Shown here: positions 1 through 64,000 of the stretch, piece after piece
How the letters are laid out: each line of letters starts with the position of its first letter
Numbering within the stretch: position 1 is the first letter of the stretch
Sequence record: OQ722176.1
Direction: 5' to 3' (one strand)
DNA: 64,000 bases
Translations under genes and position numbers: made by a program
Notes under the pieces: model-generated
Seen by the model: only the letters and a program-made list of their open reading frames with translations
What the model was told of the DNA's origin: nothing
The model's database searches: none

Positions 1-2046
1 ACCAAATGATTGCTGATCGGCACTATATGTACCTGTGATCTCTTGAGCAGACCACGCTACGTTACCCGTTCCATTCACTGACTTGCCGGTTTTACCAACT
101 GTCAACGTACGAGCAGTTGTCCACTTAGCTGCTTGTGTTGCAGTAGTTGCAGTAGATGCGTTACCGCTCAGTGCACCAACGAATGTCGGAGCTGTGATGT
201 TTACAGTAGCAGTGATAGCAGAACTTGCAATTGTTAGCTTTCGGTTTGTGCCGAAAATTCCACCAACGCCAATAGCAACATCGCCTGCCGCGTATGCGTT
301 ATGCAAATATACCGACCCGCGATTACCGATTAGACCGTAGTAATCGACTTTAACGTTGTCAGTAGACGGTTCAGTATTACCCGCAGTACCCGCAATTGTC
401 AATGACGAACTCATTGTATCGCCGGTTTTCTGAACGTAACCGCCACCTGCTATAGGCGCGAAACGAGCATCAGATTCAGCTTCGGTGTAGTATCGACCAT
501 CGTGAGTGTGCGAATCGTTCCCTACTGTAGCAGTCAATGTAACATTTGAGCTACCATTGATAGACACAGAACCAGTCACATCACCTGAAAGTGTTAACGT
601 ACGAGCAGTTGTCCATGTATCAGCATTTGGGTGGTAGTTGTCTGCAAATACTCGTTGAGAGTCGTTGACATACATGTTACCAGCAGCGTACGTATGACCC
701 TGACCATTAACCCAGAATGAACGTCTTGTGTACACGTGACCACTCGTGTCTGTACCTTCAGATGAAACAACGTTAAATGAGTCGTTTGAATCATTCGCTG
801 ATAGAACTACAGTCAAGTGACCGTTAGTAGGCGCATATAAGTTCAGTGAGTTGTCACTACCCGGGATTAAAGCAGTACCTGGGTTTGCTTCTCGCGTAAT
901 CTTGCCACCAACATCGAAAATAAGATCGTTTGCACCGATTGTCAAGTTACCGGTCATTGTATCGCCAGTCGAGTTTACAAATCGACCATCGGCTTCTGAC
1001 TCAGTGTAGTATCGACCATCGTGAGTGTGAGAATCATCAGCAACTACAGTTGTCAATGTAACGTTTGAGCTACCATCAATTGATACTGAGCCACTAACAT
1101 CACCTGAAAGCGTTAACGTACGAGCAGTTGTCCATTTGTCTGCATTCGGGTGATAATCTGTATGATACATATACACCCAATCTTCCCACACGTCGCTATA
1201 CTGAGTACGCATAGCAATCGTACCGACGTTGCCAGTCAGACCGTATGGGTATGCAATTTGAGTAGTATTCTCAGTAGACCCGTATGTGAAGTTTTGAAGA
1301 TACCAATAACCAGTAAATCCAGATGGACGATTTGTACCTTGTGATAGCTTATAGTATGTACCGCCACGAACAAGAGTATCCCAATCTACCGTAGTATCCA
1401 CACCCGCTGTAGTCGCGCCAGTTGCTTTATATTCGGGATATGCTGCATTGATACCAACTTCTGCAAATGTAGTATGATTCGGTAGAACAGCATTAATCGT
1501 TACGTTTGATGTACCGTCGATTGATACTGAGCCAGTCACTTCGCCTGCTAATGTCAACGTACGAGCAGTTGTCCATTTGTCTGCATTCGGGTGATAGTTA
1601 TCTGCAAAGATTCTCTGAGTTGTGTTGACGTAACCAATGCCGTTAATCACGACGTTGTTATTAGAACGAGAACCGTACATAACGACATTTTCAGCACCAG
1701 ACTCACGACGAATGATCTGCCATTGATTCACATTGCCTTCGTAATGATAGCGAACACCGTGATTACCATTATCTTCAGTCAAGTACAAACTTGCGTCTGT
1801 GTTTGCAGTACTGCTTAAATGAAGTTGAGCAGTTGCTTTAGCAATGACAAGGTCGCCAGTCATTGTATCGCCACCAAGTTTAACAACAGGTACGGTTAAA
1901 TCAGTATGCGGGTCTGGCTTGTCATTTTCTGTATAGAGTTTATAGCCGTTGTAAAGAACCGTTTCCCCTTGCGGATCAAAACGTAAATTACCTCCGTGCC
2001 ATACTATGTTACCGCCAATCGCGGTTGTTGAACGTAATTCTGCCAT
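1..2046 (-). CDS. gp36: Long tail fibre distal-type subunit with gp36-like N-terminus; 3' end lies beyond the left window edge
   Basis: Manual translation from ATG 2046 (MAELRSTTAIGGNIVWHGGNLRFDPQGETVLYNGYKLYTENDKP) resembles the T4 gp36 N-terminus; frame appears open to position 1; repeated YHPNADKWTTARTLTLSGDV modules. Absent from the ORF track because no stop is in the window. Confidence 0.8.
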   Translation of the reverse strand, partial: MAELRSTTAIGGNIVWHGGNLRFDPQGETVLYNGYKLYTENDKPDPHTDLTVPVVKLGGDTMTGDLVIAKATAQLHLSSTANTDASLYLTEDNGNHGVRYHYEGNVNQWQIIRRESGAENVVMYGSRSNNNVVINGIGYVNTTQRIFADNYHPNADKWTTARTLTLAGEVTGSVSIDGTSNVTINAVLPNHTTFAEVGINAAYPEYKATGATTAGVDTTVDWDTLVRGGTYYKLSQGTNRPSGFTGYWYLQNFTYGSTENTTQIAYPYGLTGNVGTIAMRTQYSDVWEDWVYMYHTDYHPNADKWTTARTLTLSGDVSGSVSIDGSSNVTLTTVVADDSHTHDGRYYTESEADGRFVNSTGDTMTGNLTIGANDLIFDVGGKITREANPGTALIPGSDNSLNLYAPTNGHLTVVLSANDSNDSFNVVSSEGTDTSGHVYTRRSFWVNGQGHTYAAGNMYVNDSQRVFADNYHPNADTWTTARTLTLSGDVTGSVSINGSSNVTLTATVGNDSHTHDGRYYTEAESDARFAPIAGGGYVQKTGDTMSSSLTIAGTAGNTEPSTDNVKVDYYGLIGNRGSVYLHNAYAAGDVAIGVGGIFGTNRKLTIASSAITATVNITAPTFVGALSGNASTATTATQAAKWTTARTLTVGKTGKSVNGTGNVAWSAQEITGTYSADQQSFG
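95..1610 (-). repeat. Intragenic repeats of the tail fibre gene
   Basis: AACGTACGAGCAGTTGTCCA recurs at ~104, ~596, ~1115, ~1556; GTGTAGTATCGACCATCGTGAGTGTG at ~486 and ~1004. Confidence 0.85.
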
Positions 2047-2096
2047 TAGTTTCATTCCATTTATTGAAATATTTCATATGACAGTATTTATGATAC

Positions 2097-2120
2097 AAAA
2101 AAGGCGCCACATGGGCGCCT
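2097..2120 (-). terminator. Intrinsic terminator
   Basis: AGGCGCC/GGCGCCT hairpin followed by U tract on minus strand. Confidence 0.7.
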
Positions 2121-2136
2121 GAAGATAATCAAATGA

Positions 2137-2442
2137 TTAACTGAATATTTCAACAAGAAATGACAACCCACCCGTCTCTATAAGACGTTGAATCGCAACA
2201 TCATTGTTTTCAAAAGTATTTGCGTATAGCTCAATGAAACACGCTTCACCGATATGCGGCAACGCACCTTCATAATTCCCTATAGACGCTCGACCGTTTT
2301 CAACACGAATATAATGCCCGTCGATACCACCTTTATAGAACAGATAGCTATCTCTATTGTGCCGAGTCACTTCATCTAGCGTCCATTTATTGGTAGAACG
2401 TTCGGTAATTCGTATCCAGTCTTCAAATTCGTCGCGTGTCAT
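2137..2442 (-). CDS. Hypothetical protein (101 aa)
   Basis: ORF track; SD-like GGAGA upstream. Confidence 0.7.
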   Translation of the reverse strand: MTRDEFEDWIRITERSTNKWTLDEVTRHNRDSYLFYKGGIDGHYIRVENGRASIGNYEGALPHIGEACFIELYANTFENNDVAIQRLIETGGLSFLVEIFS

Positions 2443-2497
2443 AATATGTTCTCCATTAGATTTACAAGAAGTATATCAGACAGAGAACATATTGCAA

Positions 2498-3016
2498 CTA
2501 TTTTCTGCGATTTGCTTTATTAGCTTTTCGCTTCGCTCTTCGCAGTTCTTTTCGTTTTGCTATTTTATCAGCACGTCTCACCGCGTCATAATCCGCTGCA
2601 CAAGACGCTGCGAACGCATCAGGCTTGAATACGGGCTCTTGACCCACATATCCCAAGATAGTCCCTTTAGCTTCGTTATACGCAATGTGAGAACGATGTG
2701 ACGGGTCAGGGTTGATGTCAACGTGAACTTCAAACCCGCGAGGGCCACACATTGGTTTGACTCGTAATGCAGTCTCACCAGCTTTGTATACTTCATTCAT
2801 CAAACGACTTCGAATACCGTCTTTGCAAGACATATAAGCAGGTTCTGTTTCGATAGTTTTGAATACTTGAGCGCCTTTACTACCCTCAAGGTGAATGATG
2901 ATTACAGTAGCGTAACTGATCATATCACTCTTACGCTTGCTATCACACCCGACATAGATCGTACTATTCGGGTGACTGTTATTGATAGCTGTTTCTATTG
3001 CTTCCCAATCGAACAT
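2498..3016 (-). CDS. YkuK/DUF458-like RNase H-fold protein
   Basis: IYVGCDS...YATVIIIH...RLMNEV...EVHVDIN...KPDAFAASCAAD motifs; start moved to ATG 3016 after GAGGTG SD. Confidence 0.75.
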   Translation of the reverse strand: MFDWEAIETAINNSHPNSTIYVGCDSKRKSDMISYATVIIIHLEGSKGAQVFKTIETEPAYMSCKDGIRSRLMNEVYKAGETALRVKPMCGPRGFEVHVDINPDPSHRSHIAYNEAKGTILGYVGQEPVFKPDAFAASCAADYDAVRRADKIAKRKELRRAKRKANKANRRK

Positions 3017-3032
3017 TGTCACCTCTGCAAAC

Positions 3033-3058
3033 AAAAAGGGCAGCATAATTGCCGCCCT
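3033..3058 (-). terminator. Intrinsic terminator after the vWA gene
   Basis: AGGGCGGCA/TGCTGCCCT hairpin + TTTT. Confidence 0.65.
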
Positions 3059-3065
3059 CGCTTAT

Positions 3066-4502
3066 TTAAAAGCTGTAGCGATCAACGCATACAGTTTTCA
3101 GCATGATCTTGACCGGCTCAAGTTCACCACCCAACAATGAAGTCAAGATTGATGGACTACAACCTGAAACCAACGCTGTACCCGCTTCGCCTGACTTAAC
3201 AGGAACGTTACCGATACGACCACGAATGTTCCAGAACACTAGTTGAGGCATTTCATAGCCTGCACGTGCGTACATGCCTTTGATTGCTTCGAAATTAGTA
3301 ATTTCGCCGCGACCATACCAACCACCACCGCGATTTGCTTCGTCGAATTCCATGTCGCTCATGATAAGCAACTTAGTTGGCATTTCTTCTTGTGAAAGTT
3401 TTGCCTTCTTCGCACGTTCTAGTAGAACGCTGAAACACTTGGTGATGTTAGTGCTCATGTCTTCGCCAGAGCGATTCATGTTGTCAAGACGCTCTTTCAG
3501 TGAGCTACCGCGCAACTGGTGGAAGTGCGGATCACTTGAGAACGAAATGAACTGGTCTTTGAAGATGCCTTCGTTACGTTCAGCAACGTAGATGCCTAGA
3601 GACATTGCAACTTGCTTACAAGAAACGCTTGAACGATCAGTACCTGCGTTGATCGGCGTGCTCATAGAGCCAGACACGTCTACAACAGGGATGATGCGCT
3701 CATCAGAACCTTCCATGTAGTTCGGTAGAGCTTTCCATTGCTCATTCGCTACAGATGCGTTACCGTGACTAACGCTTTTAACAACATCGTATGGGAACAA
3801 TGCAGCAGCGTTGATCTTCGCTTCACCTTTTTGAAGTGATTCGATGTAGCTTGTGTAACGTGTCGAAGCGTTACGACCGAATGCTTGTTGATAACGAGCA
3901 GACGCTACAGAAGGCAACTTACCGAAGTCGATTGCATCCCATTCTTGAGCACACATCTTTTGTTCAACGGTGTCAGACAAAAGAGCAAGAATCTTACGCC
4001 ACTGCTTCGCAGTCACACCAAGAGACTTGATTGTGCGCTTGAACACATGACCGTTTTTGCTGTTTTCACGTGGGAACCACTTCGCAGCAAGACCGTTTTT
4101 GTCATTGACAATTGCGTTTGACCACATAGTGATCGCGTCTTTTTCAAGTTTAGTACCGAATGCAACAATCAAGTCATCGAAACGACCTAATTCTGGTACT
4201 TTTGACATTACAGCACGAGCAACGTCTGGCTGTTCATTACAAAGTTTAGCGAACAAAGTACGGAAAGTACCACGTTCACCCGCGCCACCGCGAACGTCAC
4301 GAGACCATAGCAAGATGCGAGTCGCTAGTTCTGGGTTTTCTGCAAACGCACGACCGAACAGAGTTTTAGACTGATCGTTGCCACGCATAGCAGCAATACC
4401 GAAGAACAAGTTTAGACACTCGTTACCTGAAGTGCTGTGAGTAAGTGCACCGTTTGCTGTACGTGAATCGTTTGATTGCATAGCGTTCATAAATGCTGAC
4501 AT
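3066..4502 (-). CDS. DUF2828-like helical + vWA protein (Ro60/TROVE-like architecture)
   Basis: RDVRGGAGER and AAKWFPRE motifs, C-terminal vWA with MIDAS DVSGSM...T...SDMEFD; start moved to ATG 4502 after GAGGA SD. Confidence 0.75.
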   Translation of the reverse strand: MSAFMNAMQSNDSRTANGALTHSTSGNECLNLFFGIAAMRGNDQSKTLFGRAFAENPELATRILLWSRDVRGGAGERGTFRTLFAKLCNEQPDVARAVMSKVPELGRFDDLIVAFGTKLEKDAITMWSNAIVNDKNGLAAKWFPRENSKNGHVFKRTIKSLGVTAKQWRKILALLSDTVEQKMCAQEWDAIDFGKLPSVASARYQQAFGRNASTRYTSYIESLQKGEAKINAAALFPYDVVKSVSHGNASVANEQWKALPNYMEGSDERIIPVVDVSGSMSTPINAGTDRSSVSCKQVAMSLGIYVAERNEGIFKDQFISFSSDPHFHQLRGSSLKERLDNMNRSGEDMSTNITKCFSVLLERAKKAKLSQEEMPTKLLIMSDMEFDEANRGGGWYGRGEITNFEAIKGMYARAGYEMPQLVFWNIRGRIGNVPVKSGEAGTALVSGCSPSILTSLLGGELEPVKIMLKTVCVDRYSF

Positions 4503-4538
4503 TGTTGATTTCCTCATATTAAATTGCTGTATAATGTC
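4498..4538 (-). promoter_or_regulatory. Leader hairpin with UACAGCAA motif, occluding SD/AUG of the vWA gene
   Basis: GACAUU-A-UACAGCAA-UUUAAUAUGAGGAAAUCAAC-AAUGUC; the 3' stem strand contains the AUG. Confidence 0.65.
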
Positions 4539-4552
4539 GTTTTGATGTGATG

Positions 4553-4590
4553 ATTATACACGGATTTTAACCCGTGTAAACACTTTTTTG
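4553..4590 (-). promoter_or_regulatory. T4-type early (sigma70) promoter
   Basis: A-tract, GTTTAC-17-TATAAT. Confidence 0.75.
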
Positions 4591-4593
4591 AAT

Positions 4594-4911
4594 TTATTTG
4601 TAATTGTGATGTCGAGTCAAGTTAGTACCATTCTCGTAAATCTCAACAAGTACGCTGCCGCCTGTTTCGTATGATGTCCGAAGTGAACGATAACCATGCT
4701 CTTCGAAGAATGAACGGATGATAGTCGCACCACGCTTGTCTTTGTCGGCTGCGTGAATCTTCACCTTGATCTTAATCGGAAAGTTAGATTCTGATTCGAC
4801 AGCGTGCATAAACTCTTTTTCACATTCTTTGGTGTAATGCTCGGATAGAGTACGTTTTAGTTCAGCTTCGCGCTCTTGAATTTGAACGCGCAATTCATTG
4901 TGGTTAATCAT
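4594..4911 (-). CDS. Hypothetical protein (105 aa)
   Basis: ORF track; overlaps next ORF by 4 nt. Confidence 0.7.
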   Translation of the reverse strand: MINHNELRVQIQEREAELKRTLSEHYTKECEKEFMHAVESESNFPIKIKVKIHAADKDKRGATIIRSFFEEHGYRSLRTSYETGGSVLVEIYENGTNLTRHHNYK

Positions 4912-5246
4912 GACTGAAACCCCGCTTTTGTGTTTTCTCGAATTGTGATTTTCACATACGAGTATGAGTAGTCGCGCATATCACGCGGATCGCCATTGTA
5001 ATGACCAAATTGCGAGTCGAAGTTATGAAACCCTTCTTTCTTCAGAACTTCGCGTATTAGAGTCATCATTTCATCACAGCATTCATTGCGTTGCAATTGA
5101 ACTTGAATGCTAATAGGGAAAGAAAATCCCTGAACGCCGCCAATTTTTCGTTCTATTGCTTTACGCAGTTCAACAACAAACATTTCTTCGCGAGTTGAAC
5201 GATTCTGTGCGACTTTACTAACTAATGTATCGTATAACTTGGTCAT
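4908..5246 (-). CDS. Hypothetical protein (112 aa)
   Basis: ORF track; coupled overlaps at both ends. Confidence 0.7.
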   Translation of the reverse strand: MTKLYDTLVSKVAQNRSTREEMFVVELRKAIERKIGGVQGFSFPISIQVQLQRNECCDEMMTLIREVLKKEGFHNFDSQFGHYNGDPRDMRDYSYSYVKITIRENTKAGFQS

Positions 5247-5611
5247 ACATAATCCTTAATCGAATTGTCAAAGTGGCGAATACATGAACTGTCAAGGCGC
5301 AAGCGACCATCACCATCATTATCAGGCAATGTATAGTTATCGTTAAACGGTTGACCGCATTCTTTCGCAATCTCGTATGCGTCTGCACGATTGAAATATT
5401 CACCGCAGTAGTTAATAAATCCCTGACCGCGATCACCTAGTTCATATCGGTGCTCAATAGTACCACCAAGTTCTTTGATGACCTTGAATACTGATTGCAT
5501 GTTACGACCGAAGTGACAGCTATCGGCAACAACGACTTCACGCACTTCTCCATTAGGTAGCGTTACGCGAATTGCATTTGCAGCAGAAGAGATCACATTT
5601 ACGTGCGACAT
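5243..5611 (-). CDS. Hypothetical phage protein (122 aa)
   Basis: ORF track; operon context. Confidence 0.7.
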   Translation of the reverse strand: MSHVNVISSAANAIRVTLPNGEVREVVVADSCHFGRNMQSVFKVIKELGGTIEHRYELGDRGQGFINYCGEYFNRADAYEIAKECGQPFNDNYTLPDNDGDGRLRLDSSCIRHFDNSIKDYV

Positions 5612-5961
5612 GTATCATACCTCATGAAAATCGAACCAACCTGCTTGTACTTCTGCGTTTGATTTAGCATCATACACATTTTAAATCGAGCAGATGGGTT
5701 GTTGGTGACTATAACAACAGTCTTAGGGAAATTGCTATGGTCGATTGCATGTGAGAGAATGTCATACCCCTCACGACCTACGACATCACCTAAGTCATTA
5801 TCCATGAATAGCGTAATGTCGGTTAAATTAGTGTGCTTGACGAATGTCATGCCTTCTTCAAATGTGCGCAACGTCATCTTTTCATCATCACGAACAGTTT
5901 CATTCGTGAAGTTGTTAATGTCGCGCTCATCATCAATCATAATGTACATAATAATTCTCAT
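5599..5961 (-). CDS. Stand-alone receiver-like protein, cyclic-phosphate-processing REC (cREC) type
   Basis: IDDER...MDNDLGD...GYD...TNNP pattern. Confidence 0.55.
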   Translation of the reverse strand: MRIIMYIMIDDERDINNFTNETVRDDEKMTLRTFEEGMTFVKHTNLTDITLFMDNDLGDVVGREGYDILSHAIDHSNFPKTVVIVTNNPSARFKMCMMLNQTQKYKQVGSIFMRYDTCRT

Positions 5962-6011
5962 TAGTTCGGACTGATAAATACAGAATACAGGATTATCAAG
6001 TGGAAGTCAAC

Positions 6012-6383
6012 ATGTTAGACGAAAAAATTATTTCTTTTGATGAATATCTAAATGAAGGGTGGTTTGAAAGGCAATGGGCGAGATATAAAGCAGGCGAAGA
6101 CACTCGCAGTATCAAGCGACTTGCTAAAATGCATACCAAGCTTCTGCACATTGAACAGAAAGCCAAGCAAAACAAGTACCGTTATGAAGTCGTGAGATAC
6201 AATTTCGAGCACATCAAAATGAATGTTCTCGACGCGAAACGCTTGATTCACAAGCTGCGTTATAAGAAAGGTATCAGCGAAGAGCTAGTTCAGGCAATGG
6301 ATAAACTAGATCTAGAGCTTGATAGACTCAACGACTTTGCCGTTGAAGGTCTGCATGATCTAATGATCAGACAGAAGTTATAA
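6012..6383 (+). CDS. Basic protein with capsid-targeting-like N-terminus (putative internal head protein)
   Basis: ISFDEYLNE then K/R-rich; ATAAATA late-promoter-like motif at ~5974; ATG 6012. Confidence 0.6.
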   Translation: MLDEKIISFDEYLNEGWFERQWARYKAGEDTRSIKRLAKMHTKLLHIEQKAKQNKYRYEVVRYNFEHIKMNVLDAKRLIHKLRYKKGISEELVQAMDKLDLELDRLNDFAVEGLHDLMIRQKL

Positions 6384-6386
6384 AAG

Positions 6387-6411
6387 AAAAGCCCCATTTA
6401 GGGGCTTTTTT
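6387..6411. terminator. Bidirectional intrinsic terminator
   Basis: AAAAGCCCC-ATTTA-GGGGCTTTTTT between convergent ORFs. Confidence 0.8.
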
Positions 6412-6412
6412 G

Positions 6413-6625
6413 TTAGTGTGAATGGCGTAACTTGTGTTCGATCATTCGATCTACAATCGTGGAGTACATAAGATGCTCTTTGTAATATTTCTCATCAACT
6501 CGGGTGCATTGAAATTGTCGAAAATCTTTGCGCAGACGTGCAATAAATTTATTAAGTGCTTTGCGTACTTTGCAAACTTCAGATAGTTCCATGCTTTTTA
6601 GTGTGGCTTCAGAAAGAATTTCCAT
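6413..6625 (-). CDS. Hypothetical protein (70 aa)
   Basis: ORF track; GAGGTG SD. Confidence 0.6.
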   Translation of the reverse strand: MEILSEATLKSMELSEVCKVRKALNKFIARLRKDFRQFQCTRVDEKYYKEHLMYSTIVDRMIEHKLRHSH

Positions 6626-6654
6626 GATTGTTCACCTCTTAGTTAATAGAATAC

Positions 6655-6699
6655 GGGAGACACGGGAATCGAACCCATTGCCTTGACCACATATCTCCC
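6655..6699 (-). ncRNA. tRNA minihelix-like element (acceptor stem + T arm only)
   Basis: GGGAGAU/GUCUCCC stem, 14-nt linker, AUGGG-UUCGAUU-CCCGU T arm. Confidence 0.5.
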
Positions 6700-6724
6700 A
6701 CCGAGAAGTTACGCCAATCTGAGG

Positions 6725-6952
6725 TTAGTGTGCTAGACTCATCAAACGGCGCATACGTTCGCGTTCTGTCAGTTCATCTAAATTTTCCGTCTTCACCTCT
6801 TTGATCTCTTCTTTCGGTTCTTCAACTGCTTCGTCTTTTTTACGAGCGTCGGGACCGATGTTTTTCCAAAGCGGACTATTGCGCCAGTTATCGTTAAAAC
6901 CGTTGCCTAGACCACGACCTTCGCGTGCGTGCGATTTACTGTGAATGCTCAT
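6725..6952 (-). CDS. Hypothetical protein (75 aa)
   Basis: ORF track; TAATG overlap with upstream ORF. Confidence 0.65.
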   Translation of the reverse strand: MSIHSKSHAREGRGLGNGFNDNWRNSPLWKNIGPDARKKDEAVEEPKEEIKEVKTENLDELTERERMRRLMSLAH

Positions 6953-7155
6953 TATTCGTTAGATTTCTTTGTTACTTGTCTTACTACACCAGCCGCTGCT
7001 ACAGCACCTGCAACTTTAGCGCCTGTCTTTGCTGCTTTACCAGCTTTCTTTGCCCCAGACTTTACACGGTCTTTAATGGAACGTTTTTTCTTCTTGTCTT
7101 CAGGACGAGATTCTTCTAATTCTGACATGAATTTGTCAAAGGTTTTATCACTCAT
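6952..7155 (-). CDS. Small Lys/Ala-rich basic protein, putative internal head protein
   Basis: KTFDKFMSELEE then KKKKR...KKAGKAAK; TAAATA core upstream (7186-7191). Confidence 0.6.
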   Translation of the reverse strand: MSDKTFDKFMSELEESRPEDKKKKRSIKDRVKSGAKKAGKAAKTGAKVAGAVAAAGVVRQVTKKSNE

Positions 7156-7188
7156 GACCTATCTCCAATTGTTTGAGTTCAACTGTAT

Positions 7189-7566
7189 TTAGAATAGCCT
7201 AGAGTAAGTTATTGCCAATCCGATTTCTTTATTGAATGCGCATTGTTCATTCCCGTATAGAACATCGTCTAAACTGAATCTCTTACGTCTACCACTCATG
7301 TTCATATAACGCCCTAGAGCGTCTTGTGAGACGAATTCAAGTCTTTCGCACATAGTATGCGGGTCATCAGTTTGAGAATGGTCTACGACGGTTCTGTAAA
7401 GAAATAGACCCCGTATGATGAATGCTGTCAGCTTATTGTTAATCTTGACGCTGTTATTGTTCAAATGCTCGTATTGGCTCATTTGAAAGAATATATCAGC
7501 ATCAGGCATTCTAGCTATACGTTTCATCTTATAAATTGAAACTCGTTTTGTATTACTAACCAACAT
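7189..7566 (-). CDS. Hypothetical protein (125 aa)
   Basis: ORF track; GGAGA SD. Confidence 0.65.
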   Translation of the reverse strand: MLVSNTKRVSIYKMKRIARMPDADIFFQMSQYEHLNNNSVKINNKLTAFIIRGLFLYRTVVDHSQTDDPHTMCERLEFVSQDALGRYMNMSGRRKRFSLDDVLYGNEQCAFNKEIGLAITYSRLF

Positions 7567-7618
7567 GTGTTCTCCCGTTGTTTATTCTCAGATTACACGA
7601 TTTGTTAAACGCCATAAA

Positions 7619-7643
7619 CAAAAAAACCTGCTCAAGGCAGGTT
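7619..7643 (-). terminator. Terminator at the 3' end of the tRNA/ncRNA cluster
   Basis: AACCTGC/GCAGGTT hairpin + T tract. Confidence 0.75.
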
Positions 7644-7659
7644 CTAATGTGCAATTAAC

Positions 7660-7907
7660 AGACATTCGAGAAGTGTTTTTTTCGTCTTTCCTCAAATCTC
7701 AATTGACTATCTCGATGTTTCTCACCGAGAAAATACTCATGATTCAGCATGAGACCTATTTCGTTTGACAGTACGAACACCGTCTTAATGGTCATTTCCT
7801 ACCACGAGAATGCGACAGGCTCACGTCATAACTGAGAAAGCAGCTAGTGCGCCTCATTACTATTAAAGTTTGCTTCTTTGATTAGTAATAGTTGCTGTAC
7901 AATGTCT
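7660..7907 (-). ncRNA. ~250-nt structured RNA, copy A (UACAGCAA family)
   Basis: Closed by AGACAUU/AAUGUCU; shares covarying hairpins and blocks with 10333-10544. Confidence 0.65.
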
Positions 7908-7918
7908 TATTGCGAATT

Positions 7919-8007
7919 TGGCGGAGATACTGGGAATCGAACCCAGAGAACGCTATTAACGTCCGACACCTTAGCAGGGTGCTGTCATACCTTTAGACCA
8001 TATCTCC
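7919..8007 (-). tRNA. trnS: tRNA-Ser(GCT)
   Basis: Cloverleaf, long variable arm, CCA. Confidence 0.9.
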
Positions 8008-8012
8008 AGTTA

Positions 8013-8189
8013 TTACTTACCGCGCTCTGCTTTGCTAATTTCAACAGCCGCGATTTGTGCGTTTGCTTCTTTCTCAGTATCATGTGTACCAAGTACACGA
8101 CCTTTAGATGAAAGAGCAACCCACTTGTCACCACGCTTCTCAACTTTCTCAGTCAAGTCGTGATATTCATCAAACGTTTTTAATTTCAT
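8013..8189 (-). CDS. 58-aa protein, putative internal head protein
   Basis: Manual translation MKLKTFDEYHDLTEKVEKRGDKWVALSSKGRVLGTHDTEKEANAQIAAVEISKAERGK; below ORF-track cutoff; TATAAATA upstream. Confidence 0.7.
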   Translation of the reverse strand: MKLKTFDEYHDLTEKVEKRGDKWVALSSKGRVLGTHDTEKEANAQIAAVEISKAERGK

Positions 8190-8214
8190 GTCTCATCCCT
8201 CAGTTAGTTTATAT

Positions 8215-8222
8215 TATTTATA
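8215..8222 (-). promoter_or_regulatory. T4-type late promoter
   Basis: TATAAATA. Confidence 0.7.
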
Positions 8223-8224
8223 AC

Positions 8225-8442
8225 TGAGCGACTTTTAATCGGTGGCATGCTGCTCTCATGCTCAGACACATATTTGCTCTTATTGCCAGCGTGTGCCACG
8301 CGCTTCGCAGATCCCATTTGATAATTTAACGACCCACGGGACTCTTAGCAGGTCTTACACATAGCCTTTCAGCTATATCTTCTTTTAAGACCATAGTGTC
8401 GTACGGTCTAATCACTCTCTTTCGATTCGCGTTGCTAAGTGA
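8225..8442 (-). ncRNA. Candidate structured RNA (element X)
   Basis: Non-coding, several hairpins (AGACCGUA/UAUGGUCU; AUAGC-UGAAAG-GCUAU). Confidence 0.35.
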
Positions 8443-8445
8443 ATT

Positions 8446-8522
8446 TGGTGCCCAACCCGAGATTCGAACTCGGATCATCTAGTGTTTGAAACTAGCGCCT
8501 CTGCCAATTGGACTAGTTGGGC
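8446..8522 (-). tRNA. trnL: tRNA-Leu(CAA), short variable arm
   Basis: Cloverleaf, 77 nt, CCA. Confidence 0.85.
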
Positions 8523-8528
8523 GAAATA

Positions 8529-8605
8529 TGGTACGCATGGGCGGATTCGAACCGCCATCCCTGAGAATTTAAACCTCATGCCTCTGCCTATTGGACCACA
8601 TGCGC
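8529..8605 (-). tRNA. trnL: tRNA-Leu(TAA), short variable arm
   Basis: Cloverleaf, 77 nt, CCA. Confidence 0.85.
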
Positions 8606-8609
8606 ATTA

Positions 8610-8805
8610 TTGTGTCGTTATGTCGATGTTGGCGACACTGCTAGGCTGCCGAGTTATCAACTCATTATACTAGCTACGGGCTTCTTACGCACTAATCACT
8701 ACTCGCAAGTAGCAACTTAAACATGCTCAGTTCCGAGCGATTAACCTCTTAGACCGTAGTCTTGAACCATAACCGACCCCTTTGCACATCCAACTTGTGC
8801 ATCGT
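8610..8805 (-). ncRNA. Candidate structured RNA (element Y)
   Basis: Non-coding, several hairpins, short blocks shared with element X. Confidence 0.3.
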
Positions 8806-8807
8806 CT

Positions 8808-9032
8808 TTAATACTGATCTTGCAAACCGCACTTAGTGCATGTTGCAGTAATTAATTCAAATCCGCTATTATCAGCAACCATTTCATGTTCACAATCAAG
8901 CTGCTTTCTCAATTCATGCAAGTGAGCTTTTTGCTCATGCAATTTCACAGAAGTTCTTCGAATGCTATCTTCAGTCAAGCGAATTGAAAATTTAACAGAT
9001 CTGTCTAAGTATTCTTTAACTTCTGGTTTCAT
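8808..9032 (-). CDS. Hypothetical protein with C-terminal CEH...CTKCG
   Basis: ORF track. Confidence 0.6.
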   Translation of the reverse strand: MKPEVKEYLDRSVKFSIRLTEDSIRRTSVKLHEQKAHLHELRKQLDCEHEMVADNSGFELITATCTKCGLQDQY

Positions 9033-9050
9033 GATATAGTTCTCAAAATT

Positions 9051-9124
9051 TGGAGCTCGAACAGGGAATCGAACCCTGACCTGCGGATTTGCAATCCGTC
9101 ATACTGCCATTATACGATTCGAGC
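9051..9124 (-). tRNA. trnC: tRNA-Cys(GCA)
   Basis: Cloverleaf, U73, CCA. Confidence 0.9.
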
Positions 9125-9227
9125 AAATTGTTAGTGCATTGCATGAGCTACTGGCGATCTTAATGGGTATTTCAAGCATTCAGAATTCCCATGCGCTACT
9201 ACAATGCTTTTTTCGCTAAATGCACTT

Positions 9228-9305
9228 TGGGGTGACAGACGGGGATCGAACCCGCATCTTCCGGAATCACAACCCGGAGGTATTTCCACTTCACCCACTG
9301 CCACA
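9228..9305 (-). tRNA. trnH: tRNA-His(GTG)
   Basis: Cloverleaf, C73, CCA; position -1 is U. Confidence 0.85.
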
Positions 9306-9383
9306 CCAAAGTACACTTTGGGACATATAACGTTTGTCAACCGGACTCATTTACGTGTGTCATTCGGTCGGAGCACTACTCCG

Positions 9384-9623
9384 TCATGCAGTTTTCTTTA
9401 AGTAGATACTATCAGGCGATAGTTCTCTTGTAAACATATTTTTGAAATAAATTTCGATGTCATCAGAAGTTGTTGAAGACTCAATTTCAAGAGCACGTTC
9501 TAAAATCTTACCGCGTTTGTAACCAGCCCGCCAACAATCAAACATAAGTCTGTCCATGCGTTTCAGTTTTTCAATTTGGTTTGGATTTACGTATTCGTGA
9601 GTTTCAAGTAATACAGGCGTCAT
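9384..9623 (-). CDS. Hypothetical protein (79 aa)
   Basis: ORF track. Confidence 0.6.
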   Translation of the reverse strand: MTPVLLETHEYVNPNQIEKLKRMDRLMFDCWRAGYKRGKILERALEIESSTTSDDIEIYFKNMFTRELSPDSIYLKKTA

Positions 9624-9645
9624 AATTTATTTCTCATCATAAGAA

Positions 9646-9719
9646 TGGTAGTCCCTAGTGGAATCGAGCCACTTCTTTCTCTGTGTAAAAGAGACGTACT
9701 GCCATTATACTAAGGGACC
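9646..9719 (-). tRNA. trnV: tRNA-Val(TAC)
   Basis: Cloverleaf, CCA. Confidence 0.85.
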
Positions 9720-9725
9720 AAAATT

Positions 9726-9799
9726 TGGAGCGGGTACACGGACTCGAACCGAGACGAACGACTTGGAAGGACGTCATGCTACCATTACATCATACCCGC
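9726..9799 (-). tRNA. trnG: tRNA-Gly(TCC)
   Basis: Cloverleaf, U73, CCA. Confidence 0.9.
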
Positions 9800-9803
9800 A
9801 TTG

Positions 9804-10010
9804 TCAATCTGAAGCGTCGAACAAATCACGTATTGCACGTAGATTCGTAAGCTCTACAGTAAGTGTTCTTATAAAGAACGGGTTGGTCTCTTTTGCGAGA
9901 CGATTTTCAACATCACGAATTTTGTCGCGAATGTTGCCCTTGCTTAGTGTAAAGTAGTCATGCTTCTTAACCTTTTTGAATGAATTTAAGCTTGTGTTTA
10001 AGCTTGCCAC
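9804..10010 (-). CDS. Hypothetical protein (68 aa), start uncertain
   Basis: ORF track, GTG start. Confidence 0.4.
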   Translation of the reverse strand: MASLNTSLNSFKKVKKHDYFTLSKGNIRDKIRDVENRLAKETNPFFIRTLTVELTNLRAIRDLFDASD

Positions 10011-10116
10011 GAGATTTATGTCTCTTACACAGTTTTGTACCGTGATAGCTATGATATTGATAAAAGCTAGTTAGCTTCTTATACAACGATTTCATGCATA
10101 CCCTCATGATTGAATT

Positions 10117-10192
10117 TGGTGGAGACACCGATACTCGAAATCGGATCTAATGGCTTATGAGACCATTGCTCTACCACTTGAGCTACATCTCC
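10117..10192 (-). tRNA. tRNA with CAT anticodon (Met or Ile2)
   Basis: Cloverleaf, CCA; identity not resolvable by eye. Confidence 0.85.
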
Positions 10193-10332
10193 ATATCTTG
10201 GTTTTGTATGTTTTACATGACGATAACCAGAAACGTGCATAATAATGCCACGTGATACATCCTATATCACGGCTAACTGAGTTAGCATATCGTGCCTTGC
10301 GGCTGTAGTGTCGTTTCCGACGAATTAAGTAC

Positions 10333-10544
10333 AGACAATACCGAAGTGTTTTTTCGTCTTTGACATGAATCGGAGTTGACTATCTTGTTATTCACAACAA
10401 GCAAATATCGTCTGTTTCAGCGACGCGCCTATCTGACTATTTCCAGGCAGAGAGAATCTTTCCTTTCAAGCTGCGCCGAAGCACTGCCCAGGTGAAGATC
10501 ATTACCTTTTTTAAGTAATTTTAATTTGTTGCTGTATATTGTCT
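10333..10544 (-). ncRNA. ~210-nt structured RNA, copy B (UACAGCAA family)
   Basis: Closed by AGACAAUA/UAUUGUCU; paralogue of 7660-7907. Confidence 0.65.
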
Positions 10545-10606
10545 CTCAAATCATGCTCGTGATATGCCGAAGCAAGTATCATTCGCCGCATGATAGAGCT
10601 TAAATT

Positions 10607-10682
10607 TGGCATCCCCAGAGGGATTCGAACCCACAACCCACGACTTAGAAGGTCGTTGCTCTTCCGATTGAGCTATGAGGAC
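10607..10682 (-). tRNA. trnR: tRNA-Arg(TCT)
   Basis: Cloverleaf, CCA. Confidence 0.9.
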
Positions 10683-10758
10683 GTTGAAAGAATTCGATCC
10701 ATGAGCTATTGCGTAGAAGATGGTAGTAAAGAGACTCTACACTCATGTGATCGAAATT

Positions 10759-10832
10759 TGGTGGACACGCAGGGAGTCGAACCCTATCTTCCTCATTGCA
10801 AGTGAGGCGCTTTCCCATTAAGCTAACGGCCC
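10759..10832 (-). tRNA. trnA: tRNA-Ala(TGC), distorted acceptor stem (possibly pseudo)
   Basis: G3:U70 kept; pairs 5-7 need a bulge. Confidence 0.7.
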
Positions 10833-10842
10833 ATAATTTATT

Positions 10843-11052
10843 TTACAACTGTGTGATTGAGATATGATCCCAGCCGTACAGACCTTCAAGTTCTTCAATC
10901 GGCTCACCAACAATGTCAGAAATATATTCAGCAACTTTTGCTTCAATTTCTTCATCAGATAGTTTTTCATCAACGGAAAAAGCATCTTCGTTATTGTTGC
11001 CACCGAAATAGCCACCAATGTCATATTCACACCATATTGAAATATAGTTCAT
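10843..11052 (-). CDS. Small acidic hypothetical protein (69 aa)
   Basis: Start moved to ATG 11052 to avoid overlap with tRNA-Thr. Confidence 0.6.
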   Translation of the reverse strand: MNYISIWCEYDIGGYFGGNNNEDAFSVDEKLSDEEIEAKVAEYISDIVGEPIEELEGLYGWDHISITQL

Positions 11053-11077
11053 GTTGTTCTCACAGTTGTTTAGAAAA

Positions 11078-11151
11078 TGGTGCCCCCACGAGGAGTCGAA
11101 CCCCGAATACATGATTACAAGTCAAGTGTTATACCATTTAACTATGGAGGC
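11078..11151 (-). tRNA. trnT: tRNA-Thr(TGT)
   Basis: Cloverleaf, CCA. Confidence 0.85.
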
Positions 11152-11157
11152 GATACT

Positions 11158-11270
11158 GAGTGTCGTTACTTGCGTCGTCCGGACTAGAGATACCAACTCT
11201 AAACGGGAGTCGAACCCGAAACATTTCTTTTCATAGAAGAATATTAGTAAATTGTTTGCTGAAAACACTC
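11158..11270 (-). ncRNA. Circularly permuted tRNA-like RNA with UUCAGCAA motif (Y-RNA-like)
   Basis: GAGUGU/ACACUC closing stem; motif; anticodon arm UUCUU-CUAUGAA-AAGAA; T arm CGGG-UUCGACU-CCCG; loop-closed UAGAG/CUCUA stem. Confidence 0.65.
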
Positions 11271-11279
11271 TTCGGTATT

Positions 11280-11353
11280 TGGCTGGGAAATAGAGATTCG
11301 AACTCTAACTGGCGGAGTCAAAATCCGCAGTGCTGCCATTACACCATATCCCA
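11280..11353 (-). tRNA. trnQ: tRNA-Gln(TTG)
   Basis: Cloverleaf, U1-A72, CCA. Confidence 0.9.
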
Positions 11354-11372
11354 ATTATTCTTAAATTATCTT

Positions 11373-11448
11373 TGGCGGAACCGACGGGTTTCGAACCCGC
11401 TACCTTCTCCGTGACAGGGAGACATGCAACCTTTTACACCTCGGCTCC
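11373..11448 (-). tRNA. trnD: tRNA-Asp(GTC)
   Basis: Cloverleaf, G73, CCA. Confidence 0.9.
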
Positions 11449-11517
11449 CCAAAGACAACTTAAATTAGTTGCTTTGTTTTTTCAAGTTCACACTTAACGG
11501 TAGTGACTCTCCGAATT

Positions 11518-11593
11518 TGGCGCTTCATGTTGGACTCGAACCAACGACTCTCTGATTAACAGTCAGACACTCTACCAACTGAGTTAATGAAGC
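11518..11593 (-). tRNA. trnN: tRNA-Asn(GTT)
   Basis: Cloverleaf, G73, CCA. Confidence 0.9.
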
Positions 11594-11594
11594 G

Positions 11595-11669
11595 TGGCGG
11601 GCGTGGAGAATTTCGAAATCTCGACTTGTCGGTTAACAGCCGACTACTCTGCCTCTGAGTTACACACCC
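11595..11669 (-). tRNA. trnN: tRNA-Asn(GTT), second copy
   Basis: Cloverleaf, G73, CCA. Confidence 0.85.
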
Positions 11670-11680
11670 TTGAATAAAAC

Positions 11681-11738
11681 AGTAATCCTTTTTGCTTTTT
11701 CCAAATAAAAGTTTTGTATTGTTTGCTGTAAGATTACT
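11681..11738 (-). ncRNA. Minimal 58-nt UACAGCAA-family RNA
   Basis: AGUAAUCU/GGAUUACU stem, UACAGCAA, CUUUU-AUUUGGA-AAAAG hairpin. Confidence 0.55.
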
Positions 11739-11743
11739 TAAAC

Positions 11744-11817
11744 TGGCAGGGGCATAGAGATTCGAACTCTAACGAACGGGTTTGGAATCCGTCATGCTGC
11801 CTTTACATCATGCCCCT
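11744..11817 (-). tRNA. trnW: tRNA-Trp(CCA)
   Basis: Cloverleaf, G73, CCA. Confidence 0.9.
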
Positions 11818-11864
11818 ATCGCGAATGAGGTGGCTTGAATCAGTGGTCATCCTCACGCTAAATT

Positions 11865-11938
11865 TGGTAGTCCCTAAGAGAATCGAACTCTTACCGTGCG
11901 ATTATCGGTCGCAAGCTCTACCGTTGAGCTAAGGGACT
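11865..11938 (-). tRNA. trnI: tRNA-Ile(GAT) with C33
   Basis: Cloverleaf; loop CC-GAU-AA. Confidence 0.8.
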
Positions 11939-12001
11939 AAAGTGTGCGCATTTCAGCGCACTGTTAATCGGTTAAGTGACTAAACTTCCCGGTTAACTAA
12001 T

Positions 12002-12100
12002 TGGCGGAAGACTAGGGATTCGAACCCTAACAAGCATTCCCATGCTCCGACGGTTTTCAAGACCGTTGCCGCTACCCCGAATCTTTCGGCTAAGCCTTCC
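12002..12100 (-). tRNA. trnS: tRNA-Ser(TGA), enlarged D loop
   Basis: 99 nt, long variable arm, G73, CCA. Confidence 0.85.
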
Positions 12101-12106
12101 ATTGTT

Positions 12107-12181
12107 TGGAAGCGAGTGCCAGAATTGAACTGACCTAAACTAGCTTATGAGACTAGTGAGTTCCCAGTACTCTTACTCGCA
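12107..12181 (-). tRNA. Atypical CAT-anticodon tRNA
   Basis: U1:U72 mismatch, U73, CCA. Confidence 0.7.
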
Positions 12182-12182
12182 A

Positions 12183-12368
12183 TTATTTCGTAAATTGAAT
12201 CAGACAAGAATCTGATTGATAGATGAAAGTCCCTTCTGCCTTTTCGTCAACCTTGACGATGCATCCGTTTGTATCTTTATCAGCACGAGTCGAAATATCC
12301 GTTACTGAAATGCCTGAACTACAAGCTGACAAACTTACTGCTAATACAAGTGCAAATAATGCTTTCAT
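12183..12368 (-). CDS. Small lipoprotein (61 aa)
   Basis: Signal peptide with LSAC lipobox. Confidence 0.7.
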   Translation of the reverse strand: MKALFALVLAVSLSACSSGISVTDISTRADKDTNGCIVKVDEKAEGTFIYQSDSCLIQFTK

Positions 12369-12482
12369 ATTACCTTCTCTTAAAAATTACAGCTTGCGTT
12401 CTTTGGTCTGTTTATCGCTGTCTGGGCTATACCCGCCGAGCGATCAATAGAGTAAGTTAAATTGCAGTATGCAAGCTAAAAT

Positions 12483-12568
12483 TGGTGGATCGCCTAGGAT
12501 TCGAACCTAGAATTCCCTCACGGGACACGGGGTTACAGCCCGCCGGCTTACCGTTAGCCTAACGATCC
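12483..12568 (-). tRNA. trnY: tRNA-Tyr(GTA)
   Basis: Cloverleaf, long variable arm, CCA. Confidence 0.9.
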
Positions 12569-12925
12569 AATATCTAGTATACCAGCGTGTGCTTCTTTGT
12601 GACAATTTGAACAAAGCATCACACACTTATTTAATTCATTCTGAGCGTTTTTAAAACTAGTCATACGACCTTTGTTTATCTCAAAGTCTTTTTGAGAAGG
12701 GTCTTTATGATGAAACTCCAAAGCTGATATGCATCTATTGTATCCACAAGACTGACATTCGCCGCCCATGTACTCAACACACTTGACTTTAAAAGCTTCT
12801 CTAGCCTCATATACCTTAGCGTTGCAGCAAGTTTTACAACTCCCTTCAATCCCGCTTTTAGTATCGCTTCTTTTGTAATACTCAGTCAATGGCTTCATTG
12901 ACTTGCAAGTAGAACATTCTTTCAT
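12554..12925 (-). CDS. HNH endonuclease (free-standing, possibly homing)
   Basis: CxxC...ALEFHH...ELNKCVMLCSNCHKEAH; stop codon inside tRNA-Tyr gene. Confidence 0.85.
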   Translation of the reverse strand: MKECSTCKSMKPLTEYYKRSDTKSGIEGSCKTCCNAKVYEAREAFKVKCVEYMGGECQSCGYNRCISALEFHHKDPSQKDFEINKGRMTSFKNAQNELNKCVMLCSNCHKEAHAGILDIGSLG

Positions 12926-12990
12926 AACGTATCCTTTATTATCAAGTGCTGTATCTCTACAGCGAAAGGTGCTACGCTATCAAGTTAAAT

Positions 12991-13064
12991 TGGTACTCTG
13001 TACGGGAGTCGAACCCGTCTCTTGTCATTGAAAGTGACATGACCTACCGATAGTCGAACAGAGC
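12991..13064 (-). tRNA. trnE: tRNA-Glu(TTC)
   Basis: Cloverleaf, CCA. Confidence 0.85.
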
Positions 13065-13127
13065 ATTAATTGTATATTGATTTGCAAGCTAATTAACTCG
13101 CAAAGCGATACACAATGTATCTAAATT

Positions 13128-13204
13128 TGGTACGCCGCCCTGGACTCGAACCAGACACCTGAGAGTTAAAAGCTCCCTGCTCTTCCATGATGAGCTACCG
13201 ACGC
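13128..13204 (-). tRNA. trnK: tRNA-Lys(TTT)
   Basis: Cloverleaf, CCA. Confidence 0.9.
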
Positions 13205-13215
13205 ATTATAAAATC

Positions 13216-13290
13216 TGGTGGGTCGCATGAGATTCGAACTCACACCGATCTGGTTAAAAGCCAGATGTACTACCGTTATACGAACGACCC
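13216..13290 (-). tRNA. trnK: tRNA-Lys(TTT), second copy
   Basis: Cloverleaf, CCA. Confidence 0.9.
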
Positions 13291-13296
13291 AGAATC

Positions 13297-13371
13297 TGGT
13301 GCACCCTCTCGGAATCGAACCGAGCACTGCGGGACTTCAATCCGCCGCTTTTCCTGATAAGCTAAGGGTGC
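13297..13371 (-). tRNA. trnF: tRNA-Phe(GAA)
   Basis: Cloverleaf, CCA. Confidence 0.85.
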
Positions 13372-13423
13372 AATGTGCGAAGATTTATGTTTTAAGTCAG
13401 CTATCGCATACAGACTACATGTT

Positions 13424-13500
13424 TGGTACGCATGAAGAGAGTCGAACTCTTAACTTCTGGCTTCTAAGACCAGTGCCTCTGCCAATTGGGCTACATGCGC
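13424..13500 (-). tRNA. trnL: tRNA-Leu(TAG), short variable arm
   Basis: Cloverleaf, 77 nt, CCA. Confidence 0.85.
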
Positions 13501-13532
13501 ATTATTCGTTTTGCGTTATTTCGTTCTTCTTC

Positions 13533-13654
13533 ATTGTACATGATGTTTTCATCGTTGTAAACATCTTTTTTGAAAAACTTTTCATTCAGTTTTGAATGTT
13601 AATTCGCTTTTCTTTATTGTACATGATGTTTTCATCGTTGTAAACATCTTTTTT
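13533..13654 (-). promoter_or_regulatory. Tandem identical 39-bp early promoters (13533-13571, 13616-13654)
   Basis: Each copy: A-tract, TTTACA-17-TACAAT. Confidence 0.8.
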
Positions 13655-13696
13655 AAATTATTTTGAAGAACTTAACGTTTTCATTTCTATGTGTTA

Positions 13697-13725
13697 ATCT
13701 TAACACTAGATCAAGACATCTTAAA
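13697..13725 (-). promoter_or_regulatory. Possible third early promoter
   Basis: A-tract, TTTAAG-17-TAAGAT. Confidence 0.45.
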
Positions 13726-13801
13726 CACTTTTTAGTGAAAAGTTTGCTAAATTCTATCGTCTCGACAGTACTTAGCAAGATACGGTCCTAAGCGTATCAA
13801 A

Positions 13802-13877
13802 TGGCACCCCGTGAGAGATTCGAACTCACAACCTTTGCCTTCGTAGGGCACTGCTCTTCCAATTGAGCTAACAGGGC
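13802..13877 (-). tRNA. trnR: tRNA-Arg(ACG)
   Basis: Cloverleaf, CCA. Confidence 0.9.
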
Positions 13878-13884
13878 ATTAAAT

Positions 13885-13958
13885 TGGTCGGATCGGAGAG
13901 ACTCGAACTCTCACCACATGCTCCCAAAGCACGCACGCTACCTTTACGCCACGATCCG
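13885..13958 (-). tRNA. trnP: tRNA-Pro(TGG)
   Basis: Cloverleaf, C1-G72, G37, CCA. Confidence 0.9.
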
Positions 13959-14044
13959 TTTGTTCTTTAACTTTGTTTATGATACTCTGCAATCAAAGTA
14001 CGATAAACAAAATTTTCAAATTATTTTCTTTTTCTTCAGATAAT

Positions 14045-14069
14045 AAAAAAAGGACGCTATTTGCGTCCT
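14045..14069 (-). terminator. Intrinsic terminator
   Basis: AGGACGC/GCGTCCT hairpin + T tract. Confidence 0.7.
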
Positions 14070-14340
14070 CAAGTATACTTCTATGTTATACTATCGGACT
14101 ACAAGAGGGAATCCCAGTTTTGTTTTGCACACGGATTCGCTAGATACACGAATTCTGAGCGCAGAAAATCGCTGCGTAATGTCTCAGATGAATGTGTAAT
14201 CGAATGTGTCATTGAATGCTCTCTTGCAAAAAATAAAAATTGTTTTTGTTTGTATAATAGTACTTATAACACCAATTTTGACGATTTGCGGTATTTTCGC
14301 AGAAAATTGAAAAAAATTTCAACTTTCTGCGATCTTTCTA

Positions 14341-14574
14341 TCAGCCTAGGTGTTTTCGCTTATTCATTTCAACTAGAATTTCATCGTTGTAATGCTTGTT
14401 AAGCTGTACAAACTTCTTGTGCTGATCTTCAGTCAACTCATTCGTGTCATTCAGATGCTTCAAGAAGCCAAGAGGTTTACGAAACGATTTGCGATATTCA
14501 TTAAGACGCTCGTCTGACAGACCGCGCAGTTGTTTCGGAGTAAGCAATGTTTTATTGATATTGAAATTACTCAT
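14341..14574 (-). CDS. Hypothetical protein (77 aa)
   Basis: ATG 14574 after GTGAGG SD. Confidence 0.65.
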   Translation of the reverse strand: MSNFNINKTLLTPKQLRGLSDERLNEYRKSFRKPLGFLKHLNDTNELTEDQHKKFVQLNKHYNDEILVEMNKRKHLG

Positions 14575-14599
14575 GTTGTACCTCACTATGTTTTGAAAA

Positions 14600-14715
14600 T
14601 GGCAGTCGGGGCTGGATTCGAACCAGCGACCACGTGCTTAACAGGCAATTGAAAGAGTGCTGGAGCGATACTTGACAGTATCATTCTTCGTGCTCTACCA
14701 CTGAGCTACCCGACT
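14600..14715 (-). ncRNA. tRNA-Asn-like RNA with ~40-nt insertion (UCCAGCAC motif)
   Basis: Intact acceptor (G73, CCA), D and T arms; inserted hairpin + motif before GC-CUGUUAA-GC loop. Confidence 0.75.
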
Positions 14716-14720
14716 GTAAA

Positions 14721-15245
14721 TTATTTAACTTTGAACTTCAAATTTCGCCATTCAAAGTTGCGTTTGTTCTTTTCTTTGTAGAACGTATCCCAATCAATTG
14801 AAATCGGACAAGTCTGACTACCCACACGAGCGATAAACACGTCGTGAGTGTTGCTGTATCGCTCTCTAAGCTCTTTTACGCGCTTATCGTAGTTAGCGAT
14901 ATAGTCTGAACAAGCTTTATTGTACGCTGCTTTAGAGAAGCGTTTAGAAGCTTGAAAGTCATACCCAAGATACGGACGAATTACTCGAACACGTTCAGTC
15001 GACCATCCCATGTTGAAACTGTTCTCAATCTCACCCATGATCTTACCCGTCTTTTTACAACGAGCTAGGATAACCCAACAACGCTCACGTCGAAAATCTT
15101 TGCGTGTGTACACGTTGACATACTTTTCAATATAGTCATTGTACTTGTTGTTGTATATCGAGCGAAGTCTCGAACGTTCTTCAGGTGACATTGCGGCACG
15201 CTCTTCTTTTGAGAACGCTTGAGCAAATTTCAACGGAACATTCAT
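14721..15245 (-). CDS. Hypothetical protein (174 aa)
   Basis: ORF track; 4-nt overlap with upstream ORF. Confidence 0.7.
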   Translation of the reverse strand: MNVPLKFAQAFSKEERAAMSPEERSRLRSIYNNKYNDYIEKYVNVYTRKDFRRERCWVILARCKKTGKIMGEIENSFNMGWSTERVRVIRPYLGYDFQASKRFSKAAYNKACSDYIANYDKRVKELRERYSNTHDVFIARVGSQTCPISIDWDTFYKEKNKRNFEWRNLKFKVK

Positions 15246-15451
15246 ATCATACCTCTCTTACGCTTCAACTGACTGCGTTCGATTTGACTGAACATTTGCC
15301 TATCACGCGATTTGCTTCTACGAGAATTACCCCATCGAAACCCAGCACAAACACCATGTTGACCTTGCTTCAGCTTTTTGGCAAGCCAATGCGGAATATC
15401 TTCACCTTTGCGCTGATAGCGTTTAGCAATATCAGTATACGTTTTACCCAT
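15242..15451 (-). CDS. Small basic hypothetical protein (69 aa)
   Basis: ORF track; GGAGA SD. Confidence 0.6.
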   Translation of the reverse strand: MGKTYTDIAKRYQRKGEDIPHWLAKKLKQGQHGVCAGFRWGNSRRSKSRDRQMFSQIERSQLKRKRGMI

Positions 15452-15466
15452 AATATTCTCCGTGGA

Positions 15467-15514
15467 CGGGTGGGAGAATCGAACTCCCTACTGGCGCAAC
15501 ACATCGTCAACCCG
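15467..15514 (-). ncRNA. Second tRNA minihelix-like element
   Basis: CGGGU/ACCCG stem + GGGAG-UUCGAUU-CUCCC T arm, no D or anticodon arm. Confidence 0.45.
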
Positions 15515-15704
15515 ATAAGAGTTTCGAAGTAAGAGCCTATCAGCATATCAAATTCATTGTCTTTATTTCAACACATGAGAGTTCGACCTCTCACATGTTT
15601 TTTCTCGACAAGTCCGAGTGATTCAGCACCGTCGTAGATAGCGAGTCTGCGACTATACTAATGTTCGGCATACACTGCACACAGAGCACCTAGCCCCGCC
15701 ATAA

Positions 15705-15944
15705 TTATTTGCCGTAATGAAGTTTAGCCCACGCTGTATGTTCAGCTTTGATTTCATCTTCAGTACGAGTATCAATGACATCTTCAAAAGTCTCGTTTTC
15801 AAAACGAACAGTGATGTTTTCAAAACCCTTACGAGAAGCGTATTTCAATGCTTCTTCGCGAGTATCACCGTAACCAAACTGTTCGATGATTTTACCAGAA
15901 CGGCTCTCAAAAGTAACAGTTGCTTTGATTTTAGTGTCAGTCAT
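15705..15944 (-). CDS. Hypothetical protein (79 aa)
   Basis: Start moved to MTDTK, downstream of the promoter. Confidence 0.6.
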   Translation of the reverse strand: MTDTKIKATVTFESRSGKIIEQFGYGDTREEALKYASRKGFENITVRFENETFEDVIDTRTEDEIKAEHTAWAKLHYGK

Positions 15945-15978
15945 AATGTTCTCTTCTATGTTTCGTTTCGATGTAAGT

Positions 15979-16007
15979 ATTATCGGCTTACACGAAAACA
16001 AAGTCAA
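15979..16007 (-). promoter_or_regulatory. Early promoter
   Basis: A-tract, TTGACT-17-GATAAT. Confidence 0.6.
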
Positions 16008-16029
16008 GAACTTTTTTCATTATTTTAAC

Positions 16030-16107
16030 TGGTGACCCGCGTGGGACTCGAACCCAACTATCTTTCGGTTATGAGCCGACTGCTTTTACCAGTTAAGCTA
16101 ACGGGCC
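16030..16107 (-). tRNA. tRNA with CAT anticodon (Met or Ile2)
   Basis: Cloverleaf, CCA. Confidence 0.85.
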
Positions 16108-16108
16108 A

Positions 16109-16477
16109 TTATCTCTCAAGAAATCGACCTACTTTGGCAGCAAAGATGTTTGCTTCTTCTGCTATAAGCGCAGATGTCTTCACTTGATGAAACATGTCTT
16201 GTTGGTGTAGAAAATCAAGTTTATCTGCACAGAGCAACAATTCTTTAATCGTCCGTCTAATCTCTAGGCAATCAAGCTGACTAGTGTCAGGGTGATAGTT
16301 GAGATTATCTAACACAGGCAGTACTTGTTGATAGCAACCCATGCCGATGAAGTTTATCATAAGTCGATACTGCATTTCAACAGCGAATGAGCAATATTTT
16401 CTAAGATTGCGCTTTACAATCTCACAACGATGCAAAATACAATCTAGCTCGTCGTTTATGTCATCAAACTTATTCAT
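16109..16477 (-). CDS. Hypothetical protein (122 aa)
   Basis: ORF track; GAGG SD. Confidence 0.65.
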   Translation of the reverse strand: MNKFDDINDELDCILHRCEIVKRNLRKYCSFAVEMQYRLMINFIGMGCYQQVLPVLDNLNYHPDTSQLDCLEIRRTIKELLLCADKLDFLHQQDMFHQVKTSALIAEEANIFAAKVGRFLER

Positions 16478-16490
16478 AAAACCTCGAAAG

Positions 16491-16611
16491 TGGTGGAGAG
16501 TGGTGGATTTGAACCACCGACAAAAAGATTTACCTAGTTAGGGTTTGCAGCATGAATGCTTATCAGAATTCTTTAACATTCTTTTGCTCTACCAGACTGA
16601 GCTAACTCTCC
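16491..16611 (-). ncRNA. tRNA-shaped RNA with ~45-nt insertion (UGCUGCAA motif)
   Basis: Acceptor+CCA, D and T arms intact; AAAAGA/UCUUUU stem encloses GAUA-loop hairpin + motif. Confidence 0.75.
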
Positions 16612-16625
16612 GTTGTAAAAACATA

Positions 16626-16751
16626 TTGATGCGGGTGCAGGATTCGAACCTGCGTCACGATCTTATGAATGATATGCGAATTGATTGCCGTACAGATTCT
16701 TATCAGAATCAGTTTTTTTGCTACGTGTGCTAACCACTACACCAACCCGCA
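16626..16751 (-). ncRNA. tRNA-shaped RNA with insertion (UACGGCAA motif), no encoded CCA
   Basis: D and T arms intact; acceptor helix extends to 19 bp. Confidence 0.7.
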
Positions 16752-17023
16752 TCAATATGTTTTCGAGTTCTTGCGCAGACCTAACGGTAATTCCCTACGC
16801 AAGAACCAGTAATCCTTGTTTTATATTGCCTTAGCTAATCACAACACAACCCAATATCGTGCGCTTTAATTACGGGATTAATGACCCGTTCGCATGTGAT
16901 TAGCGTAAAAGTATGATTACGCACCTTTTCTTCTTCAATGTCCAAGGCAAATAGAACTATGAATACTAGTGCGAGAAGATAGACAATCAAATTGCTCACC
17001 TCGCTTTGTTAGTGAGAGGACAT

Positions 17024-17146
17024 TGGTCGAGTGTAACAGAATCGAACTGTTCCCACGATCTCCCTATGATATGCGTAAATTGGTTGCTGAATATAATCAT
17101 GTCTGATTACAGTATGCTACGTGTGCTGCCACTACACCAACACTCG
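17024..17146 (-). ncRNA. tRNA-shaped RNA with insertion (UUCAGCAA motif)
   Basis: Paralogue of 16626-16751; A73-CCA; AUC-AUAGGGA-GAU anticodon-like loop. Confidence 0.75.
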
Positions 17147-17161
17147 ACCAATGTACTCTCG

Positions 17162-17312
17162 ATATTTTAAATGTGCGCTACTTGCACGCCGACTGAGCGA
17201 ATTTTAACTCAGCTAGTTTTTGTTCGTGAGTTAGTCCGCTAAGACTTCTCGCTGCTCAGCAGAACTTAACTGCCCCTATGTATTCATTGCGGCTAGCGCA
17301 CATTTAAAATAT
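17162..17312 (-). ncRNA. ~150-nt multibranch RNA closed by a perfect 19-bp helix
   Basis: ATATTTTAAATGTGCGCTA / TAGCGCACATTTAAAATAT plus internal stems. Confidence 0.55.
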
Positions 17313-17313
17313 T

Positions 17314-17422
17314 ACTCATCTTCAGCAAAGAGACAGAAACGATGAGTCTAGTCTGTTTAATCAAGTTGTTCATCTTCAATGAAGAGGCGAGAACGATGAA
17401 CTCTAGCTCGCTTAATCAACTG
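17314..17422 (-). repeat. Two ~54-nt units, each an H-type RNA pseudoknot
   Basis: Six compensatory base-pair changes between units. Confidence 0.75.
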
Positions 17423-17427
17423 TGTTA

Positions 17428-17455
17428 ATCTTATCAGCTTTTCAGCGAAAGTCAA
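17428..17455 (-). promoter_or_regulatory. Early promoter
   Basis: A-tract, TTGACT-16-TAAGAT. Confidence 0.6.
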
Positions 17456-17521
17456 CATCTTTTTTTCAAGTATTTCATCGAGTTAAGATTTTGTTTTCTG
17501 TCTCTCGACTCGATGAAATAC

Positions 17522-17549
17522 ATTCTACATCCTTTTCAGATGAAGTCAA
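17522..17549 (-). promoter_or_regulatory. Early promoter
   Basis: A-tract, TTGACT-16-(TG)TAGAAT. Confidence 0.6.
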
Positions 17550-17566
17550 CAACTTTTTTAAAGTTT

Positions 17567-17830
17567 TTAAGCGGAGATGATAATACCGCTTTCAGTCTCG
17601 CCTCGTTCAAGCGCAGCGTGCTTGATTTGAAGTTGCGAAACTGCTTGTTGAAGCTCAAGAATAGCTTTGTCGTAAAGTTTGTTGTTCTCTTTAAGCAAAG
17701 TAATCTGATCGGTCTGCAAACCAACTACGTACGTCAATAGAACGACGTTTTCATCGGAGTTCAGTGATTCAGGGTCTTCTTGATACTTTCGCAGTACTGC
17801 TTCAGTAGATAAGTCAGTCATTATTTTCAA
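17567..17830 (-). CDS. Hypothetical coiled-coil protein
   Basis: ORF track; heptad pattern. Confidence 0.65.
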   Translation of the reverse strand: MKIMTDLSTEAVLRKYQEDPESLNSDENVVLLTYVVGLQTDQITLLKENNKLYDKAILELQQAVSQLQIKHAALERGETESGIIISA

Positions 17831-18269
17831 CCCAATCTAGGTCTAGTGGTTCGAGATATTCATTAACAAGACGAACTTCAGTGTTAACGGACATCGGTGT
17901 GATAGCGTCGTCATACGATAACGTGACGTGCGGTTGATAGTCAGGGTAGTCGTGAGTACCACCGATAGAGATAAGGTCTTCGTGACGCGCTACAAGAGCA
18001 GGACATGACATCTTAGCAACGACAGCGTGCTTACCGTCTTGCGTTTTCCAACAGTCAATTTGTTCGACAGTGGCAACGAAAGTGGTATCTACTACAGGCA
18101 CATCAATTTGCTTACGACTATAAAGCACAGTCACGTGAAATTTATCTGGATCTAACGGATTTTTTAAACGAAGCGTTTGTTGCAATCGAACAAGCTCTTG
18201 CTTACTCGCTTCGTCTAATCTGATACCAACGTAAGTTCCCTGACTCTCAAGGAACTTAGATAGTTTCAT
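17814..18269 (-). CDS. 57B: gp57B / anti-CBASS Acb1-family 2H phosphoesterase
   Basis: Two HxT motifs (FHVTVLYS, PHVTLSY); T4 synteny 1-57A-57B-tRNAs. Confidence 0.85.
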   Translation of the reverse strand: MKLSKFLESQGTYVGIRLDEASKQELVRLQQTLRLKNPLDPDKFHVTVLYSRKQIDVPVVDTTFVATVEQIDCWKTQDGKHAVVAKMSCPALVARHEDLISIGGTHDYPDYQPHVTLSYDDAITPMSVNTEVRLVNEYLEPLDLDWVENND

Positions 18270-18532
18270 TATTCAGCTTCTTCTTCTACAGCTTCGACCT
18301 CAACAGGTCGTTCAGCTTTGCCAGTTAGGTAAGCGATTTCGTCAACGTAGTTCTGAAGAGAACTTGCTTTTTCTTGATCGAAATCTAGTAGTTGCGCTAG
18401 TACACCTACGAATTGACCGAATGAGTTACGTTCAGCTTGAAGAGCTTCTTGTAGGTCAAAGGTACGAACTTTAAGATCTTTGATTACTGCTTCTTTCTGC
18501 TCGATTACTTGTTCTGGAGTTTGTTGTGACAT
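18269..18532 (-). CDS. 57A: Tail fibre chaperone gp57A
   Basis: Acidic coiled coil, synteny. Confidence 0.7.
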   Translation of the reverse strand: MSQQTPEQVIEQKEAVIKDLKVRTFDLQEALQAERNSFGQFVGVLAQLLDFDQEKASSLQNYVDEIAYLTGKAERPVEVEAVEEEAE

Positions 18533-18541
18533 TTCTTCACC

Positions 18542-19180
18542 TTAAAATAAATTGTTGATTTTTTCATGCAGTTCTTCAAGAGAACCGTTATTGTCTATTT
18601 GAATTGCGTCGCTAATATGACCCAACTCAGTATCGCTAATGTGATTAGATGCAAGCGAACCGTTTCTGGTTACTTGAAGCATCGTGCCACCAAGCTCTTG
18701 TACTAAATGCAATTCGTTTTCAAAACGAACATCCGTTATTATAAACACCAATTCGGGATTGTTAAACACTAGCTCATTGTATTTATTGCGTGCATAATTG
18801 ATCCAGTGCTGATCATCAAGCGAACGAGCAACATCAGTGCCAGTCATTTGTAGTAAGTCACGGATGCTGAAAAGTGTCGTGTGAGGCAGCAGAGAGTAGT
18901 AGACATAATCATAATCAGCGTCTACGTTTGCATATTCACAGCAGGTTAATACAAGTTCTACAGCTTCATCGAAAGTGAATGTCGGGATTTCTCTATCAAA
19001 GTCATTCTGCCCGTCGATGTCTGCGTACTCATAGCCGTATTCTTTTAGTCCAATGTACAATCCCTCTTTAATCGGGTCTGCAAATTTGTAAACATAAGCA
19101 TTATCACTATGAGATTCTTTCAGGATGTCAGCGACTGTATCTTTGCCAGATCGCTTCTGCCCATTGATTCCTATTATCAT
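18542..19180 (-). CDS. 1: dNMP kinase gp1
   Basis: IGINGQKRSGKDT P-loop, FADPIK, ITDVRF. Confidence 0.9.
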   Translation of the reverse strand: MIIGINGQKRSGKDTVADILKESHSDNAYVYKFADPIKEGLYIGLKEYGYEYADIDGQNDFDREIPTFTFDEAVELVLTCCEYANVDADYDYVYYSLLPHTTLFSIRDLLQMTGTDVARSLDDQHWINYARNKYNELVFNNPELVFIITDVRFENELHLVQELGGTMLQVTRNGSLASNHISDTELGHISDAIQIDNNGSLEELHEKINNLF

Positions 19181-19277
19181 AATGAGTTACCAGTCAATAG
19201 TTGTTTCGTATCTCGATTATACGATGAAAATGGCGTATTCTAAACAAGTGGGGATTACACTAGTTTCTCTAATTTTT

Positions 19278-19365
19278 CTAATATCTCTAAGTTCACTAAA
19301 ACTACTAATACTACTAAGATGATGCGGAATTTTTCCGCCTCAGATCCAATCCTGCCGCTTCGCTC
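19278..19365. repeat. Intergenic ~88-bp element, copy 1
   Basis: Reverse complement of 45222-45307; 60/64 identity in core. Confidence 0.85.
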
Positions 19366-19378
19366 TAGATTCAGATAC

Positions 19379-19400
19379 AAAAAAAGCCCCGAAGGGGCTT
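19379..19400 (-). terminator. Terminator after gene 3
   Basis: AAGCCCC-TTCG-GGGCTTTTTTT. Confidence 0.85.
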
Positions 19401-19403
19401 AAT

Positions 19404-19934
19404 TTAGGTGATGGGTGTTATTGTTACTTCTTTACCATCTACTTTATGAACCATTTCAAAGTAAGCGTATTCGAACTCGACATCACATGTAACTGTTTCA
19501 ACGTCACCTGATTCTGTGTAGTTCCATTCGATTGCACTTAATGACTTTGGGAACGCATTGATAAAGCGATACGTAGCAACAGTCTTTTCTTTGTTATTGT
19601 CTAGAACATGTAGCAATAGAGTTACTGGAACTTTACCGTCACTGTTACTGGGACCAATAGGGTTATTCATGGTGATTAACCACTTGTATAACTCAGCGTA
19701 AGTCCTCATTTCTTCATCGACTAGAAACTGGATTGATAAGTCATCGTACGAAGTGCCTGAACCTGCTATGTTGTTGTTAGCTAGTTTGGCGTACTTTGAA
19801 CCACGACTTATACTTGCAATTTCCATATTAACACCCGGGATTGTGGCAGTTTGAATCTGCCACTGAAACGTGTCCGTTGCCCCGTTGTCTGGTATGTCGA
19901 TTCGGAAGTTATTCTTCATCGTCAAGTTTTTCAT
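19404..19934 (-). CDS. 3: Tail tube terminator gp3
   Basis: FLVDEEMRTY, FINAFP motifs; synteny. Confidence 0.85.
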   Translation of the reverse strand: MKNLTMKNNFRIDIPDNGATDTFQWQIQTATIPGVNMEIASISRGSKYAKLANNNIAGSGTSYDDLSIQFLVDEEMRTYAELYKWLITMNNPIGPSNSDGKVPVTLLLHVLDNNKEKTVATYRFINAFPKSLSAIEWNYTESGDVETVTCDVEFEYAYFEMVHKVDGKEVTITPIT

Positions 19935-21892
19935 TAGTTGAACGTACCTCTTGTAGTTGGCATCTTAGCTTCGCCACCTGTAGTTAATGGTCTGGTGAAG
20001 TTCGTTGTATTCTGAACTGTGCTTACAGCGTTGTTAACAAAGTTCGAACCGACTTCTTTCGATTGCTGTGCTGCTCTGAATGCTGCTTCACGCGCTGCGA
20101 CTGCTTCTAAGATTACTGAACGCTTGATCTCTTGGAATGGCTTGATAATCCCTTCGTCGATCATACGTTGTCTCTCAGCAGCAACAATGGCGTCCTCTTC
20201 CATTTGCTTTTTCTCAACTTCAGCAGCTAAGAATCTATCAAGTGTTTCGGCAGATGACGCAAGACGTTTAGCTGGATCTTTAACTGCATCCATCACACCC
20301 TTAGCCCCGTCTACAACGCTCTGTGCTGCGTTCTTAGCACCGTCTGCGATTGCATCCCCAGCTTTCCCTAAGTAGTTAGTTTGATAGCGTTCAGTCAGTC
20401 TAGCGTTAACTTCTGACTTGTCGGCATCTAGCTTACCTCGTTCAGCAGATAGCTTGTCTTTGCCTAGCATTTCTGGTCTGTCAACACCTGGGATCCAGTC
20501 GATAATGCTACCAGCCATTTCTTTGATGTTTAACATCAAGTTCTGAATTGATAACATAAGCAATCTGAACGAGTCAGGGATAGACAAGAAACTTGCAATC
20601 ACGCTGTTAATCGCGTTCACGTACATATTGAATGCTTTCTGAACAAACGAAGTTAGCTTCTGGAAGCCAGCAACTACGCCTTCGACTGCACCTTCAGGTA
20701 TTGCTTCTTCAATACTTTCACCGACACCGCCAAACCAGTTCGAAATGCTCTGAATTACGCCATTAAACCAATTCGAGACCATTGCAAACAATGCGGCTCG
20801 TTTTTCGGGGTCTGAGAATATGCTTTTCAGTGCTACGAAAATTCGGTCAATTTCTTCTTCGAATAGCTTGTAAATACCATAACCTGCAAGCATACCAATC
20901 AACGCAACTGGGTTTAGCATAATGCCAATCATTCGACCTAGACCTAAGAACAGTCTTTTCACGACGAACATCATCCAGCCTTTAACAGTACCTGACATGT
21001 CAGTTGCTAGAGATTGAATTATGTTACCCGTTCCTTTACCGAATTTACCAAATCCGAGCAAGATCGTTGACGCTATACGCCCTAATGCACCAAATTTTGA
21101 TGCTGCCATAGAAGCATTGGCTAACGAGGTTGATAGAAGTATTGCTTGTCCACCGAGAAACGTGACAAATGCACCAAACAGTTTGAATACTTTAGCAATC
21201 CAACCTAGTTTCTGACCGATTAGATGTGTGGCAATTCGCTTCAAGTCTTTTGCTTGGTTGCGCTGAACTTTCATGTTCTCTTTGTAACGATGAAGTTCAG
21301 TTTTACGATTTCGTGTTTCGGTTACAACTTGATACGCAAATATCTTCCTGTACAACGCGCTTATAAAGCCCACAGTAAGCGGCGAGTTGTTACCCGCACC
21401 GTTCGTCAAGAAACTATTCAAATCATCAGCAGCCGTCTTCTGAAGCCCTATGACGCGCTTCATGTCATTGACTCTGAAAATCAGACGTTCAAACCAACGA
21501 GTAAACCCCTCCTGCATACGTGCGAACTGCATTTTTGCAGTCAAGTGCATTTCTTGAATGCCACGGTTGATTCGATTCAGATGACCTTTAAAGTCTAACG
21601 TCGTTTTGATAACATCAGTAAGTGATATGATCGCAGCACGAACTTTATTAGATGTCTGATCAAAGTTTTCAATAACACGCTGAAACAGACCTTTTTGCTG
21701 TGCTACTGCTTTTTCATTTGTTTTAAACACCGACTGCATAGTTTCGAGCATCGACGTGGTTGTAATATCAATGTTACTGATATGACGAGCCACGCGCTGC
21801 ATCGTATAAACTTCAGGTCGGTCTTCTTGTTGAAGAATGATATGATCTAATCTTCCGATTATCTCATTCATCTTCTTGTCGTCAGCCGCCAT
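19934..21892 (-). CDS. 29: Baseplate hub / tape-measure protein, gp29-like
   Basis: 652 aa, helical with hydrophobic middle; among hub genes. Confidence 0.55.
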   Translation of the reverse strand: MAADDKKMNEIIGRLDHIILQQEDRPEVYTMQRVARHISNIDITTTSMLETMQSVFKTNEKAVAQQKGLFQRVIENFDQTSNKVRAAIISLTDVIKTTLDFKGHLNRINRGIQEMHLTAKMQFARMQEGFTRWFERLIFRVNDMKRVIGLQKTAADDLNSFLTNGAGNNSPLTVGFISALYRKIFAYQVVTETRNRKTELHRYKENMKVQRNQAKDLKRIATHLIGQKLGWIAKVFKLFGAFVTFLGGQAILLSTSLANASMAASKFGALGRIASTILLGFGKFGKGTGNIIQSLATDMSGTVKGWMMFVVKRLFLGLGRMIGIMLNPVALIGMLAGYGIYKLFEEEIDRIFVALKSIFSDPEKRAALFAMVSNWFNGVIQSISNWFGGVGESIEEAIPEGAVEGVVAGFQKLTSFVQKAFNMYVNAINSVIASFLSIPDSFRLLMLSIQNLMLNIKEMAGSIIDWIPGVDRPEMLGKDKLSAERGKLDADKSEVNARLTERYQTNYLGKAGDAIADGAKNAAQSVVDGAKGVMDAVKDPAKRLASSAETLDRFLAAEVEKKQMEEDAIVAAERQRMIDEGIIKPFQEIKRSVILEAVAAREAAFRAAQQSKEVGSNFVNNAVSTVQNTTNFTRPLTTGGEAKMPTTRGTFN

Positions 21893-22059
21893 TATTGTTG
21901 TTCCTTATTCTTTTCTTGGATGTAATGTATAAGCTGTGCGGCATAGATTTCACGCTCGAATAGAACCATTGTTTCTAAATCGTGAAGAGAGAAATTGCCA
22001 TGAGTGATCATGGCAAAATTTTCCTTGTAATACTCTTCAAGTGAGTATCTACCGAGCAT
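21892..22059 (-). CDS. 51: Baseplate hub assembly protein gp51
   Basis: SLEEYYKENFAM...FSLHDLETM...EREIY; ATG 22059 overlaps gp26 stop. Confidence 0.75.
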   Translation of the reverse strand: MLGRYSLEEYYKENFAMITHGNFSLHDLETMVLFEREIYAAQLIHYIQEKNKEQQ

Positions 22060-22907
22060 TATACGAAAAAATCTTCGATGCCTCGTAGCATTACTTTCTC
22101 GTGGTTGCCACACTTCGGACATTTAACGTCGATGTGTGATGTCACACGCGGTACAGAATCAACAAACGTTTGAACTTTCTTGAATGCTGCCGTGTCGAGT
22201 TCGCCCATGATGTTGACTAGTTGATTCTGAGCTTCCAATTCTTCTTTGGTGTACACAGTATCGCCAACATGAACTTCTTTAATCGCAGCAACTGCAATGT
22301 TGAACAACCCTTGTGGTGTATTTGGGTCGTTGTTCTCGTACACGCGAATAGTTGGGTGTTGCAACTTGATTACAACGCGAGGGTTGACCTTAACAAAGTC
22401 TTCGCCTTTATATTCTGGTACGAATGCAGATTTCAAGTCGATGTTTGTTGTAATGCGTTCACCACACAGATGTTTTTCTGGGGCAAACACAGATTCGATT
22501 GCTTCTTCGTCTGATTGATTCATGATCTCAGCGAATATGTCATCGGCAGATTTTTCAAGCTCTGCTTCTTCCTCTTGAGAAAGTTTCTGAAGCTCTTCTT
22601 CTGGCTTATCTGCACAGCAGTTGTATTCGGCTTGAATGCTAGTTACACCATTGCTGTTCATGTACATGTGCAAGAACAGATATTCAGCATCACCAACAGT
22701 CAGTTCGTCCATGTTGATGTCAGAAACAATACAGTTTTCAAGACATTGTTCGATTGCGTCTATCTTTTCATCGGATTCATTCGCGATTAGCAATGCTTTG
22801 TGCTCTTTTGCAAGCATTGCACGCAGTTTAATTTCTTCACCAGTTGATGGTAGTTTTACAGTATATTGTGGCGCAGCTAGTACGCTAATATCAAATGTTT
22901 TGGTCAT
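22059..22907 (-). CDS. 26: Baseplate hub subunit gp26
   Basis: LPSTGEEIKLR...KEHKALL; C-terminal CPKCG...GIEDFF. Confidence 0.8.
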   Translation of the reverse strand: MTKTFDISVLAAPQYTVKLPSTGEEIKLRAMLAKEHKALLIANESDEKIDAIEQCLENCIVSDINMDELTVGDAEYLFLHMYMNSNGVTSIQAEYNCCADKPEEELQKLSQEEEAELEKSADDIFAEIMNQSDEEAIESVFAPEKHLCGERITTNIDLKSAFVPEYKGEDFVKVNPRVVIKLQHPTIRVYENNDPNTPQGLFNIAVAAIKEVHVGDTVYTKEELEAQNQLVNIMGELDTAAFKKVQTFVDSVPRVTSHIDVKCPKCGNHEKVMLRGIEDFFV

Positions 22908-22917
22908 GATGTTTACC

Positions 22918-23664
22918 TTAGAATAGACCTGAAATCAATTCAGTGCCTGTATTGAAAAAGCTGTTATATGTTTTCTCGAAGTTCTGAGTAATACCCAACG
23001 CATCCGAGACTGTGCTTGATAAATCTTCAGTCATATATGATGCACTTTCATACACAAATTCAACTTCAAATTCAGCGACCGCGTTGTTGTTTTCGTAACC
23101 TAGTTGAACCCCACCAACACGAATCGGAAACGCATTTTTAAGACTGGTCATTGTTACCATGTCTGCATTTCGGTCGTACGTGTAGATCTCGATTGTACGA
23201 GCATAGTTAGCGAAGAATCCAACTTGTGCTGAATCATTCGCGTAGATTTGCTTAAACCAACCTAGCAGCATCTTACGCTCTGGGTGAGTTGGTGACAAAT
23301 ACAACGACATGGTGACCGTCTCATCGGTCTTTGCTTTGACTACGTGATGAGGTCTGCGACGTGTCTTATCAACGTCTGTTTCGTACGACGAACCCGGGAT
23401 GTTGACTGATTTAACCATCATCCCTATATTTCGTTCAAACTCAAACCCAGATCCGAATAGCGAAGCAGTTGAAGCAAGGGCATCTTGCACACCGACACCC
23501 TTAATGTCACTGAAATCGGCGTTCAAGAATGATTCGCCGGTATTCATGACTTGCTTTGCTGTATCTTGCAGCGATGCAAATCGCACCGCATACAAGTTTT
23601 GTCTTGCTAAGTCGTTCTTCGTGATGTGAGATAAGAACTTCTTAACATCTATTCCGATTGCCAT
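22918..23664 (-). CDS. 54: Baseplate tail tube initiator gp54
   Basis: DLARQNLY, NAFPIRVGGVQLGY tube-fold motifs. Confidence 0.7.
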   Translation of the reverse strand: MAIGIDVKKFLSHITKNDLARQNLYAVRFASLQDTAKQVMNTGESFLNADFSDIKGVGVQDALASTASLFGSGFEFERNIGMMVKSVNIPGSSYETDVDKTRRRPHHVVKAKTDETVTMSLYLSPTHPERKMLLGWFKQIYANDSAQVGFFANYARTIEIYTYDRNADMVTMTSLKNAFPIRVGGVQLGYENNNAVAEFEVEFVYESASYMTEDLSSTVSDALGITQNFEKTYNSFFNTGTELISGLF

Positions 23665-23667
23665 TCG

Positions 23668-24264
23668 TTATCTCCTTCTATAACGATCATCGTACGCACG
23701 AACAGCAGAAATGTTGCGACCATTTTTGGCAACGAATTGTTGCAATGGCATGTGAATAACGTTGTACCAGTCATGTGGTTTAACTTCTTCAAGCGAACCT
23801 TTGATACGCTTTAGAATGTACAATTTCACCATATGTTTACTGAATTTAATGTTTTTCACTCGACCCCAGTCAATCATAAGCTTCGTGGAGTTGCTAACTG
23901 TTTTCGTGTTTGCGAATCTTAGTAATGTAGTTAAAAATTTCTCGCGATCTTTGGGCGGGATGTAATGCAAGTTCAAACCAAGCATATATCCCTTTTGTTG
24001 CCCCAAGCATATGATACATGGGAACTTATCCCAATACGGTAATTGATGTTTGGTCTTTGCGTCGTACGCGAAAACATACATGTTGCCTTTGTGTGGAACT
24101 TGCACTTTTCGACTACGAATTGCGTCATGAACTCGCTTTTTAAACCACGCTAGTGATTTTCGCTGATTCTTTGCAATTGGAGTACGACCAAGCTCATGAG
24201 TTTGAGCTTGAAAGCTGGCAAGAAGACTCTCTTTTTTCTTCGGTGATCTATCTGTTCTAGCCAT
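23668..24264 (-). CDS. 2: DNA end protector gp2
   Basis: YDAKTK..LPYWDKFP...GLNLHYIPP. Confidence 0.9.
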   Translation of the reverse strand: MARTDRSPKKKESLLASFQAQTHELGRTPIAKNQRKSLAWFKKRVHDAIRSRKVQVPHKGNMYVFAYDAKTKHQLPYWDKFPCIICLGQQKGYMLGLNLHYIPPKDREKFLTTLLRFANTKTVSNSTKLMIDWGRVKNIKFSKHMVKLYILKRIKGSLEEVKPHDWYNVIHMPLQQFVAKNGRNISAVRAYDDRYRRR

Positions 24265-24719
24265 TACACTCTCAATCCTATTAGTTTTCTAAGTCCGACT
24301 TCAGTCAGAACTTTGAATTGCCACCCTTTTTGTTTAGCGAACTTAATCGCAGCAGCCCACTTATCTTGGTTAACTTGAAACGTATATATCTCTTTCAATA
24401 AACGCTTCTTTGACTTTTCAGTAAGTCTTTGTGGCTTCTCGGGTGGCATCGTTTCTTTGTTTGGTTTGATCTCGAATATGAATTCTCGACCGTCACTGAA
24501 CTTCACGTAAAAGTCCATGAAATATCTACGCTTTTTACCACCATCAGCCGAGCTAACGTATGGTATAACGATTTCTTCAGAATTCCAACGAACAACATGC
24601 GGGTTGTTGTCACACCAGCGCATGAAAGACAATTCCCATGAGCTTCGGTACTCGATCTTCTGATAATTGCCTTTGTATTTCGATTTGTTTGCTGGAACGT
24701 ATTTGCCAGAATATGCCAT
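24264..24719 (-). CDS. 4: Head completion nuclease gp4
   Basis: MAYSGKY.P.N..KY.G....YRSSWE; EIKP. Confidence 0.9.
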   Translation of the reverse strand: MAYSGKYVPANKSKYKGNYQKIEYRSSWELSFMRWCDNNPHVVRWNSEEIVIPYVSSADGGKKRRYFMDFYVKFSDGREFIFEIKPNKETMPPEKPQRLTEKSKKRLLKEIYTFQVNQDKWAAAIKFAKQKGWQFKVLTEVGLRKLIGLRV

Positions 24720-24784
24720 AAACGCCTCCTTTCTTATATTTAGTATCGCGTCTAAATACAGATATATTTTAAGGAGAAACTAAC

Positions 24785-25930
24785 ATGGGACTATTTGGTT
24801 ACATAGGTCTTAGCGGCAAACAGAGTGATACGCTTGACCGTGTGTTGGCTGTTACTGATAGTGGCGGCGTAGAAAGCAGCACATCAGAAATCACTCAGGA
24901 AACCGACCAAGGGCGAGTAAGCACGTCTAATATTGTGGCATTGACATACCCGCCAAATTTAGGCGCACGTTCTGGTCACTCGAACTTCTTCATATTTCGT
25001 GCATATGACTTAGCGAGTACAACTAAGCAACATTACACGGATATGCGACAGTCATTCACTGCTTCGTCGAAAGAATCAAAGCAAGCGGCTGAGATCCCGA
25101 GCGAGTTGATGGCAACTATGGCATTGTATGCTCCTAACCTAATTGAAGAAGTTTCACACGAATATGACAAAACACCAACGTCTGTTCTTAATGATTTCTT
25201 AGCGGCAGCAGCTACAGCGGCAGGTGCAGATACTGTATCTCAAGGGGTTGAGGCGGGTAAGAAAGCAGTTGCTACAGCAGCAGGTGCGACGTTAGCACAG
25301 ATTAAACGTTCGTTCATTCAATCGAATGCAGCCGGTCAGCTTGAGAAAAACAGCAGCGTCGTTACTGATAACGTTACTGTCACAGCGTACAAGGGTACCG
25401 CGCAACGTCAACAAACTTTGATGTATCAATTTCACCCAAAATCACTCGATGAGTTGAAGATTGTTGGTGAGATTATCAAGACGTTTTATCGCTTGTCTCT
25501 GCCAGTTAAAGGTCAGATTTCATCACAGCTATTAGATACTGGCACTGCAAATCTAGGCTCTGGCTTTGCAAATGGTTTTGCAAAATACGCAACGTTGTTG
25601 AAAACGCCACCTGTATGGATGATTGAAGAAGTGTCAGATGTTGACGCAGCAAGATACACGCCACGATTCGTTTTCGGTCCCGCGGGTATCACATCAGTTA
25701 AATTGAACAGAACACCAGATCAATACTGGAGAACTTTCAGAGGCACAGCAGGTGACCCGGCAGGCATCGAGCTTGAGATTACATTCAGCGAACTTATCCC
25801 TATGGATCGTGCAATGTACGAGCGAGATCAAGCAAGTAGCGTTCGTGGTTACGATAATGGTACGACTACTGCAAGCGGCAACAGCAATGATTCTGGTTCA
25901 TTCTTTGGTGATATTGGGAGCTTATTCTAA
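24785..25930 (+). CDS. 48: Baseplate tail tube cap gp48
   Basis: Synteny; ELEITFSEL motif. Confidence 0.7.
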   Translation: MGLFGYIGLSGKQSDTLDRVLAVTDSGGVESSTSEITQETDQGRVSTSNIVALTYPPNLGARSGHSNFFIFRAYDLASTTKQHYTDMRQSFTASSKESKQAAEIPSELMATMALYAPNLIEEVSHEYDKTPTSVLNDFLAAAATAAGADTVSQGVEAGKKAVATAAGATLAQIKRSFIQSNAAGQLEKNSSVVTDNVTVTAYKGTAQRQQTLMYQFHPKSLDELKIVGEIIKTFYRLSLPVKGQISSQLLDTGTANLGSGFANGFAKYATLLKTPPVWMIEEVSDVDAARYTPRFVFGPAGITSVKLNRTPDQYWRTFRGTAGDPAGIELEITFSELIPMDRAMYERDQASSVRGYDNGTTTASGNSNDSGSFFGDIGSLF

Positions 25931-26508
25931 TGATTTTCGCGATATTTGACAAGACTGAATATCAAGGTGTTGAGACGGCTAACATATTCAAAAATTTGAA
26001 TTACTATCACAAGCAGATCATCCCGTCTTACACGCTGATTCAGTATAAAATTAGGGGCGACTATCGCCCCGAACAGATTGCATATGAACTGTACGGTGAT
26101 ACGTCGCTGTACTGGATGATCATGCTTTTAAATCAAAGAGTTGACCCGTTTTATGATTGGGTTCAGCCCAACGAAACCGTTTCTGAGAACGCTATTTATC
26201 GTTATCAATATATCGGTGGCAATGAGCAAGTTCATCATCATGTAGATGAGCAAGGTCGTTGGTGGTTTGATATGGTCGAAGACCCAGAGAACCCACGAAA
26301 CTGGTACAACGAATTTGACTGGAACAATAACGCGCCTGAAGAAGGTCAAGAAGATTACCGAGAAATTCTTTACCATGGCGTAATGATTCCAGTTTCAGTT
26401 GATGAATATGAGTTCAACCGAAACGAAGAAAGTCGAGTGATTAATGTATTGTCTACCGATGATGTAAGTACATACATTAGTACATTTATGAAATTAGCAG
26501 GGGTATAA
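25930..26508 (+). CDS. 53: Baseplate wedge gp53
   Basis: YRPEQIAYELYG...YW..LLN...DPFYDW. Confidence 0.85.
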   Translation: MIFAIFDKTEYQGVETANIFKNLNYYHKQIIPSYTLIQYKIRGDYRPEQIAYELYGDTSLYWMIMLLNQRVDPFYDWVQPNETVSENAIYRYQYIGGNEQVHHHVDEQGRWWFDMVEDPENPRNWYNEFDWNNNAPEEGQEDYREILYHGVMIPVSVDEYEFNRNEESRVINVLSTDDVSTYISTFMKLAGV

Positions 26509-26509
26509 A

Positions 26510-27781
26510 ATGTTTGAAATGCGCTCCGCTAACCCAGTTGAGAACTTCGTGGTTAGCAAGATTCATATTCGTGGTCTAGATTTCTCCGCGACTGTGGAGA
26601 ATGAAATCACTCACATGGAAATTTATGAATCGCTGAATGGGTTGGTTTCTGGCATGTTCATGTTCAAAGATGCGATTGGTGTCGTTGACACGATTCGCAT
26701 GACTGGATTTGAAGCTATCGACGTTGAGTTTGCGTCGTATGTCGGGGAGCAAGCGAATCGAGTATACCAAAAATCGTTTCGTGCTACAGGCATATCAAGA
26801 ATGCCAGCTAGAACAGGTGGATTTGAATCTGTATTAGTACGTTTCACAAACAACTTGATTACGTTGAACGATTATGTTAAGCGCCCGTACGTGTTTAACA
26901 AAACTAGTATATCGAACATCATCAAGTCAATTCTTGATAATTTAGGCGATGAAGCTCCCGTGTACGACATCGAAACATCGTTGTATCAAAGAGATTTCGT
27001 CACAAAAATCGGCAAGCCTTATGACATCATTAAGAGCATTGTCGATCACGCAAGTACAGACGTGAACAATAGCTGTAAATTCTTGTTCTACGAAGACCGA
27101 GATTCAGTTAAGTTCGCGTCTCTTGGTACAATTCGTTCAAAAGAGTACGAATACATAATTCGCAAGGGTGCTGATACTGGTGATGGTAAATGGACATCAG
27201 GCAACACAAACACAATCACAGCATTGCGAGTTGTGGTGAAAGAACAATCTAACATGCATGAGATTTCTAGTGGATTATTTGGGTCTAGAACATATTCCCA
27301 TAGTTTAATTCGAAAGAAATTGACAACAAAAGACGTTCGTCGAAACGACTACATAGCTCAAGTTGGCATACTCAATGAACGTGCTCACATGTATACCGAT
27401 AATCTTGAATTTGCAAGTGAAGTACCTGAGACTGAACAGCCATTGAATAGCATTCAGTTATTACCAAACGATGGGTTTTACGAGCATGATAATAAACACC
27501 CGCTTGGGTCTATTCATGGCGTATCTCTAATGGAAGAGACTTATCTAAAAGCGAAGCAGATCATTGTCGAAATCCCGGGAAATACGAATATCACCGTGGG
27601 TGATGTAGTGTTCATGGACTATCATGCCGTAACGGGTGAGAATCATTCTAGTTTAGATGCGTCGGGTCGTTGGATTGTTCATGAGCTTAAACATCGTGTA
27701 GAGCCGAATGCATTCATAACGACTCTTGAGCTTTCGAGTGATTCATCGGTGAATATCGCAATTGCGGGGAGCAACAAATAA
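26510..27781 (+). CDS. 27: Baseplate hub gp27
   Basis: EIYESL, FLFYED, EIPGN..ITVG, GRWIV motifs. Confidence 0.75.
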   Translation: MFEMRSANPVENFVVSKIHIRGLDFSATVENEITHMEIYESLNGLVSGMFMFKDAIGVVDTIRMTGFEAIDVEFASYVGEQANRVYQKSFRATGISRMPARTGGFESVLVRFTNNLITLNDYVKRPYVFNKTSISNIIKSILDNLGDEAPVYDIETSLYQRDFVTKIGKPYDIIKSIVDHASTDVNNSCKFLFYEDRDSVKFASLGTIRSKEYEYIIRKGADTGDGKWTSGNTNTITALRVVVKEQSNMHEISSGLFGSRTYSHSLIRKKLTTKDVRRNDYIAQVGILNERAHMYTDNLEFASEVPETEQPLNSIQLLPNDGFYEHDNKHPLGSIHGVSLMEETYLKAKQIIVEIPGNTNITVGDVVFMDYHAVTGENHSSLDASGRWIVHELKHRVEPNAFITTLELSSDSSVNIAIAGSNK

Positions 27782-28998
27782 TGTTTATGGGATTAGATGG
27801 GTTTGAGTGGTGGACTGGCGTAGTTGAAGATCGAACTACTGACCCACTCAAATTAGGCAGAATTAAAGTTCGCATGATAGGTCTGCACCCTGATAAGAAA
27901 AGTTCAGATCAGGGTATTCGAACTGAAGAACTGCTTTGGGTTCATCCCATGCAGTCTCTTGATAATGCAGCAATGAATGGCATTGGCAACACGCCGATTG
28001 GTGTCGTTGAAGGCACATGGGTTTTTGGATTCTTTCGTGACAAATTGCGTCAAGATGCAGTTGCCATGGGAGTATTGCCTGGCATACCAGAAGAAGTAGC
28101 GAATGGTAGTATTGGGTTTAATGACCCGAATGAAAAATACCCGTTAGCTGATAAGCTCAATGAGCCAGATACAAACCGTCTAGCTCGTAATGACGTTGAC
28201 CCCGATGTATACGACGAATCACAGTCTCAGCAAGCTTTTGATAGTGGCGACTCGCCATACGTGTATCGACCTCACTCTATCATAGCTCTTAAACGAAATG
28301 CCGAAGAGAAGCAAATACCGCTTGCTGGGTATGATGCAGAGGGTGTGAAATACGATGAGAAGCCAACACCGTATGCTGCTCAATATCCATTCAATCACGT
28401 TCGTGAATCTGAATCGGGGCATGTGCATGAAATAGATGACACGGCAGGTGCTGAACGTCTTCACACGTATCACAGAACGGGTACATTTGAAGAGATTCAC
28501 CCCGACGGTAGTCGAGTTACGAAAATCGTTGGTGATGATTTTGAAATTGTTCAAATGAATCAGAACGTGTACATCAAAGGCAACTTGAATATTACAGTTG
28601 TTGGTGATGCTACGTTCTACTGTCAACAAAACGTAACTCAACAGATCGACGGCGACTTGAAGCAACATGTCAAGGGGAATGTAGATCAACACGTCGAAAT
28701 GAATGTAACTCAGACAGTCGATCAAGATGTCACGCAAACAGTGCATCAGAACGTCACACAGACGGTCGACGGTAATGTTCAACAAAGTGTGGGCGGAAAC
28801 GTTCAAAGCACTGTTACGGGCGATTACACGCAGCATATCAGCGGTAATTACACTCTTACAGTCGGTGGTTCAGTTTCTGAAAGCGTTAGCTCATCATATA
28901 CACGTTCAGCAGCTTCGATCAGTGATGATGGTGGCGGTGCAACGTTGAACTTAGCGGGCGCGGCTGCATTAGATGGCTCAACAGTAAGCCTAGGGTAA
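27781..28998 (+). CDS. 5: Baseplate central spike gp5, no lysozyme domain
   Basis: GVVEDR.DPLKLGR.KVR OB fold; EIDDTAGAERLH; VxGN-type beta-helix repeats. Confidence 0.9.
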   Translation: MFMGLDGFEWWTGVVEDRTTDPLKLGRIKVRMIGLHPDKKSSDQGIRTEELLWVHPMQSLDNAAMNGIGNTPIGVVEGTWVFGFFRDKLRQDAVAMGVLPGIPEEVANGSIGFNDPNEKYPLADKLNEPDTNRLARNDVDPDVYDESQSQQAFDSGDSPYVYRPHSIIALKRNAEEKQIPLAGYDAEGVKYDEKPTPYAAQYPFNHVRESESGHVHEIDDTAGAERLHTYHRTGTFEEIHPDGSRVTKIVGDDFEIVQMNQNVYIKGNLNITVVGDATFYCQQNVTQQIDGDLKQHVKGNVDQHVEMNVTQTVDQDVTQTVHQNVTQTVDGNVQQSVGGNVQSTVTGDYTQHISGNYTLTVGGSVSESVSSSYTRSAASISDDGGGATLNLAGAAALDGSTVSLG

Positions 28999-29002
28999 TT
29001 GA

Positions 29003-29485
29003 ATGGCTAGTATTCTACCAATTGAGTTAGAAGAGATAGCAGAAGGTGAGAACGTCGATGTGACGTTCTCTGCCGTTCTTGAACTCGGAGAAACTCTTGT
29101 TGACATCAACATAACAGATTATCGAGTTAATAACGGCATCACAGTTGTGGGTGCTCGTTATCACGGGCAGTATCAAGACTCGTTTGATTTGGGACCAAGT
29201 GGTTTAAAATATCGCGATACACGAGACAATAGTTATCATGAGGTGAGCAGGTTTGAAGACTTGCCTGCCAATCCGATTCACGGTCATGTGTATCGTTTCG
29301 AAGCGCCAAGCCCGTTGTCTACTGATTATTTCTACGAAGTTACTGTGAATTATCAGTATGAAGACCCGTTATTGCCAGGTGTGATTGAAGATCGGCAGCT
29401 TGTCGAGACGTTCACGCAGACAGTTAAAGGTAAGTGGGATACGTGGGCGCAGCAACTTAGAGATTACATAGCAGCAGGAGCATAA
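29003..29485 (+). CDS. 5.1: gp5.1-like protein
   Basis: LKYRD, C-terminal W..WAQQLRDY; synteny. Confidence 0.7.
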   Translation: MASILPIELEEIAEGENVDVTFSAVLELGETLVDINITDYRVNNGITVVGARYHGQYQDSFDLGPSGLKYRDTRDNSYHEVSRFEDLPANPIHGHVYRFEAPSPLSTDYFYEVTVNYQYEDPLLPGVIEDRQLVETFTQTVKGKWDTWAQQLRDYIAAGA

Positions 29486-29486
29486 T

Positions 29487-29783
29487 ATGCCAGCATTAGC
29501 AGGTGCAGATGAACCGACAACAGGTCATAGCACATATCCACCAACTATTGTGACAGGCGGTAGTGGGAAAGTATCAGTACAAGGGAAACCAGCGTTATCA
29601 GTAGCGAACTTAGTTCATGTGACGCACTGTAACACAGTAAAACCGTATGATTGCCACGCAGGTAGCGCAGCAACATACAGTCCGAAAGTGTTTATCGAGG
29701 GGAGTAATGCAATCCGTATCGGTGACACGCTAACATGTGGCGATACGGTTGCAGGTGGTGCAGGGAAGGTTGTTAGTTCGTAA
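29487..29783 (+). CDS. 5.4: PAAR spike tip gp5.4
   Basis: GH..YPP; KVFIEG..AIRIGD.LTCGD. Confidence 0.9.
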   Translation: MPALAGADEPTTGHSTYPPTIVTGGSGKVSVQGKPALSVANLVHVTHCNTVKPYDCHAGSAATYSPKVFIEGSNAIRIGDTLTCGDTVAGGAGKVVSS

Positions 29784-30141
29784 CTGAATTTTCAGCGTGT
29801 TCTTTGATTTTAGCTTCGCTTTTCAGAGTTGTTACGTCAACTTCTTCAGATTTGAATGAATTGTCGTTTGCTTTTGGCGCTTCGAGTTTAATCATCGGAT
29901 CGACTTCATATCGTGCAGTATCGTTCACAGCTTCGTTTACAGTCGGGCGTGTGATTGGCGAAGTGAAGACTTTGTAGCCACTTACAATCGTAGTCAGAAC
30001 TAGCGTAGCTAGAATGATTTTGCCGTATGGTAGTTTCACATCATATTTGAAGATCTTTGACATGATGAAAACAATTAGTAGAGCAAGTAATACAATAACG
30101 AAGATGCCTACTACAGGTGCGATAGCTAATAAAAATTCCAT
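29773..30141 (-). CDS. Membrane protein, hypothetical
   Basis: Two N-terminal hydrophobic segments. Confidence 0.7.
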   Translation of the reverse strand: MEFLLAIAPVVGIFVIVLLALLIVFIMSKIFKYDVKLPYGKIILATLVLTTIVSGYKVFTSPITRPTVNEAVNDTARYEVDPMIKLEAPKANDNSFKSEEVDVTTLKSEAKIKEHAENSVTN

Positions 30142-30155
30142 GTATTTTTCCTTTT

Positions 30156-30182
30156 AAAAAAAGGGCAGCACTATGCTGCCCT
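30156..30182 (-). terminator. Intrinsic terminator
   Basis: AGGGCAGCA/TGCTGCCCT + T tract. Confidence 0.75.
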
Positions 30183-30195
30183 AATGTTTGTTGTA

Positions 30196-31071
30196 TTACT
30201 TAATCGGAGTTTGTACTGCGATTTTGTCAAGCATTTCAGTTGGTACGAACACTTTGTTGTTTGATTTCGCAAGCTCACGTAGAGTTTTTTGCTCTTCAAG
30301 GAATCGTACGTTGTTGTTCATCAGCTTGTCAGCTACTAGCTTTTTAGTTTCAGCTTCGTAAAGCTCGATTTCACGCTCACGTTTTGAAACTTCTTCACGT
30401 GTTGAAATCTGTAGTAAGTCTAGCTTACGTTGTGCTTTAACAGTGTCTTCTTGTTGACGACGCTCTGCCGATGCTTCTTGTGCTTTAGTGATTGTTGGTG
30501 GGTACACAACATCAGTGATACCTACGACTTTAAGCACGAACGGTGTATCTGACAGTTCTTGGTTCAGGCGTTGCATTACGAACGTGTTCAGTTTTTCACG
30601 AGTCGATGCCACTTCTGAAATGCTGTATTCAGCAAGAATTGACGGGATGACTGTGTTTAACTTAGCACGTGCATATCGAGAGAACACGTCTTGTTGTGAA
30701 ATCACGCCTAGCTGATCAGTCTGCGATTTGAACGGAACTTTCGCAAACACGAAGTTGTATTTCTTCGGATCGACTGTCATCGTCATTTCGACGTTGTACT
30801 TCAGCATCAGTTCATCTTTTGGCATGAACGTGTCGAACTTCATTGTGTAGAAGCTGTCAGATACGTCAAGAAGTACTAGACGATCTGGGTAGCGCCATGC
30901 CCAATCAAGGCGGAACTTAGATGGTTGACGAGGTTCTTGTTTCAAGTCGAAACCGTCTTTCGTCTGAATCTTACCAACGAAGCCAGTCGGGATTTCAGCA
31001 GGAGTACCACAGCCAGTTAGTGCAAAGCCCAGTGCTGCTACTGAAAGAAGTTTAGCGATATTTTTAAACAT
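30196..31071 (-). CDS. SPFH/band-7-like lipoprotein
   Basis: LTGC lipobox; band-7-type beta region followed by AQEASAERRQ coiled coil. Confidence 0.7.
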   Translation of the reverse strand: MFKNIAKLLSVAALGFALTGCGTPAEIPTGFVGKIQTKDGFDLKQEPRQPSKFRLDWAWRYPDRLVLLDVSDSFYTMKFDTFMPKDELMLKYNVEMTMTVDPKKYNFVFAKVPFKSQTDQLGVISQQDVFSRYARAKLNTVIPSILAEYSISEVASTREKLNTFVMQRLNQELSDTPFVLKVVGITDVVYPPTITKAQEASAERRQQEDTVKAQRKLDLLQISTREEVSKREREIELYEAETKKLVADKLMNNNVRFLEEQKTLRELAKSNNKVFVPTEMLDKIAVQTPIK

Positions 31072-31103
31072 GTTTTGCTCTCTTAGTTAAGTTGACGAAG
31101 TAG

Positions 31104-31217
31104 ATGATACGTTATGTTCTTCAGTTTGTCAAGTTGTTTTTCACAAATTTCTCATTTTGTTTGTGCGCTTCGTTGCGCTGAGGAGTACATAATAGGCAAA
31201 ACGCACACCCCTGTCAA
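31104..31217 (-). promoter_or_regulatory. Two sigma70-type promoters for the SPFH island
   Basis: TTGACA-17-TATCAT (31104-31132) and TTGACA-17-TATTAT (31189-31217). Confidence 0.7.
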
Positions 31218-31225
31218 CACTTTTC

Positions 31226-31233
31226 TATAAATA
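31226..31233 (+). promoter_or_regulatory. Late promoter
   Basis: TATAAATA upstream of gene 25. Confidence 0.75.
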
Positions 31234-31255
31234 AATTTAAAATTCGGAGAAAACT

Positions 31256-31675
31256 ATGGCAATTGCAGAGTTGAACACTCTAAAGCCCGGGAGTTACTAC
31301 TACAGCGACATCCCAGCAAATTTCAGCAAGAGTGTTGTTAACAATGACTTGAGCGCATCATACGACTTAAAGGCAATACAAGAATCAATCATCGGGATTG
31401 TGAGCACAAAGAAAGGCGAAAGACCTTTCAACCCAGAGTTTGGGTGTGACATAAGCAATCAGTTGTTTGAGAATATTTCGCCTGCAAGTGCGTTTGCTAT
31501 CAAATACAGTATTGAGAACGCGATTTCAAAATGGGAGCCGCGTGTTGTGATTCAAAAGATTGAGGTCTTACCGCTCTATGACCGAAACACATATGAAATT
31601 GTGGTTCAGTATCATTTAAGAACGAACTTCGACCGATTGTTTGCATTAAAAACGAGTCTAGTGAATCGTTTATAA
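31256..31675 (+). CDS. 25: Baseplate wedge gp25
   Basis: GERPFNPEFGCD; WEPRV. Confidence 0.9.
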   Translation: MAIAELNTLKPGSYYYSDIPANFSKSVVNNDLSASYDLKAIQESIIGIVSTKKGERPFNPEFGCDISNQLFENISPASAFAIKYSIENAISKWEPRVVIQKIEVLPLYDRNTYEIVVQYHLRTNFDRLFALKTSLVNRL

Positions 31676-31758
31676 CATCAGCCCGCCATTGAGCGGGCTT
31701 TTTTGTGCATTAAATATAAGAAACGAAATTTACATAATTTTACCAACAGGGGAATAAC

Positions 31759-33717
31759 ATGGCAACTAACTCGAATTTACCTGTTAGTTCTGGCTCGTTT
31801 GAAACAATCAAACAAGACCTTATTCAGTATTTGAAAGGTCAAGACGAGTTCAAGGATTACGATTTCAAAGGAAGTCGTCTGAACGTACTAACAGATTTGC
31901 TTGCATACAATACAATGTATCTTCAGCACTACTCGAATGCAGCACTATTCGAGGGATTTATTCGCACTGCACAAAAACATAGCAGTGTGGTTCAGCACGC
32001 GCAAGATATGGGTTATGCACCAAGCTCTCTTTCAGCAGCAACGCACACAATCGGAATCAAAGCGTATCACGCTGAAAACCCAGTTGAGATTACTCTAGGT
32101 ACGGGTACTCGATTCAGTGCTGACGTTGACGGCGTTTATTACTACAGCTACATCGTGTGGGAACCTCACATCTTGATCGGTGCGAAGCAAGACCCACTAA
32201 ACCCAGCTAGTCCGCTTGTATATCAAGATCAGATTGACTTGGTTCAAGGCACTCTAGGTCGATACGAGACGCTTTTCAGCGAAACAGAAGCGATTACGAT
32301 TAAAGACCCAGATTTAGATCGCAACTACGTGCGTGTGTTCGTAGATAACGCAGAATGGACAAACTGGACAGACAAATCAATTGTAAACGTGACAGGTGGT
32401 TCGAATGTGTTCTACTTGCGCGAAACAGTAGACGGCTACACTGAAGTGTATTTCGGTGAAGGTGAATTGACTGACTTTACTGAAAACGCAGGTGCGTACA
32501 ACCCGGGTTATATCGGTGGTCTACGCCCAATCGAAGGTCAGCGTATTCGTGTTCAATACGTCAAGACATCGGGACCAGTAGCTAACGGCTCACAACGTTT
32601 CACATGGGCAGATGACATCCCTAACTTCCAGTTAGATGATAAGAACATCGACGACAACCCAAATGACGATGAAAACTTCGTTGGTTCAATCGGCGGCGGT
32701 TACGCTGAAGGTACTGAGCGTATTCGTGAACTAGCACCGATTTTCCGTGAATCGCAACGACGCTGTGTTACTAAGCTTGACTATGAAACTTTCGTTTCTC
32801 AGAAGTTCGGTAATATCGTGCAAGCAGTTCAGGCGTTCGGTAGTTCAGATAAACCCGGGTACGTGTTTATTTCAATCAAGCCGAAGCTAGGATTGACACT
32901 ACCGCAAGTCGCACGAAACGACATTGAAGAATATCTGAAAGAATTCAACATCGTTACGGTAACGCCTAAAGTAGTTGACCCAGAGTACTTGTACGTTAAG
33001 CACAATCTACGTGTCAACTACCGTACTGGTTCATTGGCAGAAGGTGCGGACTATCTGAAAGCTCAGATCATCAACGCGATTTCTGATTACTACTACAACG
33101 AAGTTGAAATTTTCAACGCATCGTTCCACGTTTCGAAGATGTTGAGCTACGTTGATGACGCGCACGCATCAATCCTAGGTTCACGCTGTGACATCAGCTT
33201 GATTCGTGAATTGACCAATTTTGCACAGACGCCGATGAGTGGTTACAGTTTCTTGAACCCGATTACACCAGCTTCGGTGAAATCAGAAGACATCACATTC
33301 ACACCGAAAGGTTATACGGTTCAGATTCGAACTACAGAAGCGCGTACTGCACCGACTCAAGAAGACATCGGTACTGTTCTTCTGGGTCCATTTGCGGCAG
33401 GTGATATTACAGCACCTATTGACCCTGAAACTGGTCTACCGACTGGTGCATATACTGCAAACGACTTTGATCGCGAGATCATCGGCAGCCGTAGTTTATA
33501 CTACCGTGTTGGTACAATCAACTATGCATCAGGCTTGATGGACTATGACTTCATCAACTTAGGCATCAACTCAGCCGATTGGGATGTCACTGGCAATTTG
33601 ATTCTTTCATCAACGCCAACACGTGCGAATATATACACAGACGACGGTAGCTTGATTGTATATGAGAACGAGCTACGTCCTCAATACACTGACATCGTTC
33701 TAGAGGGTATTTCTTAA
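31759..33717 (+). CDS. 6: Baseplate wedge gp6
   Basis: FETIKQDL..YLKGQ.EFKDYDF.GS.LNVL.DLLAYNT.Y. Confidence 0.95.
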   Translation: MATNSNLPVSSGSFETIKQDLIQYLKGQDEFKDYDFKGSRLNVLTDLLAYNTMYLQHYSNAALFEGFIRTAQKHSSVVQHAQDMGYAPSSLSAATHTIGIKAYHAENPVEITLGTGTRFSADVDGVYYYSYIVWEPHILIGAKQDPLNPASPLVYQDQIDLVQGTLGRYETLFSETEAITIKDPDLDRNYVRVFVDNAEWTNWTDKSIVNVTGGSNVFYLRETVDGYTEVYFGEGELTDFTENAGAYNPGYIGGLRPIEGQRIRVQYVKTSGPVANGSQRFTWADDIPNFQLDDKNIDDNPNDDENFVGSIGGGYAEGTERIRELAPIFRESQRRCVTKLDYETFVSQKFGNIVQAVQAFGSSDKPGYVFISIKPKLGLTLPQVARNDIEEYLKEFNIVTVTPKVVDPEYLYVKHNLRVNYRTGSLAEGADYLKAQIINAISDYYYNEVEIFNASFHVSKMLSYVDDAHASILGSRCDISLIRELTNFAQTPMSGYSFLNPITPASVKSEDITFTPKGYTVQIRTTEARTAPTQEDIGTVLLGPFAAGDITAPIDPETGLPTGAYTANDFDREIIGSRSLYYRVGTINYASGLMDYDFINLGINSADWDVTGNLILSSTPTRANIYTDDGSLIVYENELRPQYTDIVLEGIS

Positions 33718-36700
33718 TGGCAAATATTTTACAGGCACCTCCGATTATGGAGGTGTCAATCGACAAATTGACGCGAAACTATGCTGAACTTTCGTGGACG
33801 ACCGTGGGTGAAAACTTCCGCTACGAAATTCATGTTCGTTCAGCGGTCAATGTCTCGTTCTTGCCGTTTCAGTCATATCAACCGCTATACCCAAACCCGT
33901 TTACGGCTGAAACACGACTGTTCACTGGCATCAACGAATCTGTGCGTTACTATCAATGGCGCGTTCGTTCAGTATACAAAGGGTTTGAGCCAAGCGAATG
34001 GATTGAATCTGACGTTGGTTACACATCAGAAACGAATGATTACGATATAACCACTCAGTCTGAATTCACACCTGCGTCTTCATTCATAGAAGCGCGTTTG
34101 AATAATGACAACGACCAGTATCTTAACAGCCGTAACCAGCTTCAAGCAACCTTAGTACGACCAGGGTTTGAATTTGACCCTAACATGTTCAACGCAGATT
34201 CAGCCGCATATTGGTTTGTAACTAACCCAGGGTTCAGTGCGAACTACGGGAAAGTACCGTCTGTGTGTCAGAGCAACAGTCGTGTAATCCCAGCAGTTAT
34301 TGATGATGTGATTTATGCATTCGAGCGTTGGCAGGAAGTTTGTAAAGTATCGAATGACGGCGGTCAGACTTGGCAGACATACAGAGCAACAAACTCACGT
34401 CTTGGTAGCCCAGTGTATGATTGTATCTGTAAGCAGTCTAACACGTTCAGTTACTTGCTAGGGTATGATTACCTTATTCAAGGCGTTGCGTCTACTGACG
34501 TTGATTACTCGCACGATAACGGTACGGAATACAGTCATGCCTCGGTTGACTTGACGTTCGATAAGCTAGACTTCGATCTAGGCTTCGGATTTGACGTTGA
34601 GCGTTTCAAAGATCTTGCGATTCTACCACCTCAAGTACGTCATAAGGCAGATGCGTTTGGCGTTGATGACGTAATGACGGTTGTTACTCATGGCAACACA
34701 TACGTGTGGCACAATAACAGAATCCCGCGAATCTTCGATGAAGTTCTATCAGATCTTTATGGTGAGCGTATATTCGAAACGACGGGTATTGTAGACAACG
34801 AACCAGTGTATTTTGCTGAACCGATTGTATTGAACGATGTTAGTCGTCCTGCTTTTGATGAAAACACCGCTGACGTGTGTGTTAAGAAAATTCAGTACTT
34901 CGATGACCCAGAACAAGGCATCGAATATCAAGACGGTAACATGTATGCTTTAGTTATCGGTGAGTGGGAACACGACGGCAATGGCAAGCGAATCGGCACA
35001 TCAGATCCGAATGAAATTCGCGGTGTTTATCGTCTGAATCGTGTTCCGATTATGGACGGTGCGATTGTAATTGGGTATGAGAACTTAGAGTGGGAACGTG
35101 TATACGGAAACATTCCAGAAGAGCGCGAGCTATTGAATGAACGTTCAGTTATTTCTCGCGATAATACTCACCTAATCGTCGGTCATGACTTGACTAAAAA
35201 CTATGGCGAAGAAGGCAACCCTGCTTATGACAATCGTCAAGAGTCAAGCGGTGCACCGGGTAACTATCACTCACAGCCGGGTGATCGTTACGGTACAATC
35301 GACGACCCGTACTTAGTTGCAGACAACGACGAAGTTGACGAAGCGGTTCGCATGTTCACTAAGCCGTTCTTCACGACTTACGTTAAGCCAATGACTCAAA
35401 TCATTGCAACAAAAGACGGCGACACGTGGGATTATAAACCACAAGATTACTACGGTGCAGCGCATTTTAACTGGATGCAGCGTGCAGAAACACGCGACTG
35501 GAAATCGTGGGCAAACGAAATCATGTACTACAAGAAAGAGTCAATCTTCCGTCATGATTTTTCAGATCTTGAAGCAGTCCGTTGGAAAGAAACATTCAAC
35601 GAAGGCGAATACATGTTCGAAGCGCCAAATCTGACTATTTTCGGATTTAACGGCTATTCAGCAGGTGCGATTATTCACACCAAGAACGATAATAAAGTGG
35701 TTGGGTACTACAGATTCCCGTATCGCGTAGACATCACAGCGCCGATTCGTTGGTCGCCTGAACGTCGCGTAATCACGGCAAGTCTTTCTAACTATACGCC
35801 TGTTATCATTGAGCCGCCAGCAGAAGATCCAACGACTATGTTAGATCCAACGTTGACGCCATTGGTTTACAAAATGATGCCAGAAAACTACTTAGACGCA
35901 GACGGATTCTACAAGAGTTTCGCGAAGCACTACTTAGATTTCATCAGTAAAGGCGACGGCACAGCATACAACAATGTATACAACTTGCTAAACAGCAAAA
36001 ACCCGCTTGATGATCATTACACCGAGTATCTTCACAAGCTAGTATACGAGCGTAACCGAATTCTAGAACCTGAAAAACGTGATGCAGTTGTTAAGTTCTT
36101 CTTAGCAAGACGCGCAGACTTCTACAGCACGAAAGGTATTCTTGATTCGTACAAATTCTTGTTTAAGTTGCTGTACAATGAAAGTGTTGAGATTGAAATT
36201 GAATCTCTGAACACATTCGAATACGCGATTGTTGTAAACTCTAATGATGTGACAGATGATATTGTAGGTCGTCGTATATACTCAGAAACGGGTAACGCTG
36301 ACGTGACATACATCGACCGTTACTACATTGAGGGTAAGCGTTACTGGAAATTGACTCTGAACAACCTAATCGGTGAGCTTAATATCGGTGATGCATTGTC
36401 TATTGACGGCATTGAGTTTGCAGCTACTGCAATTACTCGCGTGCAAGGTGAGCGAATCGACTATGACTCAAATGAGTTCCTAGATCGAAGCAAAACTTAC
36501 TACGTTATGAAATTGCGTTCTGAATTGCAATTAAGCCAGTACAAAGACGACGTAATCCGTTTTGTACACCCAATCGGCTTCGGCTTCTTGGGAATCACGT
36601 TGCTGACAGTTCTAATCAATCACGGTATCTCTGTTTCGCACCATGAAACAATCGTGGATTCGTTCAGATTAGTTCGTTACGACAACGGCATTGGTTTGAA

Positions 36701-37214
36701 TTTCACTGAAGAAACATCATTGCTGAATTTCAGTGATGAGCGTGTGTATAACTCGTTCGGTGAGCTTCAATTGAAACCACACCCGTTAGCACTTGAAGAC
36801 CCGCTTGATCACGTGATTCACGACAGAATCAACAACACGCAAGGGGTTACAGTAACCGAATACAACGATTACTGGAGCAACGAGCGAGTGATTGCACTTG
36901 ATGAATCAGTTGTGATTGACGAACAACGATATATAGAGACAGACACGGGTGATATTAACGACATTTGGGGCGGGAAACAGCGCGTGCTTAACCCAGATTA
37001 CAACCCAACTGCGAAAGTTCAACCGGCAGATGCGAACGGCTCAATTCAATGGAGCATGACTCCATACGAACGTGCGCCAGCATTCATGTTTGACTGGTCA
37101 ACTGCCGCAATGAGTATTTCAGATATGTACGAAGATGTTGAGTACAGACTGAAAGACAATGTTGGTAACCCATATGACCCAGAAACGCCGACTCAAAAAC
37201 AAATAGGTGAATAA
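33717..37214 (+). CDS. 7: Baseplate wedge initiator gp7
   Basis: 1165 aa; FYSTKG...YKFLFKLLYNE; VHPIGF. Confidence 0.85.
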   Translation: MANILQAPPIMEVSIDKLTRNYAELSWTTVGENFRYEIHVRSAVNVSFLPFQSYQPLYPNPFTAETRLFTGINESVRYYQWRVRSVYKGFEPSEWIESDVGYTSETNDYDITTQSEFTPASSFIEARLNNDNDQYLNSRNQLQATLVRPGFEFDPNMFNADSAAYWFVTNPGFSANYGKVPSVCQSNSRVIPAVIDDVIYAFERWQEVCKVSNDGGQTWQTYRATNSRLGSPVYDCICKQSNTFSYLLGYDYLIQGVASTDVDYSHDNGTEYSHASVDLTFDKLDFDLGFGFDVERFKDLAILPPQVRHKADAFGVDDVMTVVTHGNTYVWHNNRIPRIFDEVLSDLYGERIFETTGIVDNEPVYFAEPIVLNDVSRPAFDENTADVCVKKIQYFDDPEQGIEYQDGNMYALVIGEWEHDGNGKRIGTSDPNEIRGVYRLNRVPIMDGAIVIGYENLEWERVYGNIPEERELLNERSVISRDNTHLIVGHDLTKNYGEEGNPAYDNRQESSGAPGNYHSQPGDRYGTIDDPYLVADNDEVDEAVRMFTKPFFTTYVKPMTQIIATKDGDTWDYKPQDYYGAAHFNWMQRAETRDWKSWANEIMYYKKESIFRHDFSDLEAVRWKETFNEGEYMFEAPNLTIFGFNGYSAGAIIHTKNDNKVVGYYRFPYRVDITAPIRWSPERRVITASLSNYTPVIIEPPAEDPTTMLDPTLTPLVYKMMPENYLDADGFYKSFAKHYLDFISKGDGTAYNNVYNLLNSKNPLDDHYTEYLHKLVYERNRILEPEKRDAVVKFFLARRADFYSTKGILDSYKFLFKLLYNESVEIEIESLNTFEYAIVVNSNDVTDDIVGRRIYSETGNADVTYIDRYYIEGKRYWKLTLNNLIGELNIGDALSIDGIEFAATAITRVQGERIDYDSNEFLDRSKTYYVMKLRSELQLSQYKDDVIRFVHPIGFGFLGITLLTVLINHGISVSHHETIVDSFRLVRYDNGIGLNFTEETSLLNFSDERVYNSFGELQLKPHPLALEDPLDHVIHDRINNTQGVTVTEYNDYWSNERVIALDESVVIDEQRYIETDTGDINDIWGGKQRVLNPDYNPTAKVQPADANGSIQWSMTPYERAPAFMFDWSTAAMSISDMYEDVEYRLKDNVGNPYDPETPTQKQIGE

Positions 37215-38238
37215 AGTGGCAAAAATTTACAGATCAACAATCACAACAGAATATCGAGTTAATAACTTGATGAACTTCTACGAAAACGTAGGTGATGAAG
37301 ACGACAAGAACACAATTTACCTTATGTTCGGTCGTAATGAACCATGGTCAGATCGCGAAGATGAAATAAACTTCGCGCCACCTTATCCTAACGATAGCCC
37401 AGACGGTAAAGCTGACGTTTGGGCTCGTGCGCTAGGTCTGATCAAGATTCCAAAAGCACAGCTTCGCCCTGTAATCCCTCGTAAGGATTGGGGCGACCCT
37501 GATTTGAATAACTCGCTTCGTTTTACGTTCGGTGACATCGTAACAGTTAACACAATGTCTGTCAACAGTCACCCAAGCGCGTTGAACGGTTACATGGTTT
37601 ATCGCTGCATTGACATCCCTGAAACTGACCCGAATAACACTAACATTCGCGGTACATGTTCGATTGCAACAGTGACAAACAAAGACGACTGTGTGGCGGT
37701 TGGCGGTGAATGGCTAGCGCCTTCATCGCCTGGCAACCAAGAGAACATCCCTCACGGTACAGGCAACGCGATTGAGACAGGTGATGGCTACATTTGGGAA
37801 TACTTGTACACGATTCCGCCGAACGAAGTTCTGACGAACGTAACGCAAGAATACATCGTATGTCCGTTCCCAGAAGACATCATTGAAAATCGCGTTGCGT
37901 GGGGTCTTGATCAGAACATCGTTTTCAACGAGAACTACGACGAGACGATTTTCAGTGTCGGTGCAGTTCAGCTTCGATTCAGAGCTAAACTAGCAGGTTC
38001 TGACTTCATTCACTTGTTCGGACCCGGGAATCAGGGCTATCGTCAAATTTCGATAGTTCAAAACCCGTTACTAGTTCGAGAAGAAGGTGCGACTGAAGAC
38101 ACAAAAGCGACTGAAACACGCTATGACCCATATCAGATTCAAGCCGGCACTGGTCAGGTAATCTATATGGAAAACCGACAGCCGATTCGTAAGACGCTCG
38201 ACCAAGTAGAAGAGTTCAACTTGATCTACAACTTCTAA
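37207..38238 (+). CDS. 8: Baseplate wedge gp8
   Basis: YLMFGRNEPW; GDGYIWEYLYTIP; IYMENR.PI. Confidence 0.9.
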   Translation: MNKVAKIYRSTITTEYRVNNLMNFYENVGDEDDKNTIYLMFGRNEPWSDREDEINFAPPYPNDSPDGKADVWARALGLIKIPKAQLRPVIPRKDWGDPDLNNSLRFTFGDIVTVNTMSVNSHPSALNGYMVYRCIDIPETDPNNTNIRGTCSIATVTNKDDCVAVGGEWLAPSSPGNQENIPHGTGNAIETGDGYIWEYLYTIPPNEVLTNVTQEYIVCPFPEDIIENRVAWGLDQNIVFNENYDETIFSVGAVQLRFRAKLAGSDFIHLFGPGNQGYRQISIVQNPLLVREEGATEDTKATETRYDPYQIQAGTGQVIYMENRQPIRKTLDQVEEFNLIYNF

Positions 38239-38294
38239 TAAATACAGTAAATAACTCATTAGGCGCGAAGATCGCGCCTTTCTTGGAGATTAAG

Positions 38295-39251
38295 ATGGGA
38301 CGACAAAGATTAGAAACTGGTACTGCGGGTTCGGTCGGTACTGGTGATACAATTCACAACGGTGGTAACAAGCTGCGTGATAACTCAGACGAGTTCTACC
38401 ACATCAATTCAGACTTTGAATTGACTGAAGCAGGTGAAAACTATATCCCTGCATACAACGACAACGCACCTCGACCACATGCAGGTGGGTACTGGAACAG
38501 AATTCCGCCAAGTTCAACTGCGGGTGGTTCTGGGGGACCGAACAACACAAACTTGCTTACTTCTATCGTGACGGGCGGGAAATACGACATTGACACATCA
38601 GCACTAGGTGGCGGTGCATCAATGACGCTGAACTTGCCTAAAATCGGAACGACTGCGGGTATGGCAAAACGCGGTGAGCGAATTGAATTTCAAAACACTA
38701 CTGCGACGCTAGACACAAACCCGATTGTAATTTCACCATCAGCAGGTGATGCTATCGTAGGTGCGTCTGAGCTAAACGGCACACAAATCGTTCGTACGAA
38801 TCGCTGTCATATTGTTTGTACAGTAATCGACGATGGTACAGGTCTAGCAGGGACGCCACAATGGGGTATCAAGATCAACCCACTAGTAGGTGACTTTGGC
38901 GCGCCGGTAAACGACACGATTTACTCAATCCCAGACACAGTAACAGTTACAATGCCGCTATTTGACGTACTATCATATGCAGCATGTAAATTGATGGTAT
39001 ATGCAGAGAACAGCGACCCACTACAAGGTGGTGCGGTTACTCGTCGTATGTCTTCGGAATTGTTGCTGCTAAATAATGTAACAGACGTTTATATTGATGA
39101 ATATTCAGTAATCAATACAGACAGAGATTTTGGTAACTTGATTCTGATTGAACCTAGAGTTGACAATGGTGTTATTGTACTGGACATCACTTCTAATGAT
39201 GACAACGTTTCAATTGCTATCAAATCTATCGAAACAATCAGACTATCGTAA
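38295..39251 (+). CDS. 9: Baseplate wedge tail fibre connector gp9
   Basis: GTGDTIHNGG.KL..N; ATG 38295 after GGAGA. Confidence 0.8.
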   Translation: MGRQRLETGTAGSVGTGDTIHNGGNKLRDNSDEFYHINSDFELTEAGENYIPAYNDNAPRPHAGGYWNRIPPSSTAGGSGGPNNTNLLTSIVTGGKYDIDTSALGGGASMTLNLPKIGTTAGMAKRGERIEFQNTTATLDTNPIVISPSAGDAIVGASELNGTQIVRTNRCHIVCTVIDDGTGLAGTPQWGIKINPLVGDFGAPVNDTIYSIPDTVTVTMPLFDVLSYAACKLMVYAENSDPLQGGAVTRRMSSELLLLNNVTDVYIDEYSVINTDRDFGNLILIEPRVDNGVIVLDITSNDDNVSIAIKSIETIRLS

Positions 39252-39260
39252 GGGACAATA

Positions 39261-41507
39261 ATGAAACAGACGATCAACGTCGGGCAAATTGTTGACGACG
39301 GTACTGGTGATTACCTACGACAAGGTGGCATCAAGACTCGTGACAATTTCGACGAAATATACAGTCATTTAGGCGACGGTAGCAGACTATATGCTGCCGG
39401 TGCTTGGCGCACTTGGAAATTTGCTTCTACATATCTGAACGGTGATTCATCGTACAACCCTGCTAACGCTGAACTGTATTTCGACGAGAACGGCGATGGT
39501 CAGGGCCCTGAGCTATATGCAAGCTTCGGTGAGTCATGGACGGTCGACACGTCTCTTGGTTCAGTGAACGTATATCTACCGGCAGGTGTAGAAGAAGCAG
39601 ACTACGGCAAAGCTATTCGAGTTCGTGACGTTAAAGGGACATGGGATAAACAGCTTGTAACAATCTACCCAGACCCTAAAGACTCGATTAAACGTGTAGC
39701 AGGCGCAGCACAAAACGAATTGGGTTCAGGTGCTGAATTCAGCAATGCATACCAAGACTTAGAACTAGTTTTCACGCCACCACGCCACTGGGAATACGTT
39801 GCTCAGAAATACGTAAACGGTTTGACATTTGGTGATGTTCCTAGTGTTTTGCGTCGTGCATTGATTTCACGTCAAGATCAGCGTGACTTTAACATGTCAC
39901 TTGAGCTAAACGGTGGTATATACAACCAAGCAGCGGTTGAAGTTTATCGTCGTGGTAACTTGCTGTACTTCGGTACAGATTTAAACGACTTCAGCGACTA
40001 CGGTTCAGTTCCGTTGCATACAGTTGATGCATGGGTTGCTAATAACCCTGAAACGTACTATGTCGGTGATTTAGTTCGAGGTGATGCAGTTACAGGTCGC
40101 GACGACCGCGTGTGGCAATGTATCGTCGAGCACAACAGCATCGGTACATGGCAAGAGAATAACTGGGCTGAATTTGCAGATTTCCCAGATTACGTAGATC
40201 ACACTGGCTCAACCGCATATTCAGTCGGTGATATTGTAACTCAAGATCATGGCGGGTTCTCTCAAACGTTTGAATGTTTGATTTCCCATACTTCAGCAGC
40301 GGGCTATACAGACCTGACAGCCGATAGTCGTTGGAAACAATTGACAAACGATGATTTGGCACCGTTAGACGGCAGAACTATTCGCTTGCGCCTACCAGCC
40401 AACGAAAACGACCCGATTGCAATGGTTACTTACTTGAGTGACGTATCGAGTTTCCGTAGCAGCTATGTTTTGAAGTCGATTAGACTAATTGATGAAAACA
40501 ACTATGGTGTCGAAGAGTCACCGGGTGCTATTGTCAAGAAAGAATTTGTTCCTGATATGACAGTTGAGCTAGTAGACTTCGGTTTCCCAGAGTATACACA
40601 ATTCAACACAGAAACGCTAGAAGTTCTTGTGAACGGTACTCAGTTGACACGTGCTAACACAGCCGGTAACGGTGATAGTCAAAGTGGCGGCGATTACGAT
40701 TTCGACTACATTCAAGATGCTCAAGGTCGCTGGAATACGCTAGTTTTTGCTGAAGCACTAAGCGATAGCGACATCGTGACAGTTCGTTGGTACGATAACG
40801 TAATCGGTACGCTTCTTTCATGGGATGAAGGCGACGATAACCTGCAAGAAAGAACTCGTGAGATCTTTGTATCTCGTGACGACTGGGCAGACGTTCGACG
40901 CTTCAACAAAATTCTGTACACTGACCCACTAAACCCGAGTGCGGCAGTTACTGAAGTACTACCAGACCCAGAAACATTCGCACCTGGCGGTACGTTGATT
41001 TCATTGTTTGAAAGTATCTTCCCGATTGGTTCAGTTTACACGAATGCAAACAACCCGAATAACCCAGCCGATTACATGGGATTTGGTACTTGGGTTCGTT
41101 ACGGTCCCGGTCGTACAATCGTTGGCTGGAACCCGAATGATGACGGCAAATTCCATCGAAACAATAACAACGAAAACATTGTTCAAGCGGGTGGTACTGG
41201 TGGTTCAATTGGTGTTACGCTGACTAAAGCTAACATCCCAGAACTGATAAGTACTACAAACCCTAACTACAACAATGAAGCAGAGCGCGACATCGGTAAC
41301 ACGACTGAGCAATATAGCTTAGTTGCGCGTTCAGCAACAGCGGGTGGTGATATTAACTTGAATGGCTGTCTAGGTGACCCAGAGAACACCGTTCCTCTAG
41401 CTTACTACAAAGAAGAGCCAATCAAAGTCAACCACGGTCAGGTAGCACAAGCAGTTGACGTAACACAACCGTACATCACTGCATACACTTGGTTAAGGAC
41501 TGCATAA
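39261..41507 (+). CDS. 10: Baseplate wedge gp10
   Basis: MKQ.INVGQIVDDGTGDYLRQGGIK; C-terminal QPYIT.YTW.R. Confidence 0.9.
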   Translation: MKQTINVGQIVDDGTGDYLRQGGIKTRDNFDEIYSHLGDGSRLYAAGAWRTWKFASTYLNGDSSYNPANAELYFDENGDGQGPELYASFGESWTVDTSLGSVNVYLPAGVEEADYGKAIRVRDVKGTWDKQLVTIYPDPKDSIKRVAGAAQNELGSGAEFSNAYQDLELVFTPPRHWEYVAQKYVNGLTFGDVPSVLRRALISRQDQRDFNMSLELNGGIYNQAAVEVYRRGNLLYFGTDLNDFSDYGSVPLHTVDAWVANNPETYYVGDLVRGDAVTGRDDRVWQCIVEHNSIGTWQENNWAEFADFPDYVDHTGSTAYSVGDIVTQDHGGFSQTFECLISHTSAAGYTDLTADSRWKQLTNDDLAPLDGRTIRLRLPANENDPIAMVTYLSDVSSFRSSYVLKSIRLIDENNYGVEESPGAIVKKEFVPDMTVELVDFGFPEYTQFNTETLEVLVNGTQLTRANTAGNGDSQSGGDYDFDYIQDAQGRWNTLVFAEALSDSDIVTVRWYDNVIGTLLSWDEGDDNLQERTREIFVSRDDWADVRRFNKILYTDPLNPSAAVTEVLPDPETFAPGGTLISLFESIFPIGSVYTNANNPNNPADYMGFGTWVRYGPGRTIVGWNPNDDGKFHRNNNNENIVQAGGTGGSIGVTLTKANIPELISTTNPNYNNEAERDIGNTTEQYSLVARSATAGGDINLNGCLGDPENTVPLAYYKEEPIKVNHGQVAQAVDVTQPYITAYTWLRTA

Positions 41508-42193
41508 TGACAACTAAAGCAAGACATGCGTCACGAGTGTGGAGCAATGATTCTCGCATGAAAATCTTCGATCAAACATCAATTGATGACTCGGGCTTGT
41601 TCCCGGGTGATCGCTTCAACTTCCGCGGTGCGGTGTTGGGCGACTCGACAATTGATGAGATTCAAGAGGGTGCGTGGGATCCAAACGTTCAAGCTGCTAT
41701 CATGCAGCTTGCAATGGCAGCAATCATGCCAGTCGGTACGATTATCGCTTCATCAGACGCAACGAACCCGTTCAACACGAACCAGTTCAATGAAACAATC
41801 ACGTATAGCGGAACATCAGGCGTAGATAACATCAGCTTGTATGGTGTATCAGTTCAACTTAACGTCGGTGATTCAGACAACGACATTGCAGAAAAAGTCT
41901 TCACGGCTCTTCACGCATCGGCATTGTTTGATACTGTACCAACAGACCACGTTGCACCGTCGAACACGTTTCTTTTGAAACACCGTAGTTCAAGACCGCA
42001 TAATACAGCGTACACATCGACGCTCACAGACATTTTAGACCCTGAGGGTAGTCCAACAGGGATTCAAGCTCAGAGCGTCGTGACGGGTACATCAGACGGT
42101 CAGAAGAGCTTAGGTTACGGTGAGTGGGAACTGTATTACACAGACACACTAACATTCCCAGATACAGTTTATTACTATAGAAGGATTGCATAA
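41507..42193 (+). CDS. 11: Baseplate wedge gp11
   Basis: Synteny; MPVGTII; GYGEW. Confidence 0.75.
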   Translation: MTTKARHASRVWSNDSRMKIFDQTSIDDSGLFPGDRFNFRGAVLGDSTIDEIQEGAWDPNVQAAIMQLAMAAIMPVGTIIASSDATNPFNTNQFNETITYSGTSGVDNISLYGVSVQLNVGDSDNDIAEKVFTALHASALFDTVPTDHVAPSNTFLLKHRSSRPHNTAYTSTLTDILDPEGSPTGIQAQSVVTGTSDGQKSLGYGEWELYYTDTLTFPDTVYYYRRIA

Positions 42194-43731
42194 TGTCAGG
42201 AACAAACATATTCACGCACGTTAGTGACGAGGCACAATATGTTTACCTGCAACCGTTCGTATCGCCTGGCGCAGCTTTTGAGTCAGGCGGTGACGTACAG
42301 AGTATCTTAGAGCAAATCGACCCAAGTGCGTTAGCTGAATTGCCACCACTCCCTTATGCGACTTCAACTGAGCTAGGGGCGGTTGAATATTCAACTCAAG
42401 CCGAGGCAAATGCACTAGACGATCTGCTAACTGTGCTTACACCTGAGACTCTTGACGGGGTTGATCAGTTTGTATCGCCAGCAACGGATACTCAGTTAGG
42501 TAACTTACAAGAACTACGCACAATTGATTTGACTCGAACTTATGCATCATCAGACGCAAGTCGATTGCTATCATATCGTCGATTAGAAGAAATGATGACA
42601 GTCAGAAACGCACTTGACGATGACACAACTGATCAGTCTCGTGGGTTTTCGCAATTTGCAACGCTTGCTGAATCACTGTCATACGCACCAAACCGATTCA
42701 TTTCACCGATGAGAACGTGGAACTTAATCAAGACTGAGATTCCGAACCCATGGTCTCAAGCAACTGAATCATTGAAGGGTGTTCTAAGAACAGTTGGTCC
42801 CGGTGATTCTAACAAATCAGATGCATCAATCGCAATCAGCGTGAAAGGCTTGAATTATGTCTCGGCAGCTAAAGCAAAGCGAGGCGCGTTTAAGCTAACT
42901 CAAAACAACTATGATAGAAACGCAAGTGATGCAAATGAATACGCAATCACCCCAAACACGATAGACAATTTATTAGGTACGGCTGACAAGCACGGATTCT
43001 TTCAATTACCTGCTACGTATGTGAATGATAGCACGCAAGTAACAAGCGCAGCACTAGGGTATGATCTAGCAGACAAATTGGGACCTACTGGTGGTACGAT
43101 TACAGGAACACTTCAGTGTGACAATATCATCAGTAAACTAGTTACTAGACAAAAACAAACGAACTATAACGGTACGTATTATGTCAATGTAACTGAGAAC
43201 AGAGAAATGTTCCCGAATGACCAGTTAGATGGAAAAATTGGTCTAGCAGGTCGCCCAATTGGTAGCATTTTCCATTGTACTGCAAACGTCGATCCGAATA
43301 CGATTTTCGGCGGGATATGGTATCGAATCACTGGCGGTCAAACGATGATGGGTGAAGGGACAGGGAATGATGGTTTCCGTAAGCGTTATTTCTCAGCCGG
43401 TTCTACTCGAAATGATAGCAGAGTAAAACTAACAGAATCGCAATTGCCAAAACACAGTCATGCTAGTTGGGGTGAAGCATACACAGGGTCTAAATCACAG
43501 TGTATCAAATACGACGAGATTCGTAACCCATACGGTGTAACTTACAAATGTACTCAATATAGCTATGTTGACTACTGGCCATTCGGCTATACAGGTTCAA
43601 GAAATAATGTGGGCATGGGTGCTACTGACCATGATAACTACATGTACTACACATCACCAGTCGGTGGGAATCAGGCTCATGAAAATATGATGCCATTCTA
43701 CGCCGTTTATATTTGGAGACGAGTTAAATGA
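42193..43731 (+). CDS. 12: Short tail fibre gp12, paralogue A
   Basis: THVSDEAQYV N-terminus, AT-repeat shaft, collar, HSH motif. Confidence 0.8.
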   Translation: MSGTNIFTHVSDEAQYVYLQPFVSPGAAFESGGDVQSILEQIDPSALAELPPLPYATSTELGAVEYSTQAEANALDDLLTVLTPETLDGVDQFVSPATDTQLGNLQELRTIDLTRTYASSDASRLLSYRRLEEMMTVRNALDDDTTDQSRGFSQFATLAESLSYAPNRFISPMRTWNLIKTEIPNPWSQATESLKGVLRTVGPGDSNKSDASIAISVKGLNYVSAAKAKRGAFKLTQNNYDRNASDANEYAITPNTIDNLLGTADKHGFFQLPATYVNDSTQVTSAALGYDLADKLGPTGGTITGTLQCDNIISKLVTRQKQTNYNGTYYVNVTENREMFPNDQLDGKIGLAGRPIGSIFHCTANVDPNTIFGGIWYRITGGQTMMGEGTGNDGFRKRYFSAGSTRNDSRVKLTESQLPKHSHASWGEAYTGSKSQCIKYDEIRNPYGVTYKCTQYSYVDYWPFGYTGSRNNVGMGATDHDNYMYYTSPVGGNQAHENMMPFYAVYIWRRVK

Positions 43732-45149
43732 GTAAAGGAACTCAAATTTTCAACCACGTGATTGATGATGCGGGTACGGTTACAGTCGAAGTTGCTGGTA
43801 CTGCCTTTGAAGGGCAGACTGGCGGCAATGATGATCTTCAGACATGTCTTGAATTGATTCAAGAACATGCGCTGTCACCAATCCCAGATTATCCAGTCGC
43901 ATCGACGACAGTCGCAGGTATTACATTACTAAGCGACGAAACGGCAGTTTCAAACCCAGCGAATGACACGAGCGCGGTCACACCGTATGCACTTAATTAC
44001 TGGATGGAAAATCACGCAACTGCAACTGAAGTTCAGTTTGGTTTCGTTAAATTGATCACTGAAACTACGATTGATACAGTTTCACCGTCTGCGCCAGTTG
44101 AAGCAGCACAGAGTCACGCATTCACGTTGAAGACGTTGAACTATGCGTTGAACAACCGCTTCTATGCGACTGAATCTGCACCGGGTGCTGTGCGTCTAGC
44201 GACATCAGCACAAGCTACTACGACGGGCTCATTATCGTCAACTGTAGCAATGACTCCTCAGCGAGTCAAGCAAATGCTTGATGTATGGGCTAACACTACA
44301 GCATCAGACGCTTCGGAATCTACGAAAGGTTTGATTCGTTTAGCAAACGGAACAGAAGTTAACAGTACTTCAGTGAGTGAAGACAATCTTGCAATTTCGC
44401 CGTATCGTTTTAACTTCAGAACAGCAACAACAACTCGAAAAGCTGGTTTTTATCTTCCAGACGCAACAGTTGCGAATGCTCGTTCATCAAACGATCACGC
44501 GGTGACAGTTGGCACGTTGAGTTTATTCAGCGCGAATAGTTCTCGCGTAGGCGTTGCAAAGATTGCAAACAACTTAACAACCAATGACCCATTACAAGCA
44601 CTTAGTGCAGCTATGGGATACAAGCTGAATAATGAAAAGATTGGTGCACCTGGCGGTACAATAAATGGAACGCTGAAAGTAAATAACATTCAGTCAGTTT
44701 CTGGAACTCAATTAATGCAGAATGGTTTGATTGCATCTAGAGCTATGCTGAACATGTATCCAGTCGGTGCAGTTTACATGTCTCTTGTGTCAACATCACC
44801 TGCAACATTATTTGGCGGAACATGGACTCGTTTAGCGCAAGGTAGAGTTCTTGTTTCAGAAGGGTCATATGGCGGCAGAACATTCAATATTCGTCAAACT
44901 GGCGGTGAGTATGAAGTTACTCTAACTGAAGCAACAATCCCGTCTCACAAACACGCGGGTTGGGGTGAACATCACGACGGCAACGGTGTGGGATTCGGTG
45001 TAGCTTATCAGTACGGGCGTAATAACCCGGGTTCTCGTAAGACTGACCGAGATAACTACTTGTATTACACGTCACCAGTTGGTGGTAACCAAGCGCACAA
45101 CAACATTCAGCCGTACTACACTGTTTACATGTGGGAAAGAACTGCATAA
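43728..45149 (+). CDS. 12: Short tail fibre gp12-like, paralogue B
   Basis: NHVIDDAGTV N-terminus, ATE..G repeats, collar YPVGAVY, HKH motif. Confidence 0.75.
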   Translation: MSKGTQIFNHVIDDAGTVTVEVAGTAFEGQTGGNDDLQTCLELIQEHALSPIPDYPVASTTVAGITLLSDETAVSNPANDTSAVTPYALNYWMENHATATEVQFGFVKLITETTIDTVSPSAPVEAAQSHAFTLKTLNYALNNRFYATESAPGAVRLATSAQATTTGSLSSTVAMTPQRVKQMLDVWANTTASDASESTKGLIRLANGTEVNSTSVSEDNLAISPYRFNFRTATTTRKAGFYLPDATVANARSSNDHAVTVGTLSLFSANSSRVGVAKIANNLTTNDPLQALSAAMGYKLNNEKIGAPGGTINGTLKVNNIQSVSGTQLMQNGLIASRAMLNMYPVGAVYMSLVSTSPATLFGGTWTRLAQGRVLVSEGSYGGRTFNIRQTGGEYEVTLTEATIPSHKHAGWGEHHDGNGVGFGVAYQYGRNNPGSRKTDRDNYLYYTSPVGGNQAHNNIQPYYTVYMWERTA

Positions 45150-45189
45150 AGACAAGCATAGTATAGCTTGAAAGTCAATATGAATAAAC

Positions 45190-45217
45190 GGGTGAGATTT
45201 ATTTCTCACCCTTTTTT
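45190..45217 (+). terminator. Intrinsic terminator
   Basis: GGGTGAGA/TCTCACCC + T tract. Confidence 0.8.
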
Positions 45218-45221
45218 GTAT

Positions 45222-45307
45222 GAGCGAAGCGGCAGAATGGAAAGAGGCGGAAAAATTCCGTCTCATCTTAGTAGTATTAGGGGTTTTAGTGAACTTAGAG
45301 ATATTAG
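45222..45307. repeat. Intergenic ~88-bp element, copy 2 (inverted)
   Basis: Reverse complement of 19278-19365. Confidence 0.85.
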
Positions 45308-45398
45308 TATTATTAGTATTAAATACTTGTTTAAACCCGTGAATGTAACTGCTATTATTAACGCATAAAGACAATCCCTCCTTGATCCTTTGTATTGC

Positions 45399-45406
45399 TA
45401 TAAATA
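45399..45406 (+). promoter_or_regulatory. Late promoter
   Basis: TATAAATA upstream of wac. Confidence 0.75.
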
Positions 45407-45445
45407 GTAGTAAGCTATGTTCATTTACAATACAAGGGAACAAAA

Positions 45446-47128
45446 ATGACAATTCAAAAGCCTATCATAGCAGAGCTTAGATATGTAAATGGTCAACCAG
45501 ATCCTTCTCAACGTCCCGATCAAACTCGAATTAACTGGGCTAAGAATGGCGAAAGCATCAACGGTGCTTCTGGTGACACTGTTTCTGACGGTGTGTTAAA
45601 CCGCGCAGGAGTACAGATTCAAGAAAACGTTCTAAACTCTCACAACAACACAAAATCACAACAAGCAGCTATTGAAGAATTAGTTGATACTGTTAACGAA
45701 TTAACGGGTGGCGGTGACGCTAACCTTGGTGCTCGTGTAACTCAAAATGAGTTCGATATTGACGTTCTTGAGAATCAGTTTGCCGATCTTCAAACAAACG
45801 TTGGTGTTGCTAGTACAGTTGATGTTATCGCTACTGGTCTACATCGTACAGTAGAAGACATCGAAGCTGATATTGGCACTCGAAATGTCAACGACATTCC
45901 TAACGACGTTGAGAACAACGATACAATTCGAAAAGATTTGTATTTCATCAAACGTCGCATTGGTAATGACCGTAACTATGACGTGAACGGTAACTTGTCG
46001 CCAAGTACAAACCCGACTGGTATGAAATATCAAATCGAAGATCTGTACAACAAAACTGCGACTATCAATGCCGAAATTGGTGAGAACGCGATCCCATTGA
46101 CTATTAACGGTCGCTTGTATGATCTTGAGCAGAATTCACAAGTCGGTGCGATTTCAGATATTCGTGATGAAATTGGTGATGCAGTTGACGCAGACCCAGG
46201 CCGTTCGATTTACTTGCGTCTTGACGACGCTGAAAGCGCAGTTAGCGATAATACTTCAGACATTGCATTGCTGCAACAAGAAGTTGAAGCACCTACAACT
46301 GGTCTGATCGACCGTGTCACTGCGAATGAGCAATCAATTTCAGATACAAACACTCAAGTTGGTATTAACGTACAAGCAACGACTGATATTTCAGCCGATA
46401 TTGGCTCTTACTCAGTGGGTGATGTATACGCAGGTACAGTGAAAGCTCGTCTATCGACGTTTAACACCGATATTTCGAACTTATGGAGTCGTCTTGGGGC
46501 TACTGACGCAGAGACCGGCACAATCTCATACAGAGTCACTTCGCTCGAAGCGAGTCTGGGTGATCGTGATAGTCCGGTTGAATTCACAGCATGGTACAGC
46601 ATTCAAGAAAACCGCGGGCTGATCGATTCTGCTCAATCGGATGTTGACGGTCTATTGACTGTAGTTGGTCAATCAGATGATGAGGTTGGTACTTTGCGTG
46701 CTCGTGTTCTTGAGCTAGAAGCTCGTGCAGACTACGCACTGATCACATCAGATACGCCAGCAACAGTTGTTATGCCGACTACGCCTACTGACGTGTTCAG
46801 CTTGTTCAACTCAGTTTCTGACACAACTGGTTTCACATTTACTGGTGGGGTTATTACTCGCGAAGGTCTTGACTTCAAGAAGCCTCTTGTAATCAACTGG
46901 ATTATGGTTTCACCTACTGCGACGACTGTGACTATTCGTATTGATATTCTTCACGATGACATGAGCAACGAATCGTTTGAATCAACACGTACACTACGTG
47001 CGGGCGTTGTTACACCAGTTACAATCCCAGCGATTGCAGATCTTCACGACCTGTCAGAGATTCGTATCTACGCTCATACAGATGATGCGGTAACAATTGA
47101 ACACGAATCATTTGTTATGAAACTTTAA
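45446..47128 (+). CDS. wac: Fibritin (whisker)
   Basis: YVNGQP...RINW.KNGE...GA N-terminus; long coiled coil; no C-terminal foldon recognisable. Confidence 0.85.
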   Translation: MTIQKPIIAELRYVNGQPDPSQRPDQTRINWAKNGESINGASGDTVSDGVLNRAGVQIQENVLNSHNNTKSQQAAIEELVDTVNELTGGGDANLGARVTQNEFDIDVLENQFADLQTNVGVASTVDVIATGLHRTVEDIEADIGTRNVNDIPNDVENNDTIRKDLYFIKRRIGNDRNYDVNGNLSPSTNPTGMKYQIEDLYNKTATINAEIGENAIPLTINGRLYDLEQNSQVGAISDIRDEIGDAVDADPGRSIYLRLDDAESAVSDNTSDIALLQQEVEAPTTGLIDRVTANEQSISDTNTQVGINVQATTDISADIGSYSVGDVYAGTVKARLSTFNTDISNLWSRLGATDAETGTISYRVTSLEASLGDRDSPVEFTAWYSIQENRGLIDSAQSDVDGLLTVVGQSDDEVGTLRARVLELEARADYALITSDTPATVVMPTTPTDVFSLFNSVSDTTGFTFTGGVITREGLDFKKPLVINWIMVSPTATTVTIRIDILHDDMSNESFESTRTLRAGVVTPVTIPAIADLHDLSEIRIYAHTDDAVTIEHESFVMKL

Positions 47129-47140
47129 TAGGGGGCAACT

Positions 47141-48064
47141 ATGCAAGCGTATAACGCTACATCGCCTCGTGAAATGAAAGACTTGATTTTAAGGCGCCTT
47201 GGTGCGCCTATTGTCAACGTTGAAGTATCTGAAGATCAGGTATACGACTGTATTTCACGTGCGCTAGAACTTTACATTGAATATCATCCAGACGGCGTGA
47301 ATAAGACATATTCTATCATTTCGCTGACTGAAGAGCAAGCACAGACTGGTATCATCAATTTAGATATTCCAGCAACTGCAATTACTAAAATCTTGCGTGC
47401 TGAAAGTACGTTCTTCACTCTAGATGGTAACGCGACATACTCTTGGTTTAGTGACTTCTTGCAGGGGCTTGCAGGCGGTCCCGGTGCTGGTTCGTGTAAC
47501 TCATATCATCAAGGTATGCTAGGTCAGGGTAGTCTTAGCGATTATTGGAACTTGATGTCATACAAGAACATGTTGAGCGATTTACTTTCGCCTGAATATG
47601 ACTATTGGTACAATGGCGTCAATAAACAATTGCGCGTGAACGCAAACTTGAAAGTTGGTGATTTGATCGTAGTTGAAGCATTTGTTCCTAGCGCATTGCT
47701 AGTATCTGAATCAGCAACTGGTATCATTGGTAACAAAGCAGCGACAATCGGTTCGTATGAAGATACGACTGCTCAAGAACGTTGGGATGACCCGTATAGC
47801 ATATTGCGCCAGAACAACACAATCGGTAACCCTAATCAGTTTGCCGAGCAGAATGCATATTCTGTGCGTTGGGTTAAAGACATGGCAACTGCTATGACTA
47901 AACAAATGAACGGCGTGATCTTGAAGAAACACCAAGGTCTACAATTGCCAGGTGGTATCACAGTTGACGGTAAAGAGATCTACGACGAAGCTACTCAAGA
48001 AATGGAGAGGCTACGCGAAGAGCTAATGTCATTGACTGTTCCGCTTGGTGTATTCATGGGGTGA
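47141..48064 (+). CDS. 13: Neck protein gp13
   Basis: ILRRLGAPIVNVEV...Q; LPGGITVDG. Confidence 0.9.
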   Translation: MQAYNATSPREMKDLILRRLGAPIVNVEVSEDQVYDCISRALELYIEYHPDGVNKTYSIISLTEEQAQTGIINLDIPATAITKILRAESTFFTLDGNATYSWFSDFLQGLAGGPGAGSCNSYHQGMLGQGSLSDYWNLMSYKNMLSDLLSPEYDYWYNGVNKQLRVNANLKVGDLIVVEAFVPSALLVSESATGIIGNKAATIGSYEDTTAQERWDDPYSILRQNNTIGNPNQFAEQNAYSVRWVKDMATAMTKQMNGVILKKHQGLQLPGGITVDGKEIYDEATQEMERLREELMSLTVPLGVFMG

Positions 48065-48067
48065 TTT

Positions 48068-48904
48068 ATGAGCGCATACGACACTAACTCAGGTGGTATG
48101 TTCGCTAAATTGGAAAGTCAAAAGGGGTTTGACAAGATCTATGATGAGCATCTTGTCAACCCGTACTTCAATTGGGTGAAACATACAAATGAGCAGAATC
48201 TAACTGACATGCTTGTTGCAGAGGCAATCATCAACCGTGGTGTTGAGTGTGTGTATCTGCGTAGAGAAATGGAAAAGGTCGATCTTGTATTCGGCGAAGA
48301 TCCTTTGAGTAAATTTACTCAAAACTTCAGAATGGCTCTTTACGTTGAGTCGTTTGAGGGTTGGGATGGCGATGGAGATTGGTACAGCAAATTTGGGTTT
48401 CAAGTTAACGATGAAATGAATGTTTGTATCAACCCGAAATTATTCGCGCAACAAGGTGACGGGAAACAGCCGTTAATGGGCGATTTGATTTACTTCCCTC
48501 TTGCTAATTCTCTATTTGAGATTAGTTGGATTGAGAGAGAAGATCCGTGGTATATGAATGGCGTCTTGCCAATGCGCAAGATGAAAATGACTAAATTCGT
48601 GTACTCTGGTGAAGAAATCAATCTTGAGAAGCCAGACGCGGTTATTGATTCAATCGACGACTTATTAAACTTTGGATCAGACACTGACGAAATGATTGAT
48701 ATTGACAGAATCAATGCACTTGACGGTCGATGGGATATTGGCATCGAGCAAGGCGAGGAAATCACTCAAATCGAAGATGAAGTTGATAAATTCTACGAAG
48801 GTGAGCAAGTTGTTCCTCACGGTAGTGATATTCAACCGACTGACCCACGTCAAGCGACGATTGGCTTTAATGTAAATAACAGTAATCCATTCGACAGTTT
48901 TTAA
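48068..48904 (+). CDS. 14: Neck protein gp14
   Basis: VNPYFNW; LVAEAI..RG; GDLIYFP..NSLFEI. Confidence 0.9.
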   Translation: MSAYDTNSGGMFAKLESQKGFDKIYDEHLVNPYFNWVKHTNEQNLTDMLVAEAIINRGVECVYLRREMEKVDLVFGEDPLSKFTQNFRMALYVESFEGWDGDGDWYSKFGFQVNDEMNVCINPKLFAQQGDGKQPLMGDLIYFPLANSLFEISWIEREDPWYMNGVLPMRKMKMTKFVYSGEEINLEKPDAVIDSIDDLLNFGSDTDEMIDIDRINALDGRWDIGIEQGEEITQIEDEVDKFYEGEQVVPHGSDIQPTDPRQATIGFNVNNSNPFDSF

Positions 48905-48913
48905 GGGGGCATC

Positions 48914-50224
48914 GTGAAAGGGTATTTCTATCACAGATCGATACGAAAATACGTTCTCTTGATGGGAAACTTGTTCTCTAACATATACGTGTCTCGCGGA
49001 GACGGGTATAGAAAGGTGCCAATAACAGTTTCATCAAAGGAGCACTTTGTTGCTTCTTTGAATAGTCAAGAGCTTAACGGCGACGGCAGTGTGGCTAATG
49101 TAGCTACAATGCTACCAAGAATTGGCTTGGACATGGTCTCGTGTACGTATGACGCCACGAGAAAAACTAACATTGCAAATCGTAAGCTGACGCGAGACTA
49201 CACGGGAGACCGACCAAAGTCGAACAAGTTATTCAACCCTGTCCCTTACGACTTCGAATTTGAAGTGAGCGTGTATACGCGACATCAAGACGATGCATTT
49301 CAGATTATAGAACAGATACTGCCATACTTTCAACCTCAATTCAACACAATGATCAAAGAACTTGATGAGAATGAGGTTGTAGTAGATCAGCGTGACATTC
49401 CGATTATCTTAGAATCAGCAACACCCGAGACTACGTTCGAAGGCGCTGCGGGTGATATGAGACACATCGAATGGACGCTGAACTTGCGCATGAAAGGTTG
49501 GTTATACCCGCCTACAAATGCTCAATTTGGCGAAATTAGAACAATTTACTTGAATTTCAATGATGAAGAGCAAGTTATCATTCATGCAGAGCGTGAGCCG
49601 GTTACAAGTACGCACGATATTCTTTGGAATGTTCGTTCAGAAGTTGAATCGCTTACTACGTTCGGATGGCGATACAGCGTTGATAGTCTATACGGTATCA
49701 CTTGGAATACTCGTGAGATCATCACAGATGAGCTTGATATTAATTGGAATCGTCGATTCAGCATTACAGATACATTAATGATCGATTGGGCAACCCGTTC
49801 ATTGATTGATTCTGATTTGTCAATTGATTGGTCAGTTCGTGATTTTGCTGCGAATGAAAATGCACTAGCATGGGATATTCGTAGTGATATTGATGCGACG
49901 TATGTAGCCGATTGGGGCACTACGCCAATTGCATCGAATGAACTTGACATCGACTGGTTAGTTCGTAGTTCAGTTGAGACAATCAACGACATTGACTGGG
50001 GTTCTGGAATATATGTTGAAAGCGTAAATTCAATTGATTGGTCAGTTCGTGCAGAAACATCAGATACGCTTGATGTAGATTGGTCAGTTCGTTCAGATCT
50101 ATCAGCAACGACTGATATTAACTACAACATGTCTTCAGAAGTGACAAGTACTTACGAGATCTACTACGCTCCAGGTGCAATAGCATGGAACTTCAACGAC
50201 ATATCGTACAACATTGAAAACTAA
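48914..50224 (+). CDS. 15: Tail terminator gp15 with ~200-aa repetitive C-terminal extension
   Basis: YFYHRSIRKY...GNLF; QIIEQILPYFQP; then IDWSVRS-type repeats. Confidence 0.85.
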   Translation: MKGYFYHRSIRKYVLLMGNLFSNIYVSRGDGYRKVPITVSSKEHFVASLNSQELNGDGSVANVATMLPRIGLDMVSCTYDATRKTNIANRKLTRDYTGDRPKSNKLFNPVPYDFEFEVSVYTRHQDDAFQIIEQILPYFQPQFNTMIKELDENEVVVDQRDIPIILESATPETTFEGAAGDMRHIEWTLNLRMKGWLYPPTNAQFGEIRTIYLNFNDEEQVIIHAEREPVTSTHDILWNVRSEVESLTTFGWRYSVDSLYGITWNTREIITDELDINWNRRFSITDTLMIDWATRSLIDSDLSIDWSVRDFAANENALAWDIRSDIDATYVADWGTTPIASNELDIDWLVRSSVETINDIDWGSGIYVESVNSIDWSVRAETSDTLDVDWSVRSDLSATTDINYNMSSEVTSTYEIYYAPGAIAWNFNDISYNIEN

Positions 50225-50278
50225 TATGAATGGTCTTCTAAATATGAAGACCATCCTTATCTTTTTGGAGAGATAACA

Positions 50279-50827
50279 ATGCCTATCGTAACAGGTGATT
50301 TAAAATTTAACAAAAGTCTGCACGTCGTTGCAGCGGGACCGGGTAATGGCAACACGCACGATCTTGAAATTGATTCACTAGGTGGCGGCATTAGCTCTAC
50401 CGAGTTGGTTTCAGGTGCATTACACGATCTTTTTGACGCGGTACCATCAGCGGAAGCGGCTTCTGGTCGTGTTGAGTATCGTTTGATTTACGTACAAAAC
50501 ACTCACGCGACGTTGACATTATATGACGCGAAGATCTTCATGTTCTCGAATACGGCATCGCCAGATTCGTTGATTGAAATCGGTCTAGATCCAGTAGCTG
50601 GAAACGGCGATGATTCATTGATTCTACTTGATGATGAAGTCGATTCTGGTGGTGATCTAGCAGCGGTTGTATTCGGTGCGCATTCTGACTTTGCAAATGG
50701 TCTTGACATCGGCAACTTAGCAGCCGGTGAACAGCGTGCAGTTTGGATTCGTCGTACAATCGAAGCAGGTGCAGCGGCAGCAAATGAGACAGCATCAATC
50801 TCATTGCGCGGTGACACTGACGCTTAA
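50279..50827 (+). CDS. Hypothetical, probably virion-associated
   Basis: DLFDAV...EA.SG.VEYR.IYV.N motif; located in late operon. Confidence 0.7.
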   Translation: MPIVTGDLKFNKSLHVVAAGPGNGNTHDLEIDSLGGGISSTELVSGALHDLFDAVPSAEAASGRVEYRLIYVQNTHATLTLYDAKIFMFSNTASPDSLIEIGLDPVAGNGDDSLILLDDEVDSGGDLAAVVFGAHSDFANGLDIGNLAAGEQRAVWIRRTIEAGAAAANETASISLRGDTDA

Positions 50828-50937
50828 TCGCTTATTGAACGCTGTGTGCAGCTCGTACGCAGCGTTTGTCTATTGTATTGAGTGTTTGTACTCATATTAT
50901 TGTAAAGACGCTTACAGAGCGTTTTAGAGAGGAACGT

Positions 50938-53242
<2,305 letters not shown>

Positions 53243-53243
53243 T

Positions 53244-53251
53244 TATAAATA
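53244..53251 (+). promoter_or_regulatory. Late promoter
   Basis: TATAAATA upstream of gene 18. Confidence 0.75.
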
Positions 53252-53288
53252 TTGAATGAACAAACAACTTAATGGTAAGGAAAAATAA

Positions 53289-55304
53289 ATGACTCTTTTA
53301 TCTCCGGGCATCGAAAATAAAGAGATTAACCTTGCAAGTGCTATTGGTCGTGCGGCAACGGGTCGTGCAGCAATGGTGGGGAAATTTGAGTGGGGTCCAG
53401 CTTACAGCATCACTCAGGTAACTTCAGAGTCTGACTTGGTTACTATTTTCGGTCGTCCAAACGACTATACCGCAGCTTCATTCATGACTGCAAACAACTT
53501 CTTGAAGTACGGTAACGACCTGCGTTTGGTTCGTATCTGTGATGAATCTTCTGCACAGAACGCGACACCGCTTTACAACGCAGTAGAATACACGATTGGT
53601 GCTTCAAACGGTTGTGTTGTTGGTGATGAAATCACTATCACTTACTCAGGCGTGGGTTCACTTACTGAGAAAGGCGTGGTTCTTGAAGTTGACGCAGGAA
53701 ACAACAACGCTGCATCGAAGATTTTCTTGCCATCGGCTGAGATCGTTGCTGCTGCAAAAGCTGACGGTAACTACCCAGGTGTAGGTACAGTGACGCTTCA
53801 ACCAACACAAGGTGACATTGCTCTAACGAACATTGAAATCATCGACAAGGGTTCAGTTTACTTCCCTAATATCGAGCTTGCTTTTGATGCGCTAACAGCA
53901 ATCGAAACTGAAGGCGGCGACTTGAAATATGCTGATCTTATCGAGAAGCAAGCTTTCCCTCGTCTGTCTGCTCGTTACGTAGGTGACTTCGGTGATGCAA
54001 TCTCAGTAGAGATCATCAACTACGCTGACTACCAAACTGCATTCGCGTTTGCAGCGGGTCATACACTAGGCGACGTTGAACTGCCAATCTACCCAGATGG
54101 GGGCACACGTTCAATCAACCTGAATAGTTACTTCACATTCGGTCCAGCAAACAGCAATCAATACGCTGTAGTTGTTCGCGTATCGGGTGAAGTTGAAGAA
54201 GCGTTCATCGTTTCAACTAGCGCAGGTGACAAAGACGTTAACGGTCAATCTATCTTCATCGACGAGTTCTTTGAAAATAGCGGTTCTGCTTACATCACTG
54301 CTATCGCAGAGGGTTGGAAAGCTGAATCAGGTGCATACAACTTCGGTGGTGGTTACGACGCTAACGCAGGTGCTGACGACTGGCTATTTGGTCTAGACAT
54401 GCTATCTGACCCAGAAGTTCTTTACGCGAACTTGATCATTGCGGGTAACGCTGCGGCTGAAGAAGTTTCAATTGCTTCAACTGTTCAGAAATACGCAATC
54501 GACTCAGTTGGTAACGTTCGTCAAGACTGTGTGGTATTCGTATCTCCGCCTCAATCAATGATCGTTAACAAGCAAGCACACGTTGCAGTTGCTAACATTC
54601 AGGGATGGCGTACAGGTATTGACCCAACTAACGGTCAGCCAGTCGTAGACAACTTGAACGTAAGCACAACTTATGCGGTAATCGACGGCAACTATAAGTA
54701 TCAGTACGACAAGTACAACGACCGCAATCGCTGGGTACCACTAGCGGGTGATATTGCTGGTCTATGTGCGTACACCGACCAAGTATCTCAACCTTGGATG
54801 TCGCCTGCGGGCTTCAACCGTGGTCAGATCAAGGGTGTGAATCGTCTTGCAGTTGACCTACGTCGTGCTCATCGTGACGCGCTATACCAAATCGGTATTA
54901 ACCCAGTAGTGGGCTTTGCAGGACAAGGCTTCGTACTGTACGGTGATAAGACTGCTACACAACAAGCAAGTGCATTTGACCGCATTAACGTGCGTCGTCT
55001 GTTTAACTTGCTGAAGAAAGCGATCTCTGATTCTGCTAAGTACCGTCTATTTGAATTGAACGATGAGTTCACACGCTCAAGCTTCAAATCAGAAATCGAC
55101 GCATACTTGACTAACATTCAAGATCTAGGCGGCGTGTACGACTTCCGCGTTGTGTGTGATGAGACTAACAACCCAGGTTCTGTCATCGACAGAAACGAGT
55201 TTGTAGCAAGTATCTACGTGAAACCTGCTAAGTCAATCAACTTCATTACGCTGAACTTCGTAGCAACGTCAACTGACGCTGACTTCGCAGAAATCATCGG
55301 CTAA
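53289..55304 (+). CDS. 18: Tail sheath gp18
   Basis: MTLLSPGIE; GKFEWGP; PWMSPAGFNRG; INVRRLF. Confidence 0.95.
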   Translation: MTLLSPGIENKEINLASAIGRAATGRAAMVGKFEWGPAYSITQVTSESDLVTIFGRPNDYTAASFMTANNFLKYGNDLRLVRICDESSAQNATPLYNAVEYTIGASNGCVVGDEITITYSGVGSLTEKGVVLEVDAGNNNAASKIFLPSAEIVAAAKADGNYPGVGTVTLQPTQGDIALTNIEIIDKGSVYFPNIELAFDALTAIETEGGDLKYADLIEKQAFPRLSARYVGDFGDAISVEIINYADYQTAFAFAAGHTLGDVELPIYPDGGTRSINLNSYFTFGPANSNQYAVVVRVSGEVEEAFIVSTSAGDKDVNGQSIFIDEFFENSGSAYITAIAEGWKAESGAYNFGGGYDANAGADDWLFGLDMLSDPEVLYANLIIAGNAAAEEVSIASTVQKYAIDSVGNVRQDCVVFVSPPQSMIVNKQAHVAVANIQGWRTGIDPTNGQPVVDNLNVSTTYAVIDGNYKYQYDKYNDRNRWVPLAGDIAGLCAYTDQVSQPWMSPAGFNRGQIKGVNRLAVDLRRAHRDALYQIGINPVVGFAGQGFVLYGDKTATQQASAFDRINVRRLFNLLKKAISDSAKYRLFELNDEFTRSSFKSEIDAYLTNIQDLGGVYDFRVVCDETNNPGSVIDRNEFVASIYVKPAKSINFITLNFVATSTDADFAEIIG

Positions 55305-55333
55305 GAGCAATCACAAAGGGGCAGAAATGCCCC

Positions 55334-55341
55334 TATAAATA
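55334..55341 (+). promoter_or_regulatory. Late promoter
   Basis: TATAAATA upstream of gene 19. Confidence 0.75.
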
Positions 55342-55356
55342 AAAGGTAAGAAGAAA

Positions 55357-55857
55357 ATGGCACTTAATGTAGACAACATTAAAAGAGCTTTCAGTAACGG
55401 TGATTTCGCTCGTCCGAACTTGTTCGAAGTTGAGATTCCGTATCTGGGACAGAACTTTAAGTTTCAATGTCGCGCCTCTTCAATGCCACCGGGCAGTGTT
55501 GAGAAGCTAGAAGTTTCATACCAAAACCGTAAGTACAACATTGCGGGCGACCGTACGTTCGACGATTGGAACGTGACTGTGTACAACGATGAAACTCATG
55601 ACATTCGTAAAGCAATTATGGCATGGCAAGCTCGTGCTGTAGGCTTAGGCAAAGACATTTCTGGTGAGACGCCAGATCAGTACAAACGTACTGGTACAAT
55701 CACTCAGTTAGACCGTAACGGCGATCCGACGACTACGGCGACTGTTTACGGGATTTTCCCGACTGTGGTAGGCGAAATTGCGCTTGACTGGGACTCAAAC
55801 AACGAAATCGAAACGTTTGAAGTTACATTCAGCCTAGACTACTTCACATTAGATTAA
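55357..55857 (+). CDS. 19: Tail tube gp19
   Basis: GDFARPNLFEVEI; AGDRTFDDW.VTVYND. Confidence 0.95.
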   Translation: MALNVDNIKRAFSNGDFARPNLFEVEIPYLGQNFKFQCRASSMPPGSVEKLEVSYQNRKYNIAGDRTFDDWNVTVYNDETHDIRKAIMAWQARAVGLGKDISGETPDQYKRTGTITQLDRNGDPTTTATVYGIFPTVVGEIALDWDSNNEIETFEVTFSLDYFTLD

Positions 55858-55895
55858 GAACTTTAGGGGCGCAAGCCCCTTTATTGAGGTAAAAT

Positions 55896-57443
55896 ATGTT
55901 AGAATTTATGAAGTTCTGGACAAAAGAAGAAGAGCAGGACATCCAACAGATTGAGAAAAATCCAGTTCGTTCGTTCTCTGCGCCAGATAACGTAGATGGT
56001 GCTAAAGAGATTCATACTAACTTATTAGCACCTCAACTTGGTCATGCTGCGATTCCCTCCGACATTCAAGGTGAAGGTACTGTTTCAGTTAAAGAACTGA
56101 TCAAGGGATACCGCGCACTAGCAGAATATCACGAAGTCGATGATGCTATTCAAGAAATCGTCGATGAAGCAATCGTTTATGAAAACGATAAAGAAGTTGT
56201 ATGGCTTAACTTAGATAATACAGACTTCTCAGAAAATATCAAGACAAAGATCAATGAAGAATTCGACCGAGTTGTCGGCTTGCTTCAAATGCGTAAGCAT
56301 GGTTACAAGTGGTTCAGAAAGTGGTATGTTGACTCACGAATCTATTTCCACAAGATCTTAGATAAAGATAACAACATTATTGAATTGCGCCCACTCAACC
56401 CGATGAAAATGGAGTTGGTTCGCGAGATTCAGAAAGAAACAATTGAAGGCGTAGAAGTTGTAAAAGGCACGCTTGAATACTACGTGTATAAGCAGTCTGA
56501 TTACAAAATGCCGTCATGGATGAGCGCAACAAACCGTGCTCAAACATCATTCAGAATTCCTAAAGATGCAATCGTATTTGCTCACAGTGGGCTAATGCGT
56601 GGTTGTGCAGACGATCCGTATATTATCGGCTATCTTGATCGTGCGATCAAGCCTGCAAACCAGTTGAAGATGCTAGAAGATGCGTTGGTAATCTATCGTC
56701 TAGCTCGTGCGCCAGAACGTCGTGTATTCTATGTTGACGTTGGTAACTTACCTACTCAAAAAGCGCAGCAATACGTAAATGGCATCATGCAAAACGTTAA
56801 AAACCGTGTAGTTTACGATACAACTACTGGTCAAGTTAAGAACACGACTAACGCAATGTCGATGCTTGAAGACTACTACCTACCGCGTCGTGAAGGCTCG
56901 AAAGGTACTGAAGTAAGCACGCTGCCAGGCGGTCAATCGCTAGGCGATATTGAAGACGTTCTGTACTTCAACCGTAAGCTGTATAAAGCAATGCGTATTC
57001 CAACCTCGCGTGCGGCGTCTGAAGATCAGACGGGTGGTATTAACTTTGGTCAAGGCGCTGAAATTACTCGTGATGAATTGAAGTTTACTAAATTCGTAAA
57101 ACGTTTGCAAACTAAATTTGAAACTGTAATTACTGACCCTCTTAAACATCAGTTGATTGTCAATAACATCATTACTGAGGAAGAGTGGGATGCTAACTAC
57201 GAAAAAATCTATGTAGTATTCAACCAAGATTCGTATTTCGAAGAATCGAAAGAATTAGAGATACTAAATAGTCGTATGAATGCAATGCGAGACCTGCAAG
57301 AATATGCCGGTAAATATTACAGTCATAAATACATTCAGAAGAACATTTTACGTTTGTCTGACGATCAAATCACTGCAATGCAGAATGAAATTGATGAAGA
57401 AGAGACAAACCCACGATTCCAACCAGACGATCACGGATTTTAA
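55896..57443 (+). CDS. 20: Portal protein gp20
   Basis: DALVIYRLARAPERRVFYVDVGNLP; ITRDELKF. Confidence 0.95.
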   Translation: MLEFMKFWTKEEEQDIQQIEKNPVRSFSAPDNVDGAKEIHTNLLAPQLGHAAIPSDIQGEGTVSVKELIKGYRALAEYHEVDDAIQEIVDEAIVYENDKEVVWLNLDNTDFSENIKTKINEEFDRVVGLLQMRKHGYKWFRKWYVDSRIYFHKILDKDNNIIELRPLNPMKMELVREIQKETIEGVEVVKGTLEYYVYKQSDYKMPSWMSATNRAQTSFRIPKDAIVFAHSGLMRGCADDPYIIGYLDRAIKPANQLKMLEDALVIYRLARAPERRVFYVDVGNLPTQKAQQYVNGIMQNVKNRVVYDTTTGQVKNTTNAMSMLEDYYLPRREGSKGTEVSTLPGGQSLGDIEDVLYFNRKLYKAMRIPTSRAASEDQTGGINFGQGAEITRDELKFTKFVKRLQTKFETVITDPLKHQLIVNNIITEEEWDANYEKIYVVFNQDSYFEESKELEILNSRMNAMRDLQEYAGKYYSHKYIQKNILRLSDDQITAMQNEIDEEETNPRFQPDDHGF

Positions 57444-57456
57444 GAGGTAGCACATT

Positions 57457-57624
57457 ATGGGCTTAGAAACAATGGTAGCAGCGGCACGCGACGGTAAACT
57501 AGCAGATTTTGAAGCGCAATTCCGCCAAGAAATCGGGCAACGTGTAGCGGCTCGCATTGACGACATGAAGCAAGAACTTGGTCGTTCAATCAAAGTAGAC
57601 GGTGAAATCAATCAGGAGGACTAA
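57457..57624 (+). CDS. 67: Prohead core protein gp67 (55 aa)
   Basis: Manual translation MGLETMVAAARDGKLADFEAQF...; synteny; below ORF-track cutoff. Confidence 0.75.
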   Translation: MGLETMVAAARDGKLADFEAQFRQEIGQRVAARIDDMKQELGRSIKVDGEINQED

Positions 57625-58109
57625 TGAAGTTCATTTCCGAAGCCGTTCAAGATAAGATGGTAGAAGACTTGGTTGAAGCAGTACTTGACGGTCACTTAGA
57701 TCGTCAAGATATTAGCGACACGATCAAGGCATTTGCCGAAGCTGAAGACATTGGGGTTCATAGCAACGCTGAGATTACAAACTCGGTGAATGTTGTGCTT
57801 GATGCGATTAGTTCTCTTGAAGACGGATTATCATTTGAAGAAGTTTGCGAAAAGTTCAATCTGAACGAACGCATGGTTAAAAGCGTATCTGTAGGTCGTC
57901 AAAAATTGGGCGGGCCACTGATTAAACGTCAAAAAGACCGTGAGACGCGCAAACGAAAAGCAACACAAACAACGGGTCTAAGTAAGTCGAAGCGTGTTAA
58001 AACTGCTCGTAAAGCAGCTAGAACGCGCAAGCGCGACGTTTCAGGTAAACGCATTGCGAATAAGAAGCGTAAAAAATCGCTTAAAAAACGCAAACAACTA
58101 GGACTTTAA
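57624..58109 (+). CDS. 68: Prohead core protein gp68
   Basis: Acidic N-terminus, LNE, K/R-rich C-terminus; synteny. Confidence 0.8.
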   Translation: MKFISEAVQDKMVEDLVEAVLDGHLDRQDISDTIKAFAEAEDIGVHSNAEITNSVNVVLDAISSLEDGLSFEEVCEKFNLNERMVKSVSVGRQKLGGPLIKRQKDRETRKRKATQTTGLSKSKRVKTARKAARTRKRDVSGKRIANKKRKKSLKKRKQLGL

Positions 58110-58111
58110 TT

Positions 58112-58753
58112 ATGGAATTACAACTATTAATTGAAGACTGGGGCGTATCGAGTTTTGCTACTTCCGAAACGGGCGAAAAACCTCTTGTTGAAGCTAAAAT
58201 GCCTGCCGAAAAAGGCGGCGACTTGTATATTGAAGGGATTTTCATGCAATCGAATGTCGTGAACCGTAATGGTCGCAGATATCCGAAAAAAGTCATGGAA
58301 AATGCCGTATCTAAATACATTCAAGAGCAAGTCAAGACGAATCAAGCGTTAGGCGAGCTTAATCACCCTAGCCGTTCAAACGTCGATCCTGCTGAAGCTG
58401 CAATTCGAATTACTGAGTTGTGGTGGGATGGCGATAACGTAATGGGTAAAGCAATCGTACTAAATACTCCGAAGGGACAAATCGTTCGCGGTCTAATCGA
58501 AGGCGGTTGGGTACCGGGTGTGAGTTCACGAGGTCTTGGTTCAGTTAAACAAGTTGACGGAATCAACGAAGTACAAGACTTTCGTCTTACAGTTGGTGTA
58601 GATGTAGTTTGGGGTCCAAGTGCGCCTGCTGCATACGTTAAACCAGTAACTGAGTCAAATGAAGCTGCTAAACCAGTAAAAACAGAAGAAATTACCGAAA
58701 GTAATGACGCTGAGTTTGCGAAACTAGCGGAAACGTTAAAAACTCTCTTATAA
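58112..58753 (+). CDS. 21: Prohead protease gp21
   Basis: IEGIFMQ...NRNGR.YP; GELNHP; GVSSRGLGS. Confidence 0.95.
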   Translation: MELQLLIEDWGVSSFATSETGEKPLVEAKMPAEKGGDLYIEGIFMQSNVVNRNGRRYPKKVMENAVSKYIQEQVKTNQALGELNHPSRSNVDPAEAAIRITELWWDGDNVMGKAIVLNTPKGQIVRGLIEGGWVPGVSSRGLGSVKQVDGINEVQDFRLTVGVDVVWGPSAPAAYVKPVTESNEAAKPVKTEEITESNDAEFAKLAETLKTLL

Positions 58754-58756
58754 ATA
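58749..58756 (+). promoter_or_regulatory. Late promoter
   Basis: TATAAATA upstream of gene 22. Confidence 0.7.
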
Positions 58757-58785
58757 TATAAAACATATTTAAGGAATTGAAGAAG

Positions 58786-59628
58786 ATGCAAATCAAAGAG
58801 CAACTACTTGAAGCGGTATCGCAAGACGATACTAAAATCACTACTGCTTTGGATGGCATTTTTGAATCGGTTGAACTTTCCGAAGATGTTCGTAATAAGT
58901 TCAGCACTGTTTTCGAAAGTGTAATTAAAACTAAAGCCGTTGAGCTTGCGGAAGCACACATCGCTGAAGCTGCTGAAAAGGCTGAAGCAGTAATCAACGA
59001 ACACAAAGAAGAGCTAAATGAAGCTGCTGAAAAATACGGCGAACATCTAGCAGAACAAATGGCGAACAAACTTGATTCGTATCTTGACCACGTTGTTGAA
59101 GCTTGGATGGCTGAAAACAAACTAGCGGTTGAAAACGGTCTTAAAGTTTCTATGTTCGACGGCTTGATGGAAGGCATGAAAAATGTATTCATCGAGAACA
59201 ACGTTCACTGCCCAGACGAAAAGATCGACATGATCGAAGCTCTTGAAGAAAACATTCAAGATCTTGAAAGTCGTCTAGACGCAGTTGTTGTCGAAAACCG
59301 CCAACACAAAGAATACGCTAACTACGTAGAAAAAAATATCATCATCGAACGTGTAACTGCGGGCATGGCTGAATCTCAAAAAGAGAAAGTTTCAGACCTA
59401 GCAGAATCAATTCGATTCGATGAGCACTTTGAAGACAATCTAAATAGTGTTATCAAGTTCGCTGCTGGTATCAAACTTGCTGAAAAAGAAGATATGCCAG
59501 ACGACAAGAAGCCGGCTGATAAAAAAGACGGTGAAGAAGACGCTGAGAAGAAAGACGACAAAGAAATGAAAGAATCCGCAGTACCTTCAATGGCTGCATA
59601 TCTAAACGCTGCTCGTTCTACTCGATAA
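58786..59628 (+). CDS. 22: Prohead scaffold gp22
   Basis: Acidic coiled coil, FESV, W..ENKLAV; synteny. Confidence 0.9.
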   Translation: MQIKEQLLEAVSQDDTKITTALDGIFESVELSEDVRNKFSTVFESVIKTKAVELAEAHIAEAAEKAEAVINEHKEELNEAAEKYGEHLAEQMANKLDSYLDHVVEAWMAENKLAVENGLKVSMFDGLMEGMKNVFIENNVHCPDEKIDMIEALEENIQDLESRLDAVVVENRQHKEYANYVEKNIIIERVTAGMAESQKEKVSDLAESIRFDEHFEDNLNSVIKFAAGIKLAEKEDMPDDKKPADKKDGEEDAEKKDDKEMKESAVPSMAAYLNAARSTR

Positions 59629-59652
59629 GCAATAAAACGCAATTTCGCGTTA

Positions 59653-59660
59653 TATAAATA
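59653..59660 (+). promoter_or_regulatory. Late promoter
   Basis: TATAAATA upstream of gene 23. Confidence 0.75.
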
Positions 59661-59698
59661 CTTTTGTAAATTTTAGAATTAATTAAGGAATCATTCAA

Positions 59699-61246
59699 AT
59701 GAACCTAACTGAAAAATGGAAAGACTTGCTTGAAGCAGAAGGCGCAGACATGCCAGAGATTGCAACTGCAACTAAGCAAAAAATCATGTCGAAAATCTTT
59801 GAAAACCAAGATCGCGACATCAACAACGATCCAATGTATCGTGACCCACAGCTAGTTGAAGCATTCAACTCTGGTCTTAACGAAGCTGTAGTTAACGGTG
59901 ACCACGGTTACGATCCTGCGAATATCGCTCAAGGCGTTACTTCTGGTGCAGTAACTAACATCGGTCCTACCGTAATGGGTATGGTTCGTCGTGCTATTCC
60001 ACAGCTTATCGCATTCGATATTGCTGGTGTTCAGCCAATGACTGGCCCTACTAGCCAAGTGTTTACACTTCGCTCAATCTACGGTAAAGATCCGCTAACT
60101 GGCGTTGAAGCATTCCACCCAACTCGTCAAGCTGACACTTCATTCTCTGGTCAAGCTGCTGCAAGCACTATCGCAGACCTACCAGACACTGGCGCAGCAA
60201 CTGACGGTACTCCATACAAAGCTGTAGTAGCTTCTGTAGGTGGCGACGCTGACACTGTACGTTACTTCCTAGCACTTGGTGCTGTGACTGTAGCTGTAGC
60301 GGGTGCAATGACAGTTGATGAATACACTACTCTAGTGTCTGGCGGTCTGATTGTTGAAATCGACGCAGGTATGGCAACTTCACAAGCTGAACTACAAGAA
60401 TCATTCAATGGTTCAAGTAACAACGAGTGGAACGAAATGTCATTCCGCATCGACAAACAGGTTGTTGAAGCGAAATCTCGTCAATTGAAAGCTCAATACT
60501 CAATCGAGCTTGCACAAGACCTACGTGCTGTACACGGTCTAGACGCTGACGCTGAACTGAGCGGCATTCTTGCTAACGAAGTTATGGTTGAGCTTAACCG
60601 CGAAATCGTTAACCTAGTTAACTCTCAAGCTCAAATCGGTAAGTCTGGTTGGACTAAAGGCGCTGGTGCTGCTGGTGTGTTTGACTTCTCAGACGCAGTA
60701 GACGTGAAAGGTGCTCGTTGGGCGGGTGAAGCTTACAAAGCTCTATTGATCCAAATCGAAAAAGAAGCGAACGAAATCGGTCGTCAAACTGGTCGTGGTA
60801 ACGGTAACTTCATCATTGCATCACGCAACGTAGTTTCTGCTCTATCAATGACTGATACTCTTGTTGGCCCTGCTGCACAAGGTATGCAAAACGGCTCAAT
60901 GAACACTGACACAAATCAAACTGTGTTCGCGGGTGTTCTAGGTGGTCGCTTCAAAGTGTACATCGACCAATACGCAGTGAACGATTACTTCACAGTTGGT
61001 TTCAAAGGTAGCACTGAAATGGACGCAGGTGTGTTCTACTCACCATACGTACCGCTGACTCCACTACGTGGTTCAGACAGCCGCAACTTCCAACCAGTAA
61101 TCGGGTTCAAGACTCGTTACGGTGTGCAAGTTAACCCATTCGCAGATCCGAACGCAACTCACGCTAAAGTGGGTAACGGCGCTCCAGTTGCTGCTTCAAT
61201 GGGCAAAAACGCTTACTTCCGTCGCGTATTCGTTAAAGGTCTATAA
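59699..61246 (+). CDS. 23: Major capsid protein gp23
   Basis: MVRRAIPQLIAFDIAGVQPMTGPT; AKSRQLKAQYSIELAQDL. Confidence 0.97.
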   Translation: MNLTEKWKDLLEAEGADMPEIATATKQKIMSKIFENQDRDINNDPMYRDPQLVEAFNSGLNEAVVNGDHGYDPANIAQGVTSGAVTNIGPTVMGMVRRAIPQLIAFDIAGVQPMTGPTSQVFTLRSIYGKDPLTGVEAFHPTRQADTSFSGQAAASTIADLPDTGAATDGTPYKAVVASVGGDADTVRYFLALGAVTVAVAGAMTVDEYTTLVSGGLIVEIDAGMATSQAELQESFNGSSNNEWNEMSFRIDKQVVEAKSRQLKAQYSIELAQDLRAVHGLDADAELSGILANEVMVELNREIVNLVNSQAQIGKSGWTKGAGAAGVFDFSDAVDVKGARWAGEAYKALLIQIEKEANEIGRQTGRGNGNFIIASRNVVSALSMTDTLVGPAAQGMQNGSMNTDTNQTVFAGVLGGRFKVYIDQYAVNDYFTVGFKGSTEMDAGVFYSPYVPLTPLRGSDSRNFQPVIGFKTRYGVQVNPFADPNATHAKVGNGAPVAASMGKNAYFRRVFVKGL

Positions 61247-61265
61247 GACTAGCGAAACAGACAAC

Positions 61266-61292
61266 AAAAGGGACTCTTCGGAGTCCCTTTTT
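61266..61292. terminator. Bidirectional terminator after gene 23
   Basis: AAAAGGGACTC-TTCG-GAGTCCCTTTTT. Confidence 0.85.
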
Positions 61293-61296
61293 GCGT

Positions 61297-62385
61297 TTAT
61301 AGACTGTGCAAATAATCGTATGCGATAGCCACTCGCGCATCATGTAACGCAGCACCATATGCAGGTCCCGGTTCAACATCGACCTTAATATTTCGTGTCA
61401 GTAAGATCAGTTCTGTCATTACTTTACGCGATAACTCATCACTAACTTGTGTCAGTGCGACTCTGAACGGTAAACCTTGCTTATATGCACCTAGATACTC
61501 AAGCGTTGCAATGATTGATTCATCTAGAGCGTGTGATGTATTGAGAGATAGCAAAATCTCAGACGTTTTATCAAACTGCTTAGTCGCACCGAATTTGGCA
61601 GTGTAGCGATTACGATGATCAAACGCTGCCCATTTAGCCATTAACAGCACGTCTTTATCAACTTCAAACGGCAATGTTTTGAAGTGTTTCAAGCTCATCA
61701 ATTCACGAATACTAGGTACAGAACAGAATCCCACGCGACCTAAGAATGCAAAATACATGTAGGCGTCTTTTTCTGTCAGTGCTTTTTGAGTCTCTAACCA
61801 AACACGTTCTTTCGGTAGATTATCAAGCATACCATCAGCTACCATTTTCTTACAAAGCTCGAAAGTTTCTTCAGCGACTTTGAATCCCATACTGTAGTAA
61901 CGAGCAAAGAAACGTGCAACTCGTAGAACACGTAATGGGTCTTCAGCAAATGCTTCAGTCGTGTGTCGAATAATCTTGTTTCTCAAATCGTCTAGACCGC
62001 CGTACGGGTCGATGACATCTTCAGTCGAACCCCACATAAACAAGCTGTTTGGCGTCATGTCTGGGATTGCCATTGAGTTGATAGTCAGATCTCGACGAGA
62101 TAAATCATCTTCTAAAGTCACACCATCGGTTGTGAACGTAAAGTCAGTTGTTTTGCCGCCAGTACTTCTCTCAACACGTGCAAGTGCAACTTCATTGCCT
62201 TGTTTGTCTAACCACACGGGAAAATCTGCCCCGATGGGTTCACCGTACATCATTTTCATTTGTTCATGCGTGCAATTTGTCACGACGTAATCAATGTCGT
62301 TCGGGAACTGAGCCCATCCATCAACATGTTTCAGAATTGAGTCGCGAACTGCACCGCCAACGATATATTTCTTCATTTCGAACAT
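61297..62385 (-). CDS. cca: tRNA nucleotidyltransferase (CCA-adding enzyme)
   Basis: YIVGGAVRD, DIDYVV, DLSRRDLTINSMA, EDPLRVLRVARF; start moved to ATG 62385 after GGAGA. Confidence 0.9.
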   Translation of the reverse strand: MFEMKKYIVGGAVRDSILKHVDGWAQFPNDIDYVVTNCTHEQMKMMYGEPIGADFPVWLDKQGNEVALARVERSTGGKTTDFTFTTDGVTLEDDLSRRDLTINSMAIPDMTPNSLFMWGSTEDVIDPYGGLDDLRNKIIRHTTEAFAEDPLRVLRVARFFARYYSMGFKVAEETFELCKKMVADGMLDNLPKERVWLETQKALTEKDAYMYFAFLGRVGFCSVPSIRELMSLKHFKTLPFEVDKDVLLMAKWAAFDHRNRYTAKFGATKQFDKTSEILLSLNTSHALDESIIATLEYLGAYKQGLPFRVALTQVSDELSRKVMTELILLTRNIKVDVEPGPAYGAALHDARVAIAYDYLHSL

Positions 62386-62457
62386 TTTAAATCTCCTTTG
62401 TAGACCTACACAATACAAGACTAAATAATATAAGTCAACCAGATATATGGGAAGATT

Positions 62458-62799
62458 ATGGAATATACGAAATACGAAATAGAAAAGTATCGAAGTCGCC
62501 GTAGTCATGGTATCAATCTACCTGATTACAAAGGGGCGATTTACATCGACTTGCAAAGCAGCCCATGTGGTTCAGACAGCAATTATTTCGCTGTTCTTAA
62601 TAGCGAAGAGCAAGTTGCAGTCGAGATAGCTTTCGGAGGGTATTATAACGAATCTGAGCCAGACCGTGACCCGATACCAGAAGATACAGATTTTCATTTG
62701 ATTGGCTCTCAAGGACATTACGAAGTTCAAGGGAGAATGTTTAACAGCAACATGCGAGTTTGGCTGCGTGGTGTAGGTAGAATAACAGTAATTTACTAA
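62458..62799 (+). CDS. Hypothetical protein (113 aa)
   Basis: ORF track. Confidence 0.65.
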   Translation: MEYTKYEIEKYRSRRSHGINLPDYKGAIYIDLQSSPCGSDSNYFAVLNSEEQVAVEIAFGGYYNESEPDRDPIPEDTDFHLIGSQGHYEVQGRMFNSNMRVWLRGVGRITVIY

Positions 62800-62808
62800 G
62801 GAAATACT

Positions 62809-64000
62809 ATGTCAAGTATTAATATACCGGGCTTCGGGTTTACTGCTATCCCTGAAGCACCAAACGACGGTCAGCTTTACGCTCGTCGTGATGCTACATG
62901 GGAGCTTGTAGCTCTATCAGATGGGGTATTAGAAGCACCAGCCGATGGTACTGAGTACGTAAGAAAAGATTTACAATGGGTGCATCCAACATACCCGATG
63001 TATTCAGCCGTTGAGATTTCATTTACGGCAACAAACTCAAATATTCAGGCAACGGACGTTGCTGGCGCGATTGAGGAGCTTTATGAAAAATACCCTCAAA
63101 ATATGGTCTTCGTTCGAAGTTCTGCTGACTTGCCAACGCCGCAATTACTAAACGGTGTTCTGACTCACAAACTTGAGCCGTATGAATATGTGATTGACGG
63201 TGATGTTTCAATCACCGCAGCAATCGGATTCCCAGGTCCCGGTCAGAGTGCTACGATTCGTGCTGTGAATCGCTCGTTGTTGATATACACCGGAACAGCG
63301 GCAATGTTTCATGACTTGAGCGCACAGGGTTCAATCGAAATTGGTGGTCAAACTGAGTTTCAAGCACCTAATGGAGATATGTTCAATCTACTATCAGGCG
63401 CAGGCGGATTCTCGTTTCAGTCGTCTAAAGCTGACCGTTTTACAAACTGTGATAGACTAGGTGAAGTGTATTGTAATGGTCTATCTACGTTTGTATTGAA
63501 CAATGGTACATTTAGAAACTTCAATCAGGGACTGATTGTTCATGACCCAGGTTTCTTTGAAATCAACACGTTCTTTGCATTCGGTAACAACCAAGTCGGG
63601 TGTACATATTTCACAGTTGAGGGAACATCATCGTCTGGCTCAGTGAACATGGATACATTGACTGTTTCAGTCGGATCAAACGAAACAGTATTCAACTTCA
63701 ACCCGAATATTCAGAACACAATTGATACGATTAATGTCAGAGATTGTACACTGAGGGGTCCACTTAACGGTCAGATATTTGCACCGGGAAGTCTTACACC
63801 GAGAGACCGTAAATTCGAAGCAACTGGTAACACGCTTATCGGAAACACTGTTCATGGTGGCTTGATTTATCTAAGCGGTAACACGACACAAACACCAGTT
63901 GCGGCAATCAATACGCCGACTAAGGCACTTGGCACGTGGACAACTGCTGATATATCTCACTTCAATCACACAGTAAACGGTGCATTACAATCGGAAGTAA
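62809..64000 (+). CDS. Putative virion fibre/decoration protein with two N-terminal foldon-like motifs; runs off right edge
   Basis: Manual translation MSSINIPGFGFTAIPEAPNDGQLYARRDATW...LEAPADGTEYVRKDLQW; no stop seen in window. Confidence 0.7.
   Translation, partial: MSSINIPGFGFTAIPEAPNDGQLYARRDATWELVALSDGVLEAPADGTEYVRKDLQWVHPTYPMYSAVEISFTATNSNIQATDVAGAIEELYEKYPQNMVFVRSSADLPTPQLLNGVLTHKLEPYEYVIDGDVSITAAIGFPGPGQSATIRAVNRSLLIYTGTAAMFHDLSAQGSIEIGGQTEFQAPNGDMFNLLSGAGGFSFQSSKADRFTNCDRLGEVYCNGLSTFVLNNGTFRNFNQGLIVHDPGFFEINTFFAFGNNQVGCTYFTVEGTSSSGSVNMDTLTVSVGSNETVFNFNPNIQNTIDTINVRDCTLRGPLNGQIFAPGSLTPRDRKFEATGNTLIGNTVHGGLIYLSGNTTQTPVAAINTPTKALGTWTTADISHFNHTVNGALQSEV

What the first reader, a model, noticed from the sequence alone, without database searches (positions are those of the whole stretch)
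3066..17150. Candidate phage Ro60/Y-RNA-like system: one helix+UACAGCAA motif shared by eight ncRNAs and the leader of a TROVE-like vWA gene
Seen (minus strand, 5'->3'): 4538 GACAUU-A-UACAGCAA (leader of vWA gene); 7907 AGACAUU-G-UACAGCAA; 10544 AGACAAUA-UACAGCAA; 11270 GAGUGU-U-UUCAGCAA; 11738 AGUAAUCU-UACAGCAA; plus four permuted versions where the helix is a closed hairpin: 14682 GAUACU-GUCA-AGUAUC-GC-UCCAGCAC; ~16572 GAAUUCU-GAUA-AGCAUUC-A-UGCUGCAA; ~16710 GAUUCU-GAUA-AGAAUC-UG-UACGGCAA; ~17109 UAAUC-AGACAU-GAUUA-UA-UUCAGCAA. The helix sequence varies but pairing is kept, while the single-stranded octamer is conserved; four exact TACAGCAA copies lie in intergenic DNA within 7.3 kb. Established: Ro60/Rsr proteins (helical TROVE + vWA) bind Y RNAs through a helix motif; bacterial YrlA RNAs mimic tRNAs; Rsr is linked to RNA repair operons and tethers a nuclease. 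Inference: the 478-aa helical+vWA protein binds this motif, scaffolds a family of tRNA mimics and represses its own translation. The motif differs from the bacterial Y-RNA consensus as I recall it, so it may be a separate, undescribed specificity.
Basis: partly seen in the sequence, partly recalled or inferred. Interest (0 to 1): 0.92.

Follow-up and report, generated by a model that had tools for sequence, protein, structure and literature searches.

The report
Phage Ro-like protein with cognate RNAs
A KVP40-type Vibrio phage encodes a protein predicted to fold like the Ro60 RNA-binding protein, plus about ten small RNAs that share one conserved tag (a short helix followed by UNCNGCAA); the same tag lies beside this gene in hundreds of unrelated phages, giving a very large uncharacterised phage protein family a specific, testable RNA partner.

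Summary
All nine elements sit at the stated coordinates, and I found a tenth (12391-12477).

The window is Vibrio phage vB_VspM_VS2, a KVP40-like phage. Gene 3066-4502(-) is DUF2828+DUF7788 (phrog_850). Its AlphaFold model matches only Ro60 structures over its full length.

The RNA module is a|AGRAUnn(n)-UNCNGCAA...nnAUYCU|G. The helix covaries strongly and the octamer core C-N-GCAA does not change.

In the four tRNA-shaped RNAs the module is an exact circular permutation: the 3' strand plus G is joined to A plus the 5' strand.

The same module lies next to the gene, on the gene's strand, in:
- FelixO1
- Listeria phage P100
- mycobacteriophage LeBron
- most of about 160 metagenomic loci

A copy in the gene's own 5' leader holds the ribosome-binding site in its loop and the AUG in its 3' strand.

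Rfam has no family for this module, and it differs from the YrlA consensus. Two earlier papers guessed that Y RNAs lie near such genes, but neither defined a motif.

Protein binding, autoregulation and the biological role are inferred, not shown. One phage lineage has the RNAs with no such gene within about 10 kb.

Verdict: a new variant of the Ro60/Y-RNA kind, of high interest.

The parts
3066..4502 (-). Gene for the 478-aa Ro60-like protein: an N-terminal helical-repeat domain (DUF2828) and a C-terminal vWA domain (DUF7788). The MIDAS motif D275-V-S277-G-S279 is invariant.
   Evidence: Pfam and PHROGs family matches. Invariant residues from alignment A1. AlphaFold2 model. Foldseek top four matches are all Ro60. 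It is the homolog of KVP40.0300, which RefSeq names 'RNA-binding protein'.
4553..4580 (-). Sigma-70-type early promoter of the gene, TTTACA-16-TATAAT. It places the transcript start a few bases upstream of the leader module.
   Evidence: Best promoter-like match in 2400-18400, 11 of 12 positions. Sequence read.
4498..4538 (-). Leader copy of the module: GACAUU-A-UACAGCAA-uuuauauGAGGaaaucaac-AAUGUC. The Shine-Dalgarno sequence (4512-4515) lies in the loop and the AUG (4500-4502) lies in the 3' strand. Candidate autoregulatory operator.
   Evidence: Sequence. The minimum-energy fold forms the helix. Model R1 hit at E 0.05. Conserved in KVP40, L005 and 1.081.O. Comparable leader hairpins that abut the Shine-Dalgarno sequence occur in L024, L030, L036, L041, L029 and L071.
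3036..3059 (-). Intrinsic-terminator-like hairpin directly after the gene's stop codon. The gene therefore looks monocistronic.
7660..7907 (-). Long module RNA #2 (248 nt): terminal helix AGACAUU/AAUGUCU, UACAGCAA, and a 3' hairpin whose loop carries AAAGACGAAAAAAC. It starts 11 nt after the CCA of tRNA-Ser(GCU).
   Evidence: Alignment with homologs from KVP40, L005, D480 and 1.081.O shows covarying pairs in the terminal helix and in the 3' hairpin.
7623..7645 (-). Intrinsic terminator that follows RNA #2.
   Evidence: sequence.
10333..10544 (-). Long module RNA #3 (212 nt), a paralog of #2. Terminal helix AGACAAUA/UAUUGUCU, then UACAGCAA.
   Evidence: The helix differs from that of #2 by a compensated U-A to A-U change.
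11158..11270 (-). RNA #4, with YrlA-like topology: terminal helix GAGUGU(U)/ACACUC, UUCAGCAA, then a T arm (11204-11218, GGGUUCGACUCCC), then a D-like arm (11186-11200, AGAG-uugguau-CUCU). It sits between tRNA-Gln and tRNA-Thr with spacers of 9 and 6 nt.
   Evidence: Homologs in KVP40, D480 and 1.081.O keep both arms with compensatory changes: GGG/CCC to GCGAG/CUCGC, and AGAG/CUCU to UGAG/CUCA to GUGC/GCAC.
11681..11738 (-). RNA #5, the minimal hairpin form: helix AGUAAUCU/GGAUUACU closes a 42-nt A-rich loop that begins with UACAGCAA. It sits between tRNA-Trp and tRNA-Asn.
   Evidence: Model R1 58.9 bits, E 9e-12. Fold. Homologs in KVP40 (AGCAAUCU/GGAUUGCU) and 1.081.O (AGAAUGU/GCAUUCU) covary.
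12391..12477 (-). It starts 5 nt after the CCA of tRNA-Tyr.
   Evidence: Model R1 E 0.024. The minimum-energy fold forms the 8-bp closing helix. Conserved in KVP40.
14603..14715 (-). tRNA-shaped RNA A: acceptor stem with CCA, D arm and T arm are intact. The anticodon arm is replaced by the closed (circularly permuted) module GAUACU-GUCA-AGUAUC-gc-UCCAGCAC.
   Evidence: Rfam tRNA model 48.4 bits with a long insertion. KVP40 annotates the homolog as tRNA-Pseudo-3. Hairpin covariation. Fold.
16494..16611 (-). tRNA-shaped RNA B: closed module GAAUUCU-GAUA-AGCAUUC-a-UGCUGCAA inside an AAAGA/UCUUU anticodon-like stem.
   Evidence: Rfam tRNA model 55.8 bits. Homologs in KVP40, D480, 1.081.O and L055. 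Covariation.
16627..16750 (-). tRNA-shaped RNA C: closed module GAUUCU-GAUA-AGAAUC-ug-UACGGCAA.
   Evidence: ARAGORN in intron mode recognises the acceptor, D and T arms.
17025..17149 (-). tRNA-shaped RNA D, a paralog of C: closed module (UG)UAAUCA-GACA-UGAUUA(UA)-UUCAGCAA.
   Evidence: The D480 and 1.081.O homologs carry quite different hairpin stems (CUUACU/AGUAAG and CAAGCU/AGCUUG) with the same octamer.

Best explanation
The 478-aa protein is a divergent Ro60-type RNA-binding protein: helical repeats plus a vWA/MIDAS domain. Its ligands are a family of phage RNAs that carry one portable tag. The tag is a 7-8 bp helix whose outer pairs are conserved (5'-A|AGRAU...AUYCU|G-3'), followed on the 5' strand by the single-stranded octamer UNCNGCAA.

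Most of these RNAs lie between tRNA genes, with spacers of 5-11 nt. They are therefore probably cut out of the tRNA-cluster precursor by ordinary tRNA 5' and 3' end processing.

The tag occurs in two topologies of one three-dimensional design:
- Open: the RNA's own 5' and 3' ends form the helix. This covers #2-#6, and includes #4, which has a T arm followed by a D arm as in YrlA.
- Closed: the helix is capped by a GAYA loop and takes the place of the anticodon arm in RNAs that otherwise look like tRNAs (A-D).

The protein would load these RNAs as Ro60 loads Y RNAs. The variable bodies (tRNA shape, A-rich loop, long structured domain) would then recruit or block other factors. By analogy with Rsr/YrlA/PNPase and with phage phiLo Ro60, those factors would be host RNA or tRNA enzymes. 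Given the report that Bas63 gp130 counters the Ppl defence system, the purpose may be counter-defence.

The copy in the gene's own 5' leader mimics the minimal hairpin RNA and encloses the ribosome-binding site and the AUG. Surplus protein would then shut off its own translation.

Shown here: the fold, the module and its covariation, the circular permutation, and the conserved linkage to the gene on the same strand. Inferred: binding, processing, autoregulation and the downstream partners.
For: Protein:
- DUF2828+DUF7788 and phrog_850 'RNA-binding protein'.
- Full-length Foldseek matches are only Ro60 structures.
- The MIDAS motif DxSxS is invariant.

Module:
- Open-helix alignment A3: 89% of cells paired against at most 47% when the partner is slid; 7 of 8 pairs show double changes; the G-C pair is invariant.
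- Closed-hairpin alignment A4: 96% paired, 6 of 7 pairs with double changes. The strand next to the octamer reads AGRAUNN and its partner reads NNAUYCU+G, exactly as in the open form.

Linkage to the gene:
- TACAGCAA occurs 106 times on the gene strand and 18 times on the other strand across 80 viral contigs.
- Model hits are on the gene strand in 85 of 86 cases and 31 of 31 cases, mostly within 500 nt of the gene.
- 121 of 165 loci carry a module near the gene on its strand, against 37 of 165 on the opposite strand.
- The layout gene, then hairpin RNA, then long RNA, then terminator recurs in a large metagenomic clade.
- FelixO1 has four modules directly downstream of the gene, among the first tRNA genes of its cluster.
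- P100 has three modules directly upstream of the gene, and LeBron has three directly downstream with no tRNA genes nearby.
- No other neighbouring gene of the window is conserved beside the gene in these loci.

YrlA likeness:
- T-then-D arms lie inside the terminal helix in #4, FelixO1 F4, L029, L057, L071 and LeBron.
- The Rfam YrlA model gives sub-threshold but non-random hits in LeBron (39.8 bits, E 1e-5) and L037.

Leader:
- The module encloses the Shine-Dalgarno sequence and the AUG, downstream of the best promoter match in the region.
- Leader modules that abut the Shine-Dalgarno sequence occur in at least six other lineages.

Control and literature:
- T4's syntenic tRNA region, including rnaC and rnaD, has no module.
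- Literature: PMC4201824, PMC12135203, bioRxiv 10.1101/2024.10.10.617714, PMC12282133.
Against: - There is no direct evidence of binding or of discrete RNA species in this phage.
- At sequence level the protein does not match TROVE. The structural match is moderate (TM about 0.56, rmsd 7-8 A).
- The loci were retrieved through the gene, so the gene-to-RNA link is far better tested than the RNA-to-gene link. In the motif-first scan, one lineage (L131/L204/L091) has two good hairpin RNAs in a tRNA cluster but no DUF2828 or TROVE gene within about 10 kb on either side.
- In the window the RNAs lie up to 12.6 kb from the gene.
- The leader helix has only 6 bp, lacks the outer A-U pair and the 3' G, and scores weakly (E 0.05). 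FelixO1 has no leader copy.
- In RNA #3 the octamer can also pair internally in the minimum-energy fold.
Confidence: 0.67

Rival explanations
1. The module is a processing, stability or recruitment signal read by something other than the DUF2828 protein: a host factor such as an RNase, PNPase or an RNA chaperone, or another phage protein. It travels with the DUF2828 gene only because both belong to the tRNA-cluster region of large phages.
For: - In the window, FelixO1, P100, L037, L042 and the motif-first hits, the RNAs sit inside tRNA clusters, 5-11 nt from tRNA ends.
- Lineage L131/L204 has the RNAs without a nearby gene.
- Nothing measured here shows binding.
Against: - In LeBron and in the large L006-L021 clade the RNAs lie directly against the gene with no tRNA genes around them, forming a gene, RNA, RNA, terminator unit.
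- A copy sits in the gene's own leader in several lineages.
- No other window neighbour is conserved beside the gene (DUF458 in 4 of 165 loci).
- The module is kept in phages of Proteobacteria, Firmicutes and Actinobacteria, whose host factors differ.
- T4, which shares the tRNA-region synteny, lacks the module.
Confidence: 0.17
2. RNAs A-D are real tRNAs interrupted by short introns, and the hairpin plus octamer is the intron's recognition element for a phage splicing system. The neighbouring RNA-end enzymes would carry out cleavage and ligation.
For: - B can be read as tRNA-Asn(GUU) with a 44-nt insertion after position 37, which would leave a perfect 7-nt loop AUGUUAA.
- The 1.081.O record annotates the homolog as tRNA-Asn of 121 nt and has no other tRNA-Asn.
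- A cREC (cyclic-phosphate processing) gene and an RNase H-like gene are nearby.
Against: - ARAGORN in intron mode places the 'introns' at different, non-canonical positions (32/33 to 34/35) and gives unrelated anticodons: SeC, Met, Tyr, Ala.
- The D480 homolog of B has C at position 33.
- A, C and D have no restorable anticodon stem-loop.
- The same module occurs in RNAs with no tRNA features, in an mRNA leader, and with open topology.
- The 57B-like '2H ligase' next to the cluster is Acb1, an anti-CBASS phosphodiesterase.
Confidence: 0.05
3. The octamer acts at the DNA level, as a promoter element, a recombination or homing site, or a repeat left by duplication of tRNA-cluster spacers. The helices would then be incidental.
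For: - The reverse complement TTGCTGTA resembles a T4 MotA-box core. This is from my own recollection and was not tested.
- The tRNA cluster holds homing-endonuclease-like ORFs and duplicated segments.
Against: - The strand bias toward the gene strand is strict.
- The flanking helices change sequence while keeping their pairing, both in orthologs and across unrelated phage families, which only selection at the RNA level explains.
- The octamer is kept in phages whose flanking sequence is otherwise unalignable.
Confidence: 0.02

Closest known systems
Bacterial and mycobacteriophage Rsr (Ro60) with YrlA/YrlB Y RNAs (Chen et al. 2014, PMC4201824; Rfam RF02553)
   Same: - A helical-repeat plus vWA protein is encoded next to small RNAs on the same strand.
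- The RNA ends form a helix with a short conserved motif on the 5' strand.
- At least one RNA carries a tRNA-like domain with the T arm before the D arm (window #4; LeBron 7544-7652).
- Several RNAs occur per locus.
   Different: - The protein matches DUF2828, not TROVE, at sequence level.
- The RNA motif is UNCNGCAA plus an AGRAU/AUYCU helix, not GNCGAAN0-1G.
- Rfam YrlA scores stay at or below 40 bits against a threshold of 69.
- Many partners are not tRNA-like.
- A closed, circularly permuted version sits in the anticodon position of otherwise normal tRNA bodies.
- The locus is embedded in, or beside, a phage tRNA cluster rather than an rtcBA repair operon.
Thermus phage phiLo Ro60 with Yrl1/Yrl2 (PMC12135203; PDB 9l5y)
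   Same: A phage-encoded Ro60-fold protein with phage-encoded partner RNAs. 9l5y is the best structural match to the model.
   Different: phiLo Ro60 is a recognisable TROVE protein. Its binding to its RNAs and its inhibition of PNPase were shown experimentally. Nothing is shown experimentally for the DUF2828 lineage, and the RNA tag defined here has not been reported for phiLo.
Bas63 gp130 (Felixounavirus; bioRxiv 10.1101/2024.10.10.617714) and Listeria phage CKA15_055 (PMC12282133)
   Same: Both are members of the same DUF2828 family; the FelixO1 and P100 homologs are 45% and 34% identical to the window protein. Those authors noted the Ro60 similarity and the position beside tRNA genes, and guessed that Y RNAs lie nearby. 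gp130 was found to counter the Ppl defence system. CKA15 has hyper-expressed putative non-coding loci within 2 kb upstream of the gene.
   Different: Neither paper identifies the RNAs or any shared motif. The module, its covariation, the permuted form and the leader copy are not described there.
Autoregulation by operator mimicry, for example the E. coli thrS leader that mimics tRNA-Thr, ribosomal-protein operons and T4 RegA or gp32 (established knowledge, not tested here)
   Same: A copy of the protein's normal RNA ligand is placed over the ribosome-binding site of its own mRNA.
   Different: Here this is only inferred from sequence. In other lineages the leader hairpin lies just upstream of the Shine-Dalgarno sequence rather than enclosing it.
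T4 species 1 and species 2 RNAs (rnaC, rnaD)
   Same: Stable small RNAs of unknown function encoded at the end of the syntenic T4 tRNA cluster, in the order gene 1, 57A, 57B, tRNAs. rnaC has a T-arm-like 3' end.
   Different: They carry no UNCNGCAA module. To my knowledge T4 has no DUF2828 gene; I did not test this here.

Membership tests
Ro60 / Rsr (TROVE + vWA) proteins | Sequence match to the TROVE domain | tested here: not met
   Pfam gives only DUF2828 (1e-28) and DUF7788 (4e-46). NCBIfam gives nothing. A profile search of PDB sequences reaches a TROVE protein only at E 1.3.
Ro60 / Rsr (TROVE + vWA) proteins | Overall fold: helical-repeat domain followed by a vWA domain, superposable on Ro60 over its full length | tested here: met
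   The Foldseek top four matches are all Ro60 (9l5y_A, 1yvr, 2i91_B, 9l5y_B) at E 1.6e-6 to 6.6e-6, probability 1.00, TM 0.53-0.58 and 506-571 aligned columns. All other hits are vWA domains only.
Ro60 / Rsr (TROVE + vWA) proteins | MIDAS motif (DxSxS) in the vWA domain | tested here: met
   D275, S277 and S279, plus T351 and D383, are invariant in 26 homologs of 53-81% identity.
Ro60 / Rsr (TROVE + vWA) proteins | Binds Y RNA on the outer surface and misfolded RNA ends in a central cavity | not testable with these tools
   This needs binding assays or a structure of the complex.
Ro60 / Rsr (TROVE + vWA) proteins | Partner RNA genes adjacent and on the same strand | tested here: met
YrlA RNA (Rfam RF02553) | Score at or above the Rfam gathering threshold of 69 bits | tested here: not met
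   The window's best hit is 30 bits, and it is an artefact that joins the T arm of C to the D arm of B. Relatives score 34.8-39.8 bits. FelixO1 F4 has no hit at E<=1.
YrlA RNA (Rfam RF02553) | tRNA-like domain with the T arm then the D arm, enclosed by the helix formed by the RNA's ends | tested here: met
   Window #4 and its homologs, FelixO1 F4, L029, L057, L071 and LeBron. Both arms show compensatory changes among the four KVP40-type phages.
YrlA RNA (Rfam RF02553) | GNCGAAN0-1G motif near the 5' end (PMC4201824) | tested here: not met
   UNCNGCAA stands in that position in every element.
Canonical tRNA (for RNAs A-D) | Acceptor stem, D arm, T arm and a 3' CCA | tested here: met
   The Rfam tRNA model scores 48.4 bits (A) and 55.8 bits (B). 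ARAGORN in intron mode draws all three arms for A-D, and CCA is encoded in A, B and D.
Canonical tRNA (for RNAs A-D) | 5-bp anticodon stem with a 7-nt loop, or a coherent intron at one canonical site | tested here: not met
   The arm is replaced by about 45-50 nt that contain the module. The predicted 'intron' sites and anticodons are inconsistent. Standard ARAGORN does not call these RNAs.
DUF2828 / phrog_850 phage 'RNA-binding protein' family | Full-length profile match | tested here: met
   phrog_850 at 4.5e-171 over residues 1-478. More than 7800 homologous clusters. 711 phage records.

The most novel reading that the evidence does not exclude
The helix-plus-UNCNGCAA tag is a portable, circularly permutable address label that loads any RNA body onto a second lineage of Ro-type proteins, distinct in sequence from TROVE. 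That lineage is spread through phages of at least three bacterial phyla, and Pfam also records DUF2828 in eukaryotes (my recollection, not checked here).

In phages the resulting particles would display tRNA-shaped and other decoy bodies. These would capture or disarm host RNA- and tRNA-targeting enzymes or defence systems. [quoted passage not shown]
Probability: 0.3. Interest if true: 0.9.

Novelty: new variant of a known kind. Interest (0 to 1): 0.8.

Why it matters
- **Size of the family.** DUF2828/phrog_850 is one of the larger uncharacterised phage protein families: more than 7800 clusters in the protein search and 711 deposited phage genomes. It occurs in FelixO1-type, P100/A511-type, Staphylococcus, Enterococcus and Campylobacter phages that are used or considered for biocontrol and therapy.
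- **State of knowledge.** So far the family has only a structural resemblance to Ro60, one genetic phenotype (countering Ppl) and guesses about partner RNAs.
- **What the module adds.** A defined RNA tag with an invariant core and a covarying helix turns those guesses into direct experiments: binding assays, mutants and pull-downs. It also allows annotation of hundreds of unrecognised non-coding RNAs.
- **Pseudo-tRNAs.** It explains the long 'pseudo-tRNAs' annotated in KVP40-type genomes since 2003.
- **RNA evolution.** It gives a clean natural example of circular permutation of a protein-binding RNA element between two RNA topologies.
- **Ro60 field.** It would show that recognition of Y-like RNAs evolved a second sequence code.

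Tried and rejected
- **Loose octamer count.** T.C.GCA[AC] gives 103 hits in the window with no strand or regional bias, so on its own it is uninformative.
- **Long-range helix search with G-U pairs allowed.** The background was too high: at least 7 bp was found for 73% of motif sites against 50% of random sites. I replaced it with short-span and alignment-based tests.
- **Rfam.** No family matches the module RNAs. The YrlA hit at 16557-16675 is an artefact of two adjacent tRNA-like RNAs. 'Dicty Class I RNA' hits to #5-type hairpins are chance resemblance.
- **Model R1 hits at 13537-13570 and 13620-13653.** These are two copies of a tandem promoter repeat, not modules.
- **TACAGCAC at 12946-12953.** It has no closing helix, so I did not count it.
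- **Sequence searches of the PDB.** They gave only designed armadillo repeats. Only the fold comparison was informative.
- **Intron reading of A-D.** Rejected as inconsistent.
- **57B-like '2H RNA ligase' as a splicing ligase.** It is Acb1.
- **Motif-first scan of viral contigs.** Most of the 119 matches are chance hits in coding sequence. The genuine ones (L090, L091, L131, L151, L173, L176) all lie in tRNA clusters. The L131/L204 lineage remained without a gene after one extension.
- **Full-text search for the octamer.** It returned only primers.
- **The three hyper-expressed loci of phage CKA15.** I could not establish whether they are the three P100-type module RNAs or the adjacent ROOL-like RNA.

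Full report
**What the window is**

Bases 3000-9000 are 100% identical to Vibrio phage vB_VspM_VS2 and 82-98% identical to KVP40-type phages of the genus Schizotequatrovirus.

The region 7919-16107 carries 27 tRNA genes, all on the minus strand. It has the same gene order as the T4 tRNA region: gene 1, 57A, 57B, then the tRNAs.

The gene in question, 3066-4502(-), is the homolog of KVP40.0300, which RefSeq names 'RNA-binding protein'. It has its own promoter at 4553-4580, the best sigma-70 match in the region, and its own terminator at 3036-3059.

**The observation**

- #2: AGACAUU...AAUGUCU, 248 nt, followed by a terminator.
- #3: AGACAAUA...UAUUGUCU, 212 nt, a paralog of #2.
- #4: GAGUGU...ACACUC, 113 nt, with a T arm and a D-like arm.
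- #5: AGUAAUCU...GGAUUACU, a 58-nt hairpin.
- Leader: GACAUU...AAUGUC.

Exact TACAGCAA occurs 10 times against 2.6 expected. The degenerate octamer alone is not enriched.

I built a covariance model (R1) of helix plus octamer from 26 diverse relatives. It hits the window only on the minus strand:
- It recovers #5, the leader and the 5' part of #4.
- It finds a further element at 12391-12477 (AGCUUGC-a-UACUGCAA...GCAAGCU).

Minimum-energy folds form the predicted closing helices for the leader, #3, #5 and #6, and the module hairpins for A, C and D.

**The protein**

Family matches are Pfam DUF2828 + DUF7788 and PHROG 850 'RNA-binding protein'. There is no TROVE match at sequence level.

The AlphaFold2 model, built on 26 homologs, has pLDDT 78 and pTM 0.75. 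Its four best PDB matches are the only full-length ones, and all are Ro60: Thermus phage phiLo Ro60, and Xenopus Ro with and without RNA, at E 2e-6 to 7e-6 and TM about 0.56. Everything below them is an isolated vWA domain.

The MIDAS residues DxSxS are invariant.

The family is very large: more than 7800 clusters and 711 phage records. These cover FelixO1-type, Campylobacter, Listeria, Staphylococcus, Enterococcus, Aeromonas, jumbo and cluster-L mycobacteriophages; the last annotate the protein as 'Ro-like RNA binding protein'.

**The RNA module is conserved and covaries**

In KVP40, D480 (81% protein identity) and 1.081.O (76%), the octamer is kept at the homologous non-coding positions while the helices change in a compensated way. 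Examples are GUAAUC.GAUUA, CUUACU.AGUAAG and CAAGCU.AGCUUG.

*Open hairpin class.* In 26 sequences from unrelated contigs, 89% of helix cells pair, against at most 47% when the partner strand is slid. Seven of eight pairs show changes on both sides, and one G-C pair never varies. These sequences were chosen for having a helix, so the pairing percentage is partly by selection. The diversity of pair types is not.

*Consensus.* a|AGRAUnn(n)-UNCNGCAA...nnAUYCU|G.

*Closed hairpins.* I aligned 15 closed hairpins from the tRNA-shaped RNAs without selecting on the octamer. They give 96% pairing, with six of seven pairs showing double changes. The strand next to the octamer reads AGRAUNN. Its partner reads NNAUYCU followed by an invariant G. 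The loop GAYA joins that G to the A that precedes the 5' strand in the open form.

The closed form is therefore an exact circular permutation of the open form.

**The module travels with the gene**

*FelixO1.* The protein is 45% identical and the phage belongs to a different family. The gene lies directly upstream of the tRNA cluster. Four modules (AGAAGACC[AG][AU][AU]-UACAGCAA...[U/A][U/C]GGUCU) lie within 710 nt among the first tRNA genes. The fourth has a T arm and then a D arm.

*80 viral contigs retrieved through the protein.*
- TACAGCAA occurs 106 times on the gene strand and 18 times on the other.
- Searching these together with the four reference phage loci (L001-L004), R1 gives 86 hits at E<=0.1, of which 85 are on the gene strand.
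- A large clade has the layout gene stop, about 35 nt, hairpin RNA, long RNA of 180-290 nt, terminator.

*Loci without an R1 hit.* Most carry octamer variants beside the gene, such as UUCUGCAA or (C)UGCAGCAA.

*Listeria P100* (34% identity). Three tandem modules, two with AACAGCAA and one with CACAGCAA, lie directly upstream of the gene.

*Mycobacteriophage LeBron* (32% identity, GC-rich). Three modules (GACAGCAA, AGCAGCAA, AACAGCAA) lie directly downstream of the gene, followed by a terminator, with no tRNA genes nearby. The middle one is tRNA-like and is the best, though sub-threshold, YrlA hit at 39.8 bits.

*80 contigs from the bacterial and archaeal genome collection.* These are mostly MAGs of many phyla. 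All 31 R1 hits are on the gene strand and nearly all are within 500 nt of the gene.

*Overall.* 121 of 165 loci have NNCNGCAA with a closing helix of at least 7 bp within -700/+900 nt of the gene on its strand, against 37 of 165 on the opposite strand.

*Other neighbours.* None of the window's other neighbouring genes (RNase H-like DUF458, cREC, small ORFs) is conserved beside the gene elsewhere.

*Negative control.* T4's syntenic tRNA region, including the stable RNAs rnaC and rnaD, has no module.

**The reverse test is weaker**

A scan of viral contigs for AAGAAUNNNUUCAGCAA returned mostly chance matches in coding DNA. The genuine RNAs were all inside tRNA clusters on the tRNA strand.

- L173 contains the gene.
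- L090 and L151 are truncated loci.
- The lineage L091/L131/L204 has two good hairpin RNAs but no DUF2828 or TROVE gene within about 10 kb on either side. Its contig is 52 kb, so the gene may lie elsewhere. This is the one observation that could still turn against the interpretation.

**Architecture and likely mechanism**

The window's RNAs fall into four body types that share one tag:
- minimal hairpins with A-rich loops (#5, #6);
- long RNAs with a conserved 3' hairpin (#2, #3);
- a YrlA-like RNA with the T arm before the D arm inside the terminal helix (#4; both arms covary among four phages);
- four RNAs with a normal tRNA acceptor, D arm and T arm, three of them with CCA encoded, whose anticodon arm is replaced by the closed tag (A-D; KVP40 has annotated their homologs as pseudo-tRNAs).

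The YrlA-like type and the tRNA-shaped type are the two circular permutations of one object: an L-shaped tRNA body with the tag at the anticodon end.

The open RNAs are separated from the flanking tRNAs by only 5-11 nt. RNase P and tRNA 3'-end processing would therefore release them from the precursor. This is inference.

By analogy with Rsr/YrlA and with phiLo Ro60/Yrl (PMC4201824, PMC12135203), the most economical reading is that the protein binds the tag and the bodies engage other factors. What those factors are is open. Bas63 gp130 counters the Ppl defence system (bioRxiv 10.1101/2024.10.10.617714), and the window's cluster is flanked by Acb1 and a cREC gene, so a counter-defence role is plausible.

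**The leader**

From the promoter at 4553-4580, the mRNA begins a few bases before GACAUU-A-UACAGCAA-uuuaauauGAGGaaaucaac-AAUGUC. The Shine-Dalgarno sequence is in the loop and the AUG is in the 3' strand.

The arrangement is conserved in KVP40 and L005, and in 1.081.O with AACAGCAA. In five or six more distant lineages, a module hairpin or a complete YrlA-like RNA ends within about 5 nt of the Shine-Dalgarno sequence.

This fits autoregulation by operator mimicry. It equally fits simple co-transcription of an RNA gene upstream of the protein gene. The window's leader helix is a weak version of the tag, and FelixO1 has none. I put autoregulation at roughly even odds.

**Comparison with what is known**

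The system works like Ro60/Y RNA, but it fails two defining tests of the named families. The protein has no TROVE sequence match, and the RNAs lack the YrlA motif and stay below the Rfam threshold. I therefore file it as a new variant of that kind and not as a member of the Rsr/YrlA families.

Parts of the idea are already published:
- RefSeq, PHROGs and SEA-PHAGES annotate the protein as RNA-binding or Ro-like.
- The PhageMaP preprint and the CKA15 paper (PMC12282133) speculated that Y RNAs lie among the adjacent tRNA genes. The latter reports three extremely abundant putative non-coding transcripts within 2 kb upstream of the gene.

I found no description of the tag, its covariation, its permuted form or the leader copy, and Rfam 15 has no model for any of these RNAs.

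**Verdict**

- Confidence that the tag is the ligand of this protein: about 0.65-0.7.
- Novelty: new variant of a known kind.
- Interest: 0.8.

Noticed in passing
window 17814-18269 (-): The T4 57B homolog at the upstream edge of the tRNA cluster is annotated in KVP40 and T4 records as 'RNA ligase'. It matches Pfam Acb1 (anti-CBASS phosphodiesterase) at 4e-46, so the tRNA and module-RNA cluster is flanked by a counter-defence gene.
   Followed up: partly
window 5599-5961 (-) and 2498-3046 (-): A cREC (cyclic-phosphate processing receiver) domain protein lies upstream of the Ro-like gene and an RNase H-like DUF458 protein lies downstream. Both are conserved only in KVP40-type phages (DUF458 in 4 of 165 gene loci).
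   Followed up: partly
window 12554-12925 (-): A 123-aa ORF with Cys pairs and an EFHH...N...CSNCH pattern typical of HNH homing endonucleases. Its 3' end overlaps the first 15 nt of tRNA-Tyr (12483-12568). Pfam gave no hit at E<=0.01.
   Followed up: no
window 13533-13644 (-): Two near-identical tandem copies of a promoter-like repeat (aaaaagatgTTTACAacgatgaaaacatcatgTACAAT), 83 nt apart, lie inside the tRNA cluster between tRNA-Arg(ACG) and tRNA-Leu(UAG).
   Followed up: no
window 10762-10832 (-): The Rfam tRNA model scores 46 bits on a tRNA-like sequence that ARAGORN does not call. KVP40 annotates the homolog as tRNA-Pseudo-1. It has no module.
   Followed up: no
L208 (Listeria phage P100) 4468-5019 (+): A ROOL-like large RNA (86 bits against a threshold of 99.1, E 3e-16) lies between the tRNA genes and the three module RNAs, about 1 kb upstream of the Ro-like gene. 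It may be what the CKA15 study saw as hyper-expressed loci.
   Followed up: no
L131 10309-10366 and 11337-11400; L204 3611-3668 and 4466-4529: A phage lineage has two good module hairpins in a tRNA cluster but no DUF2828 or TROVE gene within about 10 kb. An Acb1-like gene and an ECF-type sigma factor are nearby.
   Followed up: partly
L002 (Vibrio phage D480) 15368-15997: A homing-endonuclease gene has replaced the leader and promoter region upstream of the Ro-like gene. TACAGCAA now overlaps the start codon (TACAGCAATG).
   Followed up: no
L037 8605-9054; L042 19404-19595: Metagenomic phages that carry the gene also carry a tmRNA (75 bits) and a group I intron (58.6 bits) within their tRNA clusters.
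   Followed up: no
window 10395-10412 versus 10524-10536 (-): In RNA #3 the octamer and the bases that follow it (ACAGCAACAAAU) are complementary to an internal stretch (AUUUGCUUGUUGU). The free RNA could therefore mask its own tag. I did not check this in homologs.
   Followed up: no

What the first reader, a model, noticed from the sequence alone, without database searches (positions are those of the whole stretch)
4498..4538. Motif-bearing hairpin buries the SD and AUG of the vWA/TROVE-like gene (putative autoregulatory operator)
An early promoter (4553-4581) starts transcription roughly 8 nt before GACAUU. That hexamer pairs with AAUGUC, which contains the start codon; the loop holds UACAGCAA and the GAGGA SD. 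The stem is nearly identical to the closing stem of the 250-nt RNA (AGACAUU/AAUGUCU). This is the usual layout for translational feedback by an RNA-binding protein (inference) and is the strongest link between protein and RNAs.
Basis: partly seen in the sequence, partly recalled or inferred. Interest (0 to 1): 0.8.

Follow-up and report, generated by a model that had tools for sequence, protein, structure and literature searches.

The report
Y-RNA mimic in Ro-like gene leader
The short hairpin in front of this Vibrio-phage gene copies the signature (end-stem plus UACAGCAA) of small RNAs that travel with this Ro60-like protein in many phages, so it is probably a self-regulation site, though that is untested.

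Summary
The window is Vibrio phage vB_VspM_VS2, a KVP40-like phage. Alone the hairpin is weak (-2.2 to -3.7 kcal/mol, no better than shuffles). Only the AUG is paired; the SD sits in the loop.

The element is not chance. GACAUU-N-UACAGCAA...AAUGUC follows the layout of an RNA family: a 6-9 bp stem joining the 5' and 3' ends, then UACAGCAA 0-1 nt after the 5' arm. The window holds at least five such RNAs in its tRNA cluster.

The same RNAs lie beside homologues of the protein (40-54% identical) in about 30 of 38 phage lineages. They are always on the gene strand, and their stems differ in sequence. The protein (Pfam DUF2828+DUF7788) models as a Ro60 fold. Mid-size RNAs carry a permuted tRNA-like module like YrlA Y RNAs; short ones resemble Dictyostelium Class I RNAs.

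In 10 KVP40-like leaders, 13 of 14 element bases are invariant against 12 of 31 other UTR bases. A second leader type, spread with a homing endonuclease, loses the stem but keeps UACAGCAA abutting the AUG.

Best reading: an operator that mimics the protein's RNA partners, giving translational feedback. This is inferred; no binding or repression data exist.

The parts
4553..4580 (-). Sigma-70-like promoter: -35 TTTACA (4580-4575), 16-nt spacer, -10 TATAAT (4558-4553). Predicted start near 4546.
   Evidence: 11 of 12 matches. The -10 is invariant and the -35 nearly so in 10-11 relatives. The start site is inferred, not mapped.
4533..4538 (-). 5' arm GACAUU of the leader hairpin.
   Evidence: Invariant in all HEG-less relatives while the flanks vary.
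4524..4531 (-). Octamer UACAGCAA, predicted single-stranded. It is the family signature, 1 nt after the 5' arm.
   Evidence: Matches the conserved core of the R1 model and of Rfam RF01414.
4511..4515 (-). Shine-Dalgarno GAGGA, in the hairpin loop, 8 nt before the AUG.
   Evidence: GAGG is invariant.
4498..4503 (-). 3' arm AAUGUC holding the start codon (ATG 4502-4500). It is followed by AG, as in many family RNAs.
   Evidence: The upstream ATG at 4517 is out of frame in KVP40, so 4502 is the start.
3066..4502 (-). Gene for a 478-aa Ro60-like protein (KVP40.0300 homologue; DUF2828+DUF7788; phrog_850).
7658..7907 (-). RNA1, about 250 nt: AGACAUU-G-UACAGCAA...AAUGUCU-GU. It sits just after tRNA-Ser and is followed by a terminator at 7644-7620.
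10331..10544 (-). RNA2, about 210 nt, a paralogue of RNA1: AGACAAU-A-UACAGCAA...AUUGUCU-GU. Its closing stem has a compensatory change relative to RNA1.
11680..11739 (-). RNA3, 60 nt, short form: AGUAAUC-U-UACAGCAA...GAUUACU-G.
   Evidence: R1 42.1 bits, E 1e-8. Rfam RF01414 31.8 bits, below its threshold. Fold -8.4 kcal/mol, z -2.3.
12390..12478 (-). RNA5, 89 nt, with variant motif UACUGCAA and an 8-bp closing stem UAGCUUGC/GCAAGCUG.
   Evidence: z -2.0.
16563..16700 (-). RNA4 candidate, about 138 nt: AGAAUCU-G-UACGGCAA, then a T-arm (16653-16637), a D-arm (16604-16586) and the 3' arm GAAUUCU-G. This is a YrlA-like permuted tRNA layout.
   Evidence: (YrlA 30 bits, below threshold). Weakest member: the stem has a mismatch and the fold z is -0.3.

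Best explanation
The 41-nt leader element is a miniature copy of the protein-recognition end of a phage Y-RNA-like family. That end is a helix joining the 5' and 3' ends, with single-stranded UACAGCAA directly after the 5' arm. The gene behind the leader encodes a divergent Ro60-type ring protein, which is the inferred partner of those RNAs.

Proposed mechanism: when free protein exceeds the pool of partner RNAs made from the tRNA cluster, it binds its own mRNA leader. Binding stabilises the otherwise weak helix that contains the AUG and covers the nearby SD. This blocks 30S binding. It is translational feedback by molecular mimicry, titrated by the RNAs.

Shown: the sequence layout, its conservation, the RNA family, RNA-gene co-occurrence and the Ro60 fold.
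Inferred: that this protein binds the motif and stem, and that binding represses translation.
For: - Layout matches the family register: G at -7, C at the pairing position, then A/U-G. The R1 model aligns the leader end to end.
- The family is real. Of 89 non-redundant gene-strand motifs, 51% have a perfect helix of at least 7 bp next to them, against 7.8% at random positions. In 27 short RNAs the stem is 97% paired with 39 double-change cells, and 0 of 500 shuffles reach that. RNA1 and RNA2 show compensatory changes.
- RNA and protein are linked. TACAGCAA occurs 119 times on the gene strand against 18 opposite in 76 loci. Density is 1.47 per 10 kb within 2.5 kb of the gene and 0.22 farther away. 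Variant-motif members raise coverage to about 30 of 38 lineages, all on the gene strand.
- The protein has a Ro60 fold. The top 9 PDB matches are all Ro60/TROVE, with E 3e-9 to 7e-6 and TM 0.51-0.61 over about 500-570 columns. Invariant D275, S277, S279, T351 and D383 fit the spacing of a vWA MIDAS motif (DxSxS...T...D; recalled from general knowledge).
- Mid-size RNAs have the YrlA topology and sub-threshold YrlA hits of 35-39 bits.
- Leader conservation: 13 of 14 element bases invariant against 12 of 31 elsewhere, p 6.5e-4.
- The HEG-borne alternative leader keeps UACAGCAA between the SD and AUG.
Against: - There is no binding or expression evidence.
- The hairpin alone is no more stable than shuffles, and the SD is unpaired.
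- The stem shows no covariation of its own, and its 3' arm is constrained by coding.
- The HEG-type leaders lack a stem.
- F86 has UACAGCAU, a change at a position invariant in the RNAs.
- The R1 score is only 11.1 bits, significant only in a 501-nt search.
- Leaders of distant homologues lack the element, so any feedback is clade-specific.
- No autoregulation of canonical Ro60 came up in the two Ro60 papers checked.
- The stems were selected for pairing, so that count is partly circular.
Confidence: 0.45

Rival explanations
1. A functional binding site with a non-repressive role. The same factor binds the leader, but to stabilise the mRNA 5' end, to nucleate co-translational RNP assembly, or to mark it for processing, rather than to shut off translation.
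For: The element lies about 8 nt from the predicted 5' end, a position where 5' structures commonly protect mRNAs (general knowledge). The weak helix and unpaired SD fit poorly with simple occlusion. Family RNAs must be excised from tRNA-cluster precursors, and their conserved ends ((A)G...C-U/A-G) could double as processing signals.
Against: The 3' arm contains the AUG, and the HEG-type leader places the octamer directly against the AUG. A bulky ring protein there would be expected to hinder initiation. No nuclease is implicated.
Confidence: 0.2
2. An evolutionary remnant. In several lineages family RNA genes lie directly upstream of the protein gene. The KVP40-type leader would be a shrunken copy of such an RNA that drifted onto the start codon and now has little or no function.
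For: RNA genes end 25-280 nt upstream of the ATG in L036, L056, L066, L076, L078 and L081. The leader is shorter than any bona fide member (41 nt against 52-64) and scores only 11.1 bits. F86 has a motif change.
Against: The element is the most conserved part of the UTR across phages only 78-83% identical overall. An unrelated leader type independently carries the octamer at the AUG. A remnant should decay like its flanks.
Confidence: 0.15
3. The motif and stem are recognised by a different factor, such as a host RNA chaperone or nuclease, or another phage protein. The Ro-like protein would then not be the regulator. The leader and the RNAs share a signal for that factor.
For: In Dictyostelium, the only direct binder shown for the look-alike Class I RNAs is an RRM protein, Rnp1A/CIBP (PMC7919456). 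No experiment ties DUF2828/DUF7788 proteins to RNA.
Against: Across 38 lineages the Ro-like gene was the only tested partner consistently next to these RNAs. Six KVP40-type neighbour ORFs have no homologues in the distant loci. The Ro60 fold binds stems formed by RNA ends (PDB 1yvp).
Confidence: 0.15
4. Chance: a coincidental 6-bp complement around a common octamer.
For: Hairpin energy equals that of shuffles. With a 330-nt search range, 6-bp helices occur at 22% of random positions.
Against: My rough estimate of the joint chance of the exact octamer in a ~60-nt UTR plus an in-register 6-bp helix within 60 nt is about 1e-5 to 1e-4. In addition there is an exact 15-mer identity with RNA1, conservation, and a second leader type with the octamer.
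Confidence: 0.03

Closest known systems
Ro60 (TROVE+vWA) with Y RNAs, especially bacterial and phage Rsr/YrlA (Chen et al. 2014, PMC4201824; Thermus phage phiLo Ro60 with Yrl1/2, PMC12135203)
   Same: The ring-plus-vWA fold is predicted. The RNA genes are on the same strand next to the protein gene. The RNAs are closed by a helix of their 5' and 3' ends, with a conserved motif on the 5' strand. One RNA class carries a permuted tRNA-like module (T-arm, capped acceptor-like hairpin, D-arm). The genes sit among tRNA and tmRNA genes.
   Different: There is no Pfam TROVE match; the domains are DUF2828+DUF7788, and the Rsr model scores 11.7 bits against a cutoff of 900. The recognition motif is UACAGCAA, not GNCGAA or the bulged GGUCCGA helix. 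YrlA model scores are 30-39 bits against a threshold of 69. No leader mimic or autoregulation came up for canonical Ro60 in the two papers checked.
Dictyostelium Class I RNAs (Rfam RF01414; Kjellin et al. 2021, PMC7919456)
   Same: Length is 42-65 nt. A short stem joins the 5' and 3' ends, with structure but not sequence conserved. The conserved motif sits directly after the 5' arm, and its core is identical (CCUUACAGCAA; many phage RNAs read CCUUACAGCAA exactly). The RNA starts with G, and the 3' arm is followed by C-U-G(U).
   Different: The phage RNAs score 25-32 bits, below the Rfam threshold of 41.5. They have a bacterial-phage context, not a DUSE/Pol III context. The only direct binder shown in Dictyostelium is an RRM protein. 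Class I RNAs were reported as unique to Dictyostelia. Homology versus convergence is undecided.
Translational operators that mimic the regulator's primary RNA ligand (ribosomal-protein operons, ThrRS operator, T4 gp32/gp43/RegA; general knowledge)
   Same: A short element overlaps the initiation region of the regulator's own mRNA and resembles the RNA that the protein normally binds. A weak structure is expected to need protein to be stabilised. Competition with the abundant ligand would set the level.
   Different: No binding or repression has been measured here. The regulator would be a Ro-type ring protein, for which I know of no such operator.

Membership tests
Ro60/TROVE protein family | HEAT-repeat ring (TROVE) followed by a vWA domain, as a fold | tested here: met
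   AF2 model with pLDDT 82.8 and pTM 0.81. The top 9 Foldseek PDB hits are all Ro60/TROVE over about 500-570 columns, with TM 0.51-0.61.
Ro60/TROVE protein family | Sequence match to the TROVE/Rsr family models | tested here: not met
   Pfam gives only DUF2828 and DUF7788. NCBIfam Rsr scores 11.7 bits against a cutoff of 900. No PDB sequence hit to Ro60.
Ro60/TROVE protein family | vWA MIDAS motif (DxSxS...T...D) | tested here: met
   D275, S277, S279, T351 and D383 are invariant in 33 homologues. Assignment to MIDAS is by position and general knowledge.
Y RNA / YrlA (RF02553) | Conserved Ro-binding motif GNCGAA(N)G near the 5' end of the stem | tested here: not met
   The conserved motif is U-N-C-N-GCAA, mostly UACAGCAA.
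Y RNA / YrlA (RF02553) | tRNA-like module closed by the protein-binding stem; encoded near the protein gene on the same strand | tested here: inconclusive
   Topology is seen in L030, L036, L056, L066 and L084 and in window RNA4. YrlA scores are 30-39 bits against a threshold of 69. Same-strand adjacency is met.
Dictyostelium Class I RNA (RF01414) | [quoted passage not shown] | tested here: met
   Short forms are 52-64 nt, and many carry CCUUACAGCAA. The definition comes from PMC7919456.
Dictyostelium Class I RNA (RF01414) | Score at or above Rfam's gathering threshold (41.5 bits) | tested here: not met
   24.9, 27.9, 30.8 and 31.8 bits. No hits at the gathering threshold.
Dictyostelium Class I RNA (RF01414) | DUSE promoter about 60 nt upstream; Pol III-type termination | not tested
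   This is a eukaryotic feature and was not looked for. The phage RNAs sit in tRNA clusters or beside the protein gene.
Autoregulatory translational operator (ligand mimicry) | Element overlaps the ribosome-binding region of the regulator's own mRNA | tested here: met
   The AUG is in the 3' arm and the SD is 8 nt from the motif. In HEG-type leaders the motif abuts the AUG.
Autoregulatory translational operator (ligand mimicry) | Element resembles the regulator's primary RNA ligand | tested here: inconclusive
   Same motif, register and end bases as the family, but only 11.1 bits. That the RNAs are ligands of this protein is inferred from co-occurrence and fold.
Autoregulatory translational operator (ligand mimicry) | Protein binds the element and lowers translation | not testable with these tools
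   Needs gel shift, toeprinting and reporter fusions.

The most novel reading that the evidence does not exclude
DUF2828/DUF7788 proteins and UACAGCAA-stem RNAs form a previously undescribed, very widespread Ro60/Y-RNA-like RNP of phages; more than 7,800 protein homologues were found in metagenomes. The Dictyostelium Class I RNAs, reported as unique to social amoebae, would belong to the same ancient RNA family, perhaps with a DUF2828-type partner. One candidate is the uncharacterised pull-down protein DDB_G0281243. The KVP40-type leader would then be the first case of a Ro-type protein controlling its own translation through a Y-RNA mimic.
Probability: 0.25. Interest if true: 0.9.

Novelty: new variant of a known kind. 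Interest (0 to 1): 0.8.

Why it matters
- It gives a function-level hypothesis (RNA-binding ring protein with dedicated small RNAs) to a large family of unknown function. The family is abundant in marine phages and also present in eukaryotes.
- It defines the RNA signature that makes the RNP testable.
- It offers a compact, mutable 41-nt element in which protein-RNA recognition can be read out as reporter expression.
- It challenges the view that Class I-type RNAs exist only in Dictyostelia.
- It suggests how phages balance a Ro-like protein against RNAs made from their tRNA islands.

Tried and rejected
- Hairpin stability as evidence: rejected, z 0.07 to -0.9.
- Rfam at gathering thresholds on the window and six loci: only tRNA and tmRNA were found.
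- Collection scan for GACATTNTACAGCAA in IMG/VR: more than 118 scattered matches, apparently mostly chance, and not informative.
- MAFFT with flanks misaligned the 3' arms. I redid it with register-defined ends.
- Looking for a conserved protein neighbour: six ORFs flanking the gene (DUF458 and five others) have no homologues in the distant loci.
- Leaders of distant homologues: no shared element.
- MotA-box reading of the reverse complement TTGCTGTA: rejected by eye. The motif is on the transcribed strand and no suitably spaced -10 follows on the + strand.
- The second TACAGCAA inside the CDS (4461-4454): judged coding. It spells Thr-Ala-Asn, with Thr15 and Asn17 invariant, and it is absent in the VH7D group.
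- Testing whether Dictyostelium DDB_G0281243 is a DUF2828 protein: the sequence and the 2011 paper are not held. The protein search lists only the closest 120 hits.
- No functional literature on DUF2828, DUF7788 or PF11443 in the held library.
Full report
**Identity and context**

The window is identical to Vibrio phage vB_VspM_VS2 and 78-98% identical to KVP40-like phages across this region. Genes here run on the - strand. The gene behind the finding (3066-4502, 478 aa) is the homologue of KVP40.0300. RefSeq annotates it as 'RNA-binding protein'.

Pfam sees only DUF2828 and DUF7788. PHROGs places it in phrog_850. The NCBIfam Rsr model gives a negligible 11.7 bits. About 3 kb upstream of the gene begins a cluster of 27-29 tRNA genes.

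**Checking the observation**

- GACATT at 4538-4533.
- TACAGCAA at 4531-4524.
- GAGGA at 4515-4511.
- AATGTC at 4503-4498, with the ATG at 4502-4500.

The promoter TTTACA-16-TATAAT matches 11 of 12 consensus positions. Its -10 is invariant in relatives. A start near 4546 would lie 8 nt before the stem; this is inferred, not mapped. An upstream in-frame ATG at 4517 is out of frame in KVP40, so 4502 is the true start.

The helix appears in the predicted MFE fold, but it is weak:
- -2.2 kcal/mol (z 0.07) for the hairpin alone.
- -4.5 kcal/mol (z 0.38) with flanks.
- -3.7 kcal/mol (z -0.9) from the predicted start.

The SD lies in the 29-nt loop. Only the AUG is 'buried', and only if something stabilises six base pairs.

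**What the element is**

The octamer is over-represented: 10 copies against 2.6 expected, 9 on the transcribed strand. The 15-mer GACATTNTACAGCAA recurs exactly at 7906 and with one mismatch at 10543.

Reading those sites showed two paralogous RNAs.
- RNA1 (7907-7658) starts AGACAUU-G-UACAGCAA and ends AAUGUCU-GU.
- RNA2 (10544-10331) starts AGACAAU-A-UACAGCAA and ends AUUGUCU-GU.
- The U-to-A change in the 5' arm is compensated in the 3' arm.
- Across KVP40, VH7D, K575 and K566 they share the closing stem and a conserved 3' block. They also share a sub-terminal helix with compensatory changes.

A third RNA, RNA3 (11739-11680, 60 nt), has a different stem (AGUAAUC/GAUUACU) but the same layout. 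K575 has a further one with the stem GAGUGU/ACACUC.

The rule is therefore a 6-9 bp helix joining the two ends, with UACAGCAA 0-1 nt after the 5' arm. The leader obeys it, with its 3' arm being the start-codon region.

**Link to the protein across phages**

I fetched 80 IMG/VR loci encoding homologues that are 40-54% identical, apart from two KVP40-type loci at about 95%.
- In the 76 distant loci the octamer occurs 119 times on the gene strand and 18 times on the other. About 19 would be expected on each strand.
- The copies usually lie just after the stop codon or just upstream of the gene.
- Nearly all have a perfect 7-8 bp helix whose sequence differs between lineages. Examples are GGUUCC, GGAUCG, AGAUUCC, GGAUGGC, AGGAUGA and AGGAAGG.
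- A perfect helix of at least 7 bp adjoins 51% of 89 non-redundant gene-strand motifs. The figure is 0 of 15 on the opposite strand and 7.8% at random positions.
- On an alignment of 27 short members the stem is 97% paired with 39 double-change cells. None of 500 shuffles reaches that, and slid registers reach only 20-52% paired. Those rows had been chosen for having a helix, so one search is the unbiased test.
- Exact-motif RNAs with a stem of at least 7 bp occur in 22 of 38 protein lineages. Their density is 1.47 per 10 kb within 2.5 kb of the gene and 0.22 farther away.
- A covariance model (R1) finds variant-motif members in eight more lineages. The variants are UUCAGCAA, UGCAGCAA, UACUGCAA and UACGGCAA. 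All 17 hits are on the gene strand.
- None of six KVP40-type neighbour ORFs has a homologue in the distant loci.
- tRNA or tmRNA genes accompany the gene in about 20 of 32 loci.

**The protein**

An AlphaFold2 model built on 33 homologues has pLDDT 82.8 and pTM 0.81. Over nearly its whole length it matches only Ro60/TROVE structures: Thermus phage phiLo Ro60 (9kop, 9l5y), Xenopus Ro60 (1yvr, 1yvp, 2i91) and 9nep. E-values run from 3e-9 to 7e-6 and TM from 0.51 to 0.61. All later hits are isolated vWA domains.

D275, S277, S279, T351 and D383 are invariant, and their spacing fits a vWA MIDAS motif. The family has more than 7,800 members in metagenomes. I found no functional literature on it in the held library.

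**The RNAs compared with known families**

- Mid-size members (110-139 nt) contain a T-arm, a capped acceptor-like hairpin and a D-arm in permuted order, closed by the motif stem. This is the YrlA topology described by Chen et al. (PMC4201824). They hit Rfam YrlA at 35-39 bits against a threshold of 69.
- The window has a candidate of this kind, RNA4 (16700-16563, variant motif UACGGCAA, YrlA 30 bits).
- The window also has an 89-nt member, RNA5 (12478-12390, UACUGCAA).
- Short members hit Rfam Dicty_Class_I_RNA end to end at 25-32 bits against a threshold of 41.5.
- The Rfam consensus reads GaUcuCCUUACAGCAAU...GagAuCUG. Many phage RNAs read ...GGUUCCUUACAGCAA...GGAACCAG.
- Kjellin et al. define Class I RNAs by the same three traits: 42-65 nt, an end stem conserved in structure only, and an 11-nt motif after the 5' arm. 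The preprint version adds a conserved 3' CUGU. Both versions report Class I RNAs as unique to Dictyostelia (PMC7919456 and its preprint).
- The resemblance is striking, but it fails Rfam's threshold. Homology is undecided.

**Is the leader a genuine, constrained copy?**

Evidence for:
- In 10 HEG-less KVP40-like phages, including the divergent F86, GACAUU and UACAGCA are invariant while the surrounding UTR varies. Thirteen of 14 element columns are invariant against 12 of 31 others (Fisher p 6.5e-4). The columns are not phylogenetically independent.
- The leader aligns end to end with R1 in the family register (G at -7, C opposite it, then A-G).

Evidence against:
- The R1 score is only 11.1 bits, significant only in a 501-nt search.
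- The stem never varies, and its 3' arm is fixed by AUG-UC(A). It therefore has no covariation of its own.
- F86 reads UACAGCAU, a change at a base that is invariant in the RNAs.

An informative natural variant: three phages from two sub-clades (VH1_2019, CZ01, D483) carry a GIY-YIG homing endonuclease gene inserted just upstream. Their leader is replaced and the N-terminus is altered. The stem is gone, yet the new leader reads GGAGCU-UACAGCAA-UG, with the octamer between the SD and the AUG. That is a second architecture placing the octamer on this gene's initiation region. I estimate the chance of this at about 6e-4 for a 40-nt span.

**Mechanism**

The best-supported reading is molecular mimicry. 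The Ro-like protein is inferred to bind the end-stem plus octamer of its partner RNAs, much as Ro60 binds the stem formed by Y RNA ends. The leader offers the same determinant over the AUG. Excess protein would then repress its own translation, and the RNAs would relieve that by competition.

The steps shown are sequence layout, conservation, RNA-gene co-occurrence and fold. The steps inferred are binding and repression. I put this at about 0.45.

Alternatives:
- Same binding but a stabilising, assembly or processing role (0.2).
- A decaying remnant of an upstream RNA gene (0.15).
- Recognition by another factor (0.15).
- Chance (0.03).

**Novelty**

In the two Ro60 papers checked I found no mention of Ro-type autoregulation. 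The RNP partnership itself (DUF2828/DUF7788 with UACAGCAA RNAs) does not appear in Rfam or in the literature I could search. It is a new variant of the Ro60/Y RNA theme, and the leader is a new variant of operator mimicry.

Noticed in passing
window 4557-4578 (both strands): The promoter's 16-nt spacer is a palindrome (ACACGG...CCGUGU). On the + strand it reads as a terminator-like hairpin followed by a T run. The arms change in a compensatory way between phages (ACGGGTTTAAACCCGT in nt-1, ACGCGCTT...AAGCGTGT in K575). It may stop antisense transcription or be a DNA operator.
   Followed up: partly
window 14603-14715 (-) and 16494-16611 (-): Two tRNA-model hits of 113-118 nt that ARAGORN does not call. 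They have normal acceptor, D and T arms but about 40 extra nt in the anticodon region. K575 annotates 110-123-nt 'tRNAs' at the equivalent places. They could be intron-bearing tRNAs or tRNA-like RNAs.
   Followed up: no
window 16563-16700 (-): The YrlA-like candidate RNA4 shares its D-arm and the acceptor 5' strand with the long tRNA-like gene at 16494-16611. The same DNA could therefore fold as a permuted or as a standard tRNA-like molecule.
   Followed up: partly
L002 854-1456, L003 863-1453, L210 263-856: A GIY-YIG homing endonuclease gene is inserted, on the opposite strand, directly upstream of the Ro-like gene in VH1_2019, D483 and CZ01. These phages belong to two sub-clades, which implies horizontal spread together with the replaced leader and N-terminus.
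   Followed up: partly
window 4454-4461 (-) and 4414-4421 (-): A second TACAGCAA lies 41 nt into the CDS (codons Thr-Ala-Asn; absent in the VH7D group). A GAGUGUCU inside the CDS could pair with the leader's 5' arm as an alternative long-range helix, 7-9 bp in VH7D and K575.
   Followed up: partly
L030 8605-9054; L035, L047, L049, L053, L057, L070, L076, L083: Phage-encoded tmRNA genes lie within a few kb of the Ro-like gene, on the same strand, in many distant lineages.
   Followed up: no
window 2498-3046 (-): The gene just downstream is a DUF458/YkuK-type protein, annotated as RNase H-like in relatives (phrog_11311). It is conserved next to the Ro-like gene in KVP40-like phages but not in distant loci.
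   Followed up: partly
window 14851-14858 (-): Another TACAGCAA inside an ORF, flanked by a 6-bp helix (GAGCGA/UCGCUC). It is one base off the family register. It may be chance or an embedded element.
   Followed up: no

Follow-up and report, generated by a model that had tools for sequence, protein, structure and literature searches.

Two structured RNAs in the tRNA operon of Vibrio phage VS2 as candidate partners of a Ro60-like protein

Introduction

Ro60 and its Y RNAs form a conserved RNA-surveillance particle, and the RNA partners are known in only a few lineages. As a working criterion, a Y RNA is expected on the strand of the Ro60 gene and no more than 4 kb from it (PMC4201824), and a phage Ro60 binds adjacent Y-like RNAs (PMC12135203). 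Short Class I RNAs (RF01414) have been described in Dictyostelium and reported absent outside Dictyostelia (PMC7919456), and phage T4 carries the stable non-tRNA RNAs rnaC and rnaD (species 1 and 2) in its tRNA operon. In the literature that we searched, which did not extend to the KVP40 genome paper or the 2016 RNA-repair survey, nothing was found on RNAs other than tRNAs in the tRNA region of KVP40 or on the motif described below. Here we analyze a 64,000-nucleotide stretch of sequence record OQ722176.1 (hereafter the window) from Vibrio phage VS2, a relative of KVP40.

Results

RNAs A and B are paralogous structured RNAs

A first-pass annotation, made from the sequence alone, had proposed two paralogous, structured, non-coding RNAs of no recognized family at 7660–7907 and 10333–10544. 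Both are genuine, and their ends were widened slightly, so as to take in the flanking AAG or GAG and the CUGU tail, as listed here:

7658–7908, minus strand: RNA A, inside the tRNA operon
10331–10545, minus strand: RNA B, inside the tRNA operon
7623–7645, minus strand: intrinsic terminator, ending the tRNA operon right after RNA A

RNA A (about 250 nt) is the last gene of the operon, 11 nt past tRNA-Ser(GCT), and the terminator behind it, a 9-bp stem followed by a T run identified by terminator scan, is conserved in homologues. RNA B (about 214 nt) is flanked by tRNA-Arg(TCT) and tRNA-Met. Exactly one RNA A and one RNA B were found at syntenic positions in each of 13 related vibriophages out of 13, with lengths of 190–275 nt over all copies. 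Bodies of this type appear to be limited to about 50 KVP40-like Vibrio phage records: specific pattern scans of IMG/VR matched only KVP40 and VH7D, the same kind of scan of metagenomes and genomes returned chance matches only, and a loose pattern scan of IMG/VR gave nothing beyond chance.

Every motif that the first-pass annotation had listed is present on the minus strand where it had been placed. RNA A is closed by AGACAUU/AAUGUCU and RNA B by AGACAAUAU/GUAUUGUCU, and UACAGCAA lies at 7892–7899 in A and 10529–10536 in B. Common to both are an AUUAC/GUAAU hairpin with AUAGG, a CUGAA-loop hairpin (CUCAUG/CAUGAG in A, CGUC/GACG in B), UAUUU, a GARAA-loop hairpin (UCUCGGUG/CAUCGAGA in A, CUUGUUG/UAACAAG in B), AUAGUCAA and AAAGACGAAAAAA(A)CACUUC. 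The flanks read AAG...CUGU in RNA A and GAG...CUGU in RNA B of VS2, the latter beginning with AAG in D482 and 1.081.O. The body comprises five or six hairpins, with GAAA, UUCG and GARAA loops at their tips and conserved joining strands between them; the helices of RNA B are:

10544–10536/10341–10333, minus strand: helix P1
10519–10515/10505–10501, minus strand: helix P2
10499–10495/10460–10456, minus strand: helix P3, with inner helices and a UUCG loop
10451–10444/10439–10432, minus strand: helix P4, with a GAAA tetraloop
10425–10422/10412–10409, minus strand: helix P5
10401–10395/10390–10384, minus strand: helix P6

Paralogy was confirmed with a covariance model (R1) built from 13 RNA B copies and no A copies, which recovered 12 of 12 full-length RNA A copies across the whole model (E 1e-16 to 1e-23). 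The VS2 copies scored 79.4 bits (RNA A, E 3.6e-22) and 246 bits (RNA B). In an alignment of 25 sequences, 32 of the 48 modelled base pairs show compensatory changes on both sides, compared with a mean of 17.0 in shuffles and at most 12 in slid controls; 89.7% of cells pair, compared with 75.0% in shuffles, and none of 500 shuffles matched the observed value on any of five measures. The alignment was fitted to R1 and is hence biased towards structure. Compensatory changes also occur in the closing helix P1, and over six lineages the bodies are conserved with such changes. Folding energies of the individual sequences do not stand out (z −1.5 and −2.0); support for the structure is comparative.

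The protein-coding reading was rejected, because no ORF conserved across lineages was found in A or B, the longest on the RNA strand being clade-specific and at most 38 aa. An Rfam search of both RNAs gave zero matches even at E up to 10. The earlier claims of paralogy, retained pairing, lack of coding capacity and lack of a known family thus all held, and neither outcome that would have refuted them, assignment to a known Rfam family or loss of covariation in a larger alignment, was seen. That reading was incomplete rather than wrong: it missed a larger set of RNAs sharing the same ends and the link to a Ro60-like protein gene.

A common end module is shared with shorter RNAs of the operon

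The ends of A and B follow a simple pattern: AAG comes first, then a 6-bp stem whose 5′ strand starts with G, a single base, UACAGCAA, a 3′ strand ending in C, and UGU. The same end module occurs in shorter RNAs of the same operon. A signature scan of the window found four occurrences, all on the operon strand, compared with one match in 1.09 Mb of unrelated loci. The module of RNA A and the shorter elements are:

7908–7900, minus strand: 5′ part of the RNA A end module (AA 7908–7907, stem GACAUU 7906–7901, G 7900), by signature scan
7899–7658, minus strand: remainder of that module (UACAGCAA 7899–7892, AAUGUC 7666–7661, UGU 7660–7658)
11679–11739, minus strand: short member of 59–61 nt (AAG, GUAAUC, U, UACAGCAA ... 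GAUUAC, UGU), by signature scan
12389–12478, minus strand: short member of about 88 nt (UAG, GCUUGC, A, UACUGCAA ... GCAAGC, UGU), by signature scan
11158–11272, minus strand: probable degenerate member of about 113 nt (AAG, AGUGUU, UUCAGCAA ... GACACUC, AGU)

The stem of the 59–61 nt member covaries, reading GCAAUC/GAUUGC in KVP40 and GAAUGU/GCAUUC in 1.081.O. This member is also found (E 4.1e-5) by a second model, R2, built from long RNAs of other phages, and it scores 31.8 bits against RF01414 (gathering score 41.5, E 5.6e-5). The 88-nt member is kept at a syntenic place in KVP40, nt-1 and VH7D. The element at 11158–11272 contains a T-arm-like hairpin, gives a weak R2 match (11153–11272, E 0.0017) and matches the 5′ module regular expression at 11272; its membership remains uncertain because its tail reads CAGU, not CUGU. 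The body differs among RNA A, RNA B and the short members, and A and B are likely to be the long members of a larger, undescribed phage RNA family with a common end module.

A Ro60-like protein is encoded on the same strand

Downstream of the tRNA operon the minus strand carries:

3066–4502, minus strand: DUF2828 + DUF7788 protein gene (PHROG 850, "RNA-binding protein")
2498–3046, minus strand: RNaseH_like gene (PF04308, Pfam 7.1e-17), directly downstream of the former
4495–4540, minus strand: end-module copy in the leader of the DUF2828 + DUF7788 gene, read from the sequence

The product of 3066–4502 matches PF11443 (1e-28), PF25043 (3.6e-46) and phrog_850 (4.4e-171), and AUG 4502 is its likely start because the PHROG match opens at residue 6 of the listed ORF. 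Its AlphaFold model consists of a HEAT-repeat ring and a vWA domain, and the four top PDB matches of the model are all Ro60 (9l5y_A, E 3.5e-8; 9l5y_B; 1yvr, 1e-6; 9nf8, 4e-5), each aligned over about 500 columns. The assignment as Ro60-like is a prediction that rests on fold only, and the model is of moderate confidence (pLDDT 71.7, TM about 0.55). The gene lies 3.1 kb from RNA A on the same strand, within the 4-kb limit used for Y RNAs, and 5.8 kb from RNA B.

In the leader, GACAUU (4538–4533), A, UACAGCAA (4531–4524) and AAUGUC (4503–4498) enclose the Shine-Dalgarno sequence GAGGA (4515–4511) and the AUG at 4502. VH7D and F86 also carry the leader module, D482 has an altered form, and 1.081.O lacks it. 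From this arrangement we infer a translational operator.

The module is linked to DUF2828/DUF7788 genes in other phages

Linkage was assessed in 79 IMG/VR loci on unrelated phage contigs, which had been fetched only via the protein. The 5′ module occurs in them 101 times on the gene strand and 4 times on the opposite strand, with 4.3 in shuffles; of the gene-strand modules, 76 are found downstream, within 800 nt of the stop codon, and 19 upstream, within 2.5 kb. A 6-bp partner with a [CU]G tail was found within 40–320 nt for 34 of 84 distinct modules, compared with 2.85 for shuffled stems, a test that is non-circular. In most phages other than the KVP40 relatives the module follows a protein gene and precedes a terminator, with no tRNA nearby. 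Two loci (L149 and L151) show the order gene, mini RNA, long RNA, terminator, and their stems differ by compensatory changes (GGAUCG/CGAUCC and GGAUAG/CUAUCC). At a further locus, L189, a tRNA array comes after the minis. The body of some linked members resembles a permuted tRNA (L148 882–1011, L206 6167–6302).

The bodies of A and B were not detected outside their own phages: R1 found no homologue of them in the DUF2828 loci of other phages, and in the window R2 picked up the end module alone. The protein family has more than 7,800 relatives at E ≤ 1e-5, which is a lower bound, as 8,000 candidates at most were considered. These data point to a very large second branch among the Ro60-like proteins, apparently with its own RNA family, which is absent from Rfam, is recognizable by a simple end module and takes short, tRNA-like and long multi-hairpin forms.

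Discussion

Comparison with Y, Class I and T4 RNAs

Like Y and YrlA RNAs (RF02553; PMC4201824, PMC12135203), the phage RNAs lie beside a Ro60-fold gene on the same strand, have paired 5′ and 3′ ends next to a conserved single-stranded motif, carry a variable module as the remainder of the RNA, and occur as several paralogues per genome. A and B meet the end-stem criterion for Y RNAs, the role of that stem as a protein-binding site being inferred. They differ in that the protein belongs to the DUF2828/DUF7788 family and not to the Pfam TROVE Ro60 family, and in that the conserved motif is UACAGCAA and not GNCGAA/GGUCCGA; the criterion of GNCGAA(N)G / GGUCCGA near the 5′ end is not met by A or B. 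Y and YrlA RNAs measure 80–130 nt, whereas A and B are longer, with a multi-hairpin body and no tRNA-like domain. The YrlA-like permuted body occurs in some linked members, and neither A nor B matched YrlA or tRNA at E up to 10. The sole weak YrlA match in the window lies at 16557–16675 (30 bits, gathering score 69).

The end module matches the hallmark set of Dictyostelium Class I RNA, though below the Rfam threshold. In both, an invariant G comes after two bases that are usually AA, and the 6-bp end stem covaries and the G pairs to the C of 3′ CUGU, which A and B satisfy. A variable, A/U-rich interior is also shared. The 11-nt Class I motif CCUUACAGCAA, which adjoins the 5′ stem strand, is matched only in part: its core UACAGCAA stands at that place in the phage RNAs, with the first three positions differing and the spacing one base shorter. 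A and B fail on the Class I length (42–85 nt), being four times longer (214–250 nt), and on the gathering score; RF01414 matched neither at E up to 10, and gave no match at E up to 0.05 when seven loci of other phages were scanned. The phage RNAs are presumably cut from an operon whereas Class I RNAs are singly transcribed from a DUSE promoter, and the organisms differ, phages as against amoebae. A bolder reading, which is no more than possible, is that the end module is the recognition site of an ancient Ro60 branch (DUF2828/DUF7788) and that in eukaryotes the dictyostelid Class I RNAs are what Y RNAs would be for that branch. If so, RNAs A and B and the developmental RNAs of amoebae would use the same ribonucleoprotein. 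The present findings give a first lead from outside Dictyostelia on a possible binding partner of Class I RNA.

T4 rnaC and rnaD resemble A and B as stable non-tRNA RNAs of a T4-like phage tRNA operon, and synteny is shared (gene 1, 57A, 57B ... tRNAs ... RNA, at the promoter-distal end). They differ in length (119–139 nt) and in having a tRNA-like T arm, and T4 lacks the end module. Homology was rejected: no similarity in sequence or structure to A or B was found, and R1 matched nothing there.

A putative ribonucleoprotein and its alternatives

The RNAs, their structure, the genomic linkage of the module and the modelled Ro60-like fold are supported directly by the comparisons above. On balance we favor, with moderate confidence, A and B as long Y-RNA-like partners of the Ro60-like protein; binding is inferred, and there are no binding or expression data. 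A and B would be transcribed within the tRNA operon and presumably excised alongside the tRNAs. The end module may then serve as binding site for the Ro60-like protein (DUF2828/DUF7788, 3066–4502). It comprises a 6-bp stem with an invariant G-C closing pair, UACAGCAA one base past the 5′ strand, an A-rich GACGAA stretch ahead of the 3′ strand and a UGU overhang. By analogy with Y RNAs, the body may gate the protein ring or tether it to another factor, for which a host exoribonuclease or the neighboring RNA-repair enzymes are candidates. Excess protein would bind the module in its own mRNA leader and shut off its own translation; both the role of the body and this autoregulation are inferred. 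KVP40-type phages thereby gain a concrete, testable candidate ribonucleoprotein.

Several points stand against this partner reading. The published Ro60-binding motif GNCGAA is absent near the 5′ end; A, B and many DUF2828-linked RNAs instead have a GACGAA on their 3′ side. The bodies of A and B have no detectable homology to the long RNAs beside DUF2828 genes of other phages. The confidence of the protein model is only moderate, and the leader module is missing in 1.081.O. Furthermore, since the RNAs of KVP40-like phages lie 3–8 kb from the gene, within the tRNA operon, the module could serve processing and not protein binding.

In that first alternative, the stem-UACAGCAA module would punctuate phage polycistronic RNA or mark it for processing, as the target of a host or phage RNase, and A and B would be stable by-products or spacers that do nothing themselves. 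It is supported by the window copies, which all sit between tRNA genes, by the minis that precede a tRNA array at L189, and by T4 rnaC/rnaD, whose role is unknown, at the same end of the operon. We consider it unlikely, because elsewhere the module mostly follows a protein gene and is succeeded by a terminator with no tRNA nearby, because conservation of the bodies with compensatory changes in six lineages would be needless for a spacer, and because the module also surrounds the start codon in an mRNA leader.

It is likewise doubtful that A and B act independently of the Ro60-like protein, whether by catalysis as a ribozyme, by sensing a ligand, or by sequestering a host factor, for example a defence nuclease, as a sponge or decoy. 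The compact multi-helix architecture, in which joining strands and the GAAA tetraloop are conserved, the two diverged paralogues per genome and the absence of the family from Rfam are compatible with such a role. However, no known ribozyme or riboswitch core was matched at E up to 10, a sensor would have no downstream gene to control, as a terminator follows A and a tRNA follows B, and the linkage of the module to DUF2828 genes would stay unexplained.

That A and B are features of the DNA itself, small mobile inserts bounded by inverted repeats within a hyperplastic tRNA region, is very unlikely: the ends are indeed inverted repeats, and segments and homing endonucleases come and go in this region from phage to phage, but the repeat sequence varies among members with pairing kept (G-U pairs included), the motif is strand-restricted (101 versus 4), internal hairpins covary, and the elements are strictly syntenic in 13 phages with no linked transposase.

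Other candidates were tried on the bodies and set aside. AAGAUAGUCAA recalls the S element of a group I intron; no P7 partner was found, nor any RF00028 match at E up to 10. A pseudoknot joining the P5 loop to the 3′ tail was promising in B (GCUGAA with UUCGGU) and in F86_B (UGCGAA with UUCGCG), and was left out of the model because A-type tails vary without a matching loop change. UACAGCAAC can pair with the strand ahead of P6 in KVP40-clade B copies alone, and a helix UAGUC/GACGA is not claimed, a single compensatory event (D482/F86 A copies) being too little evidence.

The Ro60-like gene and its RNaseH_like neighbor recur as a pair in the unrelated contig L148 (10001–11428 and 11747–12289). 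The tRNA operon itself contains 27 tRNAs, and RNA-repair genes adjoin the locus of the putative ribonucleoprotein.

Two paralogous structured RNAs in the tRNA operon

The window matches, without differences, the opening 64 kb of Vibrio phage vB_VspM_VS2, a KVP40-like phage of the family Straboviridae. ARAGORN places 27 tRNA genes in it, at 7919-16107 and all on the minus strand, which also carries the paralogous RNAs A and B. The features concerned are:

7658-7908, minus strand: RNA A (~250 nt), 11 nt after tRNA-Ser(GCT)
7645-7623, minus strand: intrinsic terminator following RNA A
10331-10545, minus strand: RNA B (~214 nt), between tRNA-Arg(TCT) and tRNA-Met
3066-4502, minus strand (as A): Ro60-like gene, ~3 kb from A; 478-483 aa, Pfam DUF2828 and DUF7788, PHROG 850 'RNA-binding protein'
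2498-3046, minus strand: RNaseH_like (PF04308) gene, directly after the Ro60-like gene
5599-5961, minus strand: cREC_REC (cyclic-phosphate processing) gene, ~1 kb from the Ro60-like gene on its tRNA-operon side

All motifs that the first-pass annotation had listed for the two RNAs are present in the sequence, and that observation held. Distant blastn found A and B only in ~50 KVP40-like Vibrio phage records; identity is lowest, at ~70%, for nt-1, 1.081.O, the D482 group and F86. Each of 13 phages from six lineages has a single A and a single B, at syntenic positions. A covariance model (R1) built from 13 B copies and a structure derived by hand recovered all full-length A copies over the entire model (E 1e-16 to 1e-23). 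In the 25-sequence alignment from R1, 32 of 48 pairs displayed changes on both sides and 89.7% of cells were paired vs 75.0% after shuffling; none of 500 shuffles reached any of five measures, and slid controls gave at most 12 pairs changed on both sides. This alignment was fitted to R1, so its pairing support is flattered; plain MAFFT alignments display the same compensatory changes. The claims that neither RNA contains a credible ORF and that they belong to no recognised family also held, since no ORF is conserved across the copies and Rfam returned no match to A or B even at E up to 10. None of the matching records annotates an RNA at these positions, and the few short hypothetical proteins called there, which are not conserved between lineages, are likely miscalls (PV785814 (QD01), ON190024/OQ164647 (PVA8) and OZ19xxxx (D48x, F86)). 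The structured RNAs are real, and more interesting than the first-pass annotation stated.

Both RNAs are closed by a stem of 7-9 bp (P1), whose 5′ strand is followed by single-stranded UACAGCAAC and then by a variable A/U-rich hairpin (P2). P2 is succeeded in B by a long hairpin (P3) with UUCG, GAAA or CUUG as its cap, in place of which A has a different hairpin set with a conserved CUUUCU loop. Then come P4, a hairpin with a GAAA tetraloop common to A and B, and AUAGG; P5, whose loop is usually CUGAA, and UAUUU; P6, with a GARAA loop; and finally AUAGUCAA, GAUU, AAAGACGAAAAAACACUUC and the P1 3′ strand. The A copy of 1.081.O is missing the 3′ half of the body.

The flanks of B (10546-10604 and 10193-10330, minus strand) hold additional conserved hairpins, a long UUCG-capped one upstream and GAAA-, GCAA- and otherwise capped ones downstream, nearly identical between KVP40 and nt-1. 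A block before tRNA-Met, GACCAU..AUGGUGUC..AGCCCGUGUGC..GAUUAAAU, is conserved in KVP40, D482 and F86 (minus strand; L001 ~4925-5000, L004 ~8650-8760, L005 ~8565-8670) and is absent from the window.

An end module common to long and short RNAs

R1 also matched, weakly, a 59-nt element at 11679-11737, where a sub-threshold Rfam match to Dictyostelium Class I RNA (RF01414) was found as well. Compared side by side, A and B proved to have one layout in common with two short elements, this one and another of 88 nt at 12389-12476. Two bases, usually AA, come first, then a 6-bp stem whose 5′ strand starts with G, a single base, U(A/U)CNGCAA and an interior of unrestricted length; the 3′ strand of the stem, with C as its last base, and UGU complete it. 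Scanning with this signature located four copies in the window, each of them on the strand of the operon, the same copies in related phages with compensatory changes in the stems, and a single match in 1.09 Mb of unrelated loci. Module-like matches also lie at 48376-48624 (plus strand) and 41901 (minus strand). With at most one mismatch, TACAGCAA occurs 122 times in the whole window vs 65 expected (largest shuffle 83), an excess beyond what the RNA family explains.

Class I RNAs are defined by four features (Kjellin et al., PMC7919456): a start conserved as AAG, in which the G is invariant; a 6-bp stem at the ends, varying through compensatory change; an 11-nt motif beside the 5′ strand; and a terminus conserved as CUGU, in which the C is paired to the 5′ G. 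All four recur in the phage elements, the motif only in part, as its first positions differ and the spacing is one base shorter (the RF01414 consensus after the stem is CUUACAGCAA). This resemblance does not establish membership. The best phage score is 31.8 bits vs a gathering score of 41.5, Class I RNAs are far shorter than A and B, and RF01414 found no match at E up to 0.05 in seven other phage loci.

A Ro60-like protein encoded near the operon

The four top-ranking PDB matches to the AlphaFold model of the DUF2828/DUF7788 protein (15-sequence alignment, pLDDT 71.7) were all Ro60, each over ~500 aligned columns: both matching chains of 9l5y, the Ro60 of Thermus phage phiLo (E 3.5e-8 and 1.6e-7), Xenopus Ro (1yvr, E 1e-6) and human Ro60 (9nf8). 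Only isolated vWA domains ranked below. Since the best matches are all Ro60, the protein is predicted to adopt a Ro60-like fold, a HEAT ring with a vWA domain. It belongs to a very large family, with at least 7,804 relatives at E ≤ 1e-5 among 8,000 candidates scored. The RNaseH_like and cREC_REC neighbours suggest a conserved RNA-repair neighbourhood; RNaseH_like also directly follows the Ro60-like gene in an unrelated contig (L148, 11747-12289).

The leader of the Ro60-like gene itself reads GACAUU-A-UACAGCAA-...GAGGA...-AAUGUC, with a stem identical to that of RNA A enclosing both the AUG at 4502 and the Shine-Dalgarno sequence. The arrangement is kept in VH7D and F86, altered in D482 and absent from 1.081.O. 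A stem around these two elements is an arrangement classically seen in autogenous translational operators. We infer that the leader module could be such an operator, consistent with a protein that recognises the module.

The module accompanies Ro60-like genes in unrelated phages

Unrelated contigs were chosen solely via the protein. The gene in L149 and in L151 (~52% identity) is followed straight away by a non-coding gap holding, in this order, a 60-nt module RNA, a ~250-nt module RNA and a terminator, with compensatory stem differences between the two contigs. L148 and L206 have a T arm and then a D arm inside the module, matching the permuted tRNA-like layout of YrlA. Across 79 IMG/VR loci, a regex that describes the 5′ module without regard to pairing matched 101 times on the gene strand and 4 times on the opposite strand (4.3 in shuffles); 76 matches lie ≤800 nt downstream of the stop codon and 19 lie ≤2.5 kb upstream of the gene, which itself contains none. 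Within 40-320 nt, 34 of 84 distinct modules have a 6-bp partner with [CU]G after it, vs 2.85 with stem letters shuffled; double register matches inflate the denominator of 84. The stems show at least 15 different sequences, all opening with G-C; the covariation set was picked for pairing, which leaves its covariation informative and its percentage paired uninformative. Element lengths are bimodal, ~55 nt and ~240 nt, like the short and long RNA pairs of the window. Searches with R1 and with R2, the model from long RNAs of other phages, detected no relatedness between those long RNAs and the A/B bodies.

In L189 (6658-8769), three short module RNAs accompany the Ro60-like gene and a tRNA array of no fewer than nine genes comes after them, so the tRNA-array association is not limited to KVP40-like phages. 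In L197, a group I intron match (6140-6348, 51.5 bits, above the Rfam gathering score) lies downstream of the Ro60-like gene and the two short RNAs that go with it, at a distance of ~700 nt.

On balance we favour, by a modest margin, A and B as Y-RNA-like partners of a divergent Ro60 family, with binding and expression both inferred. By analogy with Ro60 and Y RNA (PMC4201824, PMC12135203), and without binding data, the module would dock the RNA onto the Ro60-like ring, and the variable body would act as a gate on the ring or link it to a partner. Putative partners are host PNPase, a partnership shown for phage phiLo Ro60, or the adjacent RNaseH-like, cREC and 2H-ligase proteins. A 27-tRNA operon adjoining RNA-repair genes suggests surveillance or repair of tRNA/rRNA during infection. 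Unlike Ro60-binding Y RNAs, the phage RNAs do not carry the published GNCGAA motif at their 5′ end.

tRNA-like elements in the window

An element at ~16565-16706 (minus strand) comprises AAGAAUCUG-UACGGCAA, a T arm (GCAGGUUCGAAUCCUGC), a D arm and AAAGAAUUCUGA. It resembles the permuted layout of YrlA with an imperfect end module, and scores 30 bits with Rfam YrlA vs a gathering score of 69. Two tRNA-model matches of 48-56 bits, at 14603-14715 and 16494-16611 (minus strand), bear anticodon-arm insertions of 54 and 46 nt. Their KVP40 counterparts are annotated as pseudo-tRNAs of 113-124 nt, and the elements may be further Y-like or tRNA-mimic RNAs instead of broken tRNAs.
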